Notes under the pieces: generated by a model
Database searches by the model: none
The model's input: only the letters and a program-made list of their open reading frames with translations
Told to the model about the DNA's origin: nothing
Virus record (IMG/VR): IMGVR_UViG_3300022752_000023
Span: 80,421 to 144,420 of that record
Length of the DNA stretch: 64,000 nucleotides
Direction: 5' to 3' (one strand)
DNA from: a virus
In this document: positions 1 through 64,000 of the stretch, in pieces
Numbering within the stretch: position 1 is the first letter of the stretch
Layout of the letters: the number at the start of each line of letters is the position of its first letter
Translations under genes and position numbers: made by a program

Positions 1-111
1 TCCCAGCGTCCAACCGAATGCCGCCGCGTCATCATTCGGTTCAGCCATGACAAAGGCTGGTTTTGGCGCTGGCGGTTGTTTGTCAAGTTTTGCTTTGCTT
101 TTACGCGCCAT
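1..111 (-). CDS. Hypothetical protein, 5' part (runs off window)
   Basis: ATG at 111, open to the window edge: MARKSKAKLDKQPPAPKPAFVMAEPNDDAAAFGWTLG; same strand as all neighbours. Confidence 0.5.
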   Translation of the reverse strand, partial: MARKSKAKLDKQPPAPKPAFVMAEPNDDAAAFGWTLG

Positions 112-146
112 AATTCACAATAGCTAAGAAAAATCGTGAGGGGTTA

Positions 147-222
147 GTTCTGACTGCGTAGCCGGGGAGTCACATCAGCCGTCAAGGACGAACTAGATGT
201 GCCCCGACTACACAGTCAGAAC
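147..222 (-). other. Long intergenic RNA hairpin (about 76 nt)
   Basis: GTTCTGACTG/CAGTCAGAAC 10-bp arms plus inner stems; mismatches become G-U pairs only on the minus-strand transcript. Confidence 0.65.
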
Positions 223-232
223 ACGCTGCGGA

Positions 233-610
233 TTAGTCTCCGCAGTTGCAAGCAAGGTACGCATGGTACTGGGCTATAGCCTCAATATTAGGATCGATCT
301 CTTTAAAAAATGGCCCAACATCATCCGTGGAGGCCATCTCACCCCGAAACATCGCGGTCGTATATTCGTGATACAGCCGGGCCATATCTCCGCGCAGTTT
401 CTTCTTGGTGAATTTAAGCACGCGCTCCTTCAGAAAGGCAGCGCGTTCCCAGAAGTTCGGCAGCGCATCAAGCTGGTCCCGAAACTTCTCTGCAGTCTTC
501 TCGAAAAGTTTATGCGCCCTATCAGGAACAATCTGAAACTCAGGCGCTGACTTCTTGCATCGAGCAGTGACTGCAAGGCGGATTTGCTCCGCCGGGGGCG
601 AAAGAAGCAT
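233..610 (-). CDS. Hypothetical protein (125 aa)
   Basis: ORF with AAGGGAG SD upstream; protein-like composition. Confidence 0.7.
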   Translation of the reverse strand: MLLSPPAEQIRLAVTARCKKSAPEFQIVPDRAHKLFEKTAEKFRDQLDALPNFWERAAFLKERVLKFTKKKLRGDMARLYHEYTTAMFRGEMASTDDVGPFFKEIDPNIEAIAQYHAYLACNCGD

Positions 611-786
611 GCGTTAACTCCCTTGTAACGCTGTGAAGAAGAGCTGCTGATACGACACAGCAGCGACAATAAATATGCCGCGATTTTGGCAAAAATTTAG
701 TCGCCGTTCGGAGTTTGCGAAAAGCGAAAGTGCCTGTCATTACAGGACTTACGGCGCGATTAGTCGTGTTCTGGAAAATGGAAAAT

Positions 787-878
787 GCAATCGCCGCCCC
801 GCGCTGCCTAAGAGCATGAAGCCCGGAGGTTACGTGGCACGTAACCTTTCGGCAGACCGCAGGGCGGCGAAAGATCGC
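787..878 (-). other. Structured intergenic RNA element (multi-stem, possible three-way junction)
   Basis: 791-799/862-870 9 bp, 804-808/851-855 5 bp, 827-836/838-847 10-bp inverted repeat; G-U pairs favour the minus strand. Confidence 0.6.
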
Positions 879-900
879 AGCCTACGCGTGGCAGGTGCGG

Positions 901-1203
901 CTAGAAAGTCAGCTGCACAACTTGGCCTCCCGCGTTAATATACACAACGCGGATCTTTTTGGCGTCGAGCAGCGATTTGAGCTGTGTCTTTTTTTCCATA
1001 CTTAAACCGGCAAGACACGATTTAATTTGAGCCATGGCGCTGCGGCGTTTTTCTTGTCGTTTTTGCGCGCACGCACTGCAACCGTTACCGTTCGCCCGAA
1101 ATAAATCGCGCTTGTTGTAAAAACAAGGGATGGACTCCGCGTACGTGGGGTCGTTCAGTAAAGATATTATTGTGCTGTCTTCGAGCACTACCATATCGCG
1201 CAT
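901..1203 (-). CDS. Small hypothetical protein with CxxC (GCSAC)
   Basis: Likely start MRDMVV at 1203 (GAGG SD, avoids overlap with upstream gene). Confidence 0.7.
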   Translation of the reverse strand: MRDMVVLEDSTIISLLNDPTYAESIPCFYNKRDLFRANGNGCSACAQKRQEKRRSAMAQIKSCLAGLSMEKKTQLKSLLDAKKIRVVYINAGGQVVQLTF

Positions 1204-1210
1204 AACAACC

Positions 1211-1738
1211 TCACGGAGGCGGGGCTTGGACAGGCGGCGGACCGATCCATGTTTCTCCGCCCGGCAAAAGTGTGTCTGCAATATCGAGCGTATCTTTGAG
1301 TCGTTGAACGTCTTCGACGACATCTTCGATAAACGCTTTGACTTCAGCGCGCGACCGTAGCAACACGTCGACATAGTTCAGTCGAAACCACGCCGGGCGA
1401 TGATTCGGAATTGGGTCGTCTTCGGGATACTCTTCTAGATCGGTCGGGGAACATACGTGATCAAATGCGCCCACCTGTTCGTTTGCGCCCGGCTTGAGCG
1501 GCAGCATCTGGTACGCAAAGATCTTGGTTGGCATGTCTACGGCGTCACTGGCGGTAATGCGCACACGAATGCCGTCAGTCGTGTCAAAGTTATACCGGCT
1601 GACTTGCCACGAAAGTTTGACGCGGCGACCGTTATTGGGCGCAGGCGGCGGGTCGATATTGGGCGTGTAAAAATTCAGCCCGAGCGTTTCCGGTAATTCG
1701 ATAATACCGTCGATTGGATCGGGTTGGCAGTTTGTCAT
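1211..1738 (-). CDS. Hypothetical (probable virion) protein
   Basis: Start MTNCQ at 1738 with AGGA SD, just after the upstream stop. Confidence 0.7.
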   Translation of the reverse strand: MTNCQPDPIDGIIELPETLGLNFYTPNIDPPPAPNNGRRVKLSWQVSRYNFDTTDGIRVRITASDAVDMPTKIFAYQMLPLKPGANEQVGAFDHVCSPTDLEEYPEDDPIPNHRPAWFRLNYVDVLLRSRAEVKAFIEDVVEDVQRLKDTLDIADTLLPGGETWIGPPPVQAPPP

Positions 1739-1739
1739 G

Positions 1740-2018
1740 TTATTCCTGCTCCGGTAAAACGCGGGCGGCAACGTTAACAATGCCCGGCGTGGTTGATCGC
1801 ACGTACGCCAGTGCTAGACCCGCGTCGTCGGTTGGGCCCGGTTGTGTGATTTGAGCGGTGGGCACGTCGGCCACGATTTCTACTTGGCGGCCGGCGACGG
1901 GTCGATTCCAGTGGTCGCGTAACCGAATTTTGACTACCGCTGCTTTTACGCCGTTTGCGCGCACTTGCGGTTTCGAACCGTACAACAGCTTCGAGCGCGT
2001 CGGGCTTACGTAGCTCAT
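1740..2018 (-). CDS. Stand-alone Ig-like (Big_1/invasin-type) domain protein
   Basis: ANG..A.V.I.LRD..N.PVAG..V......TD..G.A...V.S..PG.V.V.A pattern. Confidence 0.7.
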   Translation of the reverse strand: MSYVSPTRSKLLYGSKPQVRANGVKAAVVKIRLRDHWNRPVAGRQVEIVADVPTAQITQPGPTDDAGLALAYVRSTTPGIVNVAARVLPEQE

Positions 2019-2383
2019 GGGTAGGTGTGCCTCTGCGGCGCCGTGCCGTCCGGTGGCGCATAATATATTGTAACACCCGTCGTTTCGTTGTTTGGTGTTT
2101 TAGCGACGAACTGAATAAATTGTCGCATCAGTTCTTGGTCGCTTTCTTTTGACGCGTTTAAAATATCAATAAACGCGGTCACGCACGGCGTTAAAACGTT
2201 GTTATCCGCGCGGCAGCGACAACCACGTTCTTTTGCCGATTGATCGTAAGCAGCGTGGCAACTCTCGAATTTTTCTTTTAACGCCAGCATTCCGGGGACG
2301 GCTGTAAAGAACGCATCCTGCCGCCCAAACTGCATTATGTTATCGCGGCTAATCGAAATCATGCGCGTAATACGCGGCGTCAT
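2015..2383 (-). CDS. Small hypothetical protein with GCRC motif
   Basis: ORF overlapping the next start (ATGA); GAGGA SD. Confidence 0.7.
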   Translation of the reverse strand: MTPRITRMISISRDNIMQFGRQDAFFTAVPGMLALKEKFESCHAAYDQSAKERGCRCRADNNVLTPCVTAFIDILNASKESDQELMRQFIQFVAKTPNNETTGVTIYYAPPDGTAPQRHTYP

Positions 2384-2435
2384 AACGTGGTCCTCGGGGT
2401 TATGGTCGCATTCTAATCGGTATGTACAAATGACG

Positions 2436-3338
2436 CTATGCTTGTGCGGCGGCTTTAACGGCCGCGCGTAATGTCGCGTTTGTTTGTAGCTCAGAAATTA
2501 GCTGAGCTAACGTTAGTTCACCGTGCGGCCCTGTCGGCCCTGTGGCGCCCATGTTGCCGCACGGTCCCGTAGCGCCCGTATGCCCCACCCCGCTCGGCCC
2601 GGTAACACCTTGCGGCCCGGCAGGGCCTGTAACGCCGCGTGGACCGGTCGCGCCCTGAATGCCGGTGGACCCCGCGGACCCGCGTTCGCCCGCCGGACCC
2701 CGAGACCCCGTCGCACCTTGCGGGCCTTGTGCGCCCTGCAGTCCGCGAGCGCCCTGCGGCCCCATTAAACCCTGCGGCCCAATTAAGCCCTGCGGGCCTT
2801 GCGCGCCCTGTGGACCGCGATCCCCCGTCGGACCAGTCTGCCCGCGGGGGCCGGTCGCTCCGGTCGCTCCGGTGACGCCGGTAGTCCCGGCGGGGCCGTT
2901 TGTGCCCGGCAGCCCGCGGGGGCCTGTCGGGCCTGTAGGGCCTGTGGGGCCTGTGGGGCTTCGCGGGCCGGTAGGACCTGCCGCGCCCGTAGGTCCGGTA
3001 GGACCTGTCGCGCCCATACGCCCAGTAGGACCTGCCGTGCCCGTAGCTCCCGTGGCGCCTGTTGTACCGGTGACCCCTGTCATGCCAGTTACGCCGATTC
3101 TCCCGGTCGGCCCGGTCAGTCCGGTTGCGCCTCTGTCCCCTTTGTTTCCCGTGGTTCCCTGCGGCCCTTGCGGTCCGCGCGCGCCAGCCGGACCCGTCGG
3201 ACCGATTGGTCCCGGATCTCCTTGTGGCCCTTGCGGGCCCGCGGGACACACGCCGCAGCCGTTGGTATTAGCCAGCGGCGAACCGCCATACGGCACGAAC
3301 TCAATCTGGTCGTCGTCGTTATTTAACTGGTCTGTCAT
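2436..3338 (-). CDS. Collagen-like (Gly-X-Y) fibre protein
   Basis: About 240 aa of G-X-Y, N-terminal CGVC, C-terminal amphipathic helix. Confidence 0.9.
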
Positions 3339-3339
3339 G

Positions 3340-6300
3340 TTATGTATTTAAAATTGCGCGCAACGCGTTTTGGAGGTTTGTGTTTGACCCGAGCTGCGCA
3401 ATAAATTCATTTAAAAACGCGGACGATTTAACGAGTTCGGCAACGTTAATTGTGATACTGCCGTTGATGTTATTTGTGTTTGCGGTAATTGTACCGCTAC
3501 CGAACGCCGCTGGTGTAAATGTAATTATACCGCTTGTCGGTATCGCGCCGGTTGCGCCCTGCGGGCCTGTTGCGCCAGTAGCGCCTACATTTCCGCACGG
3601 GCCTGTCGCGCCGTTCGCGCCCGCCGGACCCCGAGACCCAGTCGCACCTTGCGGTCCTGTGTCGCCGCGCGGACCTCGCGGGCCGACAGGCCCTGTTACA
3701 CCACGCAGCCCCTTTTCGCCTGTTAAACCTGTAACGCCGGTTGCGCCCTGCGGCCCGGGCAAGCCTGTACAGCCGGTTGCACCTTGCGGGCCAGTTTGTC
3801 CCGTTATACCGGTTGCGCCGGTAATGCCGTCTAAATAAACAACTGTTTCTGTTCCATCTAAAACAACTACCGCGCCGCGTGGACCGGTCGCGCCGCGCAT
3901 ACGACCAAGATAAGTCCAGTAACCGGGCACAACATCGTCGGCGCCGCGCCACACATATGTAAACGTGTTTAGATGATCCAGCGGGTCATCGTTTAATTCG
4001 ATTGACCACGCGTCGCCCGCTCTAGGTGTCTGACTAACCCCAGCTTGATTTATTATTTTTGTCGGCAAATCGTCGACCGAATATAGCGGCGTTAGGTAAA
4101 ATGTTTGATCTGACGGCGTGGCTGTCCAGATATAAGTACCAGAATAAGCAGGTAACGGGTTTTCAATTAGACAGCCAAGCTCGCCAATTTTGTTGATGTC
4201 GCCGTTAATAAGAACTTGCGCAATAACTGCCGTAAACTCTTCACTAAATTCTCTGTTTTCATCAATAACAGCTTTTACTGTGTCGCAGTCGTACAGCGCA
4301 TTATTGCCAATGTAAAACCAACCAGATTCTTCTGTAGTTGTTTTGGTGTTGCAAAAAAGGCCGTCGGGGGACAGCGGCAAATAAATGTACGCGTCGCCTT
4401 CCTGCGCGGGATATTTCGCGTTGCGAAACGCCGCACTTGCAATGAATTTTACTTCCGGGTCTTCTATTGCGTTTATTTGCTCATAAAATTCGTTGGTTTT
4501 TTGGGCCCCGCGGGCCGATAGATATACAACACTGCCGCGAACAAACGGCGCGCGTGCATTGCTATTCGGGTTGTTGCGGTTCGAACCGCTATGTCCAAAT
4601 TTATAAGGAAAGTCATACGCGACACCGAGCATGCGTACACCCACAGCGTCAGTGCCGTTGCGGCCGTCGCGGCCGCGTCTACCGCCGGCCGGGCCTTGCG
4701 GCCCGGCCGGGCCTCTGGCGCCGGTGGCCCCGGTGGCGCCAGCGACTCCTGTCGCGCCTTTGGGGCCGGTATAGCCAGTTAAACCGCGGACGCCTGTCGC
4801 GCCGGCGGGCCCTTGCGCGCCGTTAGTGCCGTTTATACCCGCAGGGCCTGTGGCACCAGTCGCGCCGCTTGGTCCGGTTATACCTCGGGGCCCCGTCAAG
4901 CCGGCGGGGCCTTGCGGGCCTGTTGCGCCTTGCGCGCCGGTATTACCTCTTGGCCCGGCGGAGCCGGCCCGACCGGCTGGGCCTTGCGGGCCTGTTGCGC
5001 CCCTATTTCCTGCGGGGCCTGTAGGGCCTGTTGGGCCTGTTGGGCCCTGACTACCTGTGGCGCCAGTCGCGCCGCGAGCGCCTGTCGCGCCGGCGGCGCC
5101 AGCATCGCCTGTACAACCCGTCGGCCCCGTTTCGCCTTGCGGTCCAATAATACTAATACCGGGAACGCCCTGCGGACCGATGGCGCCGGTGTCACCCTTC
5201 TCGCCCTTTTCTCCCTTTTCGCCTTTAAGTCCTTGCGGCCCCTGCATACCCTCCATGCCCGTAAACCCTTGCGGGCCGCGGGGGCCGGGAACACCTTGAT
5301 TGCCTTTATCGCCTTTATCGCCTTTATCGCCTTTTTCTCCTTGATCGCCTTTATCGCCTTTATCGCCTTTATTGCCTTTATCGCCTTTTTCTCCTTGATC
5401 GCCTTTTTCTCCTTGATTACCGGCTGGTCCCGTCGGGCCCTGTTCACACTTACCGCCACCACCGCCGCCGCTGCTGCTGCTTGGACAAGCTGTTGTGTTT
5501 AAATTAATGTTAACCGTTAATTCGCCGCTCTCTAAGTTGTAGTCAATCGTGCCTGTGCCTATTCCGGTTGGTGTAATGTTTACTGTGCCGCCAGATACAC
5601 CGGTCGGAATATACGCGTAGCCGCCGACTTTGTACTTACACCAATCGGTTTCAAGTAGGTCGACAAAAATTTCTGGTGTGCCGCCGCCGTACGGCCGCAT
5701 TTCTATGTGGCTGCCTTCAAATGTTGGTACACATGGTTTTGGGACATAGATACCCAGTTCAATGTCGTAAATACACGTAGGCGGCTCATCAGGCGACGAG
5801 CCTTCAATAGGTGTCGGTAGCACACTCGCCGTGCCGTATGGGTCGCCGTCTGTTTCTACAACATCAACATTAACTCTAATTTCTGGGCACGGCGCCGGCG
5901 GGCACTTTGGTATCCAGATGTACGGCGTCAGCTTGAACTCACAAAGATCAAGCTGCTCTACCAGAATCTCAGCGCGCGGCTCGATGCCGCAGCCCGTCAG
6001 CGCAATACCCTCACTGCCGTGGATCTTCGGAATACACGGTTTTGGTATCCCGATATACAGCGGCAATACAACGTCGCAGAAATAGCCCGGATCAAAATTG
6101 AACACCGGGCCGGCGGCGAACGCGTACGGATCGGCCTGCGGCGGCAAGACGTTCATGTCCACCACGAGCGATACAGTCGTGCATGGTGGTTTTGGAATCG
6201 GAATAAACAGCTCAATATCAATTTCGTAACAACATACTGGCGGATCGTTTGTGCCGCGTTTTTCGTCGTATTCGGCGCATTTTTGGATATCAAATTTGAT

Positions 6301-8700
6301 TTGTTGCTGTACGTCGTACCCAACGGCTGACTGCAGATTTTTTACTCTGAATTGTGTGCACGGCGGCCGCGGTGTTGGAATATCAATGTGTATATCAAAC
6401 AAAAAGTTGCACGTGCCGGGGTCGTCGCATGTCGGCGGCGTTGGGACGGGGAAGAGGTTGAAAAAGCTAAGCGTGTTACTCAACCGGCCACCCGGGCCGT
6501 CTTGATAATGACTGTTGACGGTTAAAAAACGTGAAATGATCGGGCAGCGCGGACGAGGAATAGGCACTACGATTTCGAGTTCAATTTCAAAATCGCAGCG
6601 TTCTGGTTGATCGCAGCCCGCCGCCGGTGTCGGATTTTTTGTAATCTCAAAACGCGACTGCCCGGTCGCGCAACTTGTGCCCGCAAAACCTGTTTTAACT
6701 GTAAACAGTTTTTTTGTGATCTCAATGCACGGTGGCGGCGGGATCGGTACGACAATTTCTAGTTCGACGTCAAAATTGCATTGATTTGGTGTGTTGCAGT
6801 CACCTTCTTGAGGGTCTGGAGTAATTTCAAAACGATTTGTTTTGCCTTGTACGCAAACAGAATTACTAAAACCTGTTGATACTTCAAATGTTTTGACATT
6901 AATGTTTGGACACGGCGGCTGCGGAATTGGCACATCAATTGTCAACTCAACGTCAAATTGACACTGATCTGGTGTATTGCAATCTCCGTCTATATGGTTC
7001 GGCGCAATCTCAAACTTTGAACTGCTGTTTGTGTCGCAATTTGGGTCGTCATATTTGACATTAACTTCAAATTTTGTGGTGTTAATTATTGGACAAAACG
7101 GGCGCGGAATTGGGACGATAATTTCTAGCTCGACGTCGAAGTTGCATTGATTTGGTGTATTGCAGTCACCTTCTTGCGGGTCGGGCGTGATTGTGAACGT
7201 TGACCCGCGTTGCGTGCATGTAGCGTCACTAAAACCCGTAATAACGTTTAACGTCGGCGGGTTAATTACCGGACACGGCGTGCGCGGAATTGGGACGACA
7301 ATTTCTAGCTCGACGTCGAAAGCGCATTGATCGTGATTATTGCAGTCTCCCAGTGTGTGATTTGGAGTGATCGTAAAAGTTGAGCCGCCTTCCGCACAGG
7401 ACGAATCACTAAAACCGGTTTTTACTGCAAGCTTTGATGCGTTAATTATTGGGCAAAACGGCCGCGGAATTGGAATGTTAATTTCAAGTTCGACGTCAAA
7501 TTCGCAGCGGTCTGGGTTGTTGCAGTCGCCGCGTGTGTGGTTTGGACTAATGACAAACCTTGACGGATCCACAGAGCAAGCGCCATCATTAAACGATGTC
7601 GTGATGCTCAGTATGGGTTGATTAATTGTCGGGCACGGGGTACGCGGGATCGGTACATTAATTTCAAGTTCAAAATTAAATTCGCACTGCTCGGGTGTAT
7701 TGCAGTCGCCGGCTACGTGATTTGTTGTGATTTCAAATCGGTTTTGATTTGCTCCGTTAACGCAAGCAAAGTCGGAAAAACCTGTCCTGAAAATGAGGGT
7801 TGGCGGATTTAAAATCGGGCACGGCGTACGCGGAATAGGAATCAAAAGCTCAAGCTCAACGTCAAATTGACATTGATCCGGCGTGTTGCAGGCGGTGTTG
7901 CCGGGTGTGTGGTTCGGCGTGATGCTAAAAAAGTTTTGCTTATCGTCTAGGCAGGGCGAATCAGAAAAACCGCTGTCGACCGAAAATTTTATGAGATTGA
8001 TTGATGGGCACGGGGTGCGCGGAATGGGTATAGCGATTTCAAGTTCGACCTCAAACTGGCACGGGTCATCTGTAGTGCAGTTGCCCGGCGTAATAACAGG
8101 GTTAATCGAAAATTTGTTTTGCTTACCTAGCAGGCACACGTCATCTGCGTACCCTAAGTACACACCAAAATCGGCTATAAAAATTTGCGGGCACGGTGTT
8201 TTGGGTACCGGGATTTGAAGGTCCAAATCAATAACAAATTCGCACTGATCAGGCGTATTGCAGTCGCCCGGGGTAATGATCGGCGTGACGCGAATTTCGC
8301 TTCTGGGTGTAATGCAGTCTTGATAACCAACTTCAAGGCCAAACTCACCGGCCGTAATTGTCGGGCACGGCGTACGCGGGATCGGGATATTGATATCAAG
8401 CGCGACGTCGTAGCGGCACGGATCAATATCTTGTCGCGTAATTGTCAGTTCGTTTTTTGGCGGCGGACAGCCGTCGTTGCCCTCGTCGACAAAGTTGACG
8501 CCGATAGATGTCAGCGTCGAAAAATCTGGACAGCGTGTGCCGACCTCTGTCGGGGGCTCGCGCGGAATGATTGGCGCTTGGCACCCGTAGATCGGCGGCG
8601 GTAGCGGTTCAATTTCGCAGATTGACGAAATAAAATCGAAATCCACCTTCGGGGTGGGCTCAATCGGGCACTGCGAATTTTTGAAAAGATTTTCGAGCAT
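3340..8700 (-). CDS. Giant tail fibre/whisker: Cys-rich tandem repeats, collagen tracts and a central globular domain (1786 aa)
   Basis: About 16-17 repeats of CxFxVELEIxVPIPRxPCP..., two G-X-Y tracts, position in the fibre module. Confidence 0.85.
5300..5420 (-). repeat. 9-nt tandem repeat (GCCTTTATC variants) encoding GDK/GEK/GDQ collagen triplets
   Basis: Directly visible tandem repeat. Confidence 0.9.
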
Positions 8701-8701
8701 G

Positions 8702-9613
8702 TTAGGTGCAGTTAACTTGTGCGTTTGGTTTCTTTTGTACAGTGATTGTCCCGTCGTCGATCAGGATGTTAACGCCAGCGCCGCCGATTATGTTTACGTT
8801 TGCTCCGCCGACGCCGTTGATCGTTGAGATGATCTCGTTGCACGCGGGGCCGCCACTGTAGAATTTGCTGTCGGGCGGCAACGGCTCGTTGGGGTATAGC
8901 GGTAATTCTCCATTATTTTGGCATAACTCGTCGCTTGTCGCGCCGGCACCAGCGCCCTTAGCCGCGGTCACAGCGAGTTCGTTTGCTCGGTCTGTTTGCG
9001 TAATCAGACAGTTATACCCGTCTTTTAATCTAATGTCGCCCTTCATGCAGCGCGCGTTTAGCAGAATCGGGCGCGCATCGTTTGTGCTGGGTGCGTCGCA
9101 CGGCGGCACCGTAACCCGCGCGTAATTACCGACACTGATCGAACGCAAATACGTTTTGTTTAAATTCTGAATGCGGCTTGGCTCGACTTGATAATCGTTC
9201 GGTTGCAGTGTCCAAATACCGTTGACAGCCGCGCTCGCGAACGTGGCTGTTAATTTCTCTAACGGCCCGGTCACTAAAAACCCAGACCAAATCGGTTCTT
9301 CTGCGCACGGGTTTGCGACATCTGCAGCCGACTCGCTGTGTTCTAACGCCCACTCGCCGGAATCGGACCGCGTGAACGATATCGTTGTGTTACTGGCATT
9401 TGTGCTGAACACAAACTCGAACAAGCTGCCGGTTTTTTTAACTGCCGACAACCACACCGTGTGCGCAGTTTCTTCGTAGTGCGCGTCTAACCCCATGATA
9501 AAACCGGCGTCAAGAATTGCGCTGGTCGGCAAGGCTGGTAGGGTAGCGGGCTTGTTGTAGATAAACGGATACGCGCGATATTCGTTATCGTTGTAAAATC
9601 CGGGACGTGGCAT
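8702..9613 (-). CDS. Cys-rich tail/baseplate-associated protein, paralog family member 1
   Basis: N-terminal FYNDNEYRAYPF and STINGV motifs shared with neighbours. Confidence 0.75.
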   Translation of the reverse strand: MPRPGFYNDNEYRAYPFIYNKPATLPALPTSAILDAGFIMGLDAHYEETAHTVWLSAVKKTGSLFEFVFSTNASNTTISFTRSDSGEWALEHSESAADVANPCAEEPIWSGFLVTGPLEKLTATFASAAVNGIWTLQPNDYQVEPSRIQNLNKTYLRSISVGNYARVTVPPCDAPSTNDARPILLNARCMKGDIRLKDGYNCLITQTDRANELAVTAAKGAGAGATSDELCQNNGELPLYPNEPLPPDSKFYSGGPACNEIISTINGVGGANVNIIGGAGVNILIDDGTITVQKKPNAQVNCT

Positions 9614-10392
9614 TAGATCACGCTCCTACCAACAGTATCGACAACAATTGTCTCGCCGTCAGGATAAATTCGCAACACGGCGTCTGGCGCCGCTTGATTT
9701 GTTGCGGTGAACGTAAAATTGCCGAACTCGTCCGGCCCGCACCCGTTGATGGTTTTTAAGTATCGCTTGTTCGGAAAATCGGCGCCCTGCTGCGGTTCGC
9801 AGAGAAAGCGACGAAATAACGGAACGCCGACGATATCGATACGAATGACGTGCGGCCCTTCTTGTCGCAGTACTACACCTTGATCGCCAACAAACCATAT
9901 GTCGCCGGTAAGAAACTGCTTTGTCTCCGGGCGAATTGCGCGTACGCCCGGCTCATTGGCTGGAATAACGACACTACTTACAAATTCAGTTTGATCTATT
10001 TCAAACGTGTAAGTACCGGTACCCCAACCAGAGAAGCGCGCTAACGCCGTTGGCGTCGACAGCAGCATGCCAGCGGGGCGACCATACTGATCTTCAAAAA
10101 GCAACACGCCGTCTGTCGGCGGACTCAATGGGTTGTAGGTCGCTGCAACTCTCGCGCTTAGTTCTTCGTCGCCAACGTTGATAATCACGCTCTGTGGCGC
10201 AATAACGATTGACGATATGTACACGCGTTGAAAACCACCAATGATAAAAAACGACGCGTCTATGAACGTATCCGGCGCAATCTGTATCTCCGCCGCCGTC
10301 TCGCTTTGAAGACCGGCTGAATCGGCAAACGGGTAGCGCGAAGCTTCTTGTTCGTCGCGAAATTCTGGAAATAGGATACGTGCGCCAGACAT
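9613..10392 (-). CDS. Tail-associated protein, paralog family member 2
   Basis: FRDEQEASRYPF and KTINGCGPDEFGN motifs; stop/start overlap. Confidence 0.75.
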   Translation of the reverse strand: MSGARILFPEFRDEQEASRYPFADSAGLQSETAAEIQIAPDTFIDASFFIIGGFQRVYISSIVIAPQSVIINVGDEELSARVAATYNPLSPPTDGVLLFEDQYGRPAGMLLSTPTALARFSGWGTGTYTFEIDQTEFVSSVVIPANEPGVRAIRPETKQFLTGDIWFVGDQGVVLRQEGPHVIRIDIVGVPLFRRFLCEPQQGADFPNKRYLKTINGCGPDEFGNFTFTATNQAAPDAVLRIYPDGETIVVDTVGRSVI

Positions 10393-12122
10393 TATTGCAC
10401 CACAAATTTGTTAAAAAACGTCGACGCTTGATTTGTGAACAAACCAATCGAGCCTGTTACTTCGCCGGGGTTGCTCAGGCTGGTTGTCCCGCTGACCGGA
10501 TGCTCGCCGTTCAGCTCAGCTACCGAGAATGTCACTACAAGGCTGCTTCCGCTGAGTGCAAGACTGGCATACATTCTGTACCACGTGTTAACTTTTGAGT
10601 TGTAGTTCACGGATAATTCGTCAACAAATACGCTGCCGTTGTATCGCAACACGCGCACTTTGCCGCGCGTGCTATCGAGCATTACGACGACGTATCTCGT
10701 GACCACTTGACCCAGCTCAAGCGTTTGCACGTAATTCAACACAAGACCGCCGTTTCGTGCGGCGCCGTTTGTGCCTAATTTGAATTCGGTCATGATCGAC
10801 TTGTTAAGCGCCCAATCTGTCGCACAGTTTTTGAGTACGGCGATATTGGTTCCACCGATACCCGTCGACAGGTAAGTACCGTGATTCGTAAGAAGCGCGC
10901 CTATATTTGAGTCAAACTCGCCGGGATCGCAATTTCCGCAGGTCGGGGGTGCGAGCGTTTCCTGCGACGAAAAGATGCCGTTTTTGGTAACAAAATACGC
11001 GCTTGGCTGACATGACGCAAAATCAATACATAACGGCGTTGGCATGCAGGCGTAATCTGGCGTATCAAGTGTTTCGTCTACAACGAGATCAATCGCTTCG
11101 GTCGGATCTGGCCAACAGTATTCATCAATGACAATGTCTGTTTCGGCGTAGTTTGAACCATCCCAGCGGTACACGTTGTTTGTATCAAAAGCTAAATACA
11201 GCCGATTGAGTTCGCCGGCCGGCGGGAAGGAAGCACGGTTTGCGTATACGGTGATGTTTTCGCCCGTAGGCTCGCAGCACAGATCTTGAAACTCTTGCGG
11301 CTGTTTTGGTTTATTGGCGTCGCATACGGCGCTCAACCCGGTGTCAGTCACGATGTCCGCGCCGCCGCAGTTTGCAAAGTTGATGGCGTTAAACCCATCA
11401 AAAACAATATCAATGTTCCCGTCACAATCGGGGGCGACGCCATTGATTGTTTCAATCGGTGTCTTCGGGCACGTCCCGCTTTCTGGGCGCTGCGCACACG
11501 GCCCAAGAAACGTTGCCAGCGGGTTATAGTCGCCCGTGACAAGAGAACTATCCAACCTGAATACAACGGCGGGGTACTCTACTGAGTCGTACTGAATTGT
11601 TTCGTACTTCGCTATGACCGGCGACGTACCAATTACATTCACGACGCCCTGCAAAGATGTACCCAAATTGATTTTGCCAATGGTGGGTATAGGTAACGGC
11701 CGATATGGGCGTGCGTTTCTCGGCTGTACTAATGTTTGACGCGCGGTACTGTAGCGCCCCACAAATGGCGTGTCGACGCCGGGCCCGAATACAACCCACC
11801 CAGATACTGCACCAGCGATTGGCGTGATGGCGTAGTTAACGTACGGCGCCGCCGGTTGCGGCACTGACACCGCGCACACCGTCTGGCCGCTGTCATCTAC
11901 ATTGTCAACGGCGCCAAACAACACCGTGACAATACCGGCCGATACAGTGAGGCCCTGTACGTAGAGATATGTGCCAAGAGACGCCGGGAAACGAATGTGG
12001 CAGTCGACAATGATATCTTCACGAATAAACTCGCCGCGGTCGTCCACGCCCGTAGAAATATCATCGAGCGGATATCGCCGTGTCGATTGCAGGTTGTACC
12101 AGTTTTGATTGCGGATAGACAT
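10392..12122 (-). CDS. Tail-associated protein, paralog family member 3, with probable C-terminal lectin-like beta-sandwich
   Basis: WYNLQSTRRYPL, ETINGVAPDCDGN; internal fibre mini-motif YANRASFPPAGELNRLYLAFDTNNVYRWDGSNY; beta-rich C-terminus. Confidence 0.75.
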   Translation of the reverse strand: MSIRNQNWYNLQSTRRYPLDDISTGVDDRGEFIREDIIVDCHIRFPASLGTYLYVQGLTVSAGIVTVLFGAVDNVDDSGQTVCAVSVPQPAAPYVNYAITPIAGAVSGWVVFGPGVDTPFVGRYSTARQTLVQPRNARPYRPLPIPTIGKINLGTSLQGVVNVIGTSPVIAKYETIQYDSVEYPAVVFRLDSSLVTGDYNPLATFLGPCAQRPESGTCPKTPIETINGVAPDCDGNIDIVFDGFNAINFANCGGADIVTDTGLSAVCDANKPKQPQEFQDLCCEPTGENITVYANRASFPPAGELNRLYLAFDTNNVYRWDGSNYAETDIVIDEYCWPDPTEAIDLVVDETLDTPDYACMPTPLCIDFASCQPSAYFVTKNGIFSSQETLAPPTCGNCDPGEFDSNIGALLTNHGTYLSTGIGGTNIAVLKNCATDWALNKSIMTEFKLGTNGAARNGGLVLNYVQTLELGQVVTRYVVVMLDSTRGKVRVLRYNGSVFVDELSVNYNSKVNTWYRMYASLALSGSSLVVTFSVAELNGEHPVSGTTSLSNPGEVTGSIGLFTNQASTFFNKFVVQ

Positions 12123-12125
12123 GAT

Positions 12126-14324
12126 TTAACACGGCGCCTCTGTTTTACCTTCAGCGTTGCAGTGCAATGTTTGCGTGACTTCGGCAATTGCTGGTAGCGG
12201 CGGCAAACCGTCATCTAGGTTATTTCCGCAGTTTGTTAAGATCGGTTGCGCTGTGCTTAAATATGTGCCGGTCAGCGTACCGGTGATCACGTATGGCCCG
12301 CGTGCGCGCGTACTTTCGGCTTCTGGATTATTCGGGTCATACTGGTTGAATTTAACACGAAACTGTACGTACGCGGAGTCGCCGGGTTTTAGTTGCGGCA
12401 ACGCGGCCGAGTATTGAAAACCGCCGCCAGCCACTGAAATACCGACTGCGTTACCGCGTATTCCCGGCGCATACATAGTCGTGTAGCCGCATTCCAGTTC
12501 CGGCCTAACCGCGACAGATGTTTGCGTCTCTGGATCTGACAGCACCAGATCGCCGCTCACTGACAGGTTTAGTGTTAACCGTGTGGGTTCAACGCATTTG
12601 TCACATGGGTTACACAGCATCATGACGATGTCCAAATAAGGACACCGCTGCGGTACCATGATTAAACGTAGCGGGCGTTGAATGCTGCACGCACGCTGAT
12701 CAAGCCAGCGCGCGATGTTGTTTTCATGCTCGGTTCGCACCTTCTCGGCGCGCTGGCCGATGAGTTTGTACCTGTAACTTGTTTCGTTCATGTATTTTGC
12801 CGTGTTGGCGTAGTCGTCGCAGCCGCAACACGGGACACAGTCGGCGCCAATTTGTTGTTGCGCCGTTGTTGACGGGTTAACCGGGTGCGGCGCGGCTAGC
12901 CCGACAGTAACAGGCCGCCTAACCCATAAACAATCCGTCGCGCCGAATCTAAAATCTCCGTTTGTTCCCGCGACGCCGTTGATTTTTGTAATCGGGACGG
13001 CTGCGCCTTCTGGGCAGGCGCCGTAGCGGCCAAGTCCTGTGCCGGCTACTGCGCTAAAATTTACGCGGGTGATGTTTCGGAAATTTTTTGTTTCTGCCGG
13101 CGCGGCGACGATTTCGGTGTTGTACCCGTTTTCAAACTTAAACGCGCCAGCGTACCGCGGCGATGTTGTCTGCCCGTTGCGAACGCGCATAGACAATAGC
13201 CGCCGCGGCATCTTGTACACAGCGCGCTCGTCAATTTTGGCGTTCAACGGCGTCAGATACAAATCGTAAGTTTTTTCTGTGTCGTCATCAATGAACCCGT
13301 TGTCTGCGTCCGGCCACTTCTTGTGCGCGATTAATCGACATGTAGCGTTTTTCATGCGCCACTCAACCGCTGTATAAATTGTGTCCGAATCAAAAATCGC
13401 GCATGACGTCTCATTTTCTGCGGCAGTCGTGTCCACAATTACGCAGTTGTCTGCGTCCACCACGACGATATCAGCTTGATGCGCTGGCGTAGGAAAATTT
13501 GCGTCTGGTGTGTTTTCGTTGCAACCAAAACCGTACAAGTATTTTATGCGCAATGGGTGTTTGGCTTTTTTTACGCTGTTGTCGTACTCGCCTTTGTCGT
13601 CATAGCTTAAATGAAAATCGGCGATTAAATAACTGATGTCATCTGACGGATTTACCAGCGGGTAATCAACACCGCTCTGCGGTTGCACAACGCCGACCCC
13701 GCGGCGGCTGCGAGCGTCAAATGCAAACTGGTTGTACGCGTTGATTGCGGTTTTTAGCGCAAGTTCAGCTGCAACAATCGCGGCTATGCGTATAGGTAAC
13801 AACGCGGTATGCGTATTGATATCGTTTATTATGTAACCGCGCTCATTTTGTGCAGCAGCTATTTTTGCATATTGGGCCTGTATTGCATCAAGCAACCATT
13901 GCGGCGGCGAGTCCCCTTGTTCTTGCATACTCGTGACGCTATCGAGCAGGGCTTGTAGTTGCACTAACAGCGCTGCAATAAAAATGTCGATAAGCGTTAA
14001 CCGAATATTTAATGCTTCTATTGCTTTTTCGCTTATTTCTTTTTCGGCTATAGCGAAATCGTATTCAAGTTGCCGAATAGTCTTGATGACCACAAAACGG
14101 CGCAATTGCTTGCAGTATCGTTCAAAAGCGTAAAGAAGCGGTGCACCGACTTCCAGCGCCGCAAGCCTGTTTGTTAGCGCGAGCAACTCGTCGTTTAACT
14201 GCGCAATTTCTTCCGCGCGTAATGCGTTTTGTTGCTCGCGTGCGAGTATTTCTTGCTCTAACGCCGGCACCGCGGCATTACCGGCGAGATATTCATTCGT
14301 ATATTGATGCGTAAACGCGCTCAT
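12126..14324 (-). CDS. Tail-associated protein, paralog family member 4, with N-terminal coiled coil
   Basis: About 200-aa heptad N-terminus, then QPQSGVDYPL, KINGV and DCVPCCGC motifs. Confidence 0.75.
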   Translation of the reverse strand: MSAFTHQYTNEYLAGNAAVPALEQEILAREQQNALRAEEIAQLNDELLALTNRLAALEVGAPLLYAFERYCKQLRRFVVIKTIRQLEYDFAIAEKEISEKAIEALNIRLTLIDIFIAALLVQLQALLDSVTSMQEQGDSPPQWLLDAIQAQYAKIAAAQNERGYIINDINTHTALLPIRIAAIVAAELALKTAINAYNQFAFDARSRRGVGVVQPQSGVDYPLVNPSDDISYLIADFHLSYDDKGEYDNSVKKAKHPLRIKYLYGFGCNENTPDANFPTPAHQADIVVVDADNCVIVDTTAAENETSCAIFDSDTIYTAVEWRMKNATCRLIAHKKWPDADNGFIDDDTEKTYDLYLTPLNAKIDERAVYKMPRRLLSMRVRNGQTTSPRYAGAFKFENGYNTEIVAAPAETKNFRNITRVNFSAVAGTGLGRYGACPEGAAVPITKINGVAGTNGDFRFGATDCLWVRRPVTVGLAAPHPVNPSTTAQQQIGADCVPCCGCDDYANTAKYMNETSYRYKLIGQRAEKVRTEHENNIARWLDQRACSIQRPLRLIMVPQRCPYLDIVMMLCNPCDKCVEPTRLTLNLSVSGDLVLSDPETQTSVAVRPELECGYTTMYAPGIRGNAVGISVAGGGFQYSAALPQLKPGDSAYVQFRVKFNQYDPNNPEAESTRARGPYVITGTLTGTYLSTAQPILTNCGNNLDDGLPPLPAIAEVTQTLHCNAEGKTEAPC

Positions 14325-14398
14325 GGTTTTGCCGTAAAATAAATTGCATTCATACTGCGCGTGCTTGCATAATCCGCAAAATTATTACGCGGCGCGGA

Positions 14399-15340
14399 TT
14401 ACAACGTTGAGCAGCCGGAGTCGCCGAGCTGGCTGCCCAAGACGACCAGACTCATTTGCGTGACCTCAGATCCGAGTCGCGTAATAAAGTTTTGCAACGT
14501 TGTAACGCCGTCGCCAAATCTGTTGATTTGATTAACAATGGCGTCTAGCTCGGTGCACCCGCAGCACGGTTGCGCGCACGTGTCTGCAAATTTCAGCCCG
14601 TTGCTCATGGGCGTAATTTGAATACAGTCATCAGGCGCAATTATGAAGTTACCGTCTGTGCTGCATACGCCGTTAATGCACCGGATGCACGAACCAATTT
14701 CAGGTGTTTCGCAGTAGCATTCTTCGTTTAGGTTGGTGCCGGAAATTGCGTCAAAAATAATTTCTGTTTCAGTGGCAAACGCTACTGCCGTGATTCGAAC
14801 ATTATTTCCGGCCACGAGCGTCACGTCGCCGTATATGGGCGCGCTAAGTTCGCCGTTGTTGGATACGCGCAGCCGGGTTACCGCGCGCAACATCGGGCGA
14901 ATCGCGTCCGGTTCGAGTTCGCCGGCGGCAAAAGAAAATTCGTATTGTCCGGGCGGCAGCTGATCGATTTCGTCGAGCGCGCCGAGAACGACGCGCCCGA
15001 CACAGTCATCAAAATTGTCGACACCGCCCAACGCGTATGATCGGTTGGGTTGATAGTTACTGCGAATAATATTCGCTACAGCGACGTCAACTTCTGTTCC
15101 GTTGTCATCGTAGCCGACTGTGATATTAAAACCTGTCGGGGCAATGAGCAGATTTTTGATGAAAAATTTGTTGGGCGCAAAAGCCAGCCCCGAATGGATG
15201 GGTAGATACAGCGCAACGATAAAACTATCGGGCAACCGGATTGTTCCGGTTGTATCTGTTTTTGTGGCGCGCTCGGTAAGCGGGTAAGACCGCTGTGAGT
15301 TGTGGTTGAGCCACTGTAGGTTCCAGTTTCCAATCGGCAT
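14399..15340 (-). CDS. Cys-rich tail-associated protein, paralog family member 5
   Basis: WLNHNSQRSYPL, RCINGV, DTCAQPCCGC, C-terminal coiled coil. Confidence 0.75.
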   Translation of the reverse strand: MPIGNWNLQWLNHNSQRSYPLTERATKTDTTGTIRLPDSFIVALYLPIHSGLAFAPNKFFIKNLLIAPTGFNITVGYDDNGTEVDVAVANIIRSNYQPNRSYALGGVDNFDDCVGRVVLGALDEIDQLPPGQYEFSFAAGELEPDAIRPMLRAVTRLRVSNNGELSAPIYGDVTLVAGNNVRITAVAFATETEIIFDAISGTNLNEECYCETPEIGSCIRCINGVCSTDGNFIIAPDDCIQITPMSNGLKFADTCAQPCCGCTELDAIVNQINRFGDGVTTLQNFITRLGSEVTQMSLVVLGSQLGDSGCSTL

Positions 15341-15352
15341 GGCGGCTCACCT

Positions 15353-17203
15353 TTATGTGTCGCTATAGACGATTCCGGTGACGCGCAGTACGCCGATTTC
15401 TCCGTAAACGTTGTCTTCCGTACGCCCTATGGTGACGAGCACAGTGTCGCCTTCGTCCACAGAAAACTCATCGCTGTCGCGTTGAATTACGTGGTCAATA
15501 TAGAGGTTTGCGGAAGAATCAAAAATAAGTGGCGCGTCTGTCGTCGCCAGCGCGATACCGTCAGCGCCTGTTCCCGGCAACGGTAATGTTCGGCGCGTCA
15601 TATACAACGACGGCATAACTTTTCGTTGCAGCTGAGTTCCGTCGCGGCCAAACAGTTGCACGCGGATTTTCATTTTCAGGTTATCGCCGAGGTTGCTGCC
15701 CGGCACGTTAAAACGCAGACGAAGCAGCGACGCCTGATTGCCGGGGAAACCAAGATACGGAATATCCATGTATAGCCGCTCAATCGTATCGCTTAGCCGA
15801 ATGATTTGCGGCGAAATTTCGCGCTCCACCAATTGATCGGTGTAATCGATTTTGAGAATACCCTGATGCAGCGTGATCGGGTTTGCTGTAGTTAAATTGA
15901 ATTGTTGTTTTTCTTCTGTTGTCAGCGTACGTGGATTGCTGCGCGACCCGGTTATTGCGATTTGATTTGATAAGGTGAACGCGCCTTCTGTCACCCAGCC
16001 GCGGCGCAGCTGGTGACGATTAATGACGCCTTTCAATGCTTGTCCGCCAGTAACCTCTGCGGCGGCAATCTGCAGATCTAGATTTAACTGTAGGTCGCCG
16101 GTAGATGCGGGATCGTCGGCGCAGTTTGTAATTGCGATTGGGCTGGTGACGTTTGTGGCAGTCGGTGTCGGCTGCGTTTCCGTTGTTGTGCCGTCGACAT
16201 CTTTTACAAGGCTGGTCACCAGACTTCTGTCGTTGCCGACGAGCATGCGCAGGTACACTACCGATACGCGCATTTTTTCGTATCGCGGACATTCGTCGGT
16301 TTCGTTGGGATGTTCTGTCGGCGTTGTAAACGGAACGTCGCCGCCGCAATCGCTCATCCACCAAATTCCATTGGTGTCACAGATTGCAAGCCCCGTCGGC
16401 CCCAGCGGTATTTCTGTGGCGCCGACGTGATTTACACCCTTGTCCCAGAGCATCGCTACCGACTGAATAGGTAGCGGCGGCCACACATTAGAGAGCGCCG
16501 AGTGCTGACTTAAGTTGTAACCAAACACGGCTCCCGCGGGAGCCTTGCCTGCAAACACGCTATTGTTGGCCGGCAGCCAACCGGGATCGTTTTGCGTTGC
16601 GGCAAGCAGCGTTACCAGATCAAATCGATAGTGCGTGTGCTCGTCGATAAAGTCGCGCAGGTGCGGCATAACTACGACGCGCGGAACTGCTGTGCAGCTA
16701 TCTTTCGGCCCCTGCACGTGGCAGACTGTCACAGTTACCGGCGGCTTTTGTTTTACTAGTTTGCCGGCGTCGCTTGCTGACAGGTAATAGCGCCCCGGCG
16801 TAATCGGCCCGTCTACCGCGTTGGCAAGATCGGGAATTTCAACAATGCCGCGCAGCACGATGTCGCCGAGCGTTTCAGAACGCTTGCGCAGGCAGATACC
16901 TACGCAATCCGACGACGGCTGCACCAGCAATGCTTGCGTCTCTGGATCTGCAGCAACGGACGCGAGCGCCGGTTCGTAGCGCTTTTCAACCCAATTCCAG
17001 TACACCGGTTGTCCCGGCAAAACTGAACTGCAAATAGTTGCGTCGCTATCAACGAGAACACGACCTGCGTCGGCGGCATCGAGCCGGTCTTTTAAGTAAT
17101 CTGTGCGGTCTTCAAGCGTGCGGTCTGGGCGTGAAACGACACCAGCCTGTACAGGCTCGCCGGGATTGACGTGTTTAATGTTGTGCAGCCAGTTACCGGA
17201 CAT
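15353..17203 (-). CDS. Tail fibre anchor / proximal fibre protein
   Basis: N-terminal GEPV.AGV.SRP...LEDRTDYLK resembles myophage fibre baseplate-anchor segments; follows baseplate genes. Confidence 0.6.
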   Translation of the reverse strand: MSGNWLHNIKHVNPGEPVQAGVVSRPDRTLEDRTDYLKDRLDAADAGRVLVDSDATICSSVLPGQPVYWNWVEKRYEPALASVAADPETQALLVQPSSDCVGICLRKRSETLGDIVLRGIVEIPDLANAVDGPITPGRYYLSASDAGKLVKQKPPVTVTVCHVQGPKDSCTAVPRVVVMPHLRDFIDEHTHYRFDLVTLLAATQNDPGWLPANNSVFAGKAPAGAVFGYNLSQHSALSNVWPPLPIQSVAMLWDKGVNHVGATEIPLGPTGLAICDTNGIWWMSDCGGDVPFTTPTEHPNETDECPRYEKMRVSVVYLRMLVGNDRSLVTSLVKDVDGTTTETQPTPTATNVTSPIAITNCADDPASTGDLQLNLDLQIAAAEVTGGQALKGVINRHQLRRGWVTEGAFTLSNQIAITGSRSNPRTLTTEEKQQFNLTTANPITLHQGILKIDYTDQLVEREISPQIIRLSDTIERLYMDIPYLGFPGNQASLLRLRFNVPGSNLGDNLKMKIRVQLFGRDGTQLQRKVMPSLYMTRRTLPLPGTGADGIALATTDAPLIFDSSANLYIDHVIQRDSDEFSVDEGDTVLVTIGRTEDNVYGEIGVLRVTGIVYSDT

Positions 17204-17227
17204 CCTTGTCCTCCGGCAGTTAGTTGA

Positions 17228-17860
17228 TTACAGGAACGCGACATCCCACGTGATGCCGATTTGAGATGACGCTTCCTTGGTCACCTGATGCGAACTGTCG
17301 AATACAGTACGCGCAAATATCACGTCTTTCGAGCGATCGTTGAGTGCCGGGGCAGCAACAAGCGCGGCAGCATATACACGACTGTTGTTGGAGCTATTGA
17401 ATTGTTTTTCTTCGCCGGTATACACAACGCGCGCTTCCGAAGTTTGCGCGAAAAACGTCAACTGGTTGCCGGATTGATTGACCGGCAAATTTGCTTCATA
17501 ACCCGTTGAAACACTAAGCGCCGGCTCAATGCTCAACGGTACGCGGATAAAATTGCGCGTGGCGGAATCTATCAACGAGTTGTAGTACGTGATATCGACG
17601 TTACGACCAAAACTCGGCGTAGAAATTTCTAACGATGGGTCGAGATTTTCGTACTCGATGTACATTGCCGAAATGTGGTAATCGAGCCGGTCCGGCTGCC
17701 GCCGATAGCCAAGTTGTTTGGCCGCGATAAATCCCCAGCCATATTGAATTTGATTTGACTGCGAAAACAACGGCAGCTTGAGGCCGGTTTTTTCGTCAAC
17801 GCGCCAAACTGAAACGTGGCCGCGTACGCCAAAAGCGGGGGTAATGTTATCAGCAGCCAT
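17228..17860 (-). CDS. Baseplate fibre-attachment (tail collar-like) protein
   Basis: C-terminal FART.F....VTK.....IGITWDVAF pattern; position after wedge proteins. Confidence 0.5.
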   Translation of the reverse strand: MAADNITPAFGVRGHVSVWRVDEKTGLKLPLFSQSNQIQYGWGFIAAKQLGYRRQPDRLDYHISAMYIEYENLDPSLEISTPSFGRNVDITYYNSLIDSATRNFIRVPLSIEPALSVSTGYEANLPVNQSGNQLTFFAQTSEARVVYTGEEKQFNSSNNSRVYAAALVAAPALNDRSKDVIFARTVFDSSHQVTKEASSQIGITWDVAFL

Positions 17861-17869
17861 GTGTTGTCC

Positions 17870-19591
17870 TTATTGGCAGGTACCGGACACGAGTCTGGCG
17901 GTGGCGCCCAAATCATGCACCAAAGACACCGGTACGTCGTCGTTTGCTGGGTTCATTCCTGTAAAGCGCGTTACGGCCTCAAAAACGGCGTCCGCTGGCG
18001 TTATCTTATCTTTATCGGCCGCCAGCTCGAAAATAACAATCATTGCCGTTTGCGGTGGTAATAACTGGCGTAGATGCCTAATATTGTACAGTCCCAGATG
18101 ATTTAGCCCTAGCGCGCTTACCGAAATTCTGACTACAAATACGTTGTTTCGCAGTACATTTTCAACGAGAAAACGCAACGGGTTAATTGTCTTCGGTAAA
18201 TGGGCGGCGGTAGGTTCTGTGGCGGCGTTAACGCGTTTATCGAGTAACTGCGCCAACGTGCCGATTTTGAGCCGCGGGGCGCATTCCGGCTGCGCTTTGC
18301 GAAACTCCGCTGCCTGCACGCCGCGTTCGTGAATCTCGTCAAAAAACCGCTGCACGTCTGCCGGGTAACCACCTACGCGAAATTTTACATACGTGTAACC
18401 GGTGTCGTGCGCAGTGTTTACTTCGAGCGGTACATTTTGATTTTCAAAGACAAGATCGCCATAAAAGCACGACGCGAGAAACCCGCTGTCAAGCGCTAAC
18501 GCCACAATAGTACGACGAGCGGGTCGGCAATCATCTGCGTTTGGATCGAGCAGTAATTCGTCTTCTGTTTCGGTCGCTAGCGGTTCCCACGCGTTGCTGG
18601 TCAAAATATTGTTTAGCGGCGGACAGCAGATAACTTCGCCCTGCGTTTCGCGCGCGTATGTGTTGCCAACAAAGAATTCGTATACATCTATGCCGTGGAC
18701 TAACGGCGTGCCGGCGTGGATTGTTTGACCCACCTCCACGCGCGGAACCGCGTTTTCTGCAAAACGGTAAACCGCTTTGTCTGTCACGACAAGCAGGCCG
18801 CGGGCGTCGTCGTCAACAAGCTCGACAGTTTCTACCGGCCCAATGCTAACCGGTACGCCACAGATAGCCGCAATAGCAGCATCAAGCATTGCAGCGGTAG
18901 CCCCACCCTCAACGAGACCAGAAATAATAGCGTTCGTTAGATCTTTGTATGCCTGACTTGTGCGTAGCTTTATTCCGACCGCGTAAGCAAACTGATTGAA
19001 CACTGTGTTGTAATCAAACTGCCCGCAGAACCCCCACAGCGTCATCTCTTCGTCGTCGGCGTTGTCGGGTGCCGGTCGTTTTGTGAACACTGGGTTTTCA
19101 AATGGATCTTTAGCGAAAACAATTGCGCCGCGCGTTGTGTCGATCAGGAAATCCGCGTTTTTGATCAGTACGCCCGTGGGATACGTAATACGGTTAAACA
19201 ACTGCATAACGTCGGTCAAATCGGCTGGCAGCGGAAACGAGAAAAAAGTTGTCGTTGGCGGCACGTCAAACCGCAGGCCAGAATCAAACGCCGCCAAGTT
19301 GCGATCAAACTGCGTAATCGTCGTGCGCGCTGTATTCCGCTCGGATTTCTTTAACACAACCGGTGTCAGCGTTTCAGTGTGTAGCAACGGCACGTCAAAG
19401 CGACTTAACGCCTCAATAGTTTCAATGAGGTTTTGATACGTTTGATTTACAATCTGCGCGGTTGCAATTGTGTACGAGTGCACCTGATCTACGCCAGTGT
19501 ATGTACGCGCCCAGAAACTACCCAACGCCGCAATCAGGTTTCGACTGCGGTCGAAATCAGACCCCGGGTACACGAATTCTGGTTTGTTCAT
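17870..19591 (-). CDS. Baseplate wedge protein (gp7/gpI-like)
   Basis: Directly downstream of the J-like gene; LGSFW N-terminus, C-terminal LRQLLPPQT motif. Confidence 0.6.
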   Translation of the reverse strand: MNKPEFVYPGSDFDRSRNLIAALGSFWARTYTGVDQVHSYTIATAQIVNQTYQNLIETIEALSRFDVPLLHTETLTPVVLKKSERNTARTTITQFDRNLAAFDSGLRFDVPPTTTFFSFPLPADLTDVMQLFNRITYPTGVLIKNADFLIDTTRGAIVFAKDPFENPVFTKRPAPDNADDEEMTLWGFCGQFDYNTVFNQFAYAVGIKLRTSQAYKDLTNAIISGLVEGGATAAMLDAAIAAICGVPVSIGPVETVELVDDDARGLLVVTDKAVYRFAENAVPRVEVGQTIHAGTPLVHGIDVYEFFVGNTYARETQGEVICCPPLNNILTSNAWEPLATETEDELLLDPNADDCRPARRTIVALALDSGFLASCFYGDLVFENQNVPLEVNTAHDTGYTYVKFRVGGYPADVQRFFDEIHERGVQAAEFRKAQPECAPRLKIGTLAQLLDKRVNAATEPTAAHLPKTINPLRFLVENVLRNNVFVVRISVSALGLNHLGLYNIRHLRQLLPPQTAMIVIFELAADKDKITPADAVFEAVTRFTGMNPANDDVPVSLVHDLGATARLVSGTCQ

Positions 19592-19593
19592 GG

Positions 19594-21315
19594 TCAGTTA
19601 GCCCAGCCAGCAGAGACAACAGACACCGACACGTCTTGAGGCCCCGTTAAAAACACAGTCGTTCGGCCGGTGACTAAGCGTGCTGCGTCCGTTGGTAGTT
19701 TCAAAATTGTGTTGTCACGTACATATGTGATGCTGCCGTCAGGGCGCCTAATGCGGCCAAACATATCAATACCGCCAAGCGCTTGCTGGCTCGACAGGTG
19801 TTTGTGCGCCGCGTTACTGATAACCGACGCATGCAGCTGGCCGGAGAAACCGACGCCAGCAACGGCAGCGCTGACGCTCTTTTGAATGGCTTCAATATCG
19901 GGCGTAGCGGCGGCGGGGCTTTTACGGATCTCAAACGAAATTTTTGTGAAACACGGTACGGCGGCTTTTATAAGCACGTCGGTGGCGCGCGGGCGAGTGT
20001 CGCGTCCGGCAAAATAATCTTGCAGCTCGCCGATCAGAGGCATGCCCGTTGTGGTGACGGCGTACCATTTTTTTGTCTGGTTTGGAATTAACGCAGCCGC
20101 GGGCTGAATGTCGGTGTTCACAAAACGAATAATCGCCGCCTGATATCGTGTATACGCGCTTTCGTGGAGATACAGCACATCGGGCACGAAGTCCAGCTCT
20201 AAAAAATCAGCTGTTCGTGTATCTTGCAGCACAGAGTAATTTGCTTGCGGCGCGCCGGCTAGCGCCGGATCTACAACTCGTGTAACCTCATAAAATCCGG
20301 GTGCCGTGTTTCGACCAATTGACACTTGCCATACCGTGCCAGTGGGTGTACCGCCTACCAGCGTCTGTTCGTCGCAGTTCCCGGTCTGGTTTGTCGGCGG
20401 TGTGTACGGACCAACGTACGTTGCCTCTAGCAAATGCTCAATTTCTTGTGCGTACGTGTTAGTCTGTGCGTAAATGTCAACTTTTCCACCACTGGAGATT
20501 GGAAACAGAGAGTGCTGATCGCGCTGCTGTTCGGCGTCGCCGCACCCTAGTACAGACAAGTGCTTCGTGTTTTTAAAGACTGGTTGCGCCATGACAGCGG
20601 CAACATAACTGGCGCGGCTTCCAACAGTCTTAGCCGCTAACCCTGTTACCAGCCGCGCTAAATACTCTTCGTTGGTGGCCGGGTCTCGGCCGTCGATAAA
20701 ATCTGTAGCGGCAAAAGCAGCTGCCACATTATTTAAAAGATTGTCAGGAATCATATTGACGCCGCGCTTGATGTTACCCGCTGCGCCAATCGAAAGCGCT
20801 ACGACGTTAATCGTGGCCGCAAAAGTGCCGTCACCGACAGGGATCATTTTGCGTTGATTCGCGTCGGTCAGTACGTCAGTAGTTGTTGTAGGCAATACAA
20901 GAAAAGACCCGGTCGGCACAAAAATAGTTTCGGCGTCTTCGGCCGTAAATCGCACATTGTCAGGAATCTCAGTGCGCACGTCCGAATTGAAAATTAACGT
21001 AATTGATCCGACCGCGGGCGTGCCGTTGTCGCGTGACACATTAAAATTGGACAACACTTGATCGACAATCTCTGGGTCGGCGAGCGTCGGGTCTTGTGTG
21101 ATTTTTAATAAGCTGTTGCTTTGCTGGACGCGTGCGATATTTTCTTGAATAGCGGCGTTTAACAAACCGTCAAAATACAGCACAAGGTCGTGGAATACGC
21201 CGCGTGTTAGCTCAACCTCTGGGTGGCGCTCCGCCATAAGCTGCGACAACGTCGCAACCATTTCTTGCACCTTAGTCGGGCTAAGCTGCGTTAAACTAGT
21301 TATTTCAATCGGCAT
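19594..21315 (-). CDS. Baseplate J-like wedge protein (T4 gp6/P2 gpJ family)
   Basis: V.A...GAAGNI, F.DGRDPATNEEY..R and GGKVDIY motifs. Confidence 0.85.
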   Translation of the reverse strand: MPIEITSLTQLSPTKVQEMVATLSQLMAERHPEVELTRGVFHDLVLYFDGLLNAAIQENIARVQQSNSLLKITQDPTLADPEIVDQVLSNFNVSRDNGTPAVGSITLIFNSDVRTEIPDNVRFTAEDAETIFVPTGSFLVLPTTTTDVLTDANQRKMIPVGDGTFAATINVVALSIGAAGNIKRGVNMIPDNLLNNVAAAFAATDFIDGRDPATNEEYLARLVTGLAAKTVGSRASYVAAVMAQPVFKNTKHLSVLGCGDAEQQRDQHSLFPISSGGKVDIYAQTNTYAQEIEHLLEATYVGPYTPPTNQTGNCDEQTLVGGTPTGTVWQVSIGRNTAPGFYEVTRVVDPALAGAPQANYSVLQDTRTADFLELDFVPDVLYLHESAYTRYQAAIIRFVNTDIQPAAALIPNQTKKWYAVTTTGMPLIGELQDYFAGRDTRPRATDVLIKAAVPCFTKISFEIRKSPAAATPDIEAIQKSVSAAVAGVGFSGQLHASVISNAAHKHLSSQQALGGIDMFGRIRRPDGSITYVRDNTILKLPTDAARLVTGRTTVFLTGPQDVSVSVVSAGWAN

Positions 21316-21316
21316 A

Positions 21317-21790
21317 TTACACCTGTGGCAGCGTGGCTACCGGTAAAATCACAACCCGCTCGTCGCCGGCGATGCTTGTAATCATAACACGCATGTTTAA
21401 ATATCCCGGCAGGATTGCAACAGATAATAATTCTGCGTCATCAAACCGCTCGTCGTCCGGCATTCCTTCGTATTCTTCGTTTTGCAGTGTGACGCGTAAT
21501 CGTAGATTCGCGGCGTAAAAATTCTGGGTAACATCGAGCTGGTTGCGCATTTGTCCTTGCCGGACCAGCGTCATGAAGTCGGTGCCGCGGTTTGGTAGCC
21601 CGGGCATTGAGCCGATCTCTGTCAAAAACTCTAGCGCCCAGCGTTGCGCTAGTTTTTGAATGCCGACACAAATAAGCCCACTGTTGTCTTCGTCATATAA
21701 AACGAGACCGAGTTTGTTGTCGCGCGCAGTGTTGACGTTCTGTAGCGCGAGATAGTCATATTTGCGGTTTGCAAAGTCAGCTAAACTCAT
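21317..21790 (-). CDS. Baseplate wedge gp25/gpW-like protein
   Basis: GIQKLAQR....FLTE.GS....P.RGT motif, upstream of the J-like gene. Confidence 0.75.
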   Translation of the reverse strand: MSLADFANRKYDYLALQNVNTARDNKLGLVLYDEDNSGLICVGIQKLAQRWALEFLTEIGSMPGLPNRGTDFMTLVRQGQMRNQLDVTQNFYAANLRLRVTLQNEEYEGMPDDERFDDAELLSVAILPGYLNMRVMITSIAGDERVVILPVATLPQV

Positions 21791-21792
21791 TG

Positions 21793-22275
21793 TTAACCTC
21801 CGGCCGCCCCGGCATCGATATGCGTCTGTACGTTGTCTTTGAAGAACGAAAACACGCTGACTTTCGCCTTACCGTGCCCGTTTAGGCGTCCGTGCATGAA
21901 CGACATACACCGCGCGTAGCTTGCATGTCGCGTCCGCCACGCGCGCTCTTCTACGGCCATAAAGTCTGCTTGCCATTTCATCGCTATTAAATCGCCAGTT
22001 GTGCCGCCCTGCTTCTCTGGTCCGGCAAGCACAGAGTCCGAGTAAATCTGATTAATGTTGTTGCGGTCCCAGCTCGGAAAACTCATGCCGGGAACGTCAA
22101 GCAGTTCTTTTGTTTTGATCTCGTCTGGTGTGTGCCAAGGACGCCAATCCGTCATGTAGTTTTTGAAGACTTCAGCCATTTTCTTGGCGCGTTCTTCCAG
22201 CTGGTCGATACGGGCTTGAAACTTTCCGTCGACCTGCCCCTTTTTTGCGCCGAGGCCGGGTTTTTCTTCTGCCAT
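21793..22275 (-). CDS. Hypothetical protein (160 aa)
   Basis: AAGGAG SD; packed in operon. Confidence 0.75.
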   Translation of the reverse strand: MAEEKPGLGAKKGQVDGKFQARIDQLEERAKKMAEVFKNYMTDWRPWHTPDEIKTKELLDVPGMSFPSWDRNNINQIYSDSVLAGPEKQGGTTGDLIAMKWQADFMAVEERAWRTRHASYARCMSFMHGRLNGHGKAKVSVFSFFKDNVQTHIDAGAAGG

Positions 22276-22284
22276 GACCGCTCC

Positions 22285-23106
22285 TTAGAAATTGCCCTGA
22301 GTATATTGTTTGTCGAGCATTGCCTGAATCTTGGCCGCGCGCTGGCTTACCGCGCCGGGCGTTATGTTTAATCGTCGCGCAATTTCTTGCGTGCTTGTTT
22401 TTCTTCGCCCATTCCGCCCGAGCGTCATATCCGCAATTAACTTGTCGACCGGGCCGAGATCTTCGTAAACAAAGTTAAACCAAGCGTCGGCTGATCGGTT
22501 ACTGTTTGGAATCGTGCTGGCGACATCGCCGCCATAGCTTTCTTCGTCGGTGACTTCGCGCGTCGTCATACCCTCTGACACTGGCTGGTTAAACGCGCGT
22601 ATTTTTTGAATGCGGCGTTTTGACAAACCGGTGTGATCGGCCAGTTCGTCGTCGGTAGGGTCGCGACCTAGCTGGTCGTATAGCTCCGATTCGCTCTCTG
22701 TTAGCCGGCCGTAATCAAGCCCGACTTGCTCAGGAATCGAAATGATGTTTTGCGCCTGTGCAGACATGCGGCGCAAACTCTGCAGCTGTGACAGCAGGTG
22801 TGTGCGCACATTGCCACGTTGCGGATCGTAGCTATCCAGCGCCTTGAGTGCCATAAGCCGCGCCTTAGATTTAATTGTCGGGCTGGCGTTTTGTCCGGCG
22901 TAGCTCATCACGGCCGTGTCGATAACCGGCTGAAGTGTTCCTAACAGCGCTGTATTTGTTTCCGGCGTTTTAGTGTGCTGCCACTGAGCATACGCGTTAT
23001 CAAAGTCGGTACTGACGCCGGTCGGCCTACGGGCCGAGAAAGGCGCCGGTACGTCGCCCAGAATAGACGGCATGCCCGCTGGCATACTGGTTTTGTTATC
23101 AGCCAT
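22285..23106 (-). CDS. Sigma70-family RNA polymerase sigma factor (FliA/WhiG/SigF-like architecture)
   Basis: Region 2 ALKALDSYDPQRG, region 3 LGRDPTDDELADHTGLS, region 4 HTH STQEIARRLNITPGAVSQR; start probably MADNK. Confidence 0.85.
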   Translation of the reverse strand: MADNKTSMPAGMPSILGDVPAPFSARRPTGVSTDFDNAYAQWQHTKTPETNTALLGTLQPVIDTAVMSYAGQNASPTIKSKARLMALKALDSYDPQRGNVRTHLLSQLQSLRRMSAQAQNIISIPEQVGLDYGRLTESESELYDQLGRDPTDDELADHTGLSKRRIQKIRAFNQPVSEGMTTREVTDEESYGGDVASTIPNSNRSADAWFNFVYEDLGPVDKLIADMTLGRNGRRKTSTQEIARRLNITPGAVSQRAAKIQAMLDKQYTQGNF

Positions 23107-23108
23107 GA

Positions 23109-24716
23109 TTATGCCTTCTTGAGCGGACCGCCGGGCCATTTAATACTGTTCTGGTACAACGGCGCGTACGTTTGTGAAATAAGTTTCGTGTCTTCGTCTT
23201 CTTCTTCTGTGCGAATGTATGACAGCGCAAACGACGTTCCTGCTAGCGCGCGTTCAGCGTTGATTGCGTATGAAACCTGCGTCACGGCTGCGATCATCGC
23301 GCCGTCGGATTGAATTTCTGAGTTTGGTAGCTCAATTCTAACAATACTGCCCGGAGCAATATCAAACCGCAATTTGCCCGATAGTTCTCCGTAACGTTGG
23401 CTCAAAAACTCGGTTTTGTAAAAGTGTTCTGCGAAACGTTTACTCACGCCGTCCGCCATTCCGTTTGCGACGTCAGCCGGTAATAACCACTCTGGCGGCG
23501 GCTCACCTTCGCCGGTGGCTGGCGCGATACAATCGCCGGGTCGCTTCCCTTTTATGCCAGTTGTTGCGCCCGTAAAAATCGGCCACGGCGACATGTTTGT
23601 CAACCACGAGGGTAAGTCTTTAAATAGCTTTAATCCGGGGCGCTCTTCTCCGGGTTTAAACGGGTACTGACCCGCGGGTTGAGTGTATACGTCAGCCATA
23701 TGAACTTGTCCGCCGGTTGATAACATCGGATCCATTTGTTGGGGCCAAAATACGACCACGCTGTCGATAAGTTGACTCATAGGCGCGTTAAAGTTGGCGT
23801 AGCTGTACTCGTCACCTTTGATGACGTATTTTTTATTGCCGTCATGTTTGAGTCCGCCAAAAAAAGGAACGACGTAGGCGTGTTCGATTGCCGGCGACAC
23901 GGCAAAGAAAAACTGCGACGCATACTCGCCTACAAGCTTCCCCCAGAACGATGTGTAGGCGAACGACTCTAGCGCGTCCTTTGTGAGCGCCGTTCTCACA
24001 GATTGTTCGATGTTGTTGCCGTTTAAGCCATCAAGATTTAAAGCAAGCTTGGCATTACCCGGAGCAACAGGTATTCTCTTTAACGCTTTTATGGCGGCCG
24101 CGTTCGGACGCGACTGCGGTAACTTATACTCAGCCATTTTGTTGAAGATTGGCTTGATAACTTCGCCCCACAAATCACGCGCAATCTTGTCTTTACGGAT
24201 AAGATCTCCGTTGGCGTCAATAACGGGGACGCTGGAGCTTGCGTTACCTTCTGTCTGCAGCGCCACAAATGCTGCGTTTGTGGCCATAAGAAACGGCGCG
24301 TTTTGAAACCACTTGCCGTTGAGCGCCGACGAGTTGTTTAAATCGTCGAGCCAGTGGATGAGTTGCAGCACGTAGTTAGCGCTGTTATGCGAGCGTTGAT
24401 ACCCGATGCCGGCAAGCATGCCTTCAAATATCACAAATCCGCCGTTCTCCATTTTGTCTTTCTGCCCGGCTTCAGGAATAATTCTGAGCCAGACAGTCAC
24501 AGGATCGCGCGGTTTGATTTGTTTACGCAGCTTATGGATCGTCGCTTCACGCGTCTGACCCGATGCTGCGTCGTATCCGACAGCCACGGTAAGGGATGCG
24601 GTTGGAATACTGTTCAACCCGAACGTCGCCGAAATAGCTACGACGTCATTAAACACGGTGTCTTTAATCTTTGCCGTGATTTCAAACTTCGAGTAGACGT
24701 ACGGAGCCTTAGCCAT
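23109..24716 (-). CDS. Baseplate hub protein (gp27/VgrG N-terminal-like)
   Basis: IFEG.L.G and G.LRFDIAPGS.V.I....VTQVSY.I motifs; position after tape measure. Confidence 0.6.
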   Translation of the reverse strand: MAKAPYVYSKFEITAKIKDTVFNDVVAISATFGLNSIPTASLTVAVGYDAASGQTREATIHKLRKQIKPRDPVTVWLRIIPEAGQKDKMENGGFVIFEGMLAGIGYQRSHNSANYVLQLIHWLDDLNNSSALNGKWFQNAPFLMATNAAFVALQTEGNASSSVPVIDANGDLIRKDKIARDLWGEVIKPIFNKMAEYKLPQSRPNAAAIKALKRIPVAPGNAKLALNLDGLNGNNIEQSVRTALTKDALESFAYTSFWGKLVGEYASQFFFAVSPAIEHAYVVPFFGGLKHDGNKKYVIKGDEYSYANFNAPMSQLIDSVVVFWPQQMDPMLSTGGQVHMADVYTQPAGQYPFKPGEERPGLKLFKDLPSWLTNMSPWPIFTGATTGIKGKRPGDCIAPATGEGEPPPEWLLPADVANGMADGVSKRFAEHFYKTEFLSQRYGELSGKLRFDIAPGSIVRIELPNSEIQSDGAMIAAVTQVSYAINAERALAGTSFALSYIRTEEEDEDTKLISQTYAPLYQNSIKWPGGPLKKA

Positions 24717-25602
24717 TTGTATGCCTTCTTACGCTTTCCATACGGTAAATAAACGCCAACACTAACCCGGCAAGTCGGTATGCCGGAAGCGGGTGATCAA
24801 ACCACAGATTTTTGAATGTCGCATATGGTTGCGCGTCGTCAAGTCCAAACAGCTCAATAAACACAGGCTCGCCGATCAGCTCCAGTGTCGGAAACAGCGT
24901 TGTGATTGCGGGCGCCGGGTTGGCGTTTAAAGCGATGTACCAACGACCATTGAATGTTGTTGGATCTGTCGTCAACCGCTCTAGCCTTAATTTGATATCT
25001 GTTTCCGGGAGGGTAATGACGGGCAGCTCGCCCGCCGATCGTTCTCGTGTACGGGGCGCGGGGTCGTACACTGTTTGCGTCGTTAAAAACACCTCAGCGT
25101 CTGGATCAAGTTCTTTGAGCAGCACACCTCGGTTGTTTTCGAGCGTTAAAAACTCGTCTTTTTCGGCCCCCAGCGGTTCGGGCGGCGCTGGATACAAACC
25201 CATTGTGTACTGGCGGTTTGCGCGACCTGTGCTGTTGCTGGCGATAAACTCACCGCCAATTGCGACATTTCTCGGCGCGCCGGCCATTTGCGTGACGCGT
25301 AACGACGGCTGATATTTAAACTCGTTTTCTGCAGGCTCTGGCCAATACGTCACGCGGTTGTCGAGTTTATACAAATATTCGACCGCGGGAGTTTGATGAA
25401 TATAGCTAAGTAGTTCTCGTGCGCGCAGATTCAAAAACCGCTGATCTGGGCTGCTGCCAAACAATACGCGGCGCACCGTGCTCAGTACGGTCGGCAGCAC
25501 CAGCGGCCGAAACGTGGGCGGAATGTACTCATATCCTGCCTGTTGTTTCTGCGCGCTTTGCGCCCAGATGTTTAACAGTAGTGTTCGGCCGTGATTGATC
25601 AT
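24709..25602 (-). CDS. Hypothetical baseplate-region protein
   Basis: Packed ORF in tail module. Confidence 0.7.
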   Translation of the reverse strand: MINHGRTLLLNIWAQSAQKQQAGYEYIPPTFRPLVLPTVLSTVRRVLFGSSPDQRFLNLRARELLSYIHQTPAVEYLYKLDNRVTYWPEPAENEFKYQPSLRVTQMAGAPRNVAIGGEFIASNSTGRANRQYTMGLYPAPPEPLGAEKDEFLTLENNRGVLLKELDPDAEVFLTTQTVYDPAPRTRERSAGELPVITLPETDIKLRLERLTTDPTTFNGRWYIALNANPAPAITTLFPTLELIGEPVFIELFGLDDAQPYATFKNLWFDHPLPAYRLAGLVLAFIYRMESVRRHTNG

Positions 25603-25603
25603 G

Positions 25604-26089
25604 TTAATTTTTCGGCACGATGTTGAAACGAAGCGACCACTGCCCGACCAGCGTTTGTGGATCTTGCAGCTCTAAACGCATACCAGTCAGAAACGCCCAA
25701 AACGTGGAGTTCGCGCAATCGCCAATTGTGACGGACATCTTGCCGTTTTTCTTGATTCGATTTTCGTGATAAAAGTCATAGACGTTGCATAACTTAGCAC
25801 TGTCTGCGCCCGGACACGGTTTTACAAAACCGAAACCAGACACGGTTAGCTCCCCGACTCGGTTGCCAAACGCGTACACGTAAATGAAATCATTGACCGT
25901 ATGAAGAAATTGATAATTGCCGTTTAATTCGAGCGCAAAACCGCTTATCGGCATAGTTAGTTGGCCGGGATTGTAAAAAATATTGGGGCCATTAACGCCG
26001 GAAAACTTTAATCTAAAAATATCGCCGGAGCAGTTTTTTGGCTTAATAATTGTCACTGCGCCGGCGCATGGAGTAAAAGCTACTGGCAT
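25604..26089 (-). CDS. Tail tube initiator-like protein
   Basis: Follows tape measure; IYVYAFGNRVGELTVSG resembles the tube protein segment NVYYVGNRRQGQCQMS. Confidence 0.5.
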   Translation of the reverse strand: MPVAFTPCAGAVTIIKPKNCSGDIFRLKFSGVNGPNIFYNPGQLTMPISGFALELNGNYQFLHTVNDFIYVYAFGNRVGELTVSGFGFVKPCPGADSAKLCNVYDFYHENRIKKNGKMSVTIGDCANSTFWAFLTGMRLELQDPQTLVGQWSLRFNIVPKN

Positions 26090-26092
26090 GTG

Positions 26093-29000
26093 TTACTTTC
26101 CGTAGTTTGCGCCGGTACCGCCAGCCATGTCGACCGCCGGCCCGTTATCTGGTGTATCTTCCATGCGATGGCCGGTGGCTGCCAGCACGGCCTCTGAGAG
26201 TCCGTGCAGCGTCAACGTACCGTTCACATTCATATCGCCGCCGCCGCCGCCCATGCCGCGCGCCGCTTGCGCGGAATCGTATTGCGAAATTGTGTCGCTA
26301 AGGTAGTTGTACCGGGCTTGGTCTTTGTCATCATCAAAATAGTCGCCGCCGCCGCGGATCCACCAGTGTTTTTTCTTTTTCTTTTCTAGCTCCGCAAGAC
26401 GCTGGCGCATATCTTGCACAGGTGTCTTTGTGTTTGCATCAAGCAACGCCTGTTCTGCAACCATGCGTGCGTGCGGTTTTTCAACAACCTGCGTTACCGA
26501 TCCATCCTCTGCTGTAACATTTACTTTTTTAGCGCCGCCGCGGTGACGAAACGCAGCTTTTTCTGCGTTTGTACCGTAACGTTCGACGTCCTGCTTGGCT
26601 TGCTCTTCTGTATATCCGGCGTTGTACGGGAGAAATACGCGTTCGTGCTGCGGGCGCCCGTCAGCAACGCCGTCTTTTACAGCGCCGCCGCGCAGCTCAC
26701 TAAGTGAAAAAGATTGTCCGGCGGCGTTACCCATCGCGTTATACGGATCATACACCGTGTATTGTTGCTCGTGCGCTTGCGATTTTATTGCGTCGCGGCG
26801 CGTTTGTAGTTCTTTTTTTCGTTCTTTATCTTCTGCGTTGTAATCCAACCAGTTATTTTTATTTCGTTCTTCAATTTGCGCTAACTCGGCGTCAATTTCG
26901 GCAATGGCGTCTGTACGTTTTTGAACGTGAGTTGTTACGGCGGCGGGTTTATCCGGCTGATTAGACGTCGGTGCGTGCCCCGAGCGATTTAGCTGCTGTA
27001 CCTGCTCTGGTGTAATGTTTTGCGACGAAACTCCCGCGCCTGTTTTACTTTCAGAAATGGCGGCATGAATTCGGCGCATGTTTGCAAGATCGTCGTCGGT
27101 CAGCCCTTTCATTTTTTTGACAAGCTCGGGCGGCGCGGACAGCGCTGTTTTAAACTGATCCATTGCGGTTTTTTGCGCTGCCGGATCCATTTTGTTGAAA
27201 AGTTTTACCGCGTCTGCCGCCGGCAGCGTTAGCAGTTGTTGTCTTTTTTCTTTGTCAGCAAACGCGGTCGCAAACGCTGCGCCCGTCGGATCTTTACCTA
27301 CTTCGTCTAATACCGCTTGCTGGTCTGCGGTAACTTTTTCAGTGGCAGAGGCGACACCTTGTCCGTGGGCACGTTTTGCTTCTTCAGCTATTTTTAACGC
27401 ACTGTTTGTTCGGCGCACGATAGCGTCTTTGTCGCTACCTAGAACAGCCGTTAACTGTTTACGCGCTTCCGCCTTGGCTGTCTCTGGATCCATACCCTCC
27501 ATAACAAATTGATCGGTCAACTGCTGCGTCATACGACTTGTCATTATCAGCGCGCGATCTTCATCGGATTTTCCAAGCGTATCGTCCATGTTTACGGCGA
27601 CGTTTGACACGGCGAGGCTGATCTGCCGCAAACGCCGTTTGCGTTGAGTCTCAAACTGCGAATCCGACATACCTTTTGGCCGCAGTTTTTCATACTCGGC
27701 TTTGTCGTAATTCTTTTCCAGCGCGTCGTAAATGTTTTTGCTGGCATCAGAGGCAACCCGATTTGTGGCTGCAGTTCCCCGTTTCTGCGCTTTTGCAACA
27801 TCAACCGGCGTCTGCTCTAAACCAGCGCCAGCCAGTCCGCCAATGTCGCGCGAGCCGCGGAGCGCTTGCGCGATACCACGCGCCTGCTCTTTTTTTTCCT
27901 CTGATAATCCACCCCACCCGTCCCACGCAGCTGACATCTGCTTTTCGAAATCTGTGCTGTCAGCGGCCAGCGCGGCAGAAGCAAACTTTTCGATCTGCGC
28001 AGTTGTTGCGCCGGCGCCCAGCGTCTGCTGCGCCATTGCTTTTGCTGCAACTTGTACGTCTTCAGCTTTACCGGTGTTATAGCCGCGTACAATCAGCTCT
28101 GCGCGGTTACGCTGCTGTTCGTTTTTTGCCCGTTCTGCGTCTGTGCTACCGGCGGCTGTATCTGCTGACTTCATCTTGGCCGCGCCGCGTAACTGCCCCA
28201 ACTCGTCAGCCGTTAGTTTCTTGCCGGGATCGACGCCGGCCATAATTTTGAGTTGCTTGGCTTCGTTTCCGTCCGGGTTCTTTTGCGCCGCGTCAGCCAA
28301 AGTATCGATTTGTTTTTCAGTAACGCTTGCCTGCGTATACATACGCGCTGCCGCTACAAGCCCTTCTTGCATGTCGGGCGCGTAGCTCTGCAGCAGCGAA
28401 TCTTCAGACGCGATTGCAAATAGGCGTTTGAGCGAGCCTTCTTGTATGCCGGCATTTTCGCTGGCTAGGTTTTCTAGTTCGTCGCCAAAGCGTTGCGCAA
28501 GCGTAGATTCTGTTCCGCGCCCCGCGAGTTTGAACCGGGCGGCGCGACGCTTATTCATTTCTTCTTTAACTGTGGCTTCGTCGGTAGCGCCCTGATGGTG
28601 CATTTGTTTATGCGCTTCGATAGACACGCCTGTGCGCTTCTGTGAACTAGCGCTCGTCTCGGAGTACGTCGCTAAAAGAGTGTCGCGGCGGTCTGATTCG
28701 TTTGCGCCGTAAAATGCGTTGAAGTATTGCTCGGCCATACGCTCGGCCGCCGCGCCTTTGAGCCCGCCGCCGGCGCTGCTTTTAAAGTACCGCACCAGCT
28801 CTTCTTTGCCACGCTTTTCAAGTGTCTTTACACGTTCTTCCGGCGTCATGTCGGCTGTTTCGTCCATCATGATGCCGGTCATTTTGGTAGCAAAACTCGT
28901 GGCAAGCGTGCTGTTGCGTGAGTGGAAATCTTCCTCCGACATACCAGACGGTTTTAATTTTTTGAACTCGTCGCTACCCATGCGATCGACAATAGCGCCG

Positions 29001-30766
29001 GCATGTGCTCGCGATAAATCCCGTTGCAGCTCAAAGCGTTGAGTTTTATATGCGTACCCAGCCTTCATGTATTCTTCTGTGCCGATCTGGTCCGTCATGT
29101 AAGCGCGGAATAACCGGTCATCTGCGCCGCTTTCGCGCGCCATGTTGTAGAGGCCCTGAACGCCTTGCTGCCCGGCCATCTCAGCGAGGTTAAACGTCTT
29201 ACCCTTGTATTCGTATTTGTCCTCTCCGCGTTGATATGCTTGCATCGCGGCGGCCAACTGCGTGTCTTTGTACTTATCTGGATTTTCAGACACGAGTCGA
29301 TTCATAGACGCTAGCGCGCGCCCGACAGACGAAGCGTCGCCGCGGGTAGACATAGCCGACATGCGGGCCTCGGCTTCGGCGCGGTTTAGCTTGCCAAAAC
29401 CGGGCTTTTCAAACACACCCGCGTCAGCCATGGCTTGCCCGCGCAATAGATCGCCGGCAAGCCCCTTTTCAGCTGTAACTTCCTGCAACCCCATACCGCG
29501 GGCCATGGCCTTCTTTTCGGCAGCAATGGCGTTCAAGTTTTGCAGGTCAGTATTTGTGTCGCGAGCGGCTAATCGAATTTCGCGCACTAGCGATTCAACT
29601 TTGCCGCCGCCCATACTACCCTGAGCGCCGTTTGTTAAATGTTGCAAATTAGCAATAAGTTGCTGAATCGGCGCATTTGGATTGCCATTGTCGCCAAAGA
29701 TTTCTCTGATCGCAGACACGGCGCCGTTGTATTCTTTAACGGCGCGCGACACGTTCTTTGCGTCCAGCGCGTTCGCTGCCAACCCAAAGCCGCTCATCTG
29801 CTCAATTTCTTCAGCAGATTTAGCGCGCGGATCTTTCGCTTGAAATTTATCGACTTCACTCAGTGTCGAGTCGAGGCGCTGCCGAAACGACGGGAGTTTG
29901 TCCGCCAGCATAATTTTTTGTTCTTCTTCGCTGGCGGATGCGTAAGCGGCGTCACGCGACATCAACTCCGAGTGCCCAAACTGTCTAGACAACTCGTTCA
30001 TTGTTTTGTCGTCGCGCTTAGTGCGGCTGATCGCTTTTACGCGGTCCGCTGCTGACAGCGCGCCAATGCTCTGCGGTAGGCGACCCTGCTGGAACAGAGT
30101 CTCCATCATCTCGCCGCTAGCCACCGCCCCGAACCCGTGCATTTCCCCGAGATTGGCATCTTCGCCGTACAGATTTTGATATACATTCTGCGAGAATTGC
30201 TTTAACGAGTCTGACGACATGCGCGGCCCTTGGCCGGCTGCGTCCGGTCTAAAAAAACCGATACGGTTGGTGGCCGCGGCGATCGCCGTCGGGTCGCCCC
30301 GGCGGCCAAACATAATACCTTCAAGGTTCTCGGCGCCGATCTGCGACGCGGCAAACTGTTTAAATATTGGGTTGTTTAATACGCGAGCGCCGATATTTGC
30401 ATGCTCGCGGTCTAGGTCTGTTACGGGTTGCCCGCCGTTAACAAGACGCTGCGCGCCAATTAACTTTTGCGCCACCTGCGAATTGCCGGCCATGTTCGCG
30501 GCTTCAATTGCCGCGACACCGTGACGCTGATAACGAGCGGCCGTGAACTGGTCCAGAAGGGCCTGCCCGGGCGCCTGATGCGCCAAAAACGCGTCCGGCC
30601 CGAACATGCTTTTTACCAGTCCGGGGGCGTACATGTTGGCCATATAGCCAAACGCGTCGTCTACGTGGGTGGCGTTTTGAAACGGAGAGTATACGGGCGG
30701 AGCGTATGGGTTACCCGTATAATTTTGCGTAAAGCCAGCGGCGTTTTGTGTGTGATATTGAGCCAT
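26093..30766 (-). CDS. Tape measure protein (1557 aa)
   Basis: Long Ala/Gly/Gln/Met-rich helical protein, no Cys, after chaperones and before hub. Confidence 0.8.
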   Translation of the reverse strand: MAQYHTQNAAGFTQNYTGNPYAPPVYSPFQNATHVDDAFGYMANMYAPGLVKSMFGPDAFLAHQAPGQALLDQFTAARYQRHGVAAIEAANMAGNSQVAQKLIGAQRLVNGGQPVTDLDREHANIGARVLNNPIFKQFAASQIGAENLEGIMFGRRGDPTAIAAATNRIGFFRPDAAGQGPRMSSDSLKQFSQNVYQNLYGEDANLGEMHGFGAVASGEMMETLFQQGRLPQSIGALSAADRVKAISRTKRDDKTMNELSRQFGHSELMSRDAAYASASEEEQKIMLADKLPSFRQRLDSTLSEVDKFQAKDPRAKSAEEIEQMSGFGLAANALDAKNVSRAVKEYNGAVSAIREIFGDNGNPNAPIQQLIANLQHLTNGAQGSMGGGKVESLVREIRLAARDTNTDLQNLNAIAAEKKAMARGMGLQEVTAEKGLAGDLLRGQAMADAGVFEKPGFGKLNRAEAEARMSAMSTRGDASSVGRALASMNRLVSENPDKYKDTQLAAAMQAYQRGEDKYEYKGKTFNLAEMAGQQGVQGLYNMARESGADDRLFRAYMTDQIGTEEYMKAGYAYKTQRFELQRDLSRAHAGAIVDRMGSDEFKKLKPSGMSEEDFHSRNSTLATSFATKMTGIMMDETADMTPEERVKTLEKRGKEELVRYFKSSAGGGLKGAAAERMAEQYFNAFYGANESDRRDTLLATYSETSASSQKRTGVSIEAHKQMHHQGATDEATVKEEMNKRRAARFKLAGRGTESTLAQRFGDELENLASENAGIQEGSLKRLFAIASEDSLLQSYAPDMQEGLVAAARMYTQASVTEKQIDTLADAAQKNPDGNEAKQLKIMAGVDPGKKLTADELGQLRGAAKMKSADTAAGSTDAERAKNEQQRNRAELIVRGYNTGKAEDVQVAAKAMAQQTLGAGATTAQIEKFASAALAADSTDFEKQMSAAWDGWGGLSEEKKEQARGIAQALRGSRDIGGLAGAGLEQTPVDVAKAQKRGTAATNRVASDASKNIYDALEKNYDKAEYEKLRPKGMSDSQFETQRKRRLRQISLAVSNVAVNMDDTLGKSDEDRALIMTSRMTQQLTDQFVMEGMDPETAKAEARKQLTAVLGSDKDAIVRRTNSALKIAEEAKRAHGQGVASATEKVTADQQAVLDEVGKDPTGAAFATAFADKEKRQQLLTLPAADAVKLFNKMDPAAQKTAMDQFKTALSAPPELVKKMKGLTDDDLANMRRIHAAISESKTGAGVSSQNITPEQVQQLNRSGHAPTSNQPDKPAAVTTHVQKRTDAIAEIDAELAQIEERNKNNWLDYNAEDKERKKELQTRRDAIKSQAHEQQYTVYDPYNAMGNAAGQSFSLSELRGGAVKDGVADGRPQHERVFLPYNAGYTEEQAKQDVERYGTNAEKAAFRHRGGAKKVNVTAEDGSVTQVVEKPHARMVAEQALLDANTKTPVQDMRQRLAELEKKKKKHWWIRGGGDYFDDDKDQARYNYLSDTISQYDSAQAARGMGGGGGDMNVNGTLTLHGLSEAVLAATGHRMEDTPDNGPAVDMAGGTGANYGK

Positions 30767-30775
30767 ACGCCACCG

Positions 30776-31186
30776 TTATTTTCCGCCATTCAGTTCTTTG
30801 TATCGTTCAATAAGTTCCTGCGCTGATTTATCAGCTATTATAGCTTTTTTGGGGCTCGCTTTTGGTGTGTCTTTTGCTGCGTCTTTCTGCTCTTCTTTTG
30901 TATGATCCCACGGAAAAAGCGCAGTTTGAATATTTTCTAACAGTTCGATTGCTCTCGTTTTGGCGTTACCAAAACTCTCTTCGGTCAGGCTGCCGTGCGC
31001 GACAAGAGCGAGCCAGTGCCTGTGAGCTGCTTGCATGAGTTCATAATTTTCTCGTCGCGCCATTTCTGTAAGCGTTAACAGGTGCTTTATTCGCCATTGT
31101 CTATTTTTGGGATCGGCACCGGTGTAATCAATCACACCGGAAACGGCAGCCCGCACCATAAAGGCTGCTACCCGATCCCGTTCCAA
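30776..31186 (-). CDS. Tail assembly chaperone, second ORF (possible -1 frameshift extension)
   Basis: Overlaps the upstream ORF in the -1 frame, directly upstream of tape measure. Confidence 0.55.
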   Translation of the reverse strand: MERDRVAAFMVRAAVSGVIDYTGADPKNRQWRIKHLLTLTEMARRENYELMQAAHRHWLALVAHGSLTEESFGNAKTRAIELLENIQTALFPWDHTKEEQKDAAKDTPKASPKKAIIADKSAQELIERYKELNGGK

Positions 31187-32157
31187 AAACTTGGTTCAAG
31201 CGCCATAGCTTCCATCGCTTCAACCAGACGCTGAAACTTGCGCAAGTGCGTAGCAGCCAAACGCCGCGTTACTTCATGCGAAAGCGCTTTACTATGCACA
31301 AATTCTCGCGCCGCCGGAAGCGCTGTTTGGTTGGGCTTATCTGGGTTAAGCTCGATCTTGAAATCGCTCAGCTGCGGCACAATAACAAGCGGCTTTCCGT
31401 TGGCGTCGTAGACCGCGGCGAGCGAGCAGGCCATGCGGTATTCGAACAGCCGTAGAAACCACTCAGCTTCTGACAGGATCAGGCCGTCATTCTGGTCAAG
31501 CAGCAACTGACGCTGCACGTCGAAATTTTCGTCGGCCAGCATACTGCGGAATTCCAACACAATCTTGCCGCCCATTAACTCAAACCTGCGTGTAAACCGC
31601 GCGCCGCCAAGAATCGTGACGAGAAAGTCTTCTTTATCGCGGTCCGTTACTTCGACGTCGAATTTCTGCTGCATATCCCAGCCGCAGCGCGGGCAGAACG
31701 GCAGAAGGGCCATCGGCGGCACGATGTTCTCTTCTGGCGCCACGGGAGCTTCGGGTACGGGCGTCTCTGGCGCTACCGTGTTCGCTGCGGGGCCAGCGTT
31801 TTCTGTTGCCGGTGCTTCTCTGTCGTCGATGATTTCGGTATCTTGCAGCTGTGCGTACATCTCACGCACGCTATCCGGCATGTTTGCTGTTTCTTCTTCA
31901 AACTGTTCTTTCTGCGCTTTTTTCTTGGCCACTTCTTTTGCCTCGCGCAGCATGGTTTTGATATTTTCAACATCCTCTTCTTTCATCGCGTCTTTGTCGA
32001 TGAGGACGTCTACGCGTGAGGTCGGCGGCAGTGTGTCTTTAATCCGCAGCATAAGCGGTCCAAGCTCGGCGGGAATTGGATCGTCTTTGCGCCAGCCGAA
32101 CTGCTCTAGCGTTTTCTTTGTGAAGTCCGATACGTAAACGTTTTCAACCAGTTCCAT
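31168..32157 (-). CDS. Tail assembly chaperone-like protein
   Basis: Acidic, CPRC motif; position between tube/spike and tape measure. Confidence 0.55.
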   Translation of the reverse strand: MELVENVYVSDFTKKTLEQFGWRKDDPIPAELGPLMLRIKDTLPPTSRVDVLIDKDAMKEEDVENIKTMLREAKEVAKKKAQKEQFEEETANMPDSVREMYAQLQDTEIIDDREAPATENAGPAANTVAPETPVPEAPVAPEENIVPPMALLPFCPRCGWDMQQKFDVEVTDRDKEDFLVTILGGARFTRRFELMGGKIVLEFRSMLADENFDVQRQLLLDQNDGLILSEAEWFLRLFEYRMACSLAAVYDANGKPLVIVPQLSDFKIELNPDKPNQTALPAAREFVHSKALSHEVTRRLAATHLRKFQRLVEAMEAMALEPSFWNGIG

Positions 32158-32171
32158 AATCAGCTCCTTCG

Positions 32172-35072
32172 TTACTTTCGCGGGATGATAGGATAGTTAC
32201 CGTTGATGATCTTTGGCTTGTTGGGTTTGAATTCCGGTTTTTCGTATTCAGACGAAAGATTGGGTGCCGTGCCGCGAGACTGGTCAATATAGCCGTCTTC
32301 AATCTGCACGATTTTGAAATCTTGTTCGACGTACGCTGGCTCAGAGTTAAGCCACTTGTCGCCGGGAAACGGAAAGGTTTTGCCGCACGACTTAGCGATA
32401 ACTGGCCGCTCGGTCCATTTGTCGTCACTCTTTCCACCTAGCCGCGCCATTTGCTGCCACCGATCCTCGTAAAGCATGAAGTCTGGAATCTTGTAATCTT
32501 CGTCGCGCCGAAACGAGAACTCAATAACGTTAATAGTCTTATTGTTACCGGCGCGTTTTTCTTTGTACCAAAGTTCTTGTAGTTTTTGTTCGTCAATATC
32601 GTTGCCCACTTGTGGAACGTCGTTGTCGATGAGTTGTTCAAAAATATCGACGATTGTGCGGACCTGCGCGGCGCCGTCATCGTCGAGCGGGCCGACGAGC
32701 GGAAAAGACATTTTGCCCGCACGTTCTGTCAGAATATGACCTTTACCAACTAAAATGTCTTTAGTGGTCATAATGTGTCCGCCAACAAAGACATCGCCGT
32801 CGGTACCAATCGGCCCGCAAAGCAGTGTTTGTTCTGACCGGAACATGTTTGCCTTATTTGTTCCGCCGATTTTTTGTCCGCCAAAAAAGTGATAAATTTC
32901 GCCGGCTTCTTTTAAATAGCTGTAAAAGTTTTGTGATTTTGTAATAAGGTCTTTTTCGCCCATAGCTGCGTCGAGCACGATGTCGCCGGGTTTAATGTTG
33001 CCGCCACCCGTGCGCATATAAATCTGGTGCGCTAGCCCCACTACGTTCGAGTACGGCGCCCGAGCAACCACGCCAGCGAACTTGATCTGGTCGCCGCACT
33101 GCTCGAAGTCGTACTCGATGGTTTTGCCGCGCGATTCCAGTAGAATGCCGCCCTCGCGATCTGACGTTTCGTTACCGGCGAACACCAGTACGTTGCGCTC
33201 GGCTTTGATGCGGACGTTCTTCTCTGTCGCGGATACGTCGACGCTTTTGTTTGCGCGCAGAATGACGTCGTTACCGCCCCACGCTTGCACGTCGCGGCCG
33301 CCTTTGAGCCACACGTCGCCCGGGGCCGAAATGATTACACACCCGGCTACCATTCGGATCTCGCCGCCATATCCGTCACCAATGACTACGCCGCCGTCCT
33401 CAAGCAACGAGATATACGACTCTTGTTCGTAAAACTTCTGCTCGTTGTAGCGATGGTCGATCTTCCATTCTTTCGGCGTCGGCTCTTTTAGGTACATCGA
33501 GCCTTTGAGCTGACTAAACTCAGGAATCTTTTGATTAACGTCGGCGTAGCCTTCTTGCCGCAGTTCTTGCTCTTCCCACGTCTTGTAATCTTTTTCGTGC
33601 CAGTAGAACGGGTGTAAACCGGCGTAATTAAACAAGTAGCCGTGGAGATCTAGTACAGCCGTGGCGCGCTGCATGTTCGGCCACTTGCTGTCGGTGGTTT
33701 TGATATCACCGGTGATTTTATGGTCTGGGCCGCTGCCGTACATACTAGCGGCTTTATAGTTCGTTTCGGCGTCGTCACCTTCGCCAGACTCGGGTCTGCG
33801 GAGACGTTGCGGCATGGGCAGTAGAATGCGTTTAGATAACACAATGCCCTTAGACGACGTAATGAACCGCCGACCGTCCAACGCAGTGTTGTCTTCTTGT
33901 AATCCGTATACGGGTTTTTCTTTGTGTTCTTTTTCTTTGCTGCCGCCACCGCAATCTGGCGTGAAACCGTCTTTGCCGCGAATACTAGATTCGTACGGTT
34001 TGATCGCTTCGCCTGCGTCCCCGGGTTTATACGTCCAGCGCTGCACGCCTTTCGGCGGCGCGTGCGTAATTGTGCGCGCGCCTTGGCCTAAATACCCAAA
34101 GAATTTTTGCGTGCGGTGATATGGCTGTTGAAACTCGTTTTTATTTTCCCAATGCGTGTAATAGGGCACGCCAAGCGGGCACTGATAATCTTTCGGCTGA
34201 AACTCTTGCACCATCGGCATGCCGGGTTCAATCATTCCGGCGGCTTCCCACGGATACGGCGAGTACCCTGTGCTGTCATTGCACTCAGCCTGATCCATGT
34301 AGGAGTCGCGCTCGCTGCCGGCCGTCCAAACCTGCATGTTGTAACCAGCCACGCGCAACATCTGATCGTGGTAAAAACCGTACACGCCGCAAAACTCGTT
34401 AATCGAGGCGCGAAACATAAAGTCGTCGAGGGTAATGCCAGCGCCTGTGGTTGTCATGGCGCCCCACTCGCTGGCTAATGTGGCGTCCCACGGGCGCCAG
34501 CACGACCAGTCGACCATCTGACCGTTTAGCTTCTCTTTGATGTATTTTTTCTGACAGTCATCTACCCGTTTACGGCTAGCCTGCGAGATGTAGTCGTGAT
34601 AGGCGCGCTTGCCGATATCTAAAACGCTCGGGACACAGCCAACGATATACGCCTGCCCAAGCCTGTCATGAATCATGACTACAACGGGCGTACCGGGAGC
34701 GTACGTGTTAATAGCCGACGCCCCGAAACACACCTGACTCGTCGTTGAAAGCGCGGACGCAATAATCGGCGCGCGCGACTTCTCGACAAACACCTTGTAG
34801 CAATTGGCGATTGCCGTGCCGTCGACGATCAGACCGGTGCAGAGCCGGCCGGTGTCTTGAAAGCCGGCTTTATACCCGTGTAATTTAGAGAACGGGTCTG
34901 AGACAGCCTGCACCTGCGCGCCGTAAGCGGCTGTTCCGGTGCGGCTAGATGATAGTTTTTGTGCTACAAGCCGGGCGGCCTGTCCGAGATCGTAGGAATG
35001 TTGCTGCCCGGTTTGTGGTGTATTACTGACCGGTTTACCCGGCGGGGTAACTCCCATTTTATTTGCCACCAA
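32172..35072 (-). CDS. Baseplate central spike (gp5/VgrG-like)
   Basis: N-terminal OB-fold-like PGTPVVV...AYIVG; beta-helix segment SYISLLEDGGVVIGDGYGGEIRM..G.V.ISAPGDV. Confidence 0.65.
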   Translation of the reverse strand: MVANKMGVTPPGKPVSNTPQTGQQHSYDLGQAARLVAQKLSSSRTGTAAYGAQVQAVSDPFSKLHGYKAGFQDTGRLCTGLIVDGTAIANCYKVFVEKSRAPIIASALSTTSQVCFGASAINTYAPGTPVVVMIHDRLGQAYIVGCVPSVLDIGKRAYHDYISQASRKRVDDCQKKYIKEKLNGQMVDWSCWRPWDATLASEWGAMTTTGAGITLDDFMFRASINEFCGVYGFYHDQMLRVAGYNMQVWTAGSERDSYMDQAECNDSTGYSPYPWEAAGMIEPGMPMVQEFQPKDYQCPLGVPYYTHWENKNEFQQPYHRTQKFFGYLGQGARTITHAPPKGVQRWTYKPGDAGEAIKPYESSIRGKDGFTPDCGGGSKEKEHKEKPVYGLQEDNTALDGRRFITSSKGIVLSKRILLPMPQRLRRPESGEGDDAETNYKAASMYGSGPDHKITGDIKTTDSKWPNMQRATAVLDLHGYLFNYAGLHPFYWHEKDYKTWEEQELRQEGYADVNQKIPEFSQLKGSMYLKEPTPKEWKIDHRYNEQKFYEQESYISLLEDGGVVIGDGYGGEIRMVAGCVIISAPGDVWLKGGRDVQAWGGNDVILRANKSVDVSATEKNVRIKAERNVLVFAGNETSDREGGILLESRGKTIEYDFEQCGDQIKFAGVVARAPYSNVVGLAHQIYMRTGGGNIKPGDIVLDAAMGEKDLITKSQNFYSYLKEAGEIYHFFGGQKIGGTNKANMFRSEQTLLCGPIGTDGDVFVGGHIMTTKDILVGKGHILTERAGKMSFPLVGPLDDDGAAQVRTIVDIFEQLIDNDVPQVGNDIDEQKLQELWYKEKRAGNNKTINVIEFSFRRDEDYKIPDFMLYEDRWQQMARLGGKSDDKWTERPVIAKSCGKTFPFPGDKWLNSEPAYVEQDFKIVQIEDGYIDQSRGTAPNLSSEYEKPEFKPNKPKIINGNYPIIPRK

Positions 35073-35121
35073 ATAGGTGTGGTTACGGGCATTACGCCCA
35101 AGGCTTTGCAGCCTAATACCA

Positions 35122-35156
35122 TAAGCGGCGGCTGCGTTTTGCGCAACCGCCGCTTA
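35122..35156 (-). terminator. Stem-loop after tail tube gene (terminator/stabiliser)
   Basis: TAAGCGGCGGTTGCG/CGCAGCCGCCGCTTA 15-bp stem with one G-U on the minus strand; weak U tract. Confidence 0.55.
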
Positions 35157-35183
35157 CTTAATTGCCTATATTACCGACTAGAA

Positions 35184-35627
35184 TCACTCGTCTTCAAGAT
35201 CCGAGAAGATGAAGCCGAGATTTTCCGTCAGCACAATTTCCTGCGCTGTAATGCTGGCGCCGATCGACGTGAGCGTGGCGTCAAGCATTGTGTACTTTCG
35301 CTTGGCTTTCGAGCACTTCGGTCCGCCGCGGCCGGTAGCGTTTAACACGAGCTTGTCGGGGGAGCACATGTTGCCAAACTTTTTAATGAGTTGACGCATG
35401 GCGGTGTTACCACCAACCACGCGACTCATCTGGCACTGGCCCTGACGCCGGTTACCGACGTAGTACACATTATTCGAACCAATCTCGTACAGCATGTTCA
35501 CTGTGCGGTTGCACGTGAATTGAACCTGCTGTACAAGCACCGCCTTTTGGCCGCCCAGCGTAAGCTCTAAATCTTCCGCGCGGAACGAACCAACGTGCGT
35601 CTGCTTATTTCCGAAACTAGCTGGCAT
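35184..35627 (-). CDS. Tail tube protein
   Basis: 147 aa immediately after sheath; LVQQVQF...R.VN.LYEIGS motif. Confidence 0.8.
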   Translation of the reverse strand: MPASFGNKQTHVGSFRAEDLELTLGGQKAVLVQQVQFTCNRTVNMLYEIGSNNVYYVGNRRQGQCQMSRVVGGNTAMRQLIKKFGNMCSPDKLVLNATGRGGPKCSKAKRKYTMLDATLTSIGASITAQEIVLTENLGFIFSDLEDE

Positions 35628-35676
35628 AGCTCACCTAACCTTTGTTGTGTGTGTGCTTTACTTTTGGTTAATTCCG

Positions 35677-38600
35677 TCAGACAACTAAATGCAGCTCAAT
35701 GTTGTTGAGCGGCGCCGGGACAACAAGATCGAGCACAATTTCGATGCGATCCTTGAGCAGCGGATGAATCTGCAGCGTCCGAATCTCACCAGAAATCAGT
35801 TGCGAACCGAGTTCTTGCGTATTTCCGTTAGTCGAAAGGAAATCAATTACGTTACCCACTTCGTACTCAAGAACCGCAAGCATACCGGGCTGCGCGTTCG
35901 TGCGGCCGATATACGGACGCAGACGACGGTAGAACAGGTACGACATGCTGTCGACGTTGCGCCGGATCATTTCTTCGCGGCGGTTTAGGTCGAGATTGTC
36001 GGTCGTGAGCGCGTGCCGCGTGTGCGGGGTGCCGTCACGATCTTCAGTCACGATCCAGACGCCGGCCTCAGCCATGCGGTTAAGCTGGGTTTCGTTGAGG
36101 TACTTGTAAGAACGCGAGAAGTCGTCGAACCCGGCTACCTCTACGTTCGTCAGCGGCTGGTGGGGCACCACACCGGAGACGAGACCGGCCAGCGCGGCCG
36201 CGAGGTAGTAACCGGGCTGGATCGTGCCGGCTTCGCCGACCTGATCCGGCCACACGGCGCACACGCGGCGGTTCGACAGCGAGCCGCCTTGCTGCGCAAT
36301 GTCTTCAACAATCTCGTTGCGGTTGCGGTTATGCCAGATTTCGACGCGCTGCGGAACTGTAACCGCGGCGTCAGCGCCGGAGTACAGCAGCAGAGTCGAT
36401 TCCGAAATAACTTGATCCACGACGTATTCTTCGTACTGCTCTTCGCCGAAACCGTCGACGGCGTAGTTATAACGAACGATGTCGCCGGGGCGGACATCAT
36501 TCGTGATAAAGTAGCCGTTGCCCGACGTAACGGTAAGCCGCGTATACTGCGTGTTCGTGGCGTTCGGGTCGTCGGCCAGCACGGCAAGAACCGGCTCGTT
36601 AACCGTTTCGCCAAGTACACCTTCGATGCTGACGCCTTCACCAACAACCTTTACGGTCGGAACCGCCTTGAGGGCGAAGAAGCCGGCCTTCCAGTTGTTC
36701 GCGTACTCATTCGACTCGCCGCCGATGTGCGCAGCCCACAGGTTTTGAATCCTGCGGTCAAACGTCATCGGAACAAGGTTGTACAGATCGTCGCGACCCT
36801 TGATGCGCTCCAGCACCTGTACCCACTTGTCGAGATCCGGTCCGAGCGAGCGACCCTCTTCGTCGTACTTCTCGGGATCGGCGACGGCGGTGTACTTTAC
36901 AACGGTGCCGTTGCTGTTGCTGAGCGCCTTGTAAACGCCCCACTTCAGCGGGTTATCGGGATCGAGCTGGCCCTTGATTTGATCGAGATCGGCGACGTCG
37001 CTGATCGAGTTGACCTGATCGGCCAGCTCGGACAGCCACTCACGATACTCGACGTAAACCTTGCCAGACATGACAGGCAGCGGCTGCTCGGCGCCGGCGC
37101 TTGTCCACTCGGGGTGGTAAGCAACGATGCCTTCTTGCACGCAGATCTGCGTATCTTCGTACCAGAAGTTGGTCATCGGGGCGTATCCGATCCGATTCTT
37201 CGAGATCTGGATATCGTCCTTGATGAACAGCTTGAGGTCCATGTCTTCGCCGCTGATCAGCTGGCAGGTTGCTGTGGCTGTAGTGCCTTCCTCGTCGCCC
37301 GGGGCGGCGATCGTGATCGTCGGGGCGGCGGTATAACCAGCGCCACGATTGGTCACGGTGATGGCAACAACCTTACCCGCGTTCTCACCTGTGCCGAGTA
37401 CCGCAACACCTGTGGCAGTTTGATTCTGCACAAGGTTGCCTGTCGGCGCAGAGAACGTAACTGTCGGGGGCGTCACATAGCCGGAACCGGCGTTTGTGAT
37501 GCTAACCGGACCAACCTTGTCGACCGGCGCGCCATCTTGTGTGAGCAGCGAGGTCGGAAGGTCGTCGCGCAGGATGAGCTTGCGCACCGGACCAGCCTTG
37601 CTCGAATTCACTGTGATGTACCACTTGTCACCCTTGCGCAGGCCGTCAACAGCGTAGTTATCTTCTTGATCGGTCGCGCCTGTGAAGCGAACCTTTACGC
37701 CGTTAGTGCCGATCGCTACGCCGACCGCGTTGAGGCCAACGCCGTCGCCGGTAACTTCTGTCGGGCCGGAGAAATCGAGACCCTTGACCGTGCGCACCGT
37801 GATCTCGGGGAGCTGATCCCAGCGACCACCCTTGGTGCACTCGATGACGTAGGTGTCGTTCTTTGCGCCAACGTACTTGGCCAGAATGTCAACCGCGCCG
37901 TTGACGCCGTTCACAGACTCTTCGGTCTGGTAGGGGCCGTCGGCTTCCGATACCGCCTTGACCTTTTCATAGGTCTGGTGAATGTCGAACTTCCACTTCT
38001 GGCCAACGACGAAGTTGTCGTTGCCGGTCGTGGTGAAACGAACCGACAGGCCGCGCGTGCCGACAAAGGTCACGCCGTCAGCATCGTCGAAATCGTTCGG
38101 CTGGATTTCAGCCTGATCGTCGGTGCCGCTGGCCGAAGTGACACGCAGACGGGCAGCGTTGCAACCCGAAATTGTGCTCTTGATAACTTCGACAACGTAC
38201 TCTTCTTCAACGTAGCCGTCGACGAGGCCGTCATAATCGTTGGCGCCTTCGTCTTCGGCTGTCAGCACCGTGACCGCAACAGCGTTATCAACACCCTCGA
38301 TCTGCGTGACGGTTACGTCAACGCCGTTCGGGCTGGTGGCTGTGTAGCTGTCTTGATTGTTAACGTCGGCTGTGGCGGGCAGGATGCGCGACGGAACAAG
38401 ATCGCTCGCGAAACCTGTGACGTATGTCTCAAGCACGGTCTCTTCGCAATCGTTGTCCGCGCTTACAGTGCGAAGCTGCACAACGTCGCCAAGCTGCACG
38501 TCGCGGTCGAGGAACGCACTCGAACGCGGATAAGCCGCGCCGTTCGACTTGAACGACAGCGTGCTGGACTGAATCCAGTTAGTCTTACCGGGAACAGCTG

Positions 38601-38904
38601 TGATCGTCGTGTCGCCTTCGCCCATGTTGTGGACGTAGTACTGCAGCATCGCGTCGTCAACGTAAACCTTTACATAAGGCAGGTCGACAACGGAGCCGGG
38701 TTTACGTTGCGGCCACGGATAGCATGTATCGTTGAGACGATCGTATTGACCGAGAAGCGAGTGCTGCTTCTCGTCTGTATTACCATAGCGGTGAAGGATA
38801 GCGTGCGGACCAGCGATGTGGGCGCGCAGCGGCTCCGTGATCTCCGTGGGGACGATACGGAACTCTTGGAAAACGAGTACTTGCGGTTTTACGTAGCTCG
38901 ACAT
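35677..38904 (-). CDS. Contractile tail sheath protein (1075 aa)
   Basis: MSSYVKPQV.V.QE N-terminus; YYLAAALAG, HQPLTN, RHALTTD, P.P.NNIEL.L C-terminal sheath motifs. Confidence 0.9.
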   Translation of the reverse strand: MSSYVKPQVLVFQEFRIVPTEITEPLRAHIAGPHAILHRYGNTDEKQHSLLGQYDRLNDTCYPWPQRKPGSVVDLPYVKVYVDDAMLQYYVHNMGEGDTTITAVPGKTNWIQSSTLSFKSNGAAYPRSSAFLDRDVQLGDVVQLRTVSADNDCEETVLETYVTGFASDLVPSRILPATADVNNQDSYTATSPNGVDVTVTQIEGVDNAVAVTVLTAEDEGANDYDGLVDGYVEEEYVVEVIKSTISGCNAARLRVTSASGTDDQAEIQPNDFDDADGVTFVGTRGLSVRFTTTGNDNFVVGQKWKFDIHQTYEKVKAVSEADGPYQTEESVNGVNGAVDILAKYVGAKNDTYVIECTKGGRWDQLPEITVRTVKGLDFSGPTEVTGDGVGLNAVGVAIGTNGVKVRFTGATDQEDNYAVDGLRKGDKWYITVNSSKAGPVRKLILRDDLPTSLLTQDGAPVDKVGPVSITNAGSGYVTPPTVTFSAPTGNLVQNQTATGVAVLGTGENAGKVVAITVTNRGAGYTAAPTITIAAPGDEEGTTATATCQLISGEDMDLKLFIKDDIQISKNRIGYAPMTNFWYEDTQICVQEGIVAYHPEWTSAGAEQPLPVMSGKVYVEYREWLSELADQVNSISDVADLDQIKGQLDPDNPLKWGVYKALSNSNGTVVKYTAVADPEKYDEEGRSLGPDLDKWVQVLERIKGRDDLYNLVPMTFDRRIQNLWAAHIGGESNEYANNWKAGFFALKAVPTVKVVGEGVSIEGVLGETVNEPVLAVLADDPNATNTQYTRLTVTSGNGYFITNDVRPGDIVRYNYAVDGFGEEQYEEYVVDQVISESTLLLYSGADAAVTVPQRVEIWHNRNRNEIVEDIAQQGGSLSNRRVCAVWPDQVGEAGTIQPGYYLAAALAGLVSGVVPHQPLTNVEVAGFDDFSRSYKYLNETQLNRMAEAGVWIVTEDRDGTPHTRHALTTDNLDLNRREEMIRRNVDSMSYLFYRRLRPYIGRTNAQPGMLAVLEYEVGNVIDFLSTNGNTQELGSQLISGEIRTLQIHPLLKDRIEIVLDLVVPAPLNNIELHLVV

Positions 38905-38911
38905 ACGTCTC

Positions 38912-38923
38912 GGCCTCCGTGCC
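38912..38923 (-). promoter_or_regulatory. CsrA/RsmA-type hairpin on the sheath SD (GGC-ACGGAG-GCC)
   Basis: One of about 10 covarying CANGGANG hairpins at start sites. Confidence 0.6.
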
Positions 38924-39006
38924 TAAATTTACGTGTGTGCGGTAGGGCGTTCAGGTCGTAGTATACACAACTACGGGTTTGCAAAAAAAACACCCTTTGA
39001 AAATTC

Positions 39007-39717
39007 TTAACAAGACAATAAATCCGATGCCTTGAAGACAATCCGCTTTAGGCGCGGCGCATACGGCTGGAGCGACCAAGCTTCCTCGGCAACGTATGCA
39101 ACAGTCACAGGGACGGCATATCCCTGAGCGACCTCTTGAACTTCTCCTATGCCGCCTACTTCGGCGACGTAAAAGCGAAACAAATCCATTTGCTCTCGGA
39201 TCAGCGGCGAGAAGTTGATTAAAAACTTCAACACCTCTGTCGCGAGAAATTCGGTTTCAGCGCCGGCAGAACTTAGGCAGTATATGGTGTGGCTGCCTTC
39301 CCACATGCCGGCGTAACTTACTTCTCCAGTATAGAGGTTCGCGCCTGCAATGTCACCAATAGTTTGTTTTTGCCAGCGCCACCCATTTCGTTTAATAAGT
39401 ATGGCCGGCCGTTTGTCCGCCGTGTTGGGCGACCACCGGGTAATACTTTCTATCAAAATCCCGCCTTTGTTGTCGCCGGCGTCGGCTGGGCGCCACGCGC
39501 CAAGCGTTTCTACGTGCCGCCGAATACGCGGTTCTTCTATATTTTGCGGGTCGGCGAAGTGGCCCATTAATAGCTGGCGTAAAAACCCAGTCATTACGTG
39601 CGGGCGCATCCCGTACGAACAGAGCGAACTAACCTTGTCGACACGGTTTTCCGGCTTGCTGCCCGCCGGAAATTGCGCCTCAATGTCCGGCGGATTCGGA
39701 TCGTCGCAGGTACTCAC
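39007..39717 (-). CDS. Tail terminator/completion protein
   Basis: KRPAILIKR motif; position between neck and sheath. Confidence 0.55.
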   Translation of the reverse strand: MSTCDDPNPPDIEAQFPAGSKPENRVDKVSSLCSYGMRPHVMTGFLRQLLMGHFADPQNIEEPRIRRHVETLGAWRPADAGDNKGGILIESITRWSPNTADKRPAILIKRNGWRWQKQTIGDIAGANLYTGEVSYAGMWEGSHTIYCLSSAGAETEFLATEVLKFLINFSPLIREQMDLFRFYVAEVGGIGEVQEVAQGYAVPVTVAYVAEEAWSLQPYAPRLKRIVFKASDLLSC

Positions 39718-39831
39718 TGAGTTGTTCCTTTACCTTTTGGTCGTACACCTTGGCCGGAGCAGACAAATTTATCTTTGGCGGCGACAGCCTAATTTTGTCG
39801 AGTTTTGGTTCCGCAGGATTTTTGTTTGCCA

Positions 39832-41145
39832 TTAGATATCCCAAAAACCATCTGGAGCGTTTTGCGGCGCGGGGTTATTTTCGCATACCGTAAAGTCGCC
39901 GTCGGTTGCTAATTTTTTATCGTCTTCGGTCATAATCAAAAATAAGTTGCCGGTTGTGGCTGCCGCCAACGGCAACGTCGGTACCCACTCGCACGTTTGC
40001 GGCGGGGCAGTGGAGATAACGTTAACAAAATCAACATTTGGACCGTACTCACCTAACTTCTCGTATACGATAGCATAATTGCCGGGGTCTAGCGCGATAG
40101 ACTGCGCCCATCGCCCGTTCGCGGTAGTCGACGTAACGCCTAGCGCAAGATTTTTGGGCGTGTCAAAACCACTAACGTCAAATACGTCTTTGGCGTAAAT
40201 ATGAATTGTGGCTCCGTGAATCGGACACCCGTCTTCGGTTTTGTAAACAAACCTATCGTTACCACCGTAGTTTTGATCTACCGGTACGGCACCGCAGCCC
40301 TCGATGGGTAGTGTGGGTCCGGTGCGTTCCGCGGGTTCGCCGCCAACTTCAATCGCGTATGCCGTATTGCTGAACGGCAACAGACCCATTTTGATCTGAT
40401 AGACGAGCGGCACGTTACGAATAGCGGCGGCAATTTGAATTGTTTCTACCAGCCAGCGTTCGTCGCTAGAGCCGTTGACCCAGATGTCGTTTTTGTTAAT
40501 AGCCGGAAAACCGATGACGCGCGCAGTGATGTACGGATTTTCTCGCGTGATTCCTTTTAATTGCGCGTCGACGCCTTCTTGAATTGTCTGCGTCGAGAGA
40601 TCCCAGCACTGCAACGCCAACGGTGGATGATAGCCGACTTCAAAACCGGTGCCGTTGCAAACCGGGCAATCCGAGTCGAGCACTTCTTGCGTTAGCTGGT
40701 CGCGGCAGCGGGTGCACGGCTTACCGAATCGAAACGGCTTTAACAGGTAACCCGGCACCGCGACGTATTTAAACCGCAGCTGTTCTTTACGGATAATTTC
40801 GCGCGCAATCACCCAGTCTTTTTCTGGAAGATCGCCGTAACAATTTGCGGCCTGTGAAACGTAAACACTAGTCGGCGTTGTTAAAACAACGCGATAGTGA
40901 TCAAGCAAATCGTATCCGGCTTCGCGCCAGTCAGAATCGTAGGCGTTGTAGCCGTTGACCACTGGCGGGCCGATGTTCACCCAGTCAGCCGAGTCCCGAA
41001 GACCCGTTTTGCCGAGCTGCAGTTGAAAGACGTACGGTCCCGGATCGTTAAACGTACGCTCTAGCTGCCACCAAACACGGGTAGTGCCGCGAACCATATG
41101 ATCCACGGACACGCGGCGAAACGGAAAAATGCGGGACTGTGGCAT
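39832..41145 (-). CDS. Neck/head-closure protein with zinc finger and C-terminal Cna-B/prealbumin-like domain
   Basis: CTRC...CPVCNGTGF.GY; GATIHIY...TTANGRW...LDPGNY. Confidence 0.6.
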   Translation of the reverse strand: MPQSRIFPFRRVSVDHMVRGTTRVWWQLERTFNDPGPYVFQLQLGKTGLRDSADWVNIGPPVVNGYNAYDSDWREAGYDLLDHYRVVLTTPTSVYVSQAANCYGDLPEKDWVIAREIIRKEQLRFKYVAVPGYLLKPFRFGKPCTRCRDQLTQEVLDSDCPVCNGTGFEVGYHPPLALQCWDLSTQTIQEGVDAQLKGITRENPYITARVIGFPAINKNDIWVNGSSDERWLVETIQIAAAIRNVPLVYQIKMGLLPFSNTAYAIEVGGEPAERTGPTLPIEGCGAVPVDQNYGGNDRFVYKTEDGCPIHGATIHIYAKDVFDVSGFDTPKNLALGVTSTTANGRWAQSIALDPGNYAIVYEKLGEYGPNVDFVNVISTAPPQTCEWVPTLPLAAATTGNLFLIMTEDDKKLATDGDFTVCENNPAPQNAPDGFWDI

Positions 41146-41197
41146 TGATGTTTTGAGCGGTTTGACCTAAAAAACTTGTGTAAATGCCAACATCTTA

Positions 41198-42190
41198 TCA
41201 ATAGCGAATCCGCAGCGCGTCGGTATAAGCCGAGTACTTATACGTAGACGACACCTCGCCGTAGCCACCTTCGAGGTTAATACTGGCCTTCGTGGCGCGT
41301 ACCCACTCGCGATACGCCTGCCACCGTGCCTGCCCCGCGCGCTCATAGCTCGCTTCTTTGTTCTGATCGTTCACAGACAGCCCCGCCGCCGAATAGTCGA
41401 ACTGGTTGCGGCGGAATTGCTCAGCCACCATCATGAATAGGTTGGCGCAGATCCCCTCCAGCCAGTGATATCTAAACGGAAAAGACTGCGTGTTGTATAC
41501 GGCGTCGATCGGCGGCGGGACTTCGTTCCAGTACATGACAGGGCGCGCAATCGCCAGCGCAATCTCGGCGTCGTCAAACATTAAGTTATCAAGCAAAAAG
41601 CTCTCGCCCGGAGCCGAGTCCCGAAGATGTAGCCGAATCTCCGCAATGCTGGGCGGACCTCCGGGTTGATTAACGCTGGAGAACGTACTGCGCGCAATCA
41701 CCACAGAAAACGTGTTCGAAAAGATCACGCACGGCTGATTACTGCTTTGCGCCGGAACGCTTACAAGCGCCATCTCGCCGTAATAGACACCCGGCACGCT
41801 CGTGGCGTTACTGGACAATGCAACGGCTACTTTGCCGGTTTCCGGCGCTACGATTGTGGCTTCCACCTCGACCGGCGGATTTTGGTTGCCCAGAGAAAGC
41901 TGTTCTTTCAGGCGCAACACGACTTTGAAGTCTTGCGCATTCGTGCAGGCCGTAAGGCTGACCGGCCGGCCTTCGCGGTCGTGCATTGTCCACTCGATCG
42001 TGGCGCACTGACCCTGCGTCAGCGTAATAGCGCGCATCCGCGTTAGGATCGGCTGACCATTGATGCCCGAGATTGGGGCGCTAACTACGTTCTGCCCGCC
42101 GCACGAAACTGGCGTAATTGCTTGTCCGTTTGTATTGCCGTTGCAACACGGCACAATCGGGTGTTCGGCGGGTGTGGCGATGACGACCAT
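41198..42190 (-). CDS. Head-tail adaptor/neck protein with N-terminal BppU-like domain
   Basis: ETGKV.V.L....T..PGVYYGE; IRL.LRD..P..N.L.D, WN..PP, RNQ..YSA.G. Confidence 0.65.
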   Translation of the reverse strand: MVVIATPAEHPIVPCCNGNTNGQAITPVSCGGQNVVSAPISGINGQPILTRMRAITLTQGQCATIEWTMHDREGRPVSLTACTNAQDFKVVLRLKEQLSLGNQNPPVEVEATIVAPETGKVAVALSSNATSVPGVYYGEMALVSVPAQSSNQPCVIFSNTFSVVIARSTFSSVNQPGGPPSIAEIRLHLRDSAPGESFLLDNLMFDDAEIALAIARPVMYWNEVPPPIDAVYNTQSFPFRYHWLEGICANLFMMVAEQFRRNQFDYSAAGLSVNDQNKEASYERAGQARWQAYREWVRATKASINLEGGYGEVSSTYKYSAYTDALRIRY

Positions 42191-42218
42191 GTGAACCTCC
42201 GTGTTACACCGTCATTAT

Positions 42219-42256
42219 AAAGAAAAACGGCTGGCCGCTTACGCAGCCAGCCGTTT
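42219..42256 (-). terminator. Rho-independent terminator after the capsid cluster
   Basis: AAACGGCTGGCTGC-GTAA-GCGGCCAGCCGTTT then TTCTTT (GNRA loop, U tract). Confidence 0.85.
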
Positions 42257-42282
42257 AGAGAGAAGTCAGAAGAGGTTAAAGC

Positions 42283-42618
42283 TCAGTCCCAACCTTCGGG
42301 GCTCTTTGTGCCCAGAGTGTCTTCGCTGAGTTTCACCTGATCGATGCTGCCGTCGTCTTCGTCGGTGAGGTAAACGGCCGGCGACTTGGTGATAACCAGC
42401 GTGCCCTGCTCAAGCGCGTTTTCGAGCGCTTTGAAGGGCCGCTGGCTGCCGCGACCACCCTTATAAGACGCGTTAGCGCCGAGGGCCGCGACGAGATCGC
42501 CGGGGACGGTGTACGTCTCGTTGTTTTCGAGTCGCTTGCCGTGCGCACCGAGGAAGCCGAACACTCGGGCGGCGCCCGAAGTGTTCTTAACTGTCGTGTA
42601 TAAACCGGGTACTGCCAT
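42283..42618 (-). CDS. Small virion protein (hypothetical)
   Basis: Within capsid cluster, GGAG SD, strongly biased codons. Confidence 0.7.
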   Translation of the reverse strand: MAVPGLYTTVKNTSGAARVFGFLGAHGKRLENNETYTVPGDLVAALGANASYKGGRGSQRPFKALENALEQGTLVITKSPAVYLTDEDDGSIDQVKLSEDTLGTKSPEGWD

Positions 42619-42637
42619 TGTTAGTTACTCCATTTCT

Positions 42638-43027
42638 TCAGGATGCGCTTTGCAGAGCCGCGGCAGCAGCAGCTTGCAGCGTCAGAACAGCCTGCGCAAT
42701 CGCAGGTTGATCCGCCGCTACGCTCGCTACGTCGCCGTAAGCAGCCGCCTTTTCACCAGTGCCGCCAAAGCCCGCGGCGGCAAGCATCTCGTCCAGCTGC
42801 TGGTTGGCAGCCGAGAGCGAGGAAGCTTGCGCAGCCGCGACCTTTTCTTGCTCCGCCGTGTAGAGCACATGAAGCTTGGAAGCAGCAGACCACATTTCAG
42901 CGGCCTCGCTCTCCGAACGCGGCTGGATGCCGTGCGCGGCAAGCTTCTCGAAGAAATACGGCGCGGCAAGTTCCGACACAATTGTGGCGTATGCTTGCTC
43001 AGCCGCTTCTTTAACAGTATCAGACAT
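42638..43027 (-). CDS. Ala-rich head-internal protein with K-x-A motifs
   Basis: KEAA, KLAA, KVAA, KAAA; AAGGAG SD. Confidence 0.75.
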   Translation of the reverse strand: MSDTVKEAAEQAYATIVSELAAPYFFEKLAAHGIQPRSESEAAEMWSAASKLHVLYTAEQEKVAAAQASSLSAANQQLDEMLAAAGFGGTGEKAAAYGDVASVAADQPAIAQAVLTLQAAAAAALQSAS

Positions 43028-43061
43028 AACGTGCTCCTTTGGGTTTAATTCCTACACGGCA

Positions 43062-43988
43062 TCACTTGAAGTTAACGCGAGCCAGACCGTTGGTATGGCC
43101 GAACGAGCCACCCGAAGTCTGATAGGCGAAGTACTCAAGCATGTAAGCTTCACGACGGATGTACATCGTGGTGGGCTCCAGCTCGTAGTTCTTGCCGATG
43201 AACTTCGGCGACGCGAACATGAACAGCGAATCATCGGGGACAAGATCGCGCTTGATCGTGACGATCCAGCGGCAGTTGAGGAAGTTAGTCTCCGCCCAAC
43301 CGTTCTTGATGATGTCCTGCGAAAAGTCGCCGCCCATTTCGTCACGGCCGAACTTGAGGAGTTCCTTGATCGTGATGTTATTCACGAGGCAGGTTTCAAC
43401 CTCGAAGTGCGACGGCGTGCGGGGCATGACCTTCAGCGCGTCAACAAGGGTCTCACGGGTGATGCCGCCCGAGATCTCCTCGTACTGCACAACGCCGCTG
43501 GCGACGTTGGCAACACCCGGAGTCGGGAGCACGGCGTTGAAGGCGGCAATAAACTTGCCGTCCTCTTCAGCCAGCATGTCCTTGATCATGTTGTCGCTGA
43601 GGACCTGACGGATGTCGATCACGTACGTACGCAGCTCGTCGACGTCCTTCACAGCGCGGGGCGACACGATCCGGTCAAACATGACGCGGTAGCGCGGGCC
43701 ACGGATGTAGAAGTTAATCGGGAGCGTCGCAAACGGAAGCGACACAGCCGCTGGGGAATCGGGCTCCTTGTCCACAACCTTGACGGGCTTGTCAGTGTCA
43801 ACCTGACGGTCAAGCTCGTCGTTGGTGATGGTCAGCGGCGGCATAATCCGCCGGTAGAACCCGTCTTCACGCATTTTGGTGCGCGTGAAGTCGTTAACCG
43901 CGTCGATGGCCTGCTTCTGCATGCCGGGGGTGTCAAGCTGCTCAAAGAGCGTTTCGTTGAGCAGTTGGATCTCTTGCTGAGTGGGCAT
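43062..43988 (-). CDS. Major capsid protein (HK97 fold)
   Basis: R.KMREDGF.RRI.PP, DELRTY.IDIR, EEDGKFI; follows protease, scaffold and decoration; start likely MPTQQ (GGAGG SD). Confidence 0.85.
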   Translation of the reverse strand: MPTQQEIQLLNETLFEQLDTPGMQKQAIDAVNDFTRTKMREDGFYRRIMPPLTITNDELDRQVDTDKPVKVVDKEPDSPAAVSLPFATLPINFYIRGPRYRVMFDRIVSPRAVKDVDELRTYVIDIRQVLSDNMIKDMLAEEDGKFIAAFNAVLPTPGVANVASGVVQYEEISGGITRETLVDALKVMPRTPSHFEVETCLVNNITIKELLKFGRDEMGGDFSQDIIKNGWAETNFLNCRWIVTIKRDLVPDDSLFMFASPKFIGKNYELEPTTMYIRREAYMLEYFAYQTSGGSFGHTNGLARVNFK

Positions 43989-43992
43989 TTTG

Positions 43993-44008
43993 GGAACCTC
44001 CATGTTCC
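43993..44008 (-). promoter_or_regulatory. CsrA/RsmA-type hairpin on the MCP SD (GGAAC-AUGGAG-GUUCC)
   Basis: 5-bp stem, ANGGAN hexaloop. Confidence 0.65.
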
Positions 44009-44027
44009 TTAATTAGTTAGGGATAGG

Positions 44028-44606
44028 TCAGTCGATTGTGGCCGCAGTGCCCGCCGGCAGGTACACGCACCAGAAGGAAAGCGTGTCCACGCCATTGTGG
44101 TTCTTCGACGCGCCACTCGAAACAACACCGCAAACCGGGTTTACGTACTGCACGGCGTTGGCCTTCGTCAGCACACCCTCAACGGCAGCGCCGCCAGTGG
44201 TGGGAGCAGTCAGAAGATCACCGGGGTTGTACGTCACCGCGCTACCGCCGGACGTCTTCACGTACTCGGTGGTGGCGATTTCATAACCACCGGTCGCAAC
44301 AAGACCAGACAGCTTGCCCGAGGGCGAAACCGCTTGGTGCATGAAGTTACCGGCCGCTGTGGTACCCGGATTGCTGACGTCAGCATCCGTCGAACCGTTC
44401 AGCAAGAAGATCGCGACGCCCGTGGCCGACAGACCCGGAACGAACACGTCCTTACCGCCCTCTTTGGCGAGCGTTACGACGCGACCGCGCGGGACATCAT
44501 ACGTGACTGTGCTCGCCAGCTTGGCCGAGTAGTCAAGGGACGCCATATCGAACCAGCCCTTTTTAACGTCAAGGCCGTGTTCAAACATAAGATCAGGAGC
44601 AGGCAT
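44028..44606 (-). CDS. Capsid decoration/cement protein
   Basis: Immediately upstream of MCP; YE..TTEY......YNPGDLLT...G.L.......VCGVVS beta-tulip-like pattern. Confidence 0.65.
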   Translation of the reverse strand: MPAPDLMFEHGLDVKKGWFDMASLDYSAKLASTVTYDVPRGRVVTLAKEGGKDVFVPGLSATGVAIFLLNGSTDADVSNPGTTAAGNFMHQAVSPSGKLSGLVATGGYEIATTEYVKTSGGSAVTYNPGDLLTAPTTGGAAVEGVLTKANAVQYVNPVCGVVSSGASKNHNGVDTLSFWCVYLPAGTAATID

Positions 44607-44661
44607 TGTTAGACCTCCGTGTCTTTCTCAATTGGAAACGTGTTCCGTAGGGGGGACGAAC

Positions 44662-45087
44662 TCAGGTAGTGGGCGGGTTAAGACCAAGGCCCGTAAACAG
44701 CTTTACGTCGGAAGCCTTGAGGCGACCATCGCGGGCACCCACATACCCGCTCGTCAGACTGGTCGTCGGGTCGTAGCTGGCGGCCTTTGTGGCAACCGGC
44801 GTACCCAGACGAGCCATTTCAGCTGCGTTTTTATGCGCAGCTAATTTGATAACAAGTTCCATCGTGCGCACCGGATCTTGCAGGGCGGCGGCAAGCGCCT
44901 CCTTCTGGTGCGCCTCGATCCGCTCGTTTTCCACGCACGCCTTGACGGCTTCGGGGATCAGGTGAGCCAGCTTTTCGCTGACTTCAACCTGCGCCTTTTC
45001 GGCGGCGGCGGCTTTGGTCATCGCCGCATCGGAATAACCGATGTAGTCGATGATCTTATGTACGAGCGCGTTATTTTCGGTAGACAT
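44662..45087 (-). CDS. Head-internal protein with K-x-A motifs
   Basis: KAAA, KLAH, KEAL, KLAA, KNAA, KAAS. Confidence 0.75.
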   Translation of the reverse strand: MSTENNALVHKIIDYIGYSDAAMTKAAAAEKAQVEVSEKLAHLIPEAVKACVENERIEAHQKEALAAALQDPVRTMELVIKLAAHKNAAEMARLGTPVATKAASYDPTTSLTSGYVGARDGRLKASDVKLFTGLGLNPPTT

Positions 45088-45103
45088 TAAAACCTCCGTG
45101 TGA

Positions 45104-46441
45104 TCAACGATTCACGAGTTCGAGAACGTGCTGCTTCATCATGTCCCGCAGCTGGCGCGAACGCTTTGTGCGGGCTTCTTTAACTTGGAACCTGCCAGCA
45201 CGCTTAAAGTTTACAACAGCGCGACCGATGGCGTCTAAATCTTTAGCGGCAGCCATCTTCGGTTCTTCCATCGGCGGAGCAGCTTCAGGGGCGGGAGCGC
45301 CACCAGCAGCGTCGCCGCCGTCGGCGCCAGACAGCGCCTGCAGCAGAGCTTCCGGCGGAATGCCAAGTTCTTCTAACGCCATCGCCAGCTCTTGCACGGC
45401 CTCGTCTTCCGACGGTTCGCCGCCGCCTACAGCAGCCGGGTCCATATCGCCGCCGCCTTCGGCGCCCATCATGGCTTCGAGCCCGGCGGGCGCGGCGTCA
45501 GCAGCCGGAGCGTCGCTGGCGCCAGAAGCAGCGTCTTCCGGCGCGGAGTGGTCCTCGCCTTCAGTGGCCTCTTCGGTCGGATCAGCGGCCGCGGCTTTGG
45601 AATTCAGAAAACCGATGAACAGGTCAGCCATCTCGTCGGCTTCGCGAATCGTGTTAGCGCACACCTCACGAACAGACGCCTCAGCGGCTTCTTTGTTCAT
45701 GCCGAGCTGCGCAGCAAGCTCGTAGCCAGCCTTGAACGCGGCAGCCTTACCCTCGCGAAGAGCAGCAAGATCAGAACCCTCGATCTTGCCGTTATCGTTT
45801 ACGTCGAGCTTGTGCTGGTCGCCTTTGAGGTTGCTGCCGGCGTGCTCGCTTTTCTCTTCAGCGGGGGTTTCTTTTTTTTCTTCGGCCTTTTCTTTCAGAA
45901 AAGCCGGCATCTCAGCCGCCTTCTCGTTGTTCAGTTTGCTAGTGCCGAAGTTAATGAGGTTGGCCAGAATGTCGTTACCAAGGGTGCCGGCACGTTCGCG
46001 GGCTTCCTTGAACGTAACCGAGCTGTACTTCTCGCCGTCATTGGCCTTGACCGGCGACGACGTGCCCGGGTCATCCTTATCACCCTTGAAATCTTTTTCA
46101 TTGGCCGGATCTTCGCCGGTCGCTTTGGCAGAGACACCGATGTTCGTCTGCACTTCGTCTTGACGACCTTCTTGCGACATCTCCGGTGTGTTGTCTACAG
46201 CAAGAGCGCCCTGCTGCTTCTTGATGTCAGCCTCATACTCGCTTGCGCGCGCACCAGTCGAAGCGTTCTGCACGCCATTGTCGGCGCTAGTCGTCGGGTG
46301 CGAGGAGGCGCCTTGGTATCCGCCCGGATCAGCAGGCACGGGGCCGGCAGACTTCTCAGCCGCAGTCTTTACAGGACTCTGCGCAATCTCAGCGGCAAGA
46401 GCATTAAGTTGATCGAACAGTGAACGTTGCATCCGTGCCAT
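45104..46441 (-). CDS. Capsid scaffolding protein
   Basis: Acidic, Ala/Gly/Pro-rich and disordered; between protease and MCP; many K-x-A sites. Confidence 0.65.
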   Translation of the reverse strand: MARMQRSLFDQLNALAAEIAQSPVKTAAEKSAGPVPADPGGYQGASSHPTTSADNGVQNASTGARASEYEADIKKQQGALAVDNTPEMSQEGRQDEVQTNIGVSAKATGEDPANEKDFKGDKDDPGTSSPVKANDGEKYSSVTFKEARERAGTLGNDILANLINFGTSKLNNEKAAEMPAFLKEKAEEKKETPAEEKSEHAGSNLKGDQHKLDVNDNGKIEGSDLAALREGKAAAFKAGYELAAQLGMNKEAAEASVREVCANTIREADEMADLFIGFLNSKAAAADPTEEATEGEDHSAPEDAASGASDAPAADAAPAGLEAMMGAEGGGDMDPAAVGGGEPSEDEAVQELAMALEELGIPPEALLQALSGADGGDAAGGAPAPEAAPPMEEPKMAAAKDLDAIGRAVVNFKRAGRFQVKEARTKRSRQLRDMMKQHVLELVNR

Positions 46442-46459
46442 GACTTTCTCCTTTGGGGT

Positions 46460-46477
46460 CTAATCGTTTCCGATTAG
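46460..46477 (-). other. GNRA-capped hairpin in the scaffold leader (CUAAUCG-GAAA-CGAUUAG)
   Basis: Perfect 7-bp stem in the short intergenic gap. Confidence 0.6.
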
Positions 46478-46484
46478 CTTCCGT

Positions 46485-47942
46485 TCATGTGACATAATTT
46501 TGCAATACACAGTGGTTTGCTGTCAACCAATTGTTTCCGTATTTCTCGCAGATGGCGGCATAAGCAGCGATCTTATACAACGCGTAATGTTGCGCAAGAG
46601 CTGTTTCTGCTTTTCCACTCGCTTGCTTGTCGGACGGAAACTCAATTGCCCGCGCGTTACGAAGTGCAGCTAAGTATGCACGCTTCTCAACGTTGACGGG
46701 TAATACGCTATGTGTGTGTGCTACCTTTTCAGCCCACACGCGCGCACTTTGCGGCGCCGCATCAGCTGGAAAGTATACATTGTTTTCAAGCAGCGTGACG
46801 ACATCAGCGTCGTTGGCTAACTTTGAAAACACGTTAGGCAGCGCATACGCAACTGCACTAACAAGTGTGGCGTTAGCTGACTTAACTGTCAACGCTAAAA
46901 AATCTCGCAGCGGCAAGATTACTCCAGCGTCAGCCAGTCCGCGTAACACCTCCGCCATTTTAACAGACGGAGCGTTATTTGTATCAATAGGCGGTTGAAC
47001 TTCCCCGGCGCTAGCCAGAGCGGCCTGTGTCCAGTTGCTACCGGCGCCTGCATCCTTCTCCGCCTGCGCAAGCTGGGTTAACGCCTCAAGCTGCAGTTGA
47101 ACGCGGGCCGCCGGGGTGCGCCCTAGGTCAAAGCCAAGCGGCGCAGTAATACCAAGCTGTTCGGCGAGTTCGGCCCCGGAAACGCAACTATTCGAGGCGG
47201 CCTTTTGCAACTGACCAGACACGTAGGCAATGCGATCGGCCGGGCGGAATACGTGGCTGATATCAAAAAACGTGGGATTAGGGTTATCGGCGTGAAGTAC
47301 GTGTCCGTCTTCCAGCACCCGACCCATGTTGTGCTTTAAACCGCCAGCTTTGCAGTGACCGCCGTTCTCGATAGAGTCGCAATACTCGGCGCGCGTTTTG
47401 GCCGAATTGCCGCACGACGAGCACTTGTCAAACGGGATCTTGCACGCCATCGAAACGGCGATTTCTTTATCGTTGGCCAGTTTTTCGAGTTCTTTATCCG
47501 CAATCAGGCCGCCATTTCGGTCTGCCGCTTCTTTCGAGCCGTTTAGCGCCACAACCAGCTCGATACGCTTCATGGGTTCGTGGTATGCACTGGCCTTTAC
47601 AATACCGAAACTTTTGGCCGGGTTCTTGTTGGCATGGTCACGGTAAAAGCGCGCAAATTTTTCAAACGTCTGGTGGTAGTTCCTGCAGCAATCACGCGTA
47701 AAACCGTCGCCGTTACGGTTCGGGCCGTAATCTTCCGTGGCGCCAATCGCAATCATGTGAACCGGCACTTCGTCCTTGGCAAACTTGATATTTTCAAGCT
47801 TGTGCGCAAACTCAGCCCCGGCGCGTTTCACAAGTTCTTGCTTGTCGGTGCCGATAATGCCGCGGCTCGATACTTTGATCAGCGCGGCAACCGGTTCGCT
47901 AAAGTCTTGCGAGTGCGGCTGGATAACTTTGATCATGCTCAT
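46485..47942 (-). CDS. Prohead maturation protease (HK97/assemblin-type) with zinc-finger insert
   Basis: GPNRNGDGF, FYRDH.N (putative catalytic His), VSMAC (putative catalytic Ser), CSSCG...YC, FFDIS.V.RPAD. Confidence 0.75.
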   Translation of the reverse strand: MSMIKVIQPHSQDFSEPVAALIKVSSRGIIGTDKQELVKRAGAEFAHKLENIKFAKDEVPVHMIAIGATEDYGPNRNGDGFTRDCCRNYHQTFEKFARFYRDHANKNPAKSFGIVKASAYHEPMKRIELVVALNGSKEAADRNGGLIADKELEKLANDKEIAVSMACKIPFDKCSSCGNSAKTRAEYCDSIENGGHCKAGGLKHNMGRVLEDGHVLHADNPNPTFFDISHVFRPADRIAYVSGQLQKAASNSCVSGAELAEQLGITAPLGFDLGRTPAARVQLQLEALTQLAQAEKDAGAGSNWTQAALASAGEVQPPIDTNNAPSVKMAEVLRGLADAGVILPLRDFLALTVKSANATLVSAVAYALPNVFSKLANDADVVTLLENNVYFPADAAPQSARVWAEKVAHTHSVLPVNVEKRAYLAALRNARAIEFPSDKQASGKAETALAQHYALYKIAAYAAICEKYGNNWLTANHCVLQNYVT

Positions 47943-47944
47943 GT

Positions 47945-48928
47945 TTACTCTCTCGCAGAGGAACCGCCGAGACTGTTAAGCAGCGCCGGGACGCCAAGAG
48001 CGCCTAAAACCGGCAACCCGATTCCCGCCCAATGTCCGCCTACGCGCGGCATGTTACGGAGCGCCTGTCGCAGGCCCGTACCGGTTAGCTTACGGCCAGC
48101 CTTACCTACGCCAGATGCGTTCTCCGCCGCAATCGCTGCTAACACGTTGGCGGCGTCGTCCGCGTTACGACCCAGCGCGCCGCCTAGAAAATTACCCCGC
48201 GCGGCGCGGGTCGCAGCATTTACGCGCCCAGTGACAGCGGCAGGCGTTGTAATACCGGCGGTTTCAAGCGGCAAACTCACGTCGCGCGGAACATAGTCGG
48301 CGCCGCGCAGGCGGCGGAGGCTATTGAGAATTTGTTTTGTCAGCGACGGGTCATTTTTTGCTTCTGGTAATTTGCGCAAATGCTTTGTGAGATTATTTGT
48401 TACACGCGTAGGGCCGCTGTTCGCGCGAAGTTGCTCAACCGTTGGTTTTAACTGTTTTGCCGCTTCATCGCCGGAGGTTAGAAACCTATCCATCTTGCCG
48501 TACGCGTCCAGCGAATTTGCGGCCTGCCTGCCGCCGTACGCGCCGGCGCCTGCGCCAGCGATGTTCAACAGCGCATTACCAGCAGAGCCGTCTTGATTTT
48601 TTGCAGCAGCGATTGCGGGCGGCGGCGTTGTTTTGGTCAGCAACATGTTCTTTGCGGCTGTTGCGCCCAGCCCGCCGATGCCGCCCATTAGCGCGTAATC
48701 GAGCATCGCGCGGCGTTTCTTTTTACCCTGTAACGCGCCAATTAACCCGCCAGCACCGGCACCCAGCGCAGCGTTCTGAAGATACGGGTTACTTAGAATT
48801 TGCGACAGGTCGGCCTGTTTGCCGAGTTCGGCTGTCACTGCCGCGACTTTCTCTACGGCAGGATCGGGGGTACAAGTCGCAATCGCGGATAGACCGCGCG
48901 CAAGTTCTTGTAGATTTATTGACGACAT
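47945..48928 (-). CDS. Glycine-zipper head-internal (candidate ejection) protein
   Basis: LGAGAGGLIG, MGGIGGLG, AGAGAGAYGG, GIGLPVLGALG segments; start MSSINL. Confidence 0.7.
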   Translation of the reverse strand: MSSINLQELARGLSAIATCTPDPAVEKVAAVTAELGKQADLSQILSNPYLQNAALGAGAGGLIGALQGKKKRRAMLDYALMGGIGGLGATAAKNMLLTKTTPPPAIAAAKNQDGSAGNALLNIAGAGAGAYGGRQAANSLDAYGKMDRFLTSGDEAAKQLKPTVEQLRANSGPTRVTNNLTKHLRKLPEAKNDPSLTKQILNSLRRLRGADYVPRDVSLPLETAGITTPAAVTGRVNAATRAARGNFLGGALGRNADDAANVLAAIAAENASGVGKAGRKLTGTGLRQALRNMPRVGGHWAGIGLPVLGALGVPALLNSLGGSSARE

Positions 48929-48929
48929 A

Positions 48930-50315
48930 TTACACCAAACCGCGAGCATGAATCTGTGATTCGAGATTGTTTTTTAACGCTTCAGCGCGAATCTTTTCCA
49001 TTTCAACAAGCTGCTTAATATCAAAATCAGCCAGCTGACCAGCTTCAAGACGCTTGCGCAGCAACGCCTGCATAGCAGCGCCAGATCCAGTGAAGTTCGG
49101 CGCAATCTCAGCGATTTGATTGTAAGCCGTTGCAATCTCGTGCGGATCGTAGCCGGAGATTACAGGGTCGTTCAAAATTAAATCGTTTAGCACGCCGCGC
49201 GATTTAATCTGCTGTAGTTTGTTCTCGTGCTCGGCATCTGACATGCGCATATACGCTTTTTGTTTTTGCGCCAGCGGATTAGTAGCTTTTTCTTCGTTAG
49301 CGCCCATCTCACTTGCGATGCCCTTGGGGCTCATGAGCTTACCGAGGTGCCCCATCGTCCCGCTGTACGATGTCAGCGGCGGAGCTGATTCCGTATCTGG
49401 TTTTTTTTTATCTTTAACCGCCGCCACCTTAAGGGCGAGCGGCGCTGTTTTCGGATCATGCAGAATAGAACCGGTAACCGTCGCGGGCGCGCTCTTTTTT
49501 TCAACAGTCGGTTGGTTTAGCGCAGCCAACTTGCTCGCGGCGTCGTTGCGCAGCTCGACGGCTTTGATCACATTTTCAACAAGCGTCACGACAGGTAGAG
49601 AACCAAAAAAGTTCTCGTTTGTGGCGGCTTGTTTTGTGAAGTGCGGATAGACGGCAGCGATCTTGTTTAATGTTGAAACGCCGATGTCGCCAAGCCGTAA
49701 CCCGACTTCGCGAACAGCGTCGGAAAACGACATGTTGCCGGGCACGCGAAAATATTGCGCCAACTCTTCCATGGCCGAAGCCGCTTTGTGGTGGGAAACT
49801 GTCGCCAGCCGCCGCACCTCGTCAGCCTCGCGACGCGTGGCCTGCTTTTCGCTATAAGCCCGCCGCGCCGCAGAGTGGTCGTCGCGCGGTGGCGGTACAT
49901 ATGTGGGCGCAGGTAGTACGCTCTTCGCGGCAGCGGCTTTGTTTAAGCTTTCATTCCGTCGGGCGATAAACCCACGCGGCGACACAGCGTACTCAGTCGA
50001 GATGATGCTGTTATTTGTTAATTCAGCAGAGGTTTTGACGTTTTTCGGATAAAGCGCATCCATGACGACGTTAACATCGGCGAGCTGGAAATCTGCGGCT
50101 TTTTCCAGCGTTGTCTCGCCCAGTTCGCGCTGCTTGTTTGTGCGTCCGGTGTTATAGGCGTGCACCATGAGATTGATGTGCCCAGCAGGAATTCCGGCGT
50201 CACTTGCGCTTTTGATAATAGCGGCGTTTGGCGTAGACCCGTCGTTGACCAGAGTGGCCGCACGCTCAATTGCGCTCAGCAATTTTTGCTCAGCTTCTTT
50301 ACTTAATGCCCGCAT
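48930..50315 (-). CDS. Head-internal protein with many K-x-A motifs
   Basis: More than 10 K-x-A sites, no Cys. Confidence 0.75.
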   Translation of the reverse strand: MRALSKEAEQKLLSAIERAATLVNDGSTPNAAIIKSASDAGIPAGHINLMVHAYNTGRTNKQRELGETTLEKAADFQLADVNVVMDALYPKNVKTSAELTNNSIISTEYAVSPRGFIARRNESLNKAAAAKSVLPAPTYVPPPRDDHSAARRAYSEKQATRREADEVRRLATVSHHKAASAMEELAQYFRVPGNMSFSDAVREVGLRLGDIGVSTLNKIAAVYPHFTKQAATNENFFGSLPVVTLVENVIKAVELRNDAASKLAALNQPTVEKKSAPATVTGSILHDPKTAPLALKVAAVKDKKKPDTESAPPLTSYSGTMGHLGKLMSPKGIASEMGANEEKATNPLAQKQKAYMRMSDAEHENKLQQIKSRGVLNDLILNDPVISGYDPHEIATAYNQIAEIAPNFTGSGAAMQALLRKRLEAGQLADFDIKQLVEMEKIRAEALKNNLESQIHARGLV

Positions 50316-51246
50316 CGGTTTTCTCCGGGTAGTGCAGTTCTTGAATCAGCCCTTGATGCTGCAAAGAACCGCCAGCCGCAATAATCATCATTTCGTCGTT
50401 ACGTAATTCTGCAGCGCCGTCATCAAAGGGTAACATTTTTATGGCTGCGGAATCTAGTTTTGTCCCCACTTTGAACGGTAATGTCGCCAGCATCGCGCCA
50501 ATGTTTTCAACAATAGTGGCCTGCGATTTAGTGGCGTTATCGCTGTTTTTCTCGATCTCTACATATTTTACAAAAGAATCGATCAGCGGTAACTGGGTGT
50601 GGCTGTTGACGGGCACGGTAAGGCTGGCAATGGCGGCCTTGTACTTCATCGAGTTCACAGCAAAATCTTGGAAAAACCCTGACACACCCGCGGCAGAATC
50701 AGGCTTCGGCATTTCAAGGCAACGGTTAATCGCAGCGTCGAGTACGTACTGGCCGCCGCGATATCCCAATAGTTTCCACAACAGGTCGTAGTGGCGTTCT
50801 TGTAGTCCGCGCGTTACAGCATCTGCCATTATAACGTTAACGACATAGTCCCTGTTAACCAGCTTCTCGCGCACATCAAAAAAGGTGTTGGCGTACGCCG
50901 CAATAGTCTCAACCTCTGTGCCGAGCTTATCCGCAATTTCTTGGTCAGACTCGCCGGCAAGAATGCGCGCTTCGATAGCCCACCGCGTTGGTTGCTTGTC
51001 GGCCGCCCATATAGAGTGCGCCCAGAACATGGCGCTGTCGCGAAGCAACGCGCCGTACAACGCGTTGGGGTCGTTATTCGCCTGCTCAAAGTGTCGCTTT
51101 AATCGCAGCGCGCGGCGAATCCACACAAAACCTTCTGCGCCGTCTAGCGCGCGCGACGCTTTACGCCCGCCGCTATCAATCTGAACAGCGCGCAACCAGC
51201 GCCAATTTGGCGGGCGCAGCGGGTTAGTGCGGAACGCGTTCAACAT
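50299..51246 (-). CDS. Hypothetical protein with possible HTH
   Basis: IEARILAGESDQEIADKLGTEVETIAAY. Confidence 0.65.
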   Translation of the reverse strand: MLNAFRTNPLRPPNWRWLRAVQIDSGGRKASRALDGAEGFVWIRRALRLKRHFEQANNDPNALYGALLRDSAMFWAHSIWAADKQPTRWAIEARILAGESDQEIADKLGTEVETIAAYANTFFDVREKLVNRDYVVNVIMADAVTRGLQERHYDLLWKLLGYRGGQYVLDAAINRCLEMPKPDSAAGVSGFFQDFAVNSMKYKAAIASLTVPVNSHTQLPLIDSFVKYVEIEKNSDNATKSQATIVENIGAMLATLPFKVGTKLDSAAIKMLPFDDGAAELRNDEMMIIAAGGSLQHQGLIQELHYPEKTDAGIK

Positions 51247-51629
51247 TAGCGCAGCGTCGGCGTGTCGACGGTAACGGAAAAGACCAGCGTCTTCGTGGCG
51301 GACGGCGTAATCTTCAGATACAGATATCTTTGCGGATTTGTCGGCGTACCGTCGCGGTTCAAGTACGAAACGTCTAGGTTATTTGTAAACGGCGTCGTCT
51401 GGTCAAACGATAAGACTTTGAACGTATCGGCTGGCAACTCGCTGTTTGGCGCCTTATCCTGCTTGCTAGAGTAAAGCGTTGCTGTGAAGTTGCCGGTCGC
51501 ACCGCCCGACGCCTCAACGAGACTGTAACCCTTGAGAATGCCGCGATGCGGCATAGGCACCGCGACCGTTGTGGCCGTGCCGCTGTTGGCTGTAAATGTA
51601 ACGCTACCGGACCATACTGTGCTGGGCAT
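51246..51629 (-). CDS. Small beta-rich virion protein (hypothetical)
   Basis: Thr/Ser-rich, AAGGTG SD. Confidence 0.7.
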   Translation of the reverse strand: MPSTVWSGSVTFTANSGTATTVAVPMPHRGILKGYSLVEASGGATGNFTATLYSSKQDKAPNSELPADTFKVLSFDQTTPFTNNLDVSYLNRDGTPTNPQRYLYLKITPSATKTLVFSVTVDTPTLR

Positions 51630-51638
51630 ATTTCACCT

Positions 51639-54020
51639 TTAGGCGTTAGCGATAGCGCCAAGATCGATATCCTGCGCGGCTTCTTCGGGATACGGCTCGA
51701 TGGTCTTCTGCTTGAGGAACAGAATGACGTCGCCCAGCATTTCAAACGCATTGCGCAGCGAGTCTTCTAATTCCGGCATATCAGCTTTGCCGTAACGTTC
51801 GGCAAACCGGTCACCGTGCCAATAGAACATAAACAAGATGCGGCCTAGTTTATCGAGGCCCTTGGTCAGCTCGCCCATGTAACGATCGACCAGCGAGTCG
51901 TCTCGCACGGCGCGCAGCATGGCGCCCACCATTGCCGTGTCGAACACTTCGCGCTGCCCACTCTGCGCGGCGTCGATGACAGAGCGAACGTCGCGCTGAT
52001 CGAGAAGCGTGTTGGGGTTGTACACGCTGCGGTCAGTTTGGCTGGCGCTCATGCCCGGCACCTGTACAGCGGTGTCGATACCGAGCTGTGTCGGGACGCT
52101 TGTGCCCATGATGCTCTCGCCGCCCATAACCGGACCCGGATCTGTGGGCGCCGACGGGGCGCCGTTGATCATCATCGGACCGCCGTACGGATCGGCATAC
52201 TTAACGCGGCACTCAAACTTGCGCTTGGCGGCCGCTTGCTTCAGGATCTCGCGCGCTGCTTCTTCGCGCAGCCCGTGATGTTCAACAAGCGTTACAAGCG
52301 CTTTGATCGGGCTGAGTCCGGCTTCTTTGTTAATAGTTACCGATGTGCCGTTGTGGTAAACGGTTAGCGCGGCGGTTTTTTGCATAAGTGCCAGCTGTGC
52401 GTCGACGAGGTTACCGGGCTGCAGGGCTGGCGGATCACTCTCGCCGCATCCACAAGCGCCTTGATCTTCGGCCGCCTCGGCGTCGTCTTCGCCCTTGGTG
52501 ACCTTGAGCAGCTTGAAACCTTCTGGCACAAAGATGTCGCCCATGCTCGCGCGCAGGCTGGCGCCCTTCTTGCCGTTCAAGTGAATACGCACGCCGTCGC
52601 GCCATTTGTCGTAGTTCAACGGGTCGGTGTAGCAGCACGCGCCAATCGAACCCTTGGGCGGATACTTCGAATGGTCTTCAAGATGCACCTCATAGACTGT
52701 GCTGCCGTTGCTGTCGCCATACTCTTTGATCACGCGAAACGGCGCTGTCGTGTCGCCACGTTTGCTGAGCGCAATGTATCGCGCGTCTTTGCTCGGCACA
52801 CTATTGGCTTCTGGCAAGCCGTCGAACCACTTGTCAAATTCCTCGCCCCCGATTCGGGCCAGAGCAAAAACTTGGTCGGCACGAGTGTTGAGCCAGTTAC
52901 GGGCCCCATCAACGCGCACCACAGTGATAAAGTTTTCGCGTTTGGCGGCGCCTTGCGGGTGTACAGCGACGTAGCAGCGCTCGATGTTGCCCGGCTTGAC
53001 GAGGATTTCGTACAAGCCGCTTTCAGTCGGGTTGAATAGCTTTTTCTCGACCTGAATGTGATACGGGATGGAGACATTGTCGCGATCGCGCTCGTCTTGA
53101 ATTAGAACGCCGTCGCGCAGTAGCTTCTCCTGATCTTCTTCGCTGTAACCGACAGGAGCTTTAGTTTGCACCGTCACGTCGTACGTAATTACTTTAAGGC
53201 CCTTTGCCGCAGCGGGTTCTTTCGGGGCTTCGGATAGCACACTGGCAATTTTTGTGTTGGCCGCGTCTTCACGAAACTTCGCCATGACCATCGCTTCGCG
53301 CACCACGTCCAGCCCGTGAAACTCGTCGATGGCTTTGGCCAGCTGCGGCGCGTGTTGGCACGTTTTAATCAACGTGGCAATTACTTCCAGCCCGGCTTGC
53401 TTTAAAAAGGTCGGCAGGTCTAGCGCTGCGCCGATTTCCTTAAAAGTTTGCGCGGTGTTTAGCGTGGCGCTCTTGGCGAGAGCCGGCATTGCCGCCGTCA
53501 TCATTTCCTTGAGCGTGGGCTGCGCCGAACCAAACTTAGCCGGGCTGCGCGAAAGCTGCGTGAAGTCGGGCTGGCGTTGCCCCATATTCGATAGGTTGCG
53601 CTCGACGCCGCTGCCCAGAATGTTGGGTTTGCGGTTAATGAGGTAATTGATCCAATTTTCCTTGAGCGGCACGAACATGTCCTGATTTTTGATATACAGG
53701 AGTTCGTGACCCTTGAGGTCGCCGTTGAGAAAAAACACCGGCGCGTACAGCCAGTTGGAACCAACCTTGAACGCGAAAACGCCGACCGCTTTGGTGTTTT
53801 CTCGGTTGCGATCGAGCAGCTGGAAGCCGATTTCGTGATCTAGCAGCTTGGGGGCCGAATCGCGCAGGTAGGCGTGCGCCAGATTGCTAAACGACTGCTC
53901 AAAAGAGGTGTCGTCGCCCTTGCCGCCTAAATCGGCATATTTGGTCTGAGTGCGGTCATACGACTTCAGCACATTCAGCCAATGCTTAACAGACGACTCT
54001 TTCGCTTTTTTGTTGTACAC
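51639..54020 (-). CDS. Large head-associated protein with K-x-A motifs
   Basis: Likely GTG start at 54020 (GGAGG SD); KYAD twice, KSAT, KQAG, KIAS, KTAA, KQAA. Confidence 0.75.
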   Translation of the reverse strand: MYNKKAKESSVKHWLNVLKSYDRTQTKYADLGGKGDDTSFEQSFSNLAHAYLRDSAPKLLDHEIGFQLLDRNRENTKAVGVFAFKVGSNWLYAPVFFLNGDLKGHELLYIKNQDMFVPLKENWINYLINRKPNILGSGVERNLSNMGQRQPDFTQLSRSPAKFGSAQPTLKEMMTAAMPALAKSATLNTAQTFKEIGAALDLPTFLKQAGLEVIATLIKTCQHAPQLAKAIDEFHGLDVVREAMVMAKFREDAANTKIASVLSEAPKEPAAAKGLKVITYDVTVQTKAPVGYSEEDQEKLLRDGVLIQDERDRDNVSIPYHIQVEKKLFNPTESGLYEILVKPGNIERCYVAVHPQGAAKRENFITVVRVDGARNWLNTRADQVFALARIGGEEFDKWFDGLPEANSVPSKDARYIALSKRGDTTAPFRVIKEYGDSNGSTVYEVHLEDHSKYPPKGSIGACCYTDPLNYDKWRDGVRIHLNGKKGASLRASMGDIFVPEGFKLLKVTKGEDDAEAAEDQGACGCGESDPPALQPGNLVDAQLALMQKTAALTVYHNGTSVTINKEAGLSPIKALVTLVEHHGLREEAAREILKQAAAKRKFECRVKYADPYGGPMMINGAPSAPTDPGPVMGGESIMGTSVPTQLGIDTAVQVPGMSASQTDRSVYNPNTLLDQRDVRSVIDAAQSGQREVFDTAMVGAMLRAVRDDSLVDRYMGELTKGLDKLGRILFMFYWHGDRFAERYGKADMPELEDSLRNAFEMLGDVILFLKQKTIEPYPEEAAQDIDLGAIANA

Positions 54021-54101
54021 GGCCAGCCTCCATGCTGCGCTCAAAATTAGGGGCAATATTAATTTACTGCCCCGAAGTCCTTATATCCTACAAAAACGGG
54101 T

Positions 54102-55982
54102 TCAAGGCTTCCACCCGCTTGTTGCGCCCGTTACGCCAAATTGTTCGCCTTGCGCTAGCGCCGGCACATAACTGCTGCCTGCTGTGTCGCTACTTAAACC
54201 GCGCTGAACGCTATTCATAAGCCCTTTTTCTTGATATGAACCCAGCATTCGGGTCATCCAGTCGGGGTCGTTTGAAATGTTTGCCATACCCCGCACCATC
54301 TCCGGCTGAAACGGCGGCGGTTCTTTATGCGCTTGAATTGTTTTAACGCCATATTTGTTTAAGTTTGTCAGCACGTTTTTACCGATCTTTGTGCCGATTG
54401 AATAGTGCAACACGGGTTTTTCTAAATAGTGCCCGGTTAACGTGTTTGGCGCGGCCGATACGCTACCTTCTCGCGGCGTCCAATTACGCTCAATAGCGGA
54501 GTAAGGCACTACGTCGTCAGGCACGTAATCGCCGTATTCGTCGGTCAGGCGTACATGATTTACAAGTCCGCGCGCCAGTAGTTCGATGTTGCGGCGATGG
54601 GCTGTAATACCGCTGTTACCCATGACCTGCCGCATAGCTTGCACAAAATAACGACGTCCTTCGCCTACGCCTTTGTGCCGGACAATTTCTGCTGGATTTG
54701 GCATACCCTCCGATATAACGTCACCAGCTTCAAGCTCATCGCCCTTTTTGACCGAAAGATTTCTCTCTGTCGGAACGTAGTGGTCCTGACCGTTAATCTG
54801 CACATAGTGGCCGCCCTGCGGAGCCGGACGAACTTCCTGCACACGGCCGTCTAGCTGCGCGTGCACGGCGCCGTCTGGGTATTTCTTCGGGACCTGTACA
54901 AGCGCGTTGAGCGCTTTAAAACCCGAAATCGCTCCCGCGCCGCCGACACCGCCAGAGTGCTTCGAGCTGATCTGGCTTTGCGTGACTGGTTCCGACAGCG
55001 CCTGTGCTGCCGCGATACCCACATAATCTCCAACAGGCGGTAAACGCCCCTTTTCCCTGTAACCCACATCTTTCGCATAAACACCGCCGTCCCCGGGGCC
55101 GCCAACAATCGGGCTGCGAACTAAGATATCTTTGGCGCCACTTTCCTTCAGATCCCGAAGTATCTTGGGCGTCAAAATTGTGTTGCGTTTATATGGCCCG
55201 ACGGCGCGCGCTAATAACGCGCCCTCGTTATCCGGGTCGTCTACGTCGGTTGGGTACCCGCGCTCTTCTAGCGCGGCGCGGCGCTCTTCGTCGGTGTCGT
55301 CGTCATCATCCGCGGTAACCAACAGCCGATGCGTCATCTGCGCCAACTGTTTACCATAGAAACCAGCGTCAGCCGTTGCGGTTTTAAGATCAATTACGCC
55401 CTTACGTGTTCCGAATGCGCCGGCAAAATACTCTACCGGCCGCAAGCCTTGGCTGTATCCGCGCAATACCGGAATTGGAATTGGATCGCCGCGATGGTCG
55501 AGATACTGCATGTCGGCGCCAAGAATTGAGTTCAGCTGAAATTTGTTGCCGACCCCAGAGCCGGCAATCTGGTGCGCCAGCGGATTGTCCTGCCCCTCGG
55601 CCTCCTTGTACACCTTGTCGAGCAGTTCTTGTTGCGCAGCCTGCGCCAGTTCAAGCAATTTAATATTGCGCTGTTTTTCATCGAGCCGTTTGTCGGCAAA
55701 AATGTCGCGCATTTGATTCTGTACGCGCAACTGAACGTGCCGCGCCGCTAGCGTCGGACGAATATCTTTGAGTCCAAACGATAAACCGTTCGTCGTGTAA
55801 CCGGCATCACGACCAATGTCGTGAAGCCGCTTCATCACGTCACGATATTTTTCTGGGTGGTTTTTTGCCAAATCGGTGGCGACGTTTGACATCGTTTTTT
55901 TAGTTAATACGCGATCATAGTCGCGCATTTCGGGCGGCAACGCTTCATTAATCAAAAGTTGTCCAAGCGTCGTCTTTAGCAT
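54102..55982 (-). CDS. rpoC: DNA-directed RNA polymerase beta' subunit, C-terminal part
   Basis: TTLGQLL.N, GL.PVEYF....GTRKG..D....TADAG (bridge helix), G.YVGI.AAQALSEP.TQ....KH.GG (trigger loop), V.KGD..EAGD.ISEG. Confidence 0.93.
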   Translation of the reverse strand: MLKTTLGQLLINEALPPEMRDYDRVLTKKTMSNVATDLAKNHPEKYRDVMKRLHDIGRDAGYTTNGLSFGLKDIRPTLAARHVQLRVQNQMRDIFADKRLDEKQRNIKLLELAQAAQQELLDKVYKEAEGQDNPLAHQIAGSGVGNKFQLNSILGADMQYLDHRGDPIPIPVLRGYSQGLRPVEYFAGAFGTRKGVIDLKTATADAGFYGKQLAQMTHRLLVTADDDDDTDEERRAALEERGYPTDVDDPDNEGALLARAVGPYKRNTILTPKILRDLKESGAKDILVRSPIVGGPGDGGVYAKDVGYREKGRLPPVGDYVGIAAAQALSEPVTQSQISSKHSGGVGGAGAISGFKALNALVQVPKKYPDGAVHAQLDGRVQEVRPAPQGGHYVQINGQDHYVPTERNLSVKKGDELEAGDVISEGMPNPAEIVRHKGVGEGRRYFVQAMRQVMGNSGITAHRRNIELLARGLVNHVRLTDEYGDYVPDDVVPYSAIERNWTPREGSVSAAPNTLTGHYLEKPVLHYSIGTKIGKNVLTNLNKYGVKTIQAHKEPPPFQPEMVRGMANISNDPDWMTRMLGSYQEKGLMNSVQRGLSSDTAGSSYVPALAQGEQFGVTGATSGWKP

Positions 55983-55983
55983 G

Positions 55984-56223
55984 TCACGGCGTCCACATTA
56001 TTTTCTGCATCGACTTCGGCTGAAACTCTGACACAACAACCGTTTTGTCGACACCCAGCGCGCGTAAAAGCGAATGAAACTCCTTTTCGCCGACTGTCGC
56101 ATAAACAACAGCTTCGTCAACCTGAATAGCAACAAATAGCGGATTGCCGAGATCGTCTTCGACAATCACGCTATGTGCTTTTTTTTCGGTCGGCTGCAGG
56201 CTGTGTTGCGTTTTAACCAGCAT
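55984..56223 (-). CDS. Hypothetical protein (79 aa) between the RNAP parts
   Basis: Packed ORF, overlaps upstream gene. Confidence 0.65.
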   Translation of the reverse strand: MLVKTQHSLQPTEKKAHSVIVEDDLGNPLFVAIQVDEAVVYATVGEKEFHSLLRALGVDKTVVVSEFQPKSMQKIMWTP

Positions 56224-56941
56224 TGTCCGCTATGCTCCGAATCATCGCGGCGATAGCGTTTGCTTTAATCTGCATTTGTGTCGGCGCGTTCGGATTAGAG
56301 ACGCTGGGACCAAACGGCCGGCCGATTGAAGAAGCCGATTTTTCAGCGCGATCCCACCACGCGGCCTTCGACGGATCAGCCTCGGGTGGCGGAGCGTTCG
56401 GCGGCATTGGTCCGCCCGGAGGCATTGGTCCGCCCGGCGGTTGCATTCCACCCTGCGCGTTCGGGTCTTGCGGCGGCGGCGCCATCGGGCCGCCGGGAAG
56501 CGCTGTTTCAGCCGGCGGCGCGCCAGTCGTACCGGGGGGTAACACCAGAGACTCCGGCGGCACCTGAACACCCATCGCGTTCATGATGGCGGTAAGTTGC
56601 TGCTGCATGTTGTACAAACGATAGTCGAGCATTTGCATCATTTGCTCGGGTTTAAGTTTTTGCTGCGCGCCAGCAGGGGCTGCGCCCGGAGCGGCGGGTG
56701 CGGCGGGCGCTGCGGGAGGTGCAGCGGGAGGCGCCATTCCCATAGCCGCAGGATCCACTGGCGGTGCAGCTGCTGCAGCAACAGCAGACGGATCGGCCGG
56801 CGGAACAGCCCCCATGGCGGCTGGATCAACCGGCGGAGCACCACCAGCAGCAGCGGGATCCACCGCCGCTCCGGGCACTAATGCGGATTTTTCAAAGCGC
56901 GCCTTCGCCAGCGCAATGAGTTCGGGGTTTACCGTGAACAT
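56213..56941 (-). CDS. Pro/Ala-rich low-complexity protein between the RNAP parts
   Basis: GGAGG SD; PPVDPAAMG repeats, central helix, EKSA twice. Confidence 0.8.
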   Translation of the reverse strand: MFTVNPELIALAKARFEKSALVPGAAVDPAAAGGAPPVDPAAMGAVPPADPSAVAAAAAPPVDPAAMGMAPPAAPPAAPAAPAAPGAAPAGAQQKLKPEQMMQMLDYRLYNMQQQLTAIMNAMGVQVPPESLVLPPGTTGAPPAETALPGGPMAPPPQDPNAQGGMQPPGGPMPPGGPMPPNAPPPEADPSKAAWWDRAEKSASSIGRPFGPSVSNPNAPTQMQIKANAIAAMIRSIADNAG

Positions 56942-56961
56942 ACAACCTCCATGTTTAACGC

Positions 56962-59900
56962 TTACGTATTATCTTCCACAATATGAACCGGGGTGTCCAC
57001 CTCTATTTCGCCGCGGCGGTATGCCTGTACAGCGTCCTGCTTGCTACGAAACACACGTGGTTTGGCTTTTTTACTAATCCGGCTAGACGCTAAGTATAAC
57101 CCGGTTTGGTAGTCTTTGTTAGGAACGTAGTGCGCGCGAAACGTCGATGTCGCGAACAAATTCTTGCTCGGCAGCATTTTTTCAACGGCTTCTTTCGCGG
57201 CGTCTTCTGTGCTTGGAACGTGATACTGCATCGCATCACCGTCAAAGTCGGCGCCAAACCCTTTGGTGATTACAGGGTTCACTTCCATGACTTTGTTTTT
57301 AGTTAACTTGGGATAGAAAGCCATCATACCGTAGCGATGAAGTACCGGGGCGCGGTTGATAACAATCGGCCGCGACGACATCTGCTGATTTAACTCAGCA
57401 AACGCTTCTTTGTTTTTATCTTCAACGGCCTGCATAGCTTGCATGCGCGGAAGGCCGCGGCGAACAAGCCCCCGAACAACGAACGGCTTGTAAATATCCC
57501 ACGCTTTCTCTTCTGGCAGCGCAACTTCATCCATATCAAGGTCGGGATTTGGTGTAATGACGGCGCGACCGACAAGGTCTACCGTCGAACTGAGCAGCTT
57601 GCGCTGAACAGTGCCGTATTTTGGCGAGTTACCAAACACGTGGCGTAGAAAACCTTTGACGTTGCGCTCGACGTTTTTAGGCTGCTGCGGCTCACCCAAT
57701 CCGGTAACAGCCTTCATCGAGTCATACATGCTCAGCCGTTCGTCGCCGTAGTCGGCTAGCGCGCCAGAAGCTTCTTTCAGCGTATCGTTAGCGTCGAGCA
57801 ATTCTTTGTACAGATAATTTGCGTCGGCCACGAGAGGTAACTTTTTACTGCCCATTGTGCTCACGGGCCTGAAGAGCGGCGGTAGCACCGGGACTTTACT
57901 AATCATCCAGTCCTTGGGGTGCACACCAGTTGTTTCAGCGCTCTTTAAGAAACCAAGCCGACGCACAGCAGCGTCGCGCAGCGTTTTACGCCCGGATTTA
58001 ATATCTAAACGCGCCTGCTCGATCGCCTTCGGCAAATTAATGCGTTCCAGCGCGTTTTTGATCGCGATCGGACCTGTTTTGTCGCCCAGCTGTTCGCGCC
58101 CAGCAAGGACGCCGCGAAACTGCTTTTCCGTTAAGCCCAGCACGCGGCGAATCGGGTCTTCCATAACTGGATTCGGCATCGGCTCATGTAGCGTGATCTT
58201 GCTCCACCGATTACCGCCGTGGCCGCCGGTAAGTGTTTCGTCAAACAGGCCACCCGCGATGGGTTTAAGCCGTCCCTTCCAGTCTACGGTCTCGGAACTC
58301 TTCAGCTCTCGCGGGCCGGCCAGTTCATCCACGTCTTTATCGGTCATCGCCATCAGGTTTGAACGCGTGCCCTTTCGCACGACGTTGATGCCAGACGCTT
58401 TTAACTGAGTGACAAACTTCTCATAAACGTGCGGCACTTTGGGTAGCGGCGGAGTGTAACCAGCCATGAACTGCGACCAGTACTCGGGGTTGGCTTGTCC
58501 GCGCACCATCTTGGCGTCGCGAATAACTTTGCCCGCGCCGTGCGACAGCAGCGCGCCGAGATCTAACATGCCGATTCGCTTTGCGCCTTCGCTGCCGCCC
58601 TTTGCCGGCGTGCCTTCGGCGGTATACGCGCCCATTGACCGGCCTTGGGCTTTCGACTCGCTGGTGTGATGCAACTTCATAAAAAAACGATTACCGGTGA
58701 GCACGCCGCCAATTTTTCGCCCGGTCTCTGGGTCGATAACGTCTTCGGTGTCTGACAAACCGTGCTTCGCGAGTTCTTTCTGCGCAAACTCAATCAGATC
58801 GTTTTTGTTATCAAAGTCTTTAAGCTTGTATGGCGAACCAGTTTTCGCGGCGACTTTGCCCAGCGCGGCTTCAATCACTTGCGCCGGGTTAATACGACTG
58901 ATCAGACCTAACGGCGAAACAAGCACTTCAAAAGGATTGCCGTCGCGATCTTTGGGCATCTGATCGTCGGGAACAATCTCGGCGACGACGCCCTTGTCTC
59001 CAAAACGCCCGGTGAGCTTGTCGCCAACGTCCATGGGGGACTGATTCTTCACCACAACGCTCACACCCTTTTTGGTGTGCATAACGTCAGTCACGATACC
59101 GGGCGCGTGGTGATCCCACGTAATAGTTTCATTGGTGAAGTTGCCGGCACGACCACGATGAACTTTGCCGTATACGGTGTCTTTCTTTTTAGCTACCAAT
59201 ACGAGCGGATCGCCAAATTTGACTTCGGTGCCTTTTTTAATTGCTCCGTTGTCGTCAAAGTTATCGAGATACTTTTTATCGTACTCTGCGGGAAACAAAC
59301 TCACGAACGCCTTCTTGCCAACGTGAGTGTTGTCGTCCCACTCGGCTTCGTGCTGATACATGTGCTCAGACGTCAACCGTTTGGAGGCAGATTCAGAAAT
59401 AACAACCGCGTCTTCGTAGTTCTTGCCGCGAAAGGGCAGGTAAGCCGTACGCAAGTTCAACCCCAACGCCGCGCTACCGTTTTGGTCAGTAAAGTTGGAC
59501 CGAGCCAAAAGCTGTCCCGGCTCAACGACATCGCCCGGTTTAACAAGCGGCGTCTGATGTAAAAACGTTTTGCGGTTGTACGGCATCTCGTTGTATAAAT
59601 CGATCGTCTTCTTATTGCCGTCTTTGTCGCGCAGCACAATACCGTCTGGCGTCACATCGACGACTTGCGCGCGTTCGGTCGCGCGAGTCGCGCCCAACTT
59701 CTCGCCCATCTCGTCTTCGTGCGAAACTTTGTCGTCATCGGCTTTAGCAGACTGCAGCAGCGGCGCCTCGGCGTTTACGAGTGGCAACGCCTGCGTAAAC
59801 ATTCGGCTACCCATGATCACGCGATGACCCTTGATCATCGATTTGATGGGCACCATGTTGGTCAGCGCAGAGAACGTGCTATCCATGTTCGGCAAACCAA

Positions 59901-61365
59901 ATTGCGCTTCTTTTCGCGGCACATACTTTAATTTGCCGTTTACGAGCGCTGCGACAACCGGTAGGTCGTTGTCTTCTTCACCCGGAAACACAAGCGGCGT
60001 ATCGGCCAGTTCTTGCGGCGTCTTATACACTTTCTCGCCGGTTTTCATATCGACAACTGGCGTATAGACCTTGCCGTCAGCGCCCTTCATAGCGCCACGA
60101 GCAAAGCGCATATCGACACCCACTTTGCCCGATTCCGGCGTGCGCAAGTAGTCAATAAACCCAAGATGGCTCGGCTGCACAGAACGCGACTCAGCCGGCA
60201 CTGCGTCGAGCGAGCCAATCCCGCCCTCGCCCATGCGCGTAACACGAGTCTGGTGGTCAAAGATTTCGGCTGGATTGATCTCTTCTAAACTCGATCCCAG
60301 CCCGCTGCCTATAAGCGCCGCAGAAATCGCCTTGTCAAACACACCAGACGGAATGTGATCGATCGACTTCTTCGCCGTGGCTTTCCACAGAAGTTTGTTT
60401 AACCCTTGCCGGTCTTTAATAAACCTTTCAGCAATCAGGTCTTCGGGGCCGACGACTGACTGATACACCATGTTGTCGCGGTCGTCGCTCTCGGCCTCGC
60501 GGCGATTCACGGCAATCAACTTCTTCGTAATCGCCAGAATCGTTTCCGGCGTCATGTTCTTGTATTCGGCGCCAAGCGTACGGCGTGTGACTTCCGGGTC
60601 CAATTCGGTCTTGGCAAACTCAGCGGCAATGGCCTGCGCTTTCGCGATGGCGTCCGCGCCAGCGACGGGTTTGTTTACGAGACGCGCATAGATCTTGTCC
60701 ATCGTGCCGGCGTCGCCCTTCTCCATGTTGACGGCGGTAATCTCGTTGCCCCACGCCGAACGAATGTCCTGATCGGAAACACCCATGGATTTGAGCAGCG
60801 GCATGAGCGGGATCTGTGCCTGCCCGATGCTGATCTTGAAAACGCCGGTCTTTGGGTCGAGAAAGTACCGGTGCGATCGGCCTTTCCCCGGAAGCGTGTT
60901 TACGTGCGCTTCGATCTCGCCGTTATCTTTCTCGCGGGTAAACACGCCCGGACGTAAGCGCATCTGGTGCGCGAGAGTGTACTCTACGCCGCCGTTCACA
61001 AACGTGCCGGAGTCGGTGAGATACGGCACGTGGGCGATCGTGGCGCGGCGCTGACCGACGGATTGGCCGGTTTTGTTATCAACGAGCGTCCACGTTCCCT
61101 GCAGCCGCCGGGCAAGTGTCCCCCGGGAGAGGACGGCTTTCTTTTGATCTGCCCGTGTAAAACGTTCAGGTCCGGTGTACCCGACGTCTTGAAGCTGCAG
61201 CGTATACAGATCGTTCTGCAGCGGTTTTAAACTTTGCGCGCTGGTCAGCGCTTGGTTAAAAATGTTGTCGCGCATCGTGCCAACGTCGCCAAACGTGCGC
61301 ATTGTCGGCGCAACGGGTGCGGAAAGCGGCGCGGGCGCTTTAAGCGGCGGTAACTCGGGGGTCAT
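56962..61365 (-). CDS. rpoBC: DNA-directed RNA polymerase beta fused to the N-terminal part of beta' (1467 aa)
   Basis: beta: GTFVNGG, TPESGKVG, NYEDA, GDKLTGRFGDKGV, MKLHH; then beta': GGLFD, PVLPP.FRP, GRAVI, NRAPVLH, catalytic ADFDGD. Confidence 0.95.
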   Translation of the reverse strand: MTPELPPLKAPAPLSAPVAPTMRTFGDVGTMRDNIFNQALTSAQSLKPLQNDLYTLQLQDVGYTGPERFTRADQKKAVLSRGTLARRLQGTWTLVDNKTGQSVGQRRATIAHVPYLTDSGTFVNGGVEYTLAHQMRLRPGVFTREKDNGEIEAHVNTLPGKGRSHRYFLDPKTGVFKISIGQAQIPLMPLLKSMGVSDQDIRSAWGNEITAVNMEKGDAGTMDKIYARLVNKPVAGADAIAKAQAIAAEFAKTELDPEVTRRTLGAEYKNMTPETILAITKKLIAVNRREAESDDRDNMVYQSVVGPEDLIAERFIKDRQGLNKLLWKATAKKSIDHIPSGVFDKAISAALIGSGLGSSLEEINPAEIFDHQTRVTRMGEGGIGSLDAVPAESRSVQPSHLGFIDYLRTPESGKVGVDMRFARGAMKGADGKVYTPVVDMKTGEKVYKTPQELADTPLVFPGEEDNDLPVVAALVNGKLKYVPRKEAQFGLPNMDSTFSALTNMVPIKSMIKGHRVIMGSRMFTQALPLVNAEAPLLQSAKADDDKVSHEDEMGEKLGATRATERAQVVDVTPDGIVLRDKDGNKKTIDLYNEMPYNRKTFLHQTPLVKPGDVVEPGQLLARSNFTDQNGSAALGLNLRTAYLPFRGKNYEDAVVISESASKRLTSEHMYQHEAEWDDNTHVGKKAFVSLFPAEYDKKYLDNFDDNGAIKKGTEVKFGDPLVLVAKKKDTVYGKVHRGRAGNFTNETITWDHHAPGIVTDVMHTKKGVSVVVKNQSPMDVGDKLTGRFGDKGVVAEIVPDDQMPKDRDGNPFEVLVSPLGLISRINPAQVIEAALGKVAAKTGSPYKLKDFDNKNDLIEFAQKELAKHGLSDTEDVIDPETGRKIGGVLTGNRFFMKLHHTSESKAQGRSMGAYTAEGTPAKGGSEGAKRIGMLDLGALLSHGAGKVIRDAKMVRGQANPEYWSQFMAGYTPPLPKVPHVYEKFVTQLKASGINVVRKGTRSNLMAMTDKDVDELAGPRELKSSETVDWKGRLKPIAGGLFDETLTGGHGGNRWSKITLHEPMPNPVMEDPIRRVLGLTEKQFRGVLAGREQLGDKTGPIAIKNALERINLPKAIEQARLDIKSGRKTLRDAAVRRLGFLKSAETTGVHPKDWMISKVPVLPPLFRPVSTMGSKKLPLVADANYLYKELLDANDTLKEASGALADYGDERLSMYDSMKAVTGLGEPQQPKNVERNVKGFLRHVFGNSPKYGTVQRKLLSSTVDLVGRAVITPNPDLDMDEVALPEEKAWDIYKPFVVRGLVRRGLPRMQAMQAVEDKNKEAFAELNQQMSSRPIVINRAPVLHRYGMMAFYPKLTKNKVMEVNPVITKGFGADFDGDAMQYHVPSTEDAAKEAVEKMLPSKNLFATSTFRAHYVPNKDYQTGLYLASSRISKKAKPRVFRSKQDAVQAYRRGEIEVDTPVHIVEDNT

Positions 61366-61368
61366 GGC

Positions 61369-62220
61369 TCACCCCGCTTGCGACTGCGCGGCCTGCTGCT
61401 TCAACGCAATAATCTCGTCGGGGTCGACGTACGTAGGCAGAATGCCGGCAATGCGCGCCTTCGATTTCGCAGCCTCTTCCACGGCTTTGGCGCGCGACCG
61501 ATCACGAGCACGGTCGTACATCAGCTTGGCGGCCAGCCCGCCCAGACCAAGTCCCGCGCCAACATACGCGCCGCCGACTGTGGCCGGAACTCGTTTGGCG
61601 ATGTCATACGCGTCGGTCAGCCACTCTAGCAGCGCCTTCTTTTCTGACGCGGCTTTTTCACTTGCGGCGTCGTATGCGCTGTCTAACTTTTTGCCCCCGC
61701 CACCAGTGAGCGCGTCGTAATACTCTTTTTCAGCCGCGGCAATCTGATCTTGCTGCTCACGCCGCTTTTTTCTCTTGTGAAGTGCTTCAATAAGCTTGTA
61801 CCCGCCGAGACCGCCCAAAGCCGCGGCGCCAAATGTCGCACCTGTTCCGAATGACGACCGTAGAATGTTCGGGTCGTAGGAGTTTGGGTTTTTGTTTGTA
61901 GCTGGCGTGAACGGCCGCAAAAAACTTACCCACGTGTCCGGCAGCATTTTGCCGACACCCTCAGTGATGTTGTCGTAAATGCCGGCCGCTTTTGTTTCAG
62001 TAATCTTTGGCGTCTCTTCTTCCTCTTCTTCTTTTGGCTTATTTAACGCCTGAGATAACCCGCGGGCCAAATAATAAAGACTAGCAGCACCAGCGCCAGC
62101 GCCAAGCCCACCAAGACCAGTACGGATAATACGATCGCCCCAAAAACGCTGGTAGTCTTGGGCTGTAGGCGCGCCCACAGGGGCAGTTGGCAGCACGGCA
62201 TTGTTGGCTCGTTTATCCAT
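61369..62220 (-). CDS. Glycine-zipper head-internal (candidate ejection) protein
   Basis: Three Gly-rich hydrophobic segments; KAAG/KAAS sites; no Cys. Confidence 0.75.
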   Translation of the reverse strand: MDKRANNAVLPTAPVGAPTAQDYQRFWGDRIIRTGLGGLGAGAGAASLYYLARGLSQALNKPKEEEEEETPKITETKAAGIYDNITEGVGKMLPDTWVSFLRPFTPATNKNPNSYDPNILRSSFGTGATFGAAALGGLGGYKLIEALHKRKKRREQQDQIAAAEKEYYDALTGGGGKKLDSAYDAASEKAASEKKALLEWLTDAYDIAKRVPATVGGAYVGAGLGLGGLAAKLMYDRARDRSRAKAVEEAAKSKARIAGILPTYVDPDEIIALKQQAAQSQAG

Positions 62221-62232
62221 TGTTTGTGCTCA

Positions 62233-62580
62233 CTAATGTTTGGGCGGAATCATGCCGTACACCTGCGCCCACTCCAACCAGACCCGAAAATGTTTATGTT
62301 CGTCGTCCCAGTTGTCCGTGCGCTTTAACAGCCGATACCAGCCGTTCACCATCTTATCATTTATATCGTCAAATTCTGCCTTCTGAGTAGGATCCCACAG
62401 CTCGAACATACGAGACTTGAAATCATACTGTAAATCTATATTTTCCAGCTCATCTTGCTTCAGATCGGGGCGGTGACCCGCGCCAATTACCGGAAAGCCG
62501 TCGAGCGTGCCGGGCCAGTTCAATCGGGCGTTATTGTGCTGCGTGCCGCCAATTTCGCCGTGATACTTGCGAAGGCTCAC
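62233..62580 (-). CDS. Hypothetical protein (115 aa)
   Basis: Packed ORF. Confidence 0.7.
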   Translation of the reverse strand: MSLRKYHGEIGGTQHNNARLNWPGTLDGFPVIGAGHRPDLKQDELENIDLQYDFKSRMFELWDPTQKAEFDDINDKMVNGWYRLLKRTDNWDDEHKHFRVWLEWAQVYGMIPPKH

Positions 62581-62583
62581 AAA

Positions 62584-62940
62584 TTACCTTTCTGGACGGT
62601 AAAGACGTAACTTCCTGTTGGTCTTCGCCCGCGCAGCGTACGCTTTGTAGGCAGCAGCCAGTTCGCGGGCTTTGATATCTTCTTCGTCGACGTCTGGTTC
62701 GGTCATCTTACCGGCGACGTGGCCTGCCAAGCCGCCACCGACGGTCGCGAGCATGAGTGGCGCATACGCAATATTCCCGAGCGCCCGCCACGAGTCGCCA
62801 AGCGCCGGCAGTTCCAGCGCAGCTTTTACAAACGCATCCGCGGCGTCGAGACGTTGCACAAGAGCCGGACCGGTCAGCTGCTCTTCGGCGCACCGTTGAA
62901 GAAAACCCAGCTTAAAAGCTTCTTTTTCAGTGACGTCCAT
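62584..62940 (-). CDS. Small glycine-zipper protein with K-x-A sites
   Basis: EKEAFKLGF, FVKAA, VGGGLAGHVAG. Confidence 0.7.
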   Translation of the reverse strand: MDVTEKEAFKLGFLQRCAEEQLTGPALVQRLDAADAFVKAALELPALGDSWRALGNIAYAPLMLATVGGGLAGHVAGKMTEPDVDEEDIKARELAAAYKAYAARAKTNRKLRLYRPER

Positions 62941-62941
62941 G

Positions 62942-63436
62942 TCAGAAATCTCCGGGCAAAATAAGTTTCTTTGTGGGCGCGCCGACTGTAAAGTCGGGTG
63001 TTACATGCTTGCCGGTATCCTTACCAAGCGGTAACGCGCCCGGCAGCGTCGATGTAAAGTTAGCGCCACTGGCCAAAGATATCTTACTCTTTCTGCCCGG
63101 TCGGTGCCGCATAAACCACGCGTCGACTACCGGATCATTACGGTCGCCCTGCTCTTTCGCTTCTTTTGTGACCGCAATCATATCCTCGATTGCCCGCTGT
63201 AAAGCGGCCCGGTCCGCCGATAACCACGCGGCTTTAGCCGGATTTTCGGCCGCTATCATGCGCAGCCGTTTGGCCTCGTCGCTGATGGCCTGCGCCCGCT
63301 GTAAAAATTCTTTACGGGTGAGGACGAAAAATTCGCCGGTCTCTTCGTCATGCAGGCAGATAAAGCCATTTTTGGCGTAAAACTTCAGACTGCCGTATGT
63401 ATAACACTTTCCGGTCGTTCCGTGTCCGGCGGGCAT
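62942..63436 (-). CDS. Hypothetical protein (164 aa)
   Basis: Packed ORF, AAGGTG SD. Confidence 0.7.
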   Translation of the reverse strand: MPAGHGTTGKCYTYGSLKFYAKNGFICLHDEETGEFFVLTRKEFLQRAQAISDEAKRLRMIAAENPAKAAWLSADRAALQRAIEDMIAVTKEAKEQGDRNDPVVDAWFMRHRPGRKSKISLASGANFTSTLPGALPLGKDTGKHVTPDFTVGAPTKKLILPGDF

Positions 63437-63444
63437 TAAGCACC

Positions 63445-63813
63445 TTACTTGCGGGGGATCGGGCAGCTACCGTCTTCACAATCGTTCAGCGGAGCAGGCG
63501 GTAACGGTTTTACTTGCAGCTTCATCGCCGGGTTTAAACCGTTGCTCTGCATGCTAACTTTGTCGCCAGTCTTCGGCTCGCAGTCGGGGCAATCGGTCCA
63601 CGGGTGATTGCTGTCGCCGGTCGGGATCTTGCCGGTGCCCTTGCAGCGCGTGCAGTCTTTCGTGTCGACTAACGGTTTTGTTACCGGCGAATCAGGAAGC
63701 AAAGCAGCGTAAGCAACCTCTGCAGCGACCAGCCCGACATAGTCTTTTTTGGGCGGTTCGGCATAAGTCACCGGCGAAAGCGCTAATAGCCATTCGAACA
63801 TGATTGTGCTCAC
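63445..63813 (-). CDS. Small Cys-rich protein with DnaJ-like CxxCxGxG zinc finger
   Basis: CTRCKGTG...CPDC; C-terminal CEDGSCP; hydrophobic N-terminus. Confidence 0.7.
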   Translation of the reverse strand: MSTIMFEWLLALSPVTYAEPPKKDYVGLVAAEVAYAALLPDSPVTKPLVDTKDCTRCKGTGKIPTGDSNHPWTDCPDCEPKTGDKVSMQSNGLNPAMKLQVKPLPPAPLNDCEDGSCPIPRK

Positions 63814-63832
63814 ACAAGAGATTAAATACTAA

Positions 63833-64000
63833 TCAGATAAACCCGCGGGCGCCGTAACTCTTCAGCTTCTTCGGCGGCCAACCGTTTACTCCCGAGATCG
63901 CCACCATGTAACGATTTTTGATATCAGACCATCGAGCCCAGAAAGCACCAACAGGAATGTCGATGTTAGTACCAAAAATACGGCGGCTTCCGTCATTCCA
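63833..64000 (-). CDS. 3' end of a gene, possibly a papain-like (C1) peptidase
   Basis: WNDG...P.GAFW...A.SG..GWP..L resembles the region after the NSWG motif; catalytic residues lie outside the window. Confidence 0.4.
   Translation of the reverse strand, partial: WNDGSRRIFGTNIDIPVGAFWARWSDIKNRYMVAISGVNGWPPKKLKSYGARGFI

Follow-up and report, generated by a model that had tools for sequence, protein, structure and literature searches.

Short hairpins lie on the translation starts of virion and other genes in an uncultured freshwater phage, and the question is whether they serve as operators for CsrA and, if so, whether the phage or its host supplies the protein. CsrA is among the best-studied post-transcriptional regulators of bacteria, and its well-studied targets usually contain two or more GGA sites. 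The window, by which we mean the whole stretch of 64,000 nucleotides analysed here (positions 80,421 to 144,420 of the IMG/VR record IMGVR_UViG_3300022752_000023), is the virion-gene half of a phage of ~200 kb, of which the record holds 144 kb (~71% complete). The initial annotation, made from the letters of the window, had described ten hairpins closing an ANGGAN hexaloop and had read them as a CsrA/RsmA-type translational regulon.

Hairpins at the translation starts

The minus strand carries all ten sequences, with exactly the letters and coordinates given here:

43993-44008, minus strand: hairpin GGAAC-AUGGAG-GUUCC, with the Shine-Dalgarno sequence (SD) of the MCP gene (43062-43988) in the hexaloop
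44611-44624, minus strand: hairpin AGAC-ACGGAG-GUCU at the SD of gene 44028-44606, which adjoins the MCP gene
38912-38923, minus strand: hairpin GGC-ACGGAG-GCC at the SD of a 1075-aa sheath-like gene (35677-38904)
54024-54037, minus strand: hairpin CAGC-AUGGAG-GCUG at the SD of a 793-aa gene starting with GUG at 54020
17198-17211, minus strand: hairpin GGAC-AAGGAU-GUCC at gene 15353-17203
42194-42205, minus strand: hairpin AAC-ACGGAG-GUU at the SD of gene 41198-42190
56944-56955, minus strand: hairpin AAC-AUGGAG-GUU at the SD of gene 56213-56941
62931-62944, minus strand: hairpin UGAC-AUGGAC-GUCA, with the AUG of gene 62584-62940 as loop positions 1-3
45092-45101, minus strand: AC-ACGGAG-GU at the SD of gene 44662-45087
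46429-46438, minus strand: GC-ACGGAU-GC, just past the AUG of gene 45104-46441

Graded by their orthologues, the sites at 38912, 43993, 44611, 54024 and 17198 are strong (conserved, with compensatory stem changes), those at 42194, 56944 and 62931 moderate, and those at 45092 and 46429 unsupported. Eight members of the proposed class are thus credible, and the last two, which have 2-bp stems that are not kept in relatives, drop out of it. The sheath hairpin occurs with the stems AGGC/GCCT, TCAGC/GCTGA and GAC/GTC in relatives, and at 54024 another stem, 5 bp long and including one G-U pair, is seen in the relatives identified (GCCGC-ATGGAG-GTGGC). At the MCP gene, the AUG is 15 nt downstream of the start of the hairpin loop. 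The hairpin at 17198, where the AUG begins at loop position 5 and reaches one base into the 3' arm and the 5' arm overlaps with a GGAGG SD lying upstream, is identical in relatives G001 and G009 and compensated in the orthologue of G012 (TGCC-AAGGAT-GGCA).

Among the moderate sites, the stem at 42194 is kept or compensated (TAC/GTA) in the closest relatives only, many others having a broken stem or none; this hairpin comes directly after a TATAAT-like box and a strong terminator (42225-42256). The promoter-like word GTATACT was also considered and proved too rare for a general motif. At 56944, G009 has a different 5-bp stem (TTTAC-ATGGAG-GTAAA) and G001 has none, and at 62931 G001 keeps the hairpin as TGAC-ATGGAT-GTCA and more distant relatives do not. 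In the unsupported site at 45092, the conserved part is GGAGGTTT only, and the site is probably a plain strong SD outside the hairpin class. The 2-bp stem at 46429 lies within conserved MARMQR codons, is broken in several relatives and does not appear in the MFE fold, and this site, too, probably falls outside the class. An additional candidate at 26095-26106 (ACT-ACGGAA-AGT) is unconserved in G001 and G009 and was rejected as probably due to chance.

The genes themselves had been given names in the initial annotation. Those of the MCP, which has an annotated capsid protein as a homologue, and of the sheath, which has weak PHROG tail-sheath hits, are upheld; the labels fibre anchor, neck, decoration and scaffold have no Pfam or PHROGs match in their support. 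The nearest capsid proteins of cultured phages are only 27-28% identical to the MCP, the MCP region, compared as DNA with cultured phages, gave no match, and besides the sheath-like ones the hairpin-bearing genes have almost no Pfam or PHROGs matches. Altogether, short hairpins mark the translation starts of ~16 mRNAs of the phage, among them further SD-in-loop hairpins outside the window:

3180, 14193, 16842, 46992, 71964 and 72706, same genome: hairpins with the SD in the loop

Since genes with hairpins outside the window match an HD domain (below the Pfam cut-off), a SEC-C motif and a GNAT domain, the hairpin gene set is not purely structural.

Thermodynamic folding of the ten site contexts (50-56 nt) gave none that was better than shuffles (z -0.95 to +2.15), and in 6 of the 10 the hexaloop hairpin is missing from the MFE fold. 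The MCP and sheath hairpins do appear in it; at 17198 a rival 7-bp outer stem competes with the hairpin, and at 42194 the helix extends across the AUG. Stems this weak are more in keeping with an element clamped by a protein than with a structure that is stable by itself.

Enrichment and loop geometry

Of the 69 AYGGAG hexaloops that the 144-kb record has on its coding strand, 14 are flanked by stems of at least 3 Watson-Crick pairs, against a background of 1.7% (binomial p 1e-11), and on the opposite strand 0 of 21 are. The initial annotation had suggested comparison with SD-matched controls, and an SD-matched flank swap of start-proximal ANGGAN sites bore out the enrichment, with 16 stems seen against 2.65 +/- 1.57 expected and a maximum of 9 among 2000 permutations. 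When loops of 3-10 nt in every register were compared in csrA-carrying genomes, counting stems of at least 4 bp, the only clearly enriched geometry was the hexaloop with GGA at positions 3-5 (163 observed, 87 expected). The next-highest geometries were far weaker (122 against 89 and 116 against 96), and the former of these probably counts the ANGGAU hairpins again, with one A-U pair added to the stem. An A opens the loop in 61% of the hairpins, as against 23% for GGA sites overall; the second loop position is unconstrained, and C-G closes the loop in most cases. The hairpins match specifically the (A/U)CANGGANG(U/A) geometry of CsrA/RsmE. However, in the first of the three registers described below, a GGAGG SD together with pairing would alone favour the C-G closing pair.

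In register 1, the SD GGAG is in the loop and the start codon is 11-16 nt past the loop start; in register 2, an AGGAGG SD enters the 5' arm, with the AUG extending from the loop into the 3' arm; and in register 3, the AUG forms loop positions 1-3. Registers 2 and 3 place a non-SD GGA into the same loop geometry. In nine genomes, the SD-in-loop register was found 165 times against 21.5 expected (11 against 1.3 in this genome alone), the register with the AUG at loop position 5 32 times against 8.3, and the register with the AUG at loop position 1 41 times against 21.2, the last of which is not significant in this genome alone. It had been argued that three sites lacking GGAGG are left unexplained by SD selection. 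The argument holds for two registers at the level of the clade, does not reach significance in this genome alone and fails at 46429, with its 2-bp stem in conserved codons. Most leaders have a single hairpin, one gene of G001 and G009 is preceded by tandem hairpins, and in register 2 leaders the SD GGA and the loop GGA are ~8 nt apart.

The hairpins could also function independently of CsrA, by presenting the SD, by stabilising the 5' ends of the mRNAs or by serving another phage factor, the link to csrA described below then being a coincidence of lineage. A single-stranded SD in a loop could help ribosome binding, and some hairpins are located just past terminator- or promoter-like sites, such as the one at 42194. 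Presentation of the SD predicts, however, neither a sole enriched loop length and register, nor A at loop position 1, nor the two registers with a non-SD GGA in the loop. The stems are too weak for RNA stabilisation, and no RegA-type repressor was found. We consider a role independent of CsrA unlikely.

Covariation of the stems in relatives

The initial annotation had stated that the stems differ in sequence yet pair, with C-G closing the loop. This was examined in orthologous leaders of the MCP gene and its neighbour, in ~30 relatives each, and compensatory changes were found at both genes. In the MCP hairpin, the closing C-G pair is invariant in 33 of 33 relatives and four of the five stem pairs vary on both sides, the variants including GGAC/GTCC, AGAAC/GTTCT, AAGAC/GTCTT, GCAC/GTGC and GATC/GATC. 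In the MCP leaders, 86% of the cells are paired and 25 are compensatory, compared to 6.5 in shuffles; the covariation score was reached by 0 of 500 shuffles and was best at slide 0. Similarly, the hairpin at 44611 keeps C-G as its closing pair (variants AAGAC/GTCTT, TAGAC/GTCTA, AAAC/GTTT and GTGAAC/GTTCAC), pairing is seen in 85% of the cells, and compensatory cells number 24, where shuffles give 8.4. Genes with a plain AAGGAG site are still plain in relatives.

These data bear on the simplest explanation, that the hairpins are a chance by-product of GGAGG Shine-Dalgarno sites. Chance accounts for 45092 and 46429. For the core hairpin set it is refuted by the flank swap, the covariation and the loop geometry, and as a general explanation it is extremely improbable, given also the register controls, the number of relatives with compensatory changes at the MCP gene and its neighbour, and the csrA-less genomes described below, which have GGAG-type sites and are not enriched.

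The phage csrA gene and its link to the hairpins

A search for csrA in the rest of the record, which the initial annotation had recommended, located an intact gene close to the window:

G000:C1:77923-78212, minus strand: csrA gene of the phage, 2.2 kb past the left edge of the window

Its product, of 96 aa, matches Pfam PF02599 with 71.3 bits (cut-off 27, E 1e-20, model positions 1-50), internal stops are absent, and homologues of the protein carry the source name 'carbon storage regulator'. Aligned to RsmE and E. coli CsrA, the phage protein has L2, L4, R6, K7, I42, R44, E46 and L47; we take L2/L4, R6, R44 and I/L47 (E. coli numbering), in beta1/beta5, to be the RNA-contact residues of CsrA. 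L2, R6, K7, R44, E46 and L47 are invariant among nine phage CsrA homologues, and H43 and E45 are substituted by V and G in the phage protein. The top solved-structure match is RsmE (2jpp), and the closest cellular CsrA proteins are those of Planctomycetota MAGs (50-66% identity across the domain).

Among relatives at least 90% complete, csrA was found in 15 of 18. All of the csrA-carrying genomes tested (9/9) are enriched in hairpins, G010 being the weakest. In three complete csrA-less relatives, the hairpins are at expectation in every register and the MCP leaders are without a hairpin; csrA-less genomes also use GGAG-type sites, yet without enrichment. G015 has enriched hairpins, and its contig, which is 84% complete, yielded no csrA; this is in line with hairpins independent of CsrA. 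So is the possibility that csrA and the hairpins go together as the outcome of only one or two evolutionary events: G017 and G018 form one clade, and the MCP tree for counting csrA losses was usable for this clade only, the ORFs of G011, G019 and G022 being wrong. In the cultured csrA-carrying Vibrio phage 431E45.1 and Pseudomonas phage phi297 there is no comparable hairpin enrichment, and thus csrA alone does not imply targets in cis.

The hairpins could instead be read by the CsrA of the host, as a sponge or as a gate responding to host physiology, with the phage protein acting mainly on host mRNAs. They fit the general CsrA/RsmE consensus, the identity to Planctomycetota CsrA is high enough that a host protein could share the specificity, and host-directed roles of phage CsrA, for example in defence and metabolism, are proposed in the literature (PMC8450108, PMC11879866). 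On the other hand, the enrichment found only with csrA, and absent from the three complete csrA-less relatives, is unexpected with host CsrA as the sole reader, unless csrA-less phages infect CsrA-less hosts, and we find this alternative improbable.

Proposed regulation by the phage CsrA

With the csrA gene, the loop geometry, the covariation and the enrichment in csrA-carrying relatives, the reading of the hairpins as a CsrA-type regulon is strengthened, 2 of its 10 sites excepted. On the grounds of these sequence patterns, we estimate a probability of roughly 60% that the CsrA of the phage binds the predicted operators and represses or gates translation of the phage's own mRNAs. The hcnA hairpin in the RsmE structure is reportedly UUC-ACGGAU-GAA. 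A dimer of the phage protein would clamp each hairpin as RsmE does the SD hairpin of hcnA, and by occluding the SD or the AUG it would lower or gate translation initiation. Repression of the phage's own top-expressed genes needs, however, a mechanism of relief, and the searches found none. Five relatives with complete or near-complete genomes were searched for FliW (PF02623) and gave no match at E <= 1. Of the GGA-repeat sponge RNAs that had been suggested, none was found: there are at most two hairpins within 120 nt, except three over ~125 nt in G013, the ANGGA density of this genome peaks at 6 per 250 nt, and an Rfam scan of the window at the gathering threshold gave no Csr/Rsm RNA. As neither a sponge RNA nor a FliW-type antagonist was found, relief would probably come from titration of the protein by the very abundant late mRNAs.

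The closest known systems are RsmE with hcnA (2jpp) and E. coli CsrA with glgC and similar leaders, which share with the phage the protein family and the C-G-closed A-N-G-G-A-N hexaloop over the SD, and in which the ribosome-binding site is occluded, as is expected for the phage. In contrast to them, the virus would encode both the regulator and the targets, the putative targets are its own virion and other genes, two extra registers put the start codon into the hairpin, and there is usually one hairpin per leader, with no CsrB/RsmZ-type sponge found. The single hairpin also speaks somewhat against the phage CsrA as regulator, as at least two GGA sites are usually present in well-studied targets. 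In the CsrA-FliW-flagellin switch of B. subtilis, CsrA on an SD hairpin represses a major structural subunit, which offers an analogy for the capsid and the sheath, although here no FliW was found in the relatives searched. T4 RegA and the coat proteins of MS2 and Qbeta are likewise phage repressors that act at initiation regions, the operator hairpin including the SD or the AUG, but they have an unrelated fold and act on early or replicase genes, whereas the targets proposed here include late structural ones.

Surveys have detected many phage csrA genes (PMC8450108, PMC7366521), known examples being PTXU04 gp28, the Pseudomonas F116/phi297 type, Burkholderia DC1 and those of IMG/VR surveys. 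Knock-down of gp28, the CsrA homologue of PTXU04, resulted in smaller plaques (PMC11879866), and phage CsrA has been proposed to manipulate the host (PMC8450108), for instance by CRISPR-Cas repression; these reports describe no targets in phage genomes. In the present phage, the chances seem evenly balanced that a private CsrA translational regulon controls its own mRNAs in three registers, covers 10-20% of the genes including capsid and sheath, and sets timing or dosage independently of the Csr signalling of the host. If true, this would make the phage the first virus to use the CsrA system in cis, and it would add a new type of phage translational control beside T4 RegA and the coat-protein operators of RNA phages. 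That a clade of large phages combines the regulator with visible, covarying candidate operators on the mRNAs for capsid, sheath and other proteins makes for a concrete and directly testable hypothesis, for which the csrA-less relatives serve as natural controls.

Sequence from the capsid region of relatives is also contained in metatranscriptome contigs from freshwater, lake and wastewater, where DNA carry-over is possible. One such contig, which like the others shows neither RNA ends nor expression levels, spans the variant MCP hairpin AAGAC-ATGGAG-GTCTT.

The phage and its csrA gene

The 144,420-bp IMG/VR record is a single virus record with 54% G+C and about 71% completeness (CheckV), and nearly all of its genes are carried by the minus strand; the window corresponds to its bases 80421-144420. 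No DNA match to cultured phages was obtained in a DNA search, and the capsid protein is 27-28% identical to those of Salmonella phage Arash and some Vibrio phages. Related loci in IMG/VR number at least 64; many of their contigs are about 200 kb long and some have terminal repeats, and 12 relatives were fetched whole or near-whole.

From ANGGAN hexaloop hairpins at ten gene starts, the initial annotation had proposed a CsrA/RsmA-type translational regulon and suggested a genome search for csrA. The search gave one clear Pfam CsrA match in the record (71.3 bits, E 1e-20), located on contig C1 of the whole record (G000):

G000:C1:78063-78212, minus strand, CsrA domain match, 2.2 kb beyond the left edge of the window
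G000:C1:77923-78212 (also L001:1360-1650), minus strand, CsrA ORF of 96 aa

The nearest solved structure to the phage CsrA is RsmE (entry 2jpp), and according to the alignments it has L2, L4, R6, K7, R44, E46 and L47, most of which are invariant over nine phage homologues. The 50-aa domain is followed by a low-complexity tail. Among the relatives, CsrA is either of the 96-aa type or has 64-66 aa with a different C-terminal tail ending in NGLERQ(S/T)(S/T); an ending of the latter type is readable in another frame here, where an 82-aa ORF overlaps the CsrA tail, and the arrangement may represent a frame-shifted C-terminus or overlapping genes. The closest cellular CsrA proteins found, with search patterns that bias which genomes could turn up, were from Planctomycetota MAGs (Pirellulales and Planctomycetaceae, 50-66% domain identity, loci L204-L228), some of them on megabase-size contigs. 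At most, this sequence similarity could point to a host lineage or to where the gene came from.

Hairpins at the gene starts

All ten hairpin sequences of the initial annotation were found as written. Across the entire record, the coding strand has 16 copies of A[CT]GGAGG and the other strand one; C precedes 12 of the 16, and 11 have at least two flanking pairs. At least three directly flanking Watson-Crick pairs enclose 14 of the 69 AYGGAG hexaloops on the coding strand (p 1e-11 against a genome-wide background of 1.7%) and none of the 21 on the other strand. The enrichment also held in the SD-matched control that had been called for, in which 3' flanks were swapped among all ANGGAN sites beside a candidate start codon (16 stems vs 2.65 +/- 1.57; none of 2000 permutations gave more than 9). 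A chance origin of the hairpins is excluded for the core set. In 14 hairpins, six of them outside the window, the loop starts 11-16 nt upstream of the start codon. Outside the window, the genes with hairpins encode, among others, a protein weakly matching the HD domain, one with a SEC-C motif and one of the GNAT type. The candidate targets are not structural only.

The hairpin of the GNAT-family gene (TGGTC-ACGGAG-GACCA, G000:C1:~71964-72010) lies about 20 nt past the apparent 3' end of a tRNA-like RNA (GGTTCGACTCCC...). A further hairpin, GGT-AAGGAT-ACC (window 63014-63025, minus strand), falls inside upstream coding sequence, 82 nt ahead of the start-codon hairpin at 62931, and could be a second site for that leader or chance. 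In two related genomes, tandem GGA-loop hairpins with different stems (G001, reverse strand, 116835/116862; G009, 155300/155318) immediately precede a shared gene of 214-234 aa and form a candidate dual-site operator.

Conservation and covariation

Orthologous gene starts were located across the 64 related loci. The hairpins are kept, with compensatory substitutions in their stems, at the capsid gene, its neighbour (gene 44028-44606), the sheath-like gene and the 793-aa gene at 54020. The 33 distinct capsid-leader sequences all have the C-G closing pair; 86% of the cells are paired and 25 cells are altered on both sides vs 6.5 in shuffles, and the covariation score has a sharp maximum at the register proposed; the result for gene 44028-44606 was similar. 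Where the phage gene has plain AAGGAG or no clear SD, the relatives likewise have no hairpin. The orthologue comparison grades the window sites as follows:

17198, minus strand, strong; compensated stem TGCC/GGCA in the related genome G012
38912, minus strand, strong (sheath-like gene)
43993, minus strand, strong (capsid gene)
44611, minus strand, strong (gene 44028-44606)
54024, minus strand, strong (793-aa gene)
42194, minus strand, moderate
56944, minus strand, moderate
62931, minus strand, moderate
45092, minus strand, unsupported; 2-bp stem, not kept by relatives
46429, minus strand, unsupported; 2 bp within conserved codons

Eight of the ten proposed sites are real. The CsrA-type reading, which the phage csrA strengthens, remains the best supported on sequence grounds, with 45092 and 46429 dropping out.

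The 42194 hairpin is directly preceded by a strong intrinsic terminator (window 42225-42256, minus strand; 14-bp stem, -27.6 kcal/mol, z -5.8) and, after the terminator, a TATAAT-like box, an arrangement that would put the hairpin close to a new transcript's 5' end; a GTATACT-like word is kept by relatives at this locus. The AAAGGAG site of gene 45104-46441 is closely preceded by a 7-bp GAAA-loop hairpin (CUAAUCG-GAAA-CGAUUAG, window 46455-46477, minus strand, z -2.6), which relatives retain with very different stem sequences and which is not a GGA-loop element.

Loop geometry and registers

When six csrA-carrying genomes were pooled and loops of 3-10 nt were scored in every register around GGA with stems of at least 4 bp, the sole standout geometry was a hexaloop whose third to fifth positions are GGA (163 vs 87 expected). 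The next-highest were far weaker, namely the NGGA tetraloop (122 vs 89), probably representing ANGGAU hairpins read with an additional A-U pair, and an 8-nt loop (116 vs 96). Of these surplus hairpins, 61% (vs 23%) carry A as the first loop base; the second base is free, the sixth is G or U, and the loop is mostly closed by a C-G pair. This pattern is the (A/U)CANGGANG(U/A) element known for RsmE and CsrA. Folded in contexts of 50-56 nt, none of the ten sites was better than its own shuffles, and the hexaloop hairpin was missing from the MFE fold at six; such weak stems fit a protein-clamped element rather than a self-stable structure.

Three registers occur in the csrA-carrying genomes. In register 1 the SD GGAG is in the loop (165 vs 21.5 expected), in register 2 the AGGAGG SD extends into the 5' arm and the AUG lies across the loop and 3' arm (32 vs 8.3; for example window site 17198), and in register 3 the AUG is at loop positions 1-3 (41 vs 21.2; for example 62931). 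Registers 2 and 3 put a non-SD GGA in the same loop and are thus unexplained by plain SD selection. For these two registers the earlier claim that SD selection is insufficient stands clade-wide; in this genome alone only register 1 is significant (11 vs 1.3).

Co-occurrence and mechanism

csrA is present in 15 of the 18 relatives of at least 90% completeness. Nine csrA-carrying genomes, the present one among them, were tested; coding-strand ANGGAN hairpins are enriched in every one (p from 2e-27 to 3e-3, the weakest in G010) and exceed the flank-swap controls in all nine, with G010 (10 vs 5.3) within the permutation range. In the complete csrA-less genomes G017, G018 and G019 the hairpins are at expectation in every test and absent from the capsid leaders. 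The link may reflect perhaps only one or two evolutionary events, since G017 and G018 belong to a single clade and the tree is unreliable for G019. In G015 the hairpins are enriched (16 vs 6.5 at start sites) and csrA was not found in the 84%-complete contig, so that either csrA is encoded beyond the contig or the hairpins are maintained in its absence. Hairpins acting independently of CsrA would accommodate the latter, a reading that we consider rather improbable.

Phage csrA genes have been documented (PMC7366521; PMC8450108), and one influences plaque size (PMC11879866). These papers discuss host manipulation and name no phage targets, and our searches of the literature turned up no description of CsrA operators on phage structural mRNAs. 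It is conceivable that host CsrA reads the hairpins and phage CsrA acts on host mRNAs, the role put forward in the literature; next to the csrA-less genomes this appears unlikely. Two cultured csrA-carrying phages that we scanned had no comparable enrichment of hairpins, indicating that the proposed cis-regulon belongs to this clade and not to phage csrA generally.

Judged from sequence, the most likely role of phage CsrA is that of an operator-binding translational blocker, which would bind the hairpins and block ribosome access. The SD or AUG is buried or covered in all three registers, and none is laid out like a known CsrA activation site. No FliW antagonist was found in five complete or near-complete relatives, and the suggested search for GGA-repeat sRNAs gave no clustered GGA sponge RNA; with no antagonist found, we can only infer that relief would come through titration by abundant late mRNAs. 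An Rfam scan of the window matched no Csr/Rsm RNA, and the sole Rfam family found there is the DUF3800-VIII RNA (RF03075; 793-868, minus strand; 44.8 bits vs a gathering score of 40.2).

Follow-up and report, generated by a model that had tools for sequence, protein, structure and literature searches.

A bacterial-type RNA polymerase without cysteine or zinc sites, probably virion-packaged, in an uncultured tailed phage

Suppression of cysteine (Cys) is conserved in the ejection operon of the Schitoviridae and has been published as characteristic of N4-type ejected proteins (PMC11445570). The virion RNA polymerase (vRNAP) of coliphage N4, gp50, is indeed devoid of Cys (0 in 3500 residues), as an earlier note on the DNA studied here had stated, and gp51 and gp52, the proteins ejected with it, likewise have none (0 in 644 and 0 in 150, respectively). 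In phiKZ, the depletion is mild (0.61% vs. 1.13% Cys, respectively, in virion and non-virion RNAP subunits), showing that Cys loss is not a universal rule for injected multisubunit RNAPs; the phiKZ inner-body proteins gp89 and gp90 have no Cys. The paper describing the mReC lineage makes no mention of fusion, sigma, inteins, virions or Cys (PMC7481178).

The closest cultured relative of the phage studied here is Salmonella phage Arash (OQ632216), with 33% identity over 96% of the larger RNAP chain. Mass spectrometry of Arash virions gave the homologue of this chain, gp206, as the top protein (128 unique peptides, 3516 spectra), with 40 unique peptides for the second RNAP chain gp216, 24 for the sigma factor gp10 and 36 for gp218; replication enzymes, likely carry-over, yielded just 2-3 peptides (PMC10585845). 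The preparation was not clean, since its 116 proteins included ribonucleotide reductase and ligase, and the authors themselves offer carry-over as an alternative explanation for the virion signal (PMC10585845). Architecture, Cys content and zinc sites were not analyzed alongside the mass spectrometry match (PMC10585845). The earlier note knew of no description of a Cys-free, sigma-paired virion RNAP; the Arash virion RNAP and sigma had already been briefly reported.

A two-chain polymerase in the head module

The window, a stretch of 64,000 nucleotides, belongs to an uncultured myovirus-like tailed phage with a genome of about 200-205 kb, represented by a 144-kb contig that is 71% complete. 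A bacterial-type enzyme of two chains is the sole RNA polymerase encoded on this contig, and five complete relatives each carry a single RNAP set and a single clear sigma gene. A search that included these five genomes gave no match to a T7-like RNAP. Every ORF of the RNAP block and its neighbours lies on the minus strand (Table 1).

Table 1. Positions and properties of the window's features
Feature	Coordinates	Strand	Evidence and remarks
Sigma-70-family protein, 284 aa	22285..23139	-	0 Cys; among baseplate/tail genes
Putative tape measure, 1557 aa	26093..30766	-	Size and position only; between sheath region and baseplate genes
Major capsid protein	43062..44003	-	phmmer E 2e-35 to Arash major capsid protein gp226
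Three further head-module proteins	48930..51629	-	461 aa (0 Cys), 315 aa (1), 127 aa (0)
805-aa protein, directly downstream of beta'-C	51639..54056	-	phmmer E 1.7e-9 to Arash virion protein gp218
Hairpin, 9 bp	54050..54073	-	Terminator-like scan; 45-nt gap after beta'-C stop, overlaps next gene's start
RNAP beta' C-terminal half with trigger-loop region (beta'-C)	54102..55982	-	626 aa, 0 Cys; Pfam Rpb1_5 (E 7e-24)
Small beta-rich protein, 79 aa	55984..56223	-	Between the two RNAP genes; 0 Cys
Pro/Ala-rich protein, 242 aa	56213..56941	-	A 23%, P 20%; APPxDP-type repeats; one conserved helix; 0 Cys
RNAP beta fused to N-terminal catalytic half of beta' (fusion)	56962..61365	-	1467 aa, 0 Cys; Pfam
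283-aa protein	61369..62220	-	Three Gly/Ala-rich zipper-like segments between charged helices; 0 Cys
Conserved protein, 115 aa	62233..62580	-	Alignment; 0 Cys

The fusion contains the Pfam domains Rpb2_6 (E 4e-50) and Rpb2_3, followed by Rpb1_1 and Rpb1_2 (E 4e-24), and its closest sequences in the PDB are those of bacterial beta (E 2e-68) and of beta' residues ~142-560. Its catalytic loop reads GADFDGD, with D1373, D1375 and D1377 invariant in 19 sequences. The second chain aligns to Mycobacterium beta' residues 664-1184 and retains the trigger-loop His. Both zinc sites of beta' have been lost. The zinc ribbon is deleted from the fusion (a loop of ~32 residues with C70, C72, C85 and C88 is missing), a deletion common to the whole phage family. 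At the second site, in beta'-C, non-Cys residues occupy the equivalents of Salmonella C814, C888, C895 and C898; this site is replaced in the window's clade and retained, with all four Cys, only in basal lineages (Arash, Vibrio phage D69 and L082), where the four ligands are the only Cys of beta'-C.

No alpha or omega homologue was found in the RNAP block. The 242-aa protein, which has no Pfam or PHROG family, is by its alignment and its Pro/Ala-rich composition not an alpha-subunit homologue. The 79-aa protein, whose gene is found in 49/80 related loci, is predicted by AlphaFold to form five strands and one helix (pLDDT 87), with no PDB fold match and no profile match. The 283-aa gene lies on the upstream side of the fusion gene, 3 nt away, and we infer that its product is a candidate membrane-inserting ejection protein. 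The model of the 115-aa protein (pLDDT 79) has only weak fold similarity to dodecin (E 0.07). No family match was found among the immediate RNAP neighbours to support the 'head-internal' identity given to them in the earlier note, the upstream and intervening genes having no recognizable function. The 461-, 315- and 127-aa proteins also lack family matches, and may be packaged or ejected as well.

The placement of the RNAP genes within the late structural run was borne out: homologues of Arash virion proteins and of the major capsid protein come immediately downstream of them, and the capsid gene locates the RNAP block at the start of the morphogenesis run. The order of the genes for the fusion, beta'-C, sigma, the capsid protein and two other virion proteins is that of their homologues in Arash. 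In two genomes with terminal repeats, the RNAP genes follow the replication genes and fall at 50-65% of the length of the single coding strand, so that the start of transcription must rely on an enzyme made earlier or on that of the host. The hairpin after beta'-C is possibly a terminator, an attenuator or a translational element; the total of terminator-like sites in the region did not exceed that in shuffled sequence.

Cysteine content of the polymerase and other proteins

ORF counts confirmed the absence of Cys from both RNAP chains, noticed earlier in a manual scan. These chains are encoded within a co-transcribed run of six consecutive genes without Cys, from that of the 115-aa protein to beta'-C. 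The genome-wide Cys frequency is 1.41% (615/43,653 residues, 155 called genes), at which the probability of finding no Cys is 1.3e-13 for the RNAP chains (2093 aa) and 5e-18 for the six proteins (2812 aa). The earlier estimate of 1e-9, made for 1% Cys, is consistent with the first of these values.

Homologues likewise proved not to have ordinary Cys contents. Cys is absent from 108/120 of the closest homologues, and mature RNAP from 150 representatives (identity 44-60%) contains 0.082% Cys (180/220,545 aligned residues). Inteins inserted in the RNAP genes of these same representatives, which are excised before the protein matures and allow a comparison within the same ORF, contain 2.15% (1847/85,971); at clearly resolved intein junctions, position +1 holds Ser or Thr and in no case Cys. 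Since diverged mature RNAPs stay Cys-poor while the inteins of the same genes do not, the absence of Cys from the RNAP is, on sequence evidence, selected and not due to chance.

The depletion is specific to particular genes. Across 80 related loci it is conserved in the 115-, 283-, 242- and 79-aa, fusion and beta'-C genes, and ends at the 805-aa gene (0.99%); upstream genes have 0.9-4.4%. Orthologues of beta'-C contain 0.05% Cys (none in 53/62), those of the 283-aa protein 0.08% (none in 33/39), and those of the 242- and 115-aa proteins 0.10% and 0.31%, respectively. The 805-aa protein of the window, with 7 Cys, has an ordinary content and marks the end of the Cys-free block; beyond it, Cys depletion is conserved in the 461-, 315- and 127-aa proteins, whose orthologues have 0.18%, 0.42% and 0.06%, respectively. 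Replication enzymes have normal Cys contents, for example 16 Cys in a 1053-aa polymerase-containing ORF of the same genome.

The earlier note had also reported a lack of Cys in the sigma factor, the tape measure and a neighbouring Gly-zipper protein, together with Cys-rich external tail proteins. The counts agree, for the zipper in the 283-aa protein and for the distal tail proteins, with 71 Cys in 1786 aa (3340-8700) and 3.8% Cys (14399-15340). The sigma gene matches Pfam Sigma70_r3 (38 bits, cut-off 25.3), with region 4 weak, and Arash gp10 (phmmer E 1e-19), which also has 0 Cys; in five complete genomes, the Cys counts for orthologues of the window's sigma are 0, 0, 0, 1 and 2. The 1557-aa protein is Cys-free here and in three orthologues, but has no Pfam match and can be called a tape measure only by its size and position.

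Packaging, ejection and alternative explanations

The maintenance of a Cys- and zinc-free pattern across a huge phage family is best explained by packaging of the RNAP in the virion and its injection with the DNA. That the window enzyme itself is packaged and ejected into the host is an inference that we consider likely, though far from secure, given that presence in virions rests on the literature for a relative sharing only 33% identity. The earlier note's overall interpretation is supported to this extent; packaging, ejection and early transcription have not been shown for this phage. Neither a capsid-targeting sequence nor a prohead-protease site was found. As a point against packaging, virion and expression data are absent for the window phage and for relatives closer than Arash; the zinc site with four Cys kept by Arash and Vibrio D69, and a portal gene that, unlike in Arash, does not adjoin the fusion gene here, count on the same side.

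We propose that a minimal bacterial-type RNAP, with beta and the catalytic half of beta' on one chain and the rest of beta' on the other, would be produced together with the head proteins, become enclosed in the capsid and be carried along with the DNA into the host, where it and a co-packaged sigma would transcribe the first phage genes without a need for host RNAP. Passage through the tail and cell envelope as an unfolded or partly folded chain would select against Cys, which could become oxidized or mis-paired in the periplasm and during storage in the virion, and would disfavour zinc sites, since an unfolded chain cannot carry the cofactor. Selection during ejection could thereby account for the deletion of the zinc ribbon, the replacement of the second zinc site and the purging of other Cys, although this cause is inferred. 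The fusion places both catalytic barrels on one chain and may permit assembly without an alpha dimer, which is likewise an inference. Because there is only one RNAP set, later transcription must depend on this enzyme too, so that its features are not shaped by packaging alone.

Could the RNAP instead be an ordinary intracellular enzyme, absent from virions and synthesized only in the infected cell, once host RNAP has begun the programme? Cys and zinc would then have been lost under another pressure, such as a shortage of zinc or a need for robustness to oxidative or thiol-reactive stress in infected freshwater hosts, and the Arash signal would be carry-over of a very abundant protein. The clearly non-structural enzymes in the Arash sample, the carry-over named by its authors, the need for a lone RNAP set to work in the cell regardless and the Cys retained by the phiKZ virion RNAP all leave room for this. 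However, a general stress would not act selectively on the RNAP, on sigma, on the putative tape measure and on a handful of head-module proteins while leaving the replication enzymes, and the genome overall, with normal Cys; the Arash RNAP chains far exceed the contaminating enzymes in unique peptides, and the RNAP genes lie in the head module of two lineages as distant as the window phage and Arash. We consider this explanation unlikely, but not negligible.

It is still less probable that the RNAP is packaged without being an injected transcriptase, acting as an internal scaffold, organizing DNA or staying with the particle, its Cys loss reflecting only long storage in an oxidizing environment. 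The very high Arash spectral counts do suggest many copies, more typical of an internal structural protein, and phiKZ gp89 and gp90 offer a Cys-free parallel. The strict conservation of catalytic elements (the DFDGD aspartates and trigger-loop His) and of a matching sigma, co-detected in Arash virions, argues the other way; purifying selection has kept the enzyme intact in thousands of genomes, which is improbable for mere filler. An origin of the Cys-free state in chance or in the composition of the window genome has in its favour only that some other proteins also lack Cys, and is already refuted by the probability at the genome's own Cys frequency (~1e-13), by the persistence of the depletion down to 41-60% identity and by the Cys content of inteins inside the same ORFs.

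Comparison with known systems

Natural re-cuts of bacterial RNAP include the cyanobacterial gamma/beta' split and beta-beta' fusions. The window enzyme, which in sequence is closest to bacterial beta and beta', is cut near the cyanobacterial junction (8h3v gamma, 625 aa, matched to residue 558), but joins beta to only half of beta', lacks both zinc sites and has no Cys, vs. 7 and 15, respectively, in Salmonella beta and beta'.

N4 injects a virion-packaged RNAP encoded beside small ejection proteins, all without Cys, and the placement of the Cys-free Gly-zipper gene immediately upstream of the fusion resembles this vRNAP/ejection-protein operon. The N4 enzyme is, however, a single-subunit T7-like RNAP within a 3500-aa polyprotein of a podovirus; it reads hairpin promoters without sigma and is not homologous to the window enzyme. 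The phiKZ/AR9-type phages are closer in kind, being large myoviruses with a head-packaged, beta/beta'-related multisubunit RNAP for early transcription (PMC7598289, PMC7824862) and subunits re-cut relative to the bacterial ones. These phages have no sigma, phiKZ has 4-5 split subunits plus a second, non-virion set, and similarity is far weaker (PHROG E 1e-5 to 7e-28 vs. 3e-62 for the closest family).

Like the window phage, mReC phages (Weinheimer & Aylward 2020, PMC7481178) are environmental tailed phages encoding beta and beta' near enough to the cellular subunits to be detected with cellular COG models (PMC7481178). Their capsid proteins match T4 gp23 (PF07068), whereas the window capsid protein has no Pfam match. 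Membership of the window phage is doubtful because an mReC contig listed in the supplement encodes beta (~1134 aa) and beta' (~909 aa) in two genes that lie far from each other.

Arash differs from the window phage in the second zinc site, kept in Arash and Vibrio D69, in a portal gene that adjoins the fusion gene, in RNAP genes separated by ~5 kb that includes genes on the opposite strand, and in having another sigma (gp196) as well as a packaged helicase (gp217), neither of which was found on the window contig. The likenesses extend to Vibrio phages D69, D148 and D181: the same two-chain layout as Arash gp206/gp216 (fusion 1525 aa, beta'-C 606 aa), a deleted zinc ribbon, a sigma embedded in the tail module and almost no Cys (1-2 in the fusion, none in sigma gp10). 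Arash also shares the gene order RNAP, gp218-like, gp222-like, capsid protein. In view of Arash, the presence of such an RNAP with a sigma in virions is not wholly undescribed; the window enzyme is probably a bacterial-type, sigma-paired virion RNAP that lacks both zinc sites and Cys.

Subunit make-up of the polymerase

The domain content of the 1467-aa ORF (Pfam Rpb2_6, E 4e-50, and Rpb2_3, E 6e-5, then Rpb1_1 and Rpb1_2, E 4e-24) identifies it, at the level of sequence, as a complete RNA polymerase (RNAP) beta subunit joined to the N-terminal catalytic half of beta' (hereafter the fusion), and a match to Rpb1_5 likewise identifies the 626-aa ORF as the C-terminal half of beta' (beta'-C). Among solved structures, the best matches of the fusion were bacterial beta (E 2e-68) and residues ~142-560 of bacterial beta'; that of beta'-C was residues ~660-1190 of bacterial beta', aligned to 664-1184 of the Mycobacterium subunit. 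The catalytic loop of the double-psi barrel (the Mg-binding DFDGD) reads GADFDGD in the fusion, where D1373, D1375 and D1377 do not vary among 19 diverse sequences, and the alignment to Mycobacterium beta' places a trigger-loop segment, with its His retained, in beta'-C. The barrel, the beta catalytic domain 6 and fork/domain 3, and the trigger-loop module expected of a bacterial-type beta/beta' enzyme are thus all present; the two structural zinc sites of beta' are not.

Aligned with Salmonella beta', the window fusion shows a clean deletion of the zinc-ribbon loop of about 32 residues (C70, C72, C85, C88), and so do Salmonella phage Arash (OQ632216; the closest cultured relative, 33% identity in the fusion) and five diverse representatives. 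At the second site (C814, C888, C895, C898, enterobacterial numbering), all four Cys are substituted in the window beta'-C, and the site is non-Cys in most relatives also. Arash gp216, Vibrio phage D69 and a basal environmental locus (L082) keep the four second-site Cys, which are their only Cys. These zinc-retaining lineages are basal in a quick FastTree phylogeny of beta'-C rooted on Salmonella, a placement (support values were not considered) from which loss of the second site would appear to be derived and to have happened once.

Four small genes accompany the polymerase genes, two between them (242 and 79 aa) and two directly upstream (283 and 115 aa). The 242-aa gene is conserved in 47 related loci. 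Its product (23% Ala and 20% Pro, 43% together) consists mostly of APPxDP and GAPPxDPAAM repeats with one conserved helix; an alpha-like role was ruled out for this Pro/Ala-rich protein, which may be a flexible tether or spacer, its function being unknown. The omega subunit is helical. The 79-aa protein is beta-rich in a confident model (pLDDT 87), with no Foldseek match in the PDB below E 0.8 and no PDB profile match below E 0.2, and an omega-like or other known role found no support. A dodecin-like resemblance of the 115-aa protein was too weak to be used (E 0.07, TM 0.3-0.46); the folds of the 79- and 115-aa proteins are confident or fairly confident, and no solved-structure match was accepted for either. 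The 283-aa protein, not alpha-like in appearance, has three Gly/Ala-rich zipper-like segments with charged helices between them. We infer that such a pattern would be in keeping with an ejection protein that inserts into membranes and, by analogy, that the placement of the gene beside the polymerase resembles the N4 gp50-gp52 operon. It should be noted that alpha and omega were looked for in the block genes only, and use of host alpha by the phage enzyme cannot be excluded.

No second RNAP set of the phiKZ non-virion kind was found in the 144-kb contig or in five complete relatives (205-226 kb, CheckV 100%), which have one beta' catalytic locus apiece; a search for a T7-like RNAP, made without a positive control, also found none. 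The sigma-like gene matches Sigma70_r3 at 38 bits, above the Pfam cut-off, and region 4 at 19.5 bits, below it; at E <= 0.1, Sigma70_r2 is matched nowhere in the genome. The Arash homologue of this gene, gp10, is annotated as a sigma factor. The sigma-70-family gene has the same location in the window, in Arash (where gp10 follows the large cell-wall hydrolase gp8) and in all five complete relatives, namely within the baseplate/tail operon; the copies among the baseplate genes of the five relatives have 0, 0, 0, 1 and 2 Cys. No homologue of the second Arash sigma, gp196, or of the helicase gp217 lies on the 144-kb contig; such homologues may be in the missing ~60 kb.

Cysteine content of the block and of its relatives

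Both polymerase chains and their four small neighbours, six consecutive genes amounting to 2812 residues, contain no Cys. Given that Cys makes up 1.41% of residues genome-wide (615/43,653), such a lack has a probability of 1.3e-13 in the polymerase alone (2093 residues) and of 5e-18 over all six genes; by comparison, the Salmonella subunits contain 7 (beta) and 15 (beta') Cys. Cys is likewise missing from the sigma-like protein and a 1557-aa putative tape measure, and reaches 4% in the Cys-rich distal tail proteins; what the earlier note had observed by scanning the sequence is confirmed throughout. One distal tail/fibre protein of 1786 aa has 71 Cys and three others have 2.7-3.8%, the opposite of the internal proteins, which suggests disulfide-stabilised external parts.

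Features of the window, with Arash counterparts and Cys content of orthologues
Feature	Coordinates	Strand	Arash counterpart (phmmer E)	Orthologue Cys
Three genes upstream of Cys-free block				0.9-4.4%
115-aa gene	62233-62580			0.31%
283-aa gene	61369-62220			0.08%
Fusion (1467 aa)	56962-61365	-	gp206 (5e-238)	0.11%, inteins included
242-aa gene	56213-56941	-		0.10%
79-aa gene	55984-56223			0.38%
beta'-C (626 aa)	54102-55982	-	gp216 (1.5e-50)	0.05%; none in 53/62
9-bp hairpin, GGGGCAGTA...TATTGCCCC	54050-54073	-
805-aa gene, next downstream of beta'-C			gp218 (1.7e-9)	0.99%
485-aa protein			gp222 (6e-30)
Homologue of major capsid protein	43062-44003		gp226 (2e-35)
Sheath			gp236 (1.2e-36)
Putative tape measure (1557 aa)	26093-30766
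Sigma-like gene	22285-23139	-	gp10 (1e-19)
Distal tail/fibre	10392-15340	-
Distal tail/fibre	3340-8700	-

The depletion was kept when Cys were counted in homologues, the check that the earlier note had put forward: the fusion has none in 108 of the 120 closest (>=76% identity). Homologues of about 1800 aa contain an insert of about 350 aa bearing 11-13 Cys. When 1.84 billion cluster representatives were searched with HMMER, 150 more diverged ones (44-60% identity to the fusion) could be added. The residues aligning to the window fusion were 0.082% Cys (180/220,545), compared to 2.15% (1847/85,971) in the inserts. The two classes were separated by BLAST coverage, and the 180 Cys assigned to the mature protein may include residues at the boundaries. 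In two of three proteins tested, the inserts gave matches to the Intein_splicing, LAGLIDADG and homing-endonuclease families; at clearly resolved junctions, the intein ends in HN or GN and the next residue is Ser or Thr, never Cys. Inteins are excised before the protein matures, and they therefore serve as an internal control: as far as these sequences go, Cys is tolerated within the gene, but not within the finished enzyme.

The fusion gene is an intein hotspot in its own right. Between one and five inserts, each 150-550 aa long, interrupt most of the 150 representatives (P0121-P0270; e.g. P0156, 3350 aa, and P0163, 3089 aa), with recurrent sites after residues 411, 599 and 784 of the window fusion; five inserts within one RNAP gene is unusual.

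In a survey of 80 related IMG/VR loci (41-97% identity), the Cys depletion is gene-specific (see table). Gene starts at these loci were taken from the longest ORF, which introduces a few spurious N-terminal Cys (e.g. L008, L037, L059).

Gene order, inferred packaging and the main alternative

An IMG/VR contig of 144,420 bp, estimated to be 71% complete, ends with the window, which makes up its final 64 kb; by our own gene call, about nine in ten of the 155 genes of the contig are on the minus strand. The genes from 63813 to beyond the capsid gene form a tightly packed run on one strand (gaps of 1-45 nt), and the window and Arash homologues follow an identical order. The polymerase genes are thus co-oriented with, and within, a morphogenesis run (the gp218 and gp222 homologues and the capsid protein), as expected of virion RNAPs, and Cys suppression of the N4 type is also seen, with 0 Cys here and 0.05-0.11% across orthologues. 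The portal is placed differently: it lies immediately upstream of the fusion gene in Arash and Vibrio phage D69, whereas in the window lineage it is far from the RNAP/capsid module (its homologue, E 2e-69 to Arash gp204, is at 4234-6156 of the contig, outside the window). Apart from a match to the sheath and a single PHROG family without known function, Pfam and PHROG searches of 30 neighbouring proteins were nearly empty, and the 805-aa protein had no match in the ESM Atlas.

In two relatives with terminal repeats, which in IMG/VR are not necessarily physical genome ends, the order along the coding strand runs from the replication genes through RNAP and head to the tail module, which includes sigma. 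Such a one-directional layout would go well with DNA entry coupled to transcription, of the kind found in T7 and N4, although this is speculation. A promoter and terminator scan gave no more matches than shuffled expectation, so transcription units could not be defined. The hairpin in the 45-nt gap after beta'-C extends over the start codon of the next gene (805 aa) and could act as a terminator or attenuator. In one relative (L003), the same-strand run ahead of the RNAP block encodes both a 275-aa protein with PG_binding_1 and Peptidase_M10 domains (4428-5255, about 5 kb upstream of the fusion gene) and a 612-aa NUDIX/2H-SAK protein; the corresponding region lies past the end of the window contig.

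The evidence for packaging is indirect: presence in virions is known only for the Arash homologues gp206, gp216 and gp10, and there are no experimental data for the window phage. In LC-MS of purified Arash particles (PMC10585845), gp206 (fusion) was the most-detected protein (128 unique peptides, 3516 spectra), accompanied by gp216 (beta'-C; 40 and 1210, respectively), the helicase gp217 (38 and 1148), gp218 (36 and 1149) and the sigma factor gp10 (24 and 467). The second sigma, gp196, is absent from the protein list (PMC10585845). The main rival to packaging is an ordinary intracellular enzyme that is Cys-free for some other reason, the Arash signal being carry-over. Carry-over is one of the two readings offered by the Arash authors, the other being an early-transcription role; ligase, primase and other helicases reached only 2 unique peptides in the same particles (PMC10585845).

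The N4 virion RNAP (3500 aa) has 0 Cys by direct count, bearing out what the earlier note had stated of it, as have its ejection partners gp51 and gp52. Cys suppression is not universal among virion RNAPs, however, the phiKZ virion subunits having 0.61% vs. 1.13% in its non-virion subunits (gp123 left out). The phiKZ tail-associated endolysin gp181 and head proteins gp89 and gp90, which we take to be the tape measure and inner-body proteins, respectively, are nearly Cys-free. In the Schitoviridae, Cys suppression extends throughout the ejection operon and has been tied to passage through the periplasm in a study of phage DEV (PMC11445570). On balance we consider an intracellular enzyme with carry-over unlikely, and think it probable that the polymerase is packaged, ejected with the DNA and starts transcription with a co-packaged sigma factor, packaging, ejection and early transcription all being inferred. 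The RNAP would be synthesised alongside the head proteins before entering the particle and, once ejected, would initiate phage transcription with its sigma without the host polymerase. A chain lacking Cys and zinc sites could withstand storage under the oxidising conditions of the particle, unfold, cross tail and periplasm and regain its fold with no need of a cofactor, and the beta-beta'-N fusion would keep both active-site halves on one chain.

Relation to known phage polymerases

RNAP-encoding phages of the mReC lineage differ from the window in architecture: beta and beta' are separate, distant genes on an mReC contig in the supplement of the mReC paper, whereas here beta is fused to beta'-N and beta' is split. 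They also have a T4 gp23-type capsid protein (PF07068), whereas the window capsid protein has no Pfam match at E <= 0.1. Judged by architecture and capsid only, without a joint phylogeny, membership of the lineage is doubtful. The mReC paper is silent on fusion, sigma, inteins, virions and Cys (PMC7481178). Reviews describe phiKZ-type phages as having no sigma and other jumbo phages as having no RNAP (PMC7824862, PMC13282480). In the literature we found no paper analysing a two-chain, zinc- and Cys-free phage RNAP, and virion presence of a two-chain RNAP only in the brief mass-spectrometry note of the Arash paper (PMC10585845). The earlier note knew of no description of the arrangement, which holds, in the literature found, for analysis of the zinc- and Cys-free enzyme but not for the presence of this RNAP type in virions. 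With only the Arash note in the literature, we class the enzyme, if packaged, as a new form of virion RNA polymerase.

The family is large, with at least 553 confirmed loci in IMG/VR and 2715 cluster representatives at E <= 1e-30, probably including cellular RNAPs. This abundance means that infection independent of host RNAP may be common among large freshwater and marine phages. A broader proposal, which we advance tentatively and with less conviction than packaging itself, is that a large, global family of tailed phages of ~200 kb carries in the capsid a sigma-dependent, Cys- and zinc-free two-chain RNAP together with its sigma, threads it through the tail and uses it as sole polymerase for the whole cycle. 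If true, this would be the first injected sigma-dependent holoenzyme, and natural proof that a cellular-type RNAP folds and works without zinc, cysteine, alpha or omega. The opposition of Cys-free mature protein and Cys-rich inteins also makes Cys depletion usable as a sequence-only predictor of ejected proteins; in the window it also points to the sigma, the putative tape measure and several head-module proteins of unknown function.

Established virion RNA polymerases are of three kinds: N4-type single-subunit, phiKZ/AR9-type multi-piece and crAss-type. A sigma-paired bacterial-type beta/beta' virion enzyme would be a fourth, offering a natural minimal RNAP (two chains, no zinc or cysteine) for studies of assembly, unfolding and refolding, and sigma use. 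It would also be the kind nearest to cellular RNAP, and thus directly comparable with decades of E. coli enzymology.

What the first reader, a model, noticed from the sequence alone, without database searches (positions are those of the whole stretch)
55982..58400. Unusual RNAP architecture: beta fused to beta'-N, with beta' split after the catalytic region and two genes in the gap
The beta C-terminus (PKVPHVYEKFVTQLKASGINV) runs in frame into beta' (LMAMTDKDV...GGLFD) near 58350-58390. The chain stops shortly after ADFDGD, and the rest of beta' restarts at MLKTTLGQ after two intervening ORFs. Helicobacter and Wolbachia have full rpoBC fusions. Cyanobacteria split beta' just after the TTxGR segment, whereas the break here is just before it, implying an independent split. 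Both active-site barrels end up on one polypeptide, which might reduce dependence on alpha; no alpha gene is in the window.
Basis: partly seen in the sequence, partly recalled or inferred. Interest (0 to 1): 0.75.

Follow-up and report, generated by a model that had tools for sequence, protein, structure and literature searches.

The report
Fused-and-split phage RNA polymerase
An uncultured lake phage of about 205 kb encodes its only RNA polymerase as two chains, all of beta joined to the front of beta-prime, with the back of beta-prime separate; a very large phage family shares this layout, the enzyme is probably carried in the virus particle, and I found no paper that describes it.

Summary
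Window 56962-61365 (-) is one 1467-aa ORF. Residues 1-995 are a complete, compact beta. An 8-residue linker follows, then beta' up to about E. coli residue 555, including GADFDGD. The rest of beta' (bridge helix, trigger loop) is a 626-aa gene at 54102-55982 (-). Two small conserved genes of unknown function lie between them.

This is not an assembly artefact. The same fusion, linker length and break point occur in 36 IMG/VR contigs, in all 150 best 50%-identity clusters of a 1.8-billion-protein library, and in the cultured Salmonella phage Arash and Vibrio phages D69, D148 and D181.

The window comes from a phage. Complete relatives are 204-205 kb. They have one polymerase set and no alpha or omega, but they do have a sigma70-family gene. 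The enzyme lacks the beta' zinc ribbon and has no cysteine. In Arash, the orthologues of both chains and of the sigma are among the most abundant virion proteins, so packaging and injection are likely here but not shown.

The break point differs from the cyanobacterial one (about 60 residues later) and from the one in jumbo phages (about 30 residues earlier).

It is a new variant of known kinds. Earlier follow-ups in this scan reported the same layout in related genomes.

The parts
56962..61365 (-). Fused beta::beta'-N gene (1467 aa, no Cys). Beta is residues 1-995 (58381-61365), the linker VRKGTRSN is 996-1003 (58357-58380), and beta'-N is 1004-1467 (56965-58356). GADFDGD is at 57235-57255. 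The zinc ribbon is replaced by GGHGGNRWS (58201-58227).
56213..56941 (-). Gap gene 1: 242-aa Pro/Ala-rich, Cys-free protein with a GGAGG ribosome-binding site, starting 20 nt after the stop of the fused gene. Function unknown.
   Evidence: No Pfam or PHROG hit. Present at this position in all 30 related IMG/VR loci long enough to show it, at 48-98% identity. No homologue in the Arash or D69 loci.
55984..56223 (-). Gap gene 2: 79-aa Cys-free protein. It overlaps gap gene 1 by 11 nt, and its stop lies 1 nt before the beta'-C start codon. Function unknown.
   Evidence: Conserved in the same 30 loci. The AF2 model (pLDDT 85.5) shows five beta strands and one helix. No credible PDB match (Foldseek E > 0.6, VIA Z 2.0).
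54102..55982 (-). Beta'-C gene (626 aa, no Cys). The bridge-helix equivalent is at 55338-55430, and the trigger loop starts at 54948-55010. A poly-Asp tract (55284-55310) lies in the stretch where E. coli beta' carries its second zinc site.
   Evidence: Pfam Rpb1_5 E 7.2e-24; alignments; motif coordinates
54050..54073 (-). Terminator-like hairpin (9 bp) with a T-rich tail directly after the beta'-C stop. It is the likely end of the four-gene polymerase operon.
   Evidence: The total count of such sites in the region is not above the shuffled expectation; only the position is suggestive.
51639..54056 (-). Downstream 805-aa gene (the true start is probably about 12 codons later). It is weakly homologous to Arash gp218, an abundant virion structural protein, and to Vibrio phage D69_0266.
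   Evidence: PMC10585845
61369..62220 (-). Conserved Cys-free 283-aa gene directly upstream of the fused gene. Function unknown.
22285..23139 (-). Sigma70-family gene (284-aa ORF; relatives start 11 codons later, giving 273 aa), Cys-free, among tail genes. It is the candidate promoter-specificity subunit.
   Evidence: Pfam Sigma70_r3 E 1.8e-9 (38 bits, cut-off 25.3) plus a sub-threshold region-4 HTH. BLASTP E 3e-21 to the Arash gp10 ORF. 419 homologues, which JGI names sigma factors.

Best explanation
This is the single, functional multisubunit RNA polymerase of a roughly 205-kb tailed phage, re-cut into two polypeptides.

Chain 1 carries all of beta, and therefore the beta double-psi barrel. 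A constant 8-residue turn joins it to the clamp and the Mg-binding barrel of beta'. Chain 2 carries the bridge helix, the trigger loop and the rest of beta'. The last strand of beta and the first strand of beta', which are neighbours in bacterial enzymes, become one beta-hairpin. The fusion therefore ties the two catalytic barrels together in 1:1 stoichiometry without an alpha-dimer platform.

The enzyme has no alpha, no omega, no zinc ribbon and no cysteine. It most likely works with the phage's own sigma70-family protein. It is probably made late with the structural genes, packed into the capsid and injected with the DNA to start transcription.

Shown: the gene architecture; its conservation; the absence of alpha and omega genes; the presence of a sigma gene; the loss of Cys and the zinc ribbon.

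Inferred from a 32%-identical cultured relative: virion packaging.

Inferred only: injection, independence from host alpha, and use of the phage sigma.
For: Architecture.

Conservation:
- 36 IMG/VR loci at 74-97% identity. All 30 that are long enough show the order upstream gene, fused gene, gap gene 1, gap gene 2, beta'-C, downstream gene.
- The 120 best 90%-identity clusters cover the junction region at 99-100%.
- All 150 best 50%-identity clusters span the junction. Where the match reaches the query's end, it stops within about 20 residues of the protein's C-terminus.
- Arash gp206/gp216 and D69 0261/0264 share the linker length, the zinc-ribbon deletion and both chain ends.
- The fused clade is monophyletic, with 100/99 support.

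Structure: the AF2 model of residues 560-1467 has pLDDT 83.3. The junction forms a hairpin (strands at model residues 434-439 and 442-447) with pLDDT about 80-84. The model matches both solved beta chains (E 3e-33) and cyanobacterial gamma (E 1.5e-30).

Subunit inventory: all eight genomes have one Rpb2_6 locus. No alpha was found in any of them, seven of which are complete; no omega was found in the five complete genomes searched for it. A sigma gene is present.

Packaging: in Arash virions, gp206 had the most spectra of any protein (3516; 100% coverage). gp216 had 1210 and sigma gp10 had 467 (PMC10585845). In this window the polymerase and sigma genes are co-oriented with the sheath and tail-fibre genes. 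The gene after beta'-C resembles the Arash virion protein gp218.

Cysteine: 0 Cys in 2093 polymerase residues against a window mean of 1.2%. 111 of 121 intein-free homologues also have none. Unfused phage beta' proteins have 10-17 Cys and keep the zinc ribbon.
Against: No expression, proteomic or activity data exist for this phage. The Arash authors themselves note that abundant enzymes could contaminate virion preparations. Arash is only about 32% identical, and its gap holds nine different genes. Mass-spectrometry coverage does not prove that gp206 stays one chain. The sigma could instead redirect the host polymerase, as most phage sigmas do. Host alpha or omega could still be recruited. Lack of cysteine is only circumstantial evidence for transit through the tail.
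Confidence: 0.7

Rival explanations
1. The architecture is real, but the enzyme is not injected. It would be a middle or late polymerase made inside the cell, and its presence in Arash virion preparations would be carry-over of an abundant protein.
For: The Arash paper itself raises this possibility. There are no data for this phage. The genes sit in a late-type structural block, which also fits a late-acting enzyme.
Against: gp206 gave the most spectra of any protein in the Arash virion proteome, more than the major capsid protein (3516 against 1333). gp216 and sigma gp10 were also found there. Each genome has only one polymerase set, so if it is not packaged, host polymerase must make it first. 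The whole polymerase, the sigma and the likely tape measure (26093-30766, 1557 aa) are Cys-free.
Confidence: 0.2
2. The 1467-aa product is a polyprotein that a phage or prohead protease cuts at the junction, giving ordinary separate beta and beta'-N chains.
For: Internal head proteins of large phages are often processed. Peptide coverage by mass spectrometry cannot tell one chain from two.
Against: The linker is only about 8 residues and has a constant length. Its sequence is not conserved, so there is no shared cleavage motif across 22 diverse sequences. It is modelled as a tight hairpin turn rather than an exposed loop. The fusion is kept across more than 50% sequence divergence and in more than 150 clusters.
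Confidence: 0.07
3. The fusion or the split is an assembly or frameshift artefact, or the genes are decaying remnants.
For: None beyond the unusual layout. Read mapping could not be run.
Against: The same layout is found in 36 independent IMG/VR contigs, including 100%-complete genomes with terminal repeats, in hundreds of protein clusters from JGI, ENA, Logan and NCBI, and in cultured, proteomically verified phages. Catalytic motifs are intact. Many invariant columns show purifying selection.
Confidence: 0.01
4. The two beta' halves are rejoined after translation by a split intein (protein trans-splicing).
For: Homologues of both genes are full of inteins.
Against: The end of chain 1 and the start of chain 2 align directly with adjacent beta' segments, RpoC about 553-560 and about 566. 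That leaves no room for intein halves. Chain 2 starts M-L-K, with no Cys, Ser or Thr nucleophile at its first two positions.
Confidence: 0.01

Closest known systems
Salmonella phage Arash gp206 (1525 aa) + gp216 (606 aa) + sigma gp10; Vibrio phages D69, D148 and D181 (for example D69_0261 and D69_0264)
   Same: They share the beta::beta'-N fusion with the same linker length, the zinc-ribbon deletion, the C-terminus of chain 1 and the N-terminus of chain 2. They also have a single polymerase set, no alpha or omega, and an orthologous sigma. They form one clade with the window's enzyme.
   Different: They are only 32% identical. Arash has nine unrelated genes in the gap, some on the other strand, and D69 has two unrelated small ORFs. 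They keep a few cysteines (1-2 in chain 1, 4 in chain 2). The records and the Arash paper call the proteins simply beta and beta' and do not remark on the fusion.
rpoB-rpoC fusions of Helicobacter, Wolinella and Wolbachia
   Same: The C-terminus of beta is joined in frame to the N-terminus of beta' (PMC1557499, PMC7483510).
   Different: Those fuse the whole of beta' into one chain of about 2900 aa, and they keep alpha, omega and the zinc sites. Here only the first third or so of beta' is fused and the rest is a separate gene.
Cyanobacterial and plastid split beta' (gamma/RpoC1 + RpoC2)
   Same: Beta' is cut in the surface region after the catalytic double-psi barrel.
   Different: Gamma extends about 60 residues further than chain 1 does here. 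Beta is a separate subunit there, and alpha, omega and zinc sites are present.
phiKZ/AR9-type jumbo-phage multisubunit polymerases, and the split beta'-N of Ralstonia phage RP13 and E. coli phage EP_H11
   Same: They are phage-encoded bacterial-type polymerases without alpha or omega. Beta' is split after the barrel, and one set is virion-packaged in the phiKZ-like phages (PMC7598289, PMC13282480).
   Different: Their beta'-N ends about 30-35 residues earlier, at about RpoC 518-529. Their beta is itself split and never fused to beta'. The phiKZ/AR9 group has two polymerase sets and no sigma70-family gene. Their sequences are far more divergent (22-25% identity, E 1e-6 to 1e-9). They fall outside the fused clade in the tree.
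mReC phages (Weinheimer & Aylward 2020) and cultured phages with unfused, unsplit genes (Cobetia Carin-5, Rhizobium RHph_Y65, Vibrio Va2)
   Same: They are tailed phages with readily alignable beta and beta'. Carin-5 has a sigma gene next to its polymerase genes.
   Different: Beta and beta' are separate, full-length genes (the mReC supplement lists two distinct proteins per contig). The zinc ribbon and 10-17 cysteines are kept.
Single-chain virion polymerases (N4 vRNAP, crAss-like gp66, P23-45 TMP-fused RNAP)
   Same: The polymerase is carried in the particle and delivered to the host. In crAss-like phages and P23-45, both barrels sit on one chain (abstracts listed).
   Different: Those enzymes are either unrelated (N4) or too divergent to align with cellular subunits. 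This one matches Pfam beta and beta' models at E 1e-24 to 1e-50 and has a sigma70-family partner gene.

Membership tests
Bacterial-type two-barrel multisubunit RNA polymerase (catalytic core) | Beta-type double-psi barrel and flanking beta domains | tested here: met
   Pfam Rpb2_6 E 4.4e-50 and Rpb2_3 E 5.9e-5. Residues 99-995 align with RpoB 113-1337. Foldseek matches beta chains at E 3e-33.
Bacterial-type two-barrel multisubunit RNA polymerase (catalytic core) | Beta' barrel with the Mg-binding (N)ADFDGD motif | tested here: met
   GADFDGD at residues 1371-1377. The three Asp are invariant in 30 sequences, while the first residue is G rather than N.
Bacterial-type two-barrel multisubunit RNA polymerase (catalytic core) | Bridge helix and trigger loop | tested here: met
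   P0004 residues 137-345 align with RpoC 723-939. Pfam Rpb1_5 E 7.2e-24.
Bacterial-type two-barrel multisubunit RNA polymerase (catalytic core) | Alpha-dimer assembly platform and omega encoded with the core | tested here: not met
   PF01000 and PF01193 gave no hit in the genomes searched, between them this genome, five 100%-complete relatives, Arash and D69. PF01192 gave no hit in three complete relatives, Arash and D69. Controls were positive in 14 of 14 genomes. Use of host alpha cannot be excluded.
Bacterial-type two-barrel multisubunit RNA polymerase (catalytic core) | Beta' zinc ribbon (four Cys near the N-terminus) | tested here: not met
   The ribbon is deleted and replaced by GGHGGNRWS. 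The polymerase has no Cys at all.
Full rpoBC fusion (Helicobacter / Wolbachia type) | Complete beta and complete beta' in one polypeptide | tested here: not met
   Chain 1 ends at about RpoC 553-560, and the remainder is a separate gene.
Cyanobacterial/plastid rpoC1-rpoC2 split | Break at the gamma/beta' boundary, with beta separate | tested here: not met
   Gamma (625 aa) aligns only to its residue 558 with the end of chain 1, so its end lies about 60 residues downstream. Beta is fused here. The comparison is transitive, because no cyanobacterial sequence could be aligned directly with the start of P0004.
phiKZ/AR9-type jumbo-phage msRNAP | Beta split into two or three polypeptides | tested here: not met
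   Beta is continuous, from residue 1 to 995.
phiKZ/AR9-type jumbo-phage msRNAP | Two paralogous sets (virion and non-virion) | tested here: not met
   All eight genomes have one Rpb2_6 locus, and the five complete relatives searched have one Rpb1_2 locus.
phiKZ/AR9-type jumbo-phage msRNAP | No sigma70-family factor; specificity from gp68- or gp226-type subunits | tested here: not met
   A Sigma70_r3-positive gene is at 22285-23139, orthologous to Arash virion sigma gp10. Whether it binds the phage enzyme was not testable.
phiKZ/AR9-type jumbo-phage msRNAP | Beta' split at the same site after the barrel | tested here: not met
   The beta'-N of Madawaska, phiR1-37, RP13 and EP_H11 ends at the equivalent of P0001 residue 1430-1437, about 30 residues before the end of chain 1.
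mReC phages | Separate beta and beta' genes, each at least 800 aa | tested here: not met
   The genes are fused and split here. The mReC supplement lists different gene numbers for beta and beta'.
Virion-packaged, injected phage polymerase | Protein present in purified virions and active on entry | not testable with these tools
   The only evidence is the orthologues in the Arash virion proteome, plus gene context and the lack of Cys.

The most novel reading that the evidence does not exclude
A zinc-free, cysteine-free holoenzyme made of only two catalytic chains plus a phage sigma70-family factor is packed into the capsid, passes through the tail and starts transcription in the host without alpha, omega or any host subunit. 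This would be the first sigma-dependent, injected, bacterial-type multisubunit polymerase. It would also be the smallest cellular-type core known (2093 residues), with the covalent beta-beta'N link doing the assembly job of the alpha dimer.
Probability: 0.35. Interest if true: 0.8.

Novelty: new variant of a known kind. Interest (0 to 1): 0.6.

Why it matters
Cellular-type RNA polymerases are thought to need an alpha-dimer platform (or its Rpb3/Rpb11 counterpart) to assemble the two large subunits, and they carry structural zinc. This enzyme is still 27-30% identical to bacterial beta and beta'. Yet it dispenses with alpha, omega, zinc and cysteine and consists of two chains cut in a different place.

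It offers a compact, easily aligned model for several questions. What does the assembly platform do? How does a large multidomain enzyme survive packaging and ejection? Can a sigma70-type factor serve a phage-encoded core? A 2026 review (PMC13282480) says that the jumbo-phage polymerases have no sigma homologues and that jumbo phages lacking a polymerase often encode sigma homologues, which likely direct the host enzyme. This family encodes both a polymerase and a sigma.

The family is very large in freshwater and marine metagenomes and has cultured members (Arash, Vibrio D69-like), so the predictions can be tested now. The genes are also exceptionally rich in inteins, which may bear on how polymerase genes become split.

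Tried and rejected
Independent assemblies answer the artefact question instead.
- Gap genes and neighbours: Pfam and PHROGs gave nothing for gap gene 1, gap gene 2, the 805-aa downstream gene or the 283-aa upstream gene. The ESM Atlas gave no usable hit for the 805-aa gene. The confident AF2 model of the 79-aa protein found no fold match (Foldseek best E 0.63; VIA-align best Z 2.0, to FHA-like domains, which is not meaningful).
- Direct alignment of the first 100 residues of beta'-C to cyanobacterial gamma: not detected by phmmer, so the cyanobacterial comparison is transitive.
- A Sigma70_r2 search missed the sigma in this clade. It was found through a sub-threshold Sigma70_r4 match and then region 3.
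- The Arash helicase gp217 has no homologue in the window (tblastn, E 1e-3).
- Unsplit or unfused close relatives: a search for longer proteins containing beta'-C found only intein-bearing forms and forms extended at the C-terminus. All start at the same N-terminus.
- Literature: I found no description of this layout in the Arash paper, the mReC paper and its supplement, two jumbo-phage reviews or Iyer et al. 2021. Subscription-only papers were not searchable.
- Considered and rejected: a split intein (no room for intein halves, no nucleophile) and membership of the mReC group (which has separate genes).

Full report
**What the sequence is.** The window is bases 80421-144420 of a 144,420-bp IMG/VR virus record that CheckV estimates to be 71% complete. 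All long ORFs are on the minus strand. They include a tail sheath gene (35677-38904) and a tail-fibre gene (3340-8700). Close relatives in IMG/VR are 204-205 kb and 100% complete, and some have direct terminal repeats. The source is therefore a tailed phage of about 205 kb. Its relatives come from JGI, ENA and Logan metagenomes. One homologue is filed under a Betaproteobacteria metagenome-assembled genome.

**Checking the observation.** ORF 56962-61365 (-) encodes 1467 residues without a stop.
- Pfam places beta domain Rpb2_6 at residues 584-915 (E 4.4e-50) and beta' domain Rpb1_2 at 1327-1395 (E 3.8e-24) in this one chain.
- Against Salmonella RpoB (1342 aa), residues 99-995 align with 113-1337 in three segments.
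- Against RpoC, residues 1078-1452 align with 160-540 (30% identity, E 1e-43).
- ORF 54102-55982 (-), 626 aa, aligns with RpoC 723-939, which includes the bridge helix and the start of the trigger loop, and with RpoC 1180-1286. From its first residue it aligns with M. tuberculosis beta' 663-1187.
- Between the two lie a 242-aa Pro/Ala-rich ORF (56213-56941) and a 79-aa ORF (55984-56223).
- The four genes are tightly packed. There is a 20-nt gap with a GGAGG site, then an 11-nt overlap, then a 1-nt gap. A terminator-like hairpin follows beta'-C at 54073-54050.

**The junction.** I aligned the window protein with 19 intein-free representatives of different 50%-identity clusters, Arash gp206, D69_0261, and Salmonella RpoB and RpoC.
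- The beta part ends ..SGINV, opposite the last residues of RpoB (..LGINIELE).
- About eight poorly conserved residues of constant length follow (VRKGTRSN here).
- Then LMAMTDKDVDELAG...ETV...KP..GGLFD aligns with RpoC from about residue 17 (IALASPDM...ETINYRTFKPERDGLFC).
- The RpoC zinc ribbon (C-x-C...C-x-x-C) is absent from every fused sequence and is replaced by GGH-GG-NRWS. A second stretch, about RpoC 110-158, is also missing.
- Unfused phage beta' proteins (Carin-5, RHph_Y65, Va2, phiR1-37) keep the ribbon.
- An AlphaFold2 model of residues 560-1467, built with 30 aligned sequences, has mean pLDDT 83.3 and pTM 0.65. It makes the junction a beta-hairpin (strands at model residues 434-439 and 442-447, pLDDT about 80-84).
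- The model matches solved beta chains at E 3e-33 and the cyanobacterial gamma chain at E 1.5e-30.

**The split.** The fused chain and its relatives end opposite RpoC residues 553-560. Beta'-C begins at the equivalent of LKDTTVGR, about RpoC 566. Nothing is missing between them.
- Arash and D69 end and restart at the same positions.
- Cyanobacterial gamma chains (625 and 624 aa) align with the end of chain 1 only up to gamma residue 553-558. The cyanobacterial break therefore lies about 60 residues further on. This is a transitive inference, because phmmer did not link the start of beta'-C to gamma directly.
- The beta'-N proteins of Staphylococcus phage Madawaska, Yersinia phage phiR1-37, Ralstonia phage RP13 and E. 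coli phage EP_H11 end at the equivalent of residue 1430-1437, about 30-35 residues before chain 1 ends.
- So three different cut points fall within one surface stretch of about 100 residues after the barrel.
- In a maximum-likelihood tree of the beta'-N region (22 sequences, 543 columns, LG+C20 PMSF), the fused clade is monophyletic (100/99). Arash+D69 is sister to the freshwater group.
- The fused clade is separated from the other split phage enzymes by unsplit lineages. It groups only weakly (82/75) with the four bacteria.
- This favours an independent split. However, sampling is small, the deep nodes are weak, and the root is only a midpoint.

**How widespread it is.**
- tblastn against 50,697 phage records finds the fused form in Salmonella phage Arash and Vibrio phages D69, D148 and D181, at 96-97% coverage and about 32% identity.
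- In a 5.8-billion-protein collection, 1463 proteins match the junction region. The best 120 clusters cover it at 99-100% with 78-99% identity.
- Among 1.84 billion cluster representatives, 1746 proteins match at E 1e-30 or better. Each of the best 150 (E below 1e-159) spans the junction. Where the match reaches the end of the query, it stops within about 20 residues of the protein's C-terminus.
- All 30 IMG/VR loci with enough DNA keep the order upstream gene, fused gene, gap gene 1, gap gene 2, beta'-C, 805-aa gene. The gap genes evolve faster than the polymerase.
- The gap genes have no homologue in Arash, where nine other genes fill the gap, or in D69, where there are two other small ORFs.
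- A search for longer proteins containing beta'-C found no unsplit close relative. It found only intein-bearing forms and a sister group whose beta'-C has the same N-terminus plus C-terminal extensions of 480-1200 residues.

**Subunit inventory.**
- All eight genomes (this one, five complete relatives, Arash and D69) have a single Rpb2_6 locus. The five complete relatives searched also have a single Rpb1_2 locus.
- The alpha models PF01000 and PF01193 found nothing in the genomes searched, which together cover all eight. The omega model PF01192 found nothing in three complete relatives, Arash and D69. All 14 control genomes scored.
- A sigma70-family gene is present at 22285-23139 (-), among tail genes. 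It scores Sigma70_r3 E 1.8e-9 (above Pfam's cut-off) and has a sub-threshold region-4 helix-turn-helix.
- This gene is homologous to the Arash gp10 ORF (E 3e-21). It has 419 homologues, which JGI calls sigma factors.

**Cysteine.**
- The two polymerase chains (2093 residues), both gap proteins, the upstream gene, the sigma and a 1557-aa probable tape-measure protein contain no cysteine. The window's large ORFs average 1.2%.
- 111 of 121 intein-free homologues of the fused chain also have none.
- Arash and D69 have 1-2 Cys in the fused chain. Unfused phage beta' proteins have 10-17, and Salmonella RpoC has 15.

**Evidence for packaging.**
- In the Arash virion proteome, gp206 (the fused chain) was the most detected protein, with 3516 spectra, 128 unique peptides and 100% coverage. 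gp216 had 1210 spectra and sigma gp10 had 467.
- The authors suggest a role in early transcription, but they also note possible carry-over of abundant enzymes (PMC10585845).
- In this window the polymerase genes head a long co-oriented block of structural genes. The next gene resembles Arash gp218, an abundant virion protein.
- Packaging in this phage is therefore inferred, not shown.

**Comparison with what is known.**
- Full rpoB-rpoC fusions are known in Helicobacter, Wolinella and Wolbachia (PMC1557499; PMC7483510, which cites Zakharova 1999 and Lane & Darst 2010).
- Splits of beta' after the barrel are known in cyanobacteria and in phiKZ/AR9-type phages. Those phage enzymes lack alpha, omega and sigma, and their beta is also split (PMC7598289, PMC7824862, PMC13282480).
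- The metagenomic mReC phages have separate full-length beta and beta'. Their supplement lists two different proteins per contig (PMC7481178).
- I found no paper that describes beta joined to only the front of beta', or a phage multisubunit polymerase paired with a sigma70-family gene. The Arash paper labels gp206 simply beta.
- Subscription-only literature could not be searched.
- Earlier follow-ups in this scan reached the same description on related genomes.

**Verdict.** The feature is a real, ancient and very widespread phage polymerase layout. It is a new variant that combines two known kinds of rearrangement. The functional reading (alpha-independent assembly, virion delivery, use of the phage sigma) is plausible but untested.

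Noticed in passing
homologues P0012-P0275; loci L031 and L042 (fused gene 1814 aa); L014:15329-18388 (beta'-C 1019 aa): About 120 of about 270 retrieved homologues of the fused gene are 1600-3350 aa long because of inteins. The inserts start C[FY]D..TE.LT..GW and end GN[ST] or HN[ST], and Pfam finds Intein_splicing, LAGLIDADG_3 and Hint_2. They occupy at least 15 sites, with hot spots at the equivalents of residue ~410 and residue 1377-1380, directly after GADFDGD. The window's copy has none.
   Followed up: partly
proteins P0276-P0395: A sister group (about 53% identical to beta'-C) has the same N-terminus. It carries Cys-poor C-terminal extensions of 480-1200 aa that are not homologous to the window's downstream gene. 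Some contain DUF5661, DUF4269, AAA_18/AAA_33 or acylphosphatase domains.
   Followed up: partly
window 22285-23139 (-): A sigma70-family gene sits among tail genes. It is Cys-free and orthologous to the virion-associated sigma gp10 of phage Arash. Most relatives start 11 codons downstream, giving 273 aa.
   Followed up: yes
window 26093-30766, 48930-50315, 24709-25602, 17228-17860, 61369-62220 (all -): Five more proteins have no cysteine (1557, 461, 297, 210 and 283 aa), against a window mean of 1.2%. Together with the polymerase and the sigma, they may mark the set of proteins that leave the capsid through the tail.
   Followed up: no
window 55284-55310 (-), P0004 residues 225-233: A poly-Asp/Glu tract (DDDDDTDEE) lies in the stretch where E. 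coli beta' carries its second zinc site. Arash and D69 beta'-C still have four cysteines.
   Followed up: no
window 51639-54056 (-): The 805-aa gene after beta'-C is weakly homologous to Arash gp218, an abundant virion structural protein, and to D69_0266. It has no Pfam, PHROG or Atlas match. Its annotated TTG start lies inside the terminator-like hairpin, and relatives and the Atlas record start about 12 codons later.
   Followed up: partly
L068:1517-3070 (Ralstonia phage RP13); L069:1520-3088 (E. coli phage EP_H11): These non-jumbo phages (171 and 111 kb) have a stand-alone beta'-N of about 520 aa. It ends at the same place as in the phiKZ/AR9-type phages. The jumbo-type split is therefore not confined to jumbo phages.
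   Followed up: partly
window 55984-56223 (-): The 79-aa gap protein folds confidently (pLDDT 85.5) into a five-stranded meander plus one helix, with no detectable structural relative in the PDB.
   Followed up: yes
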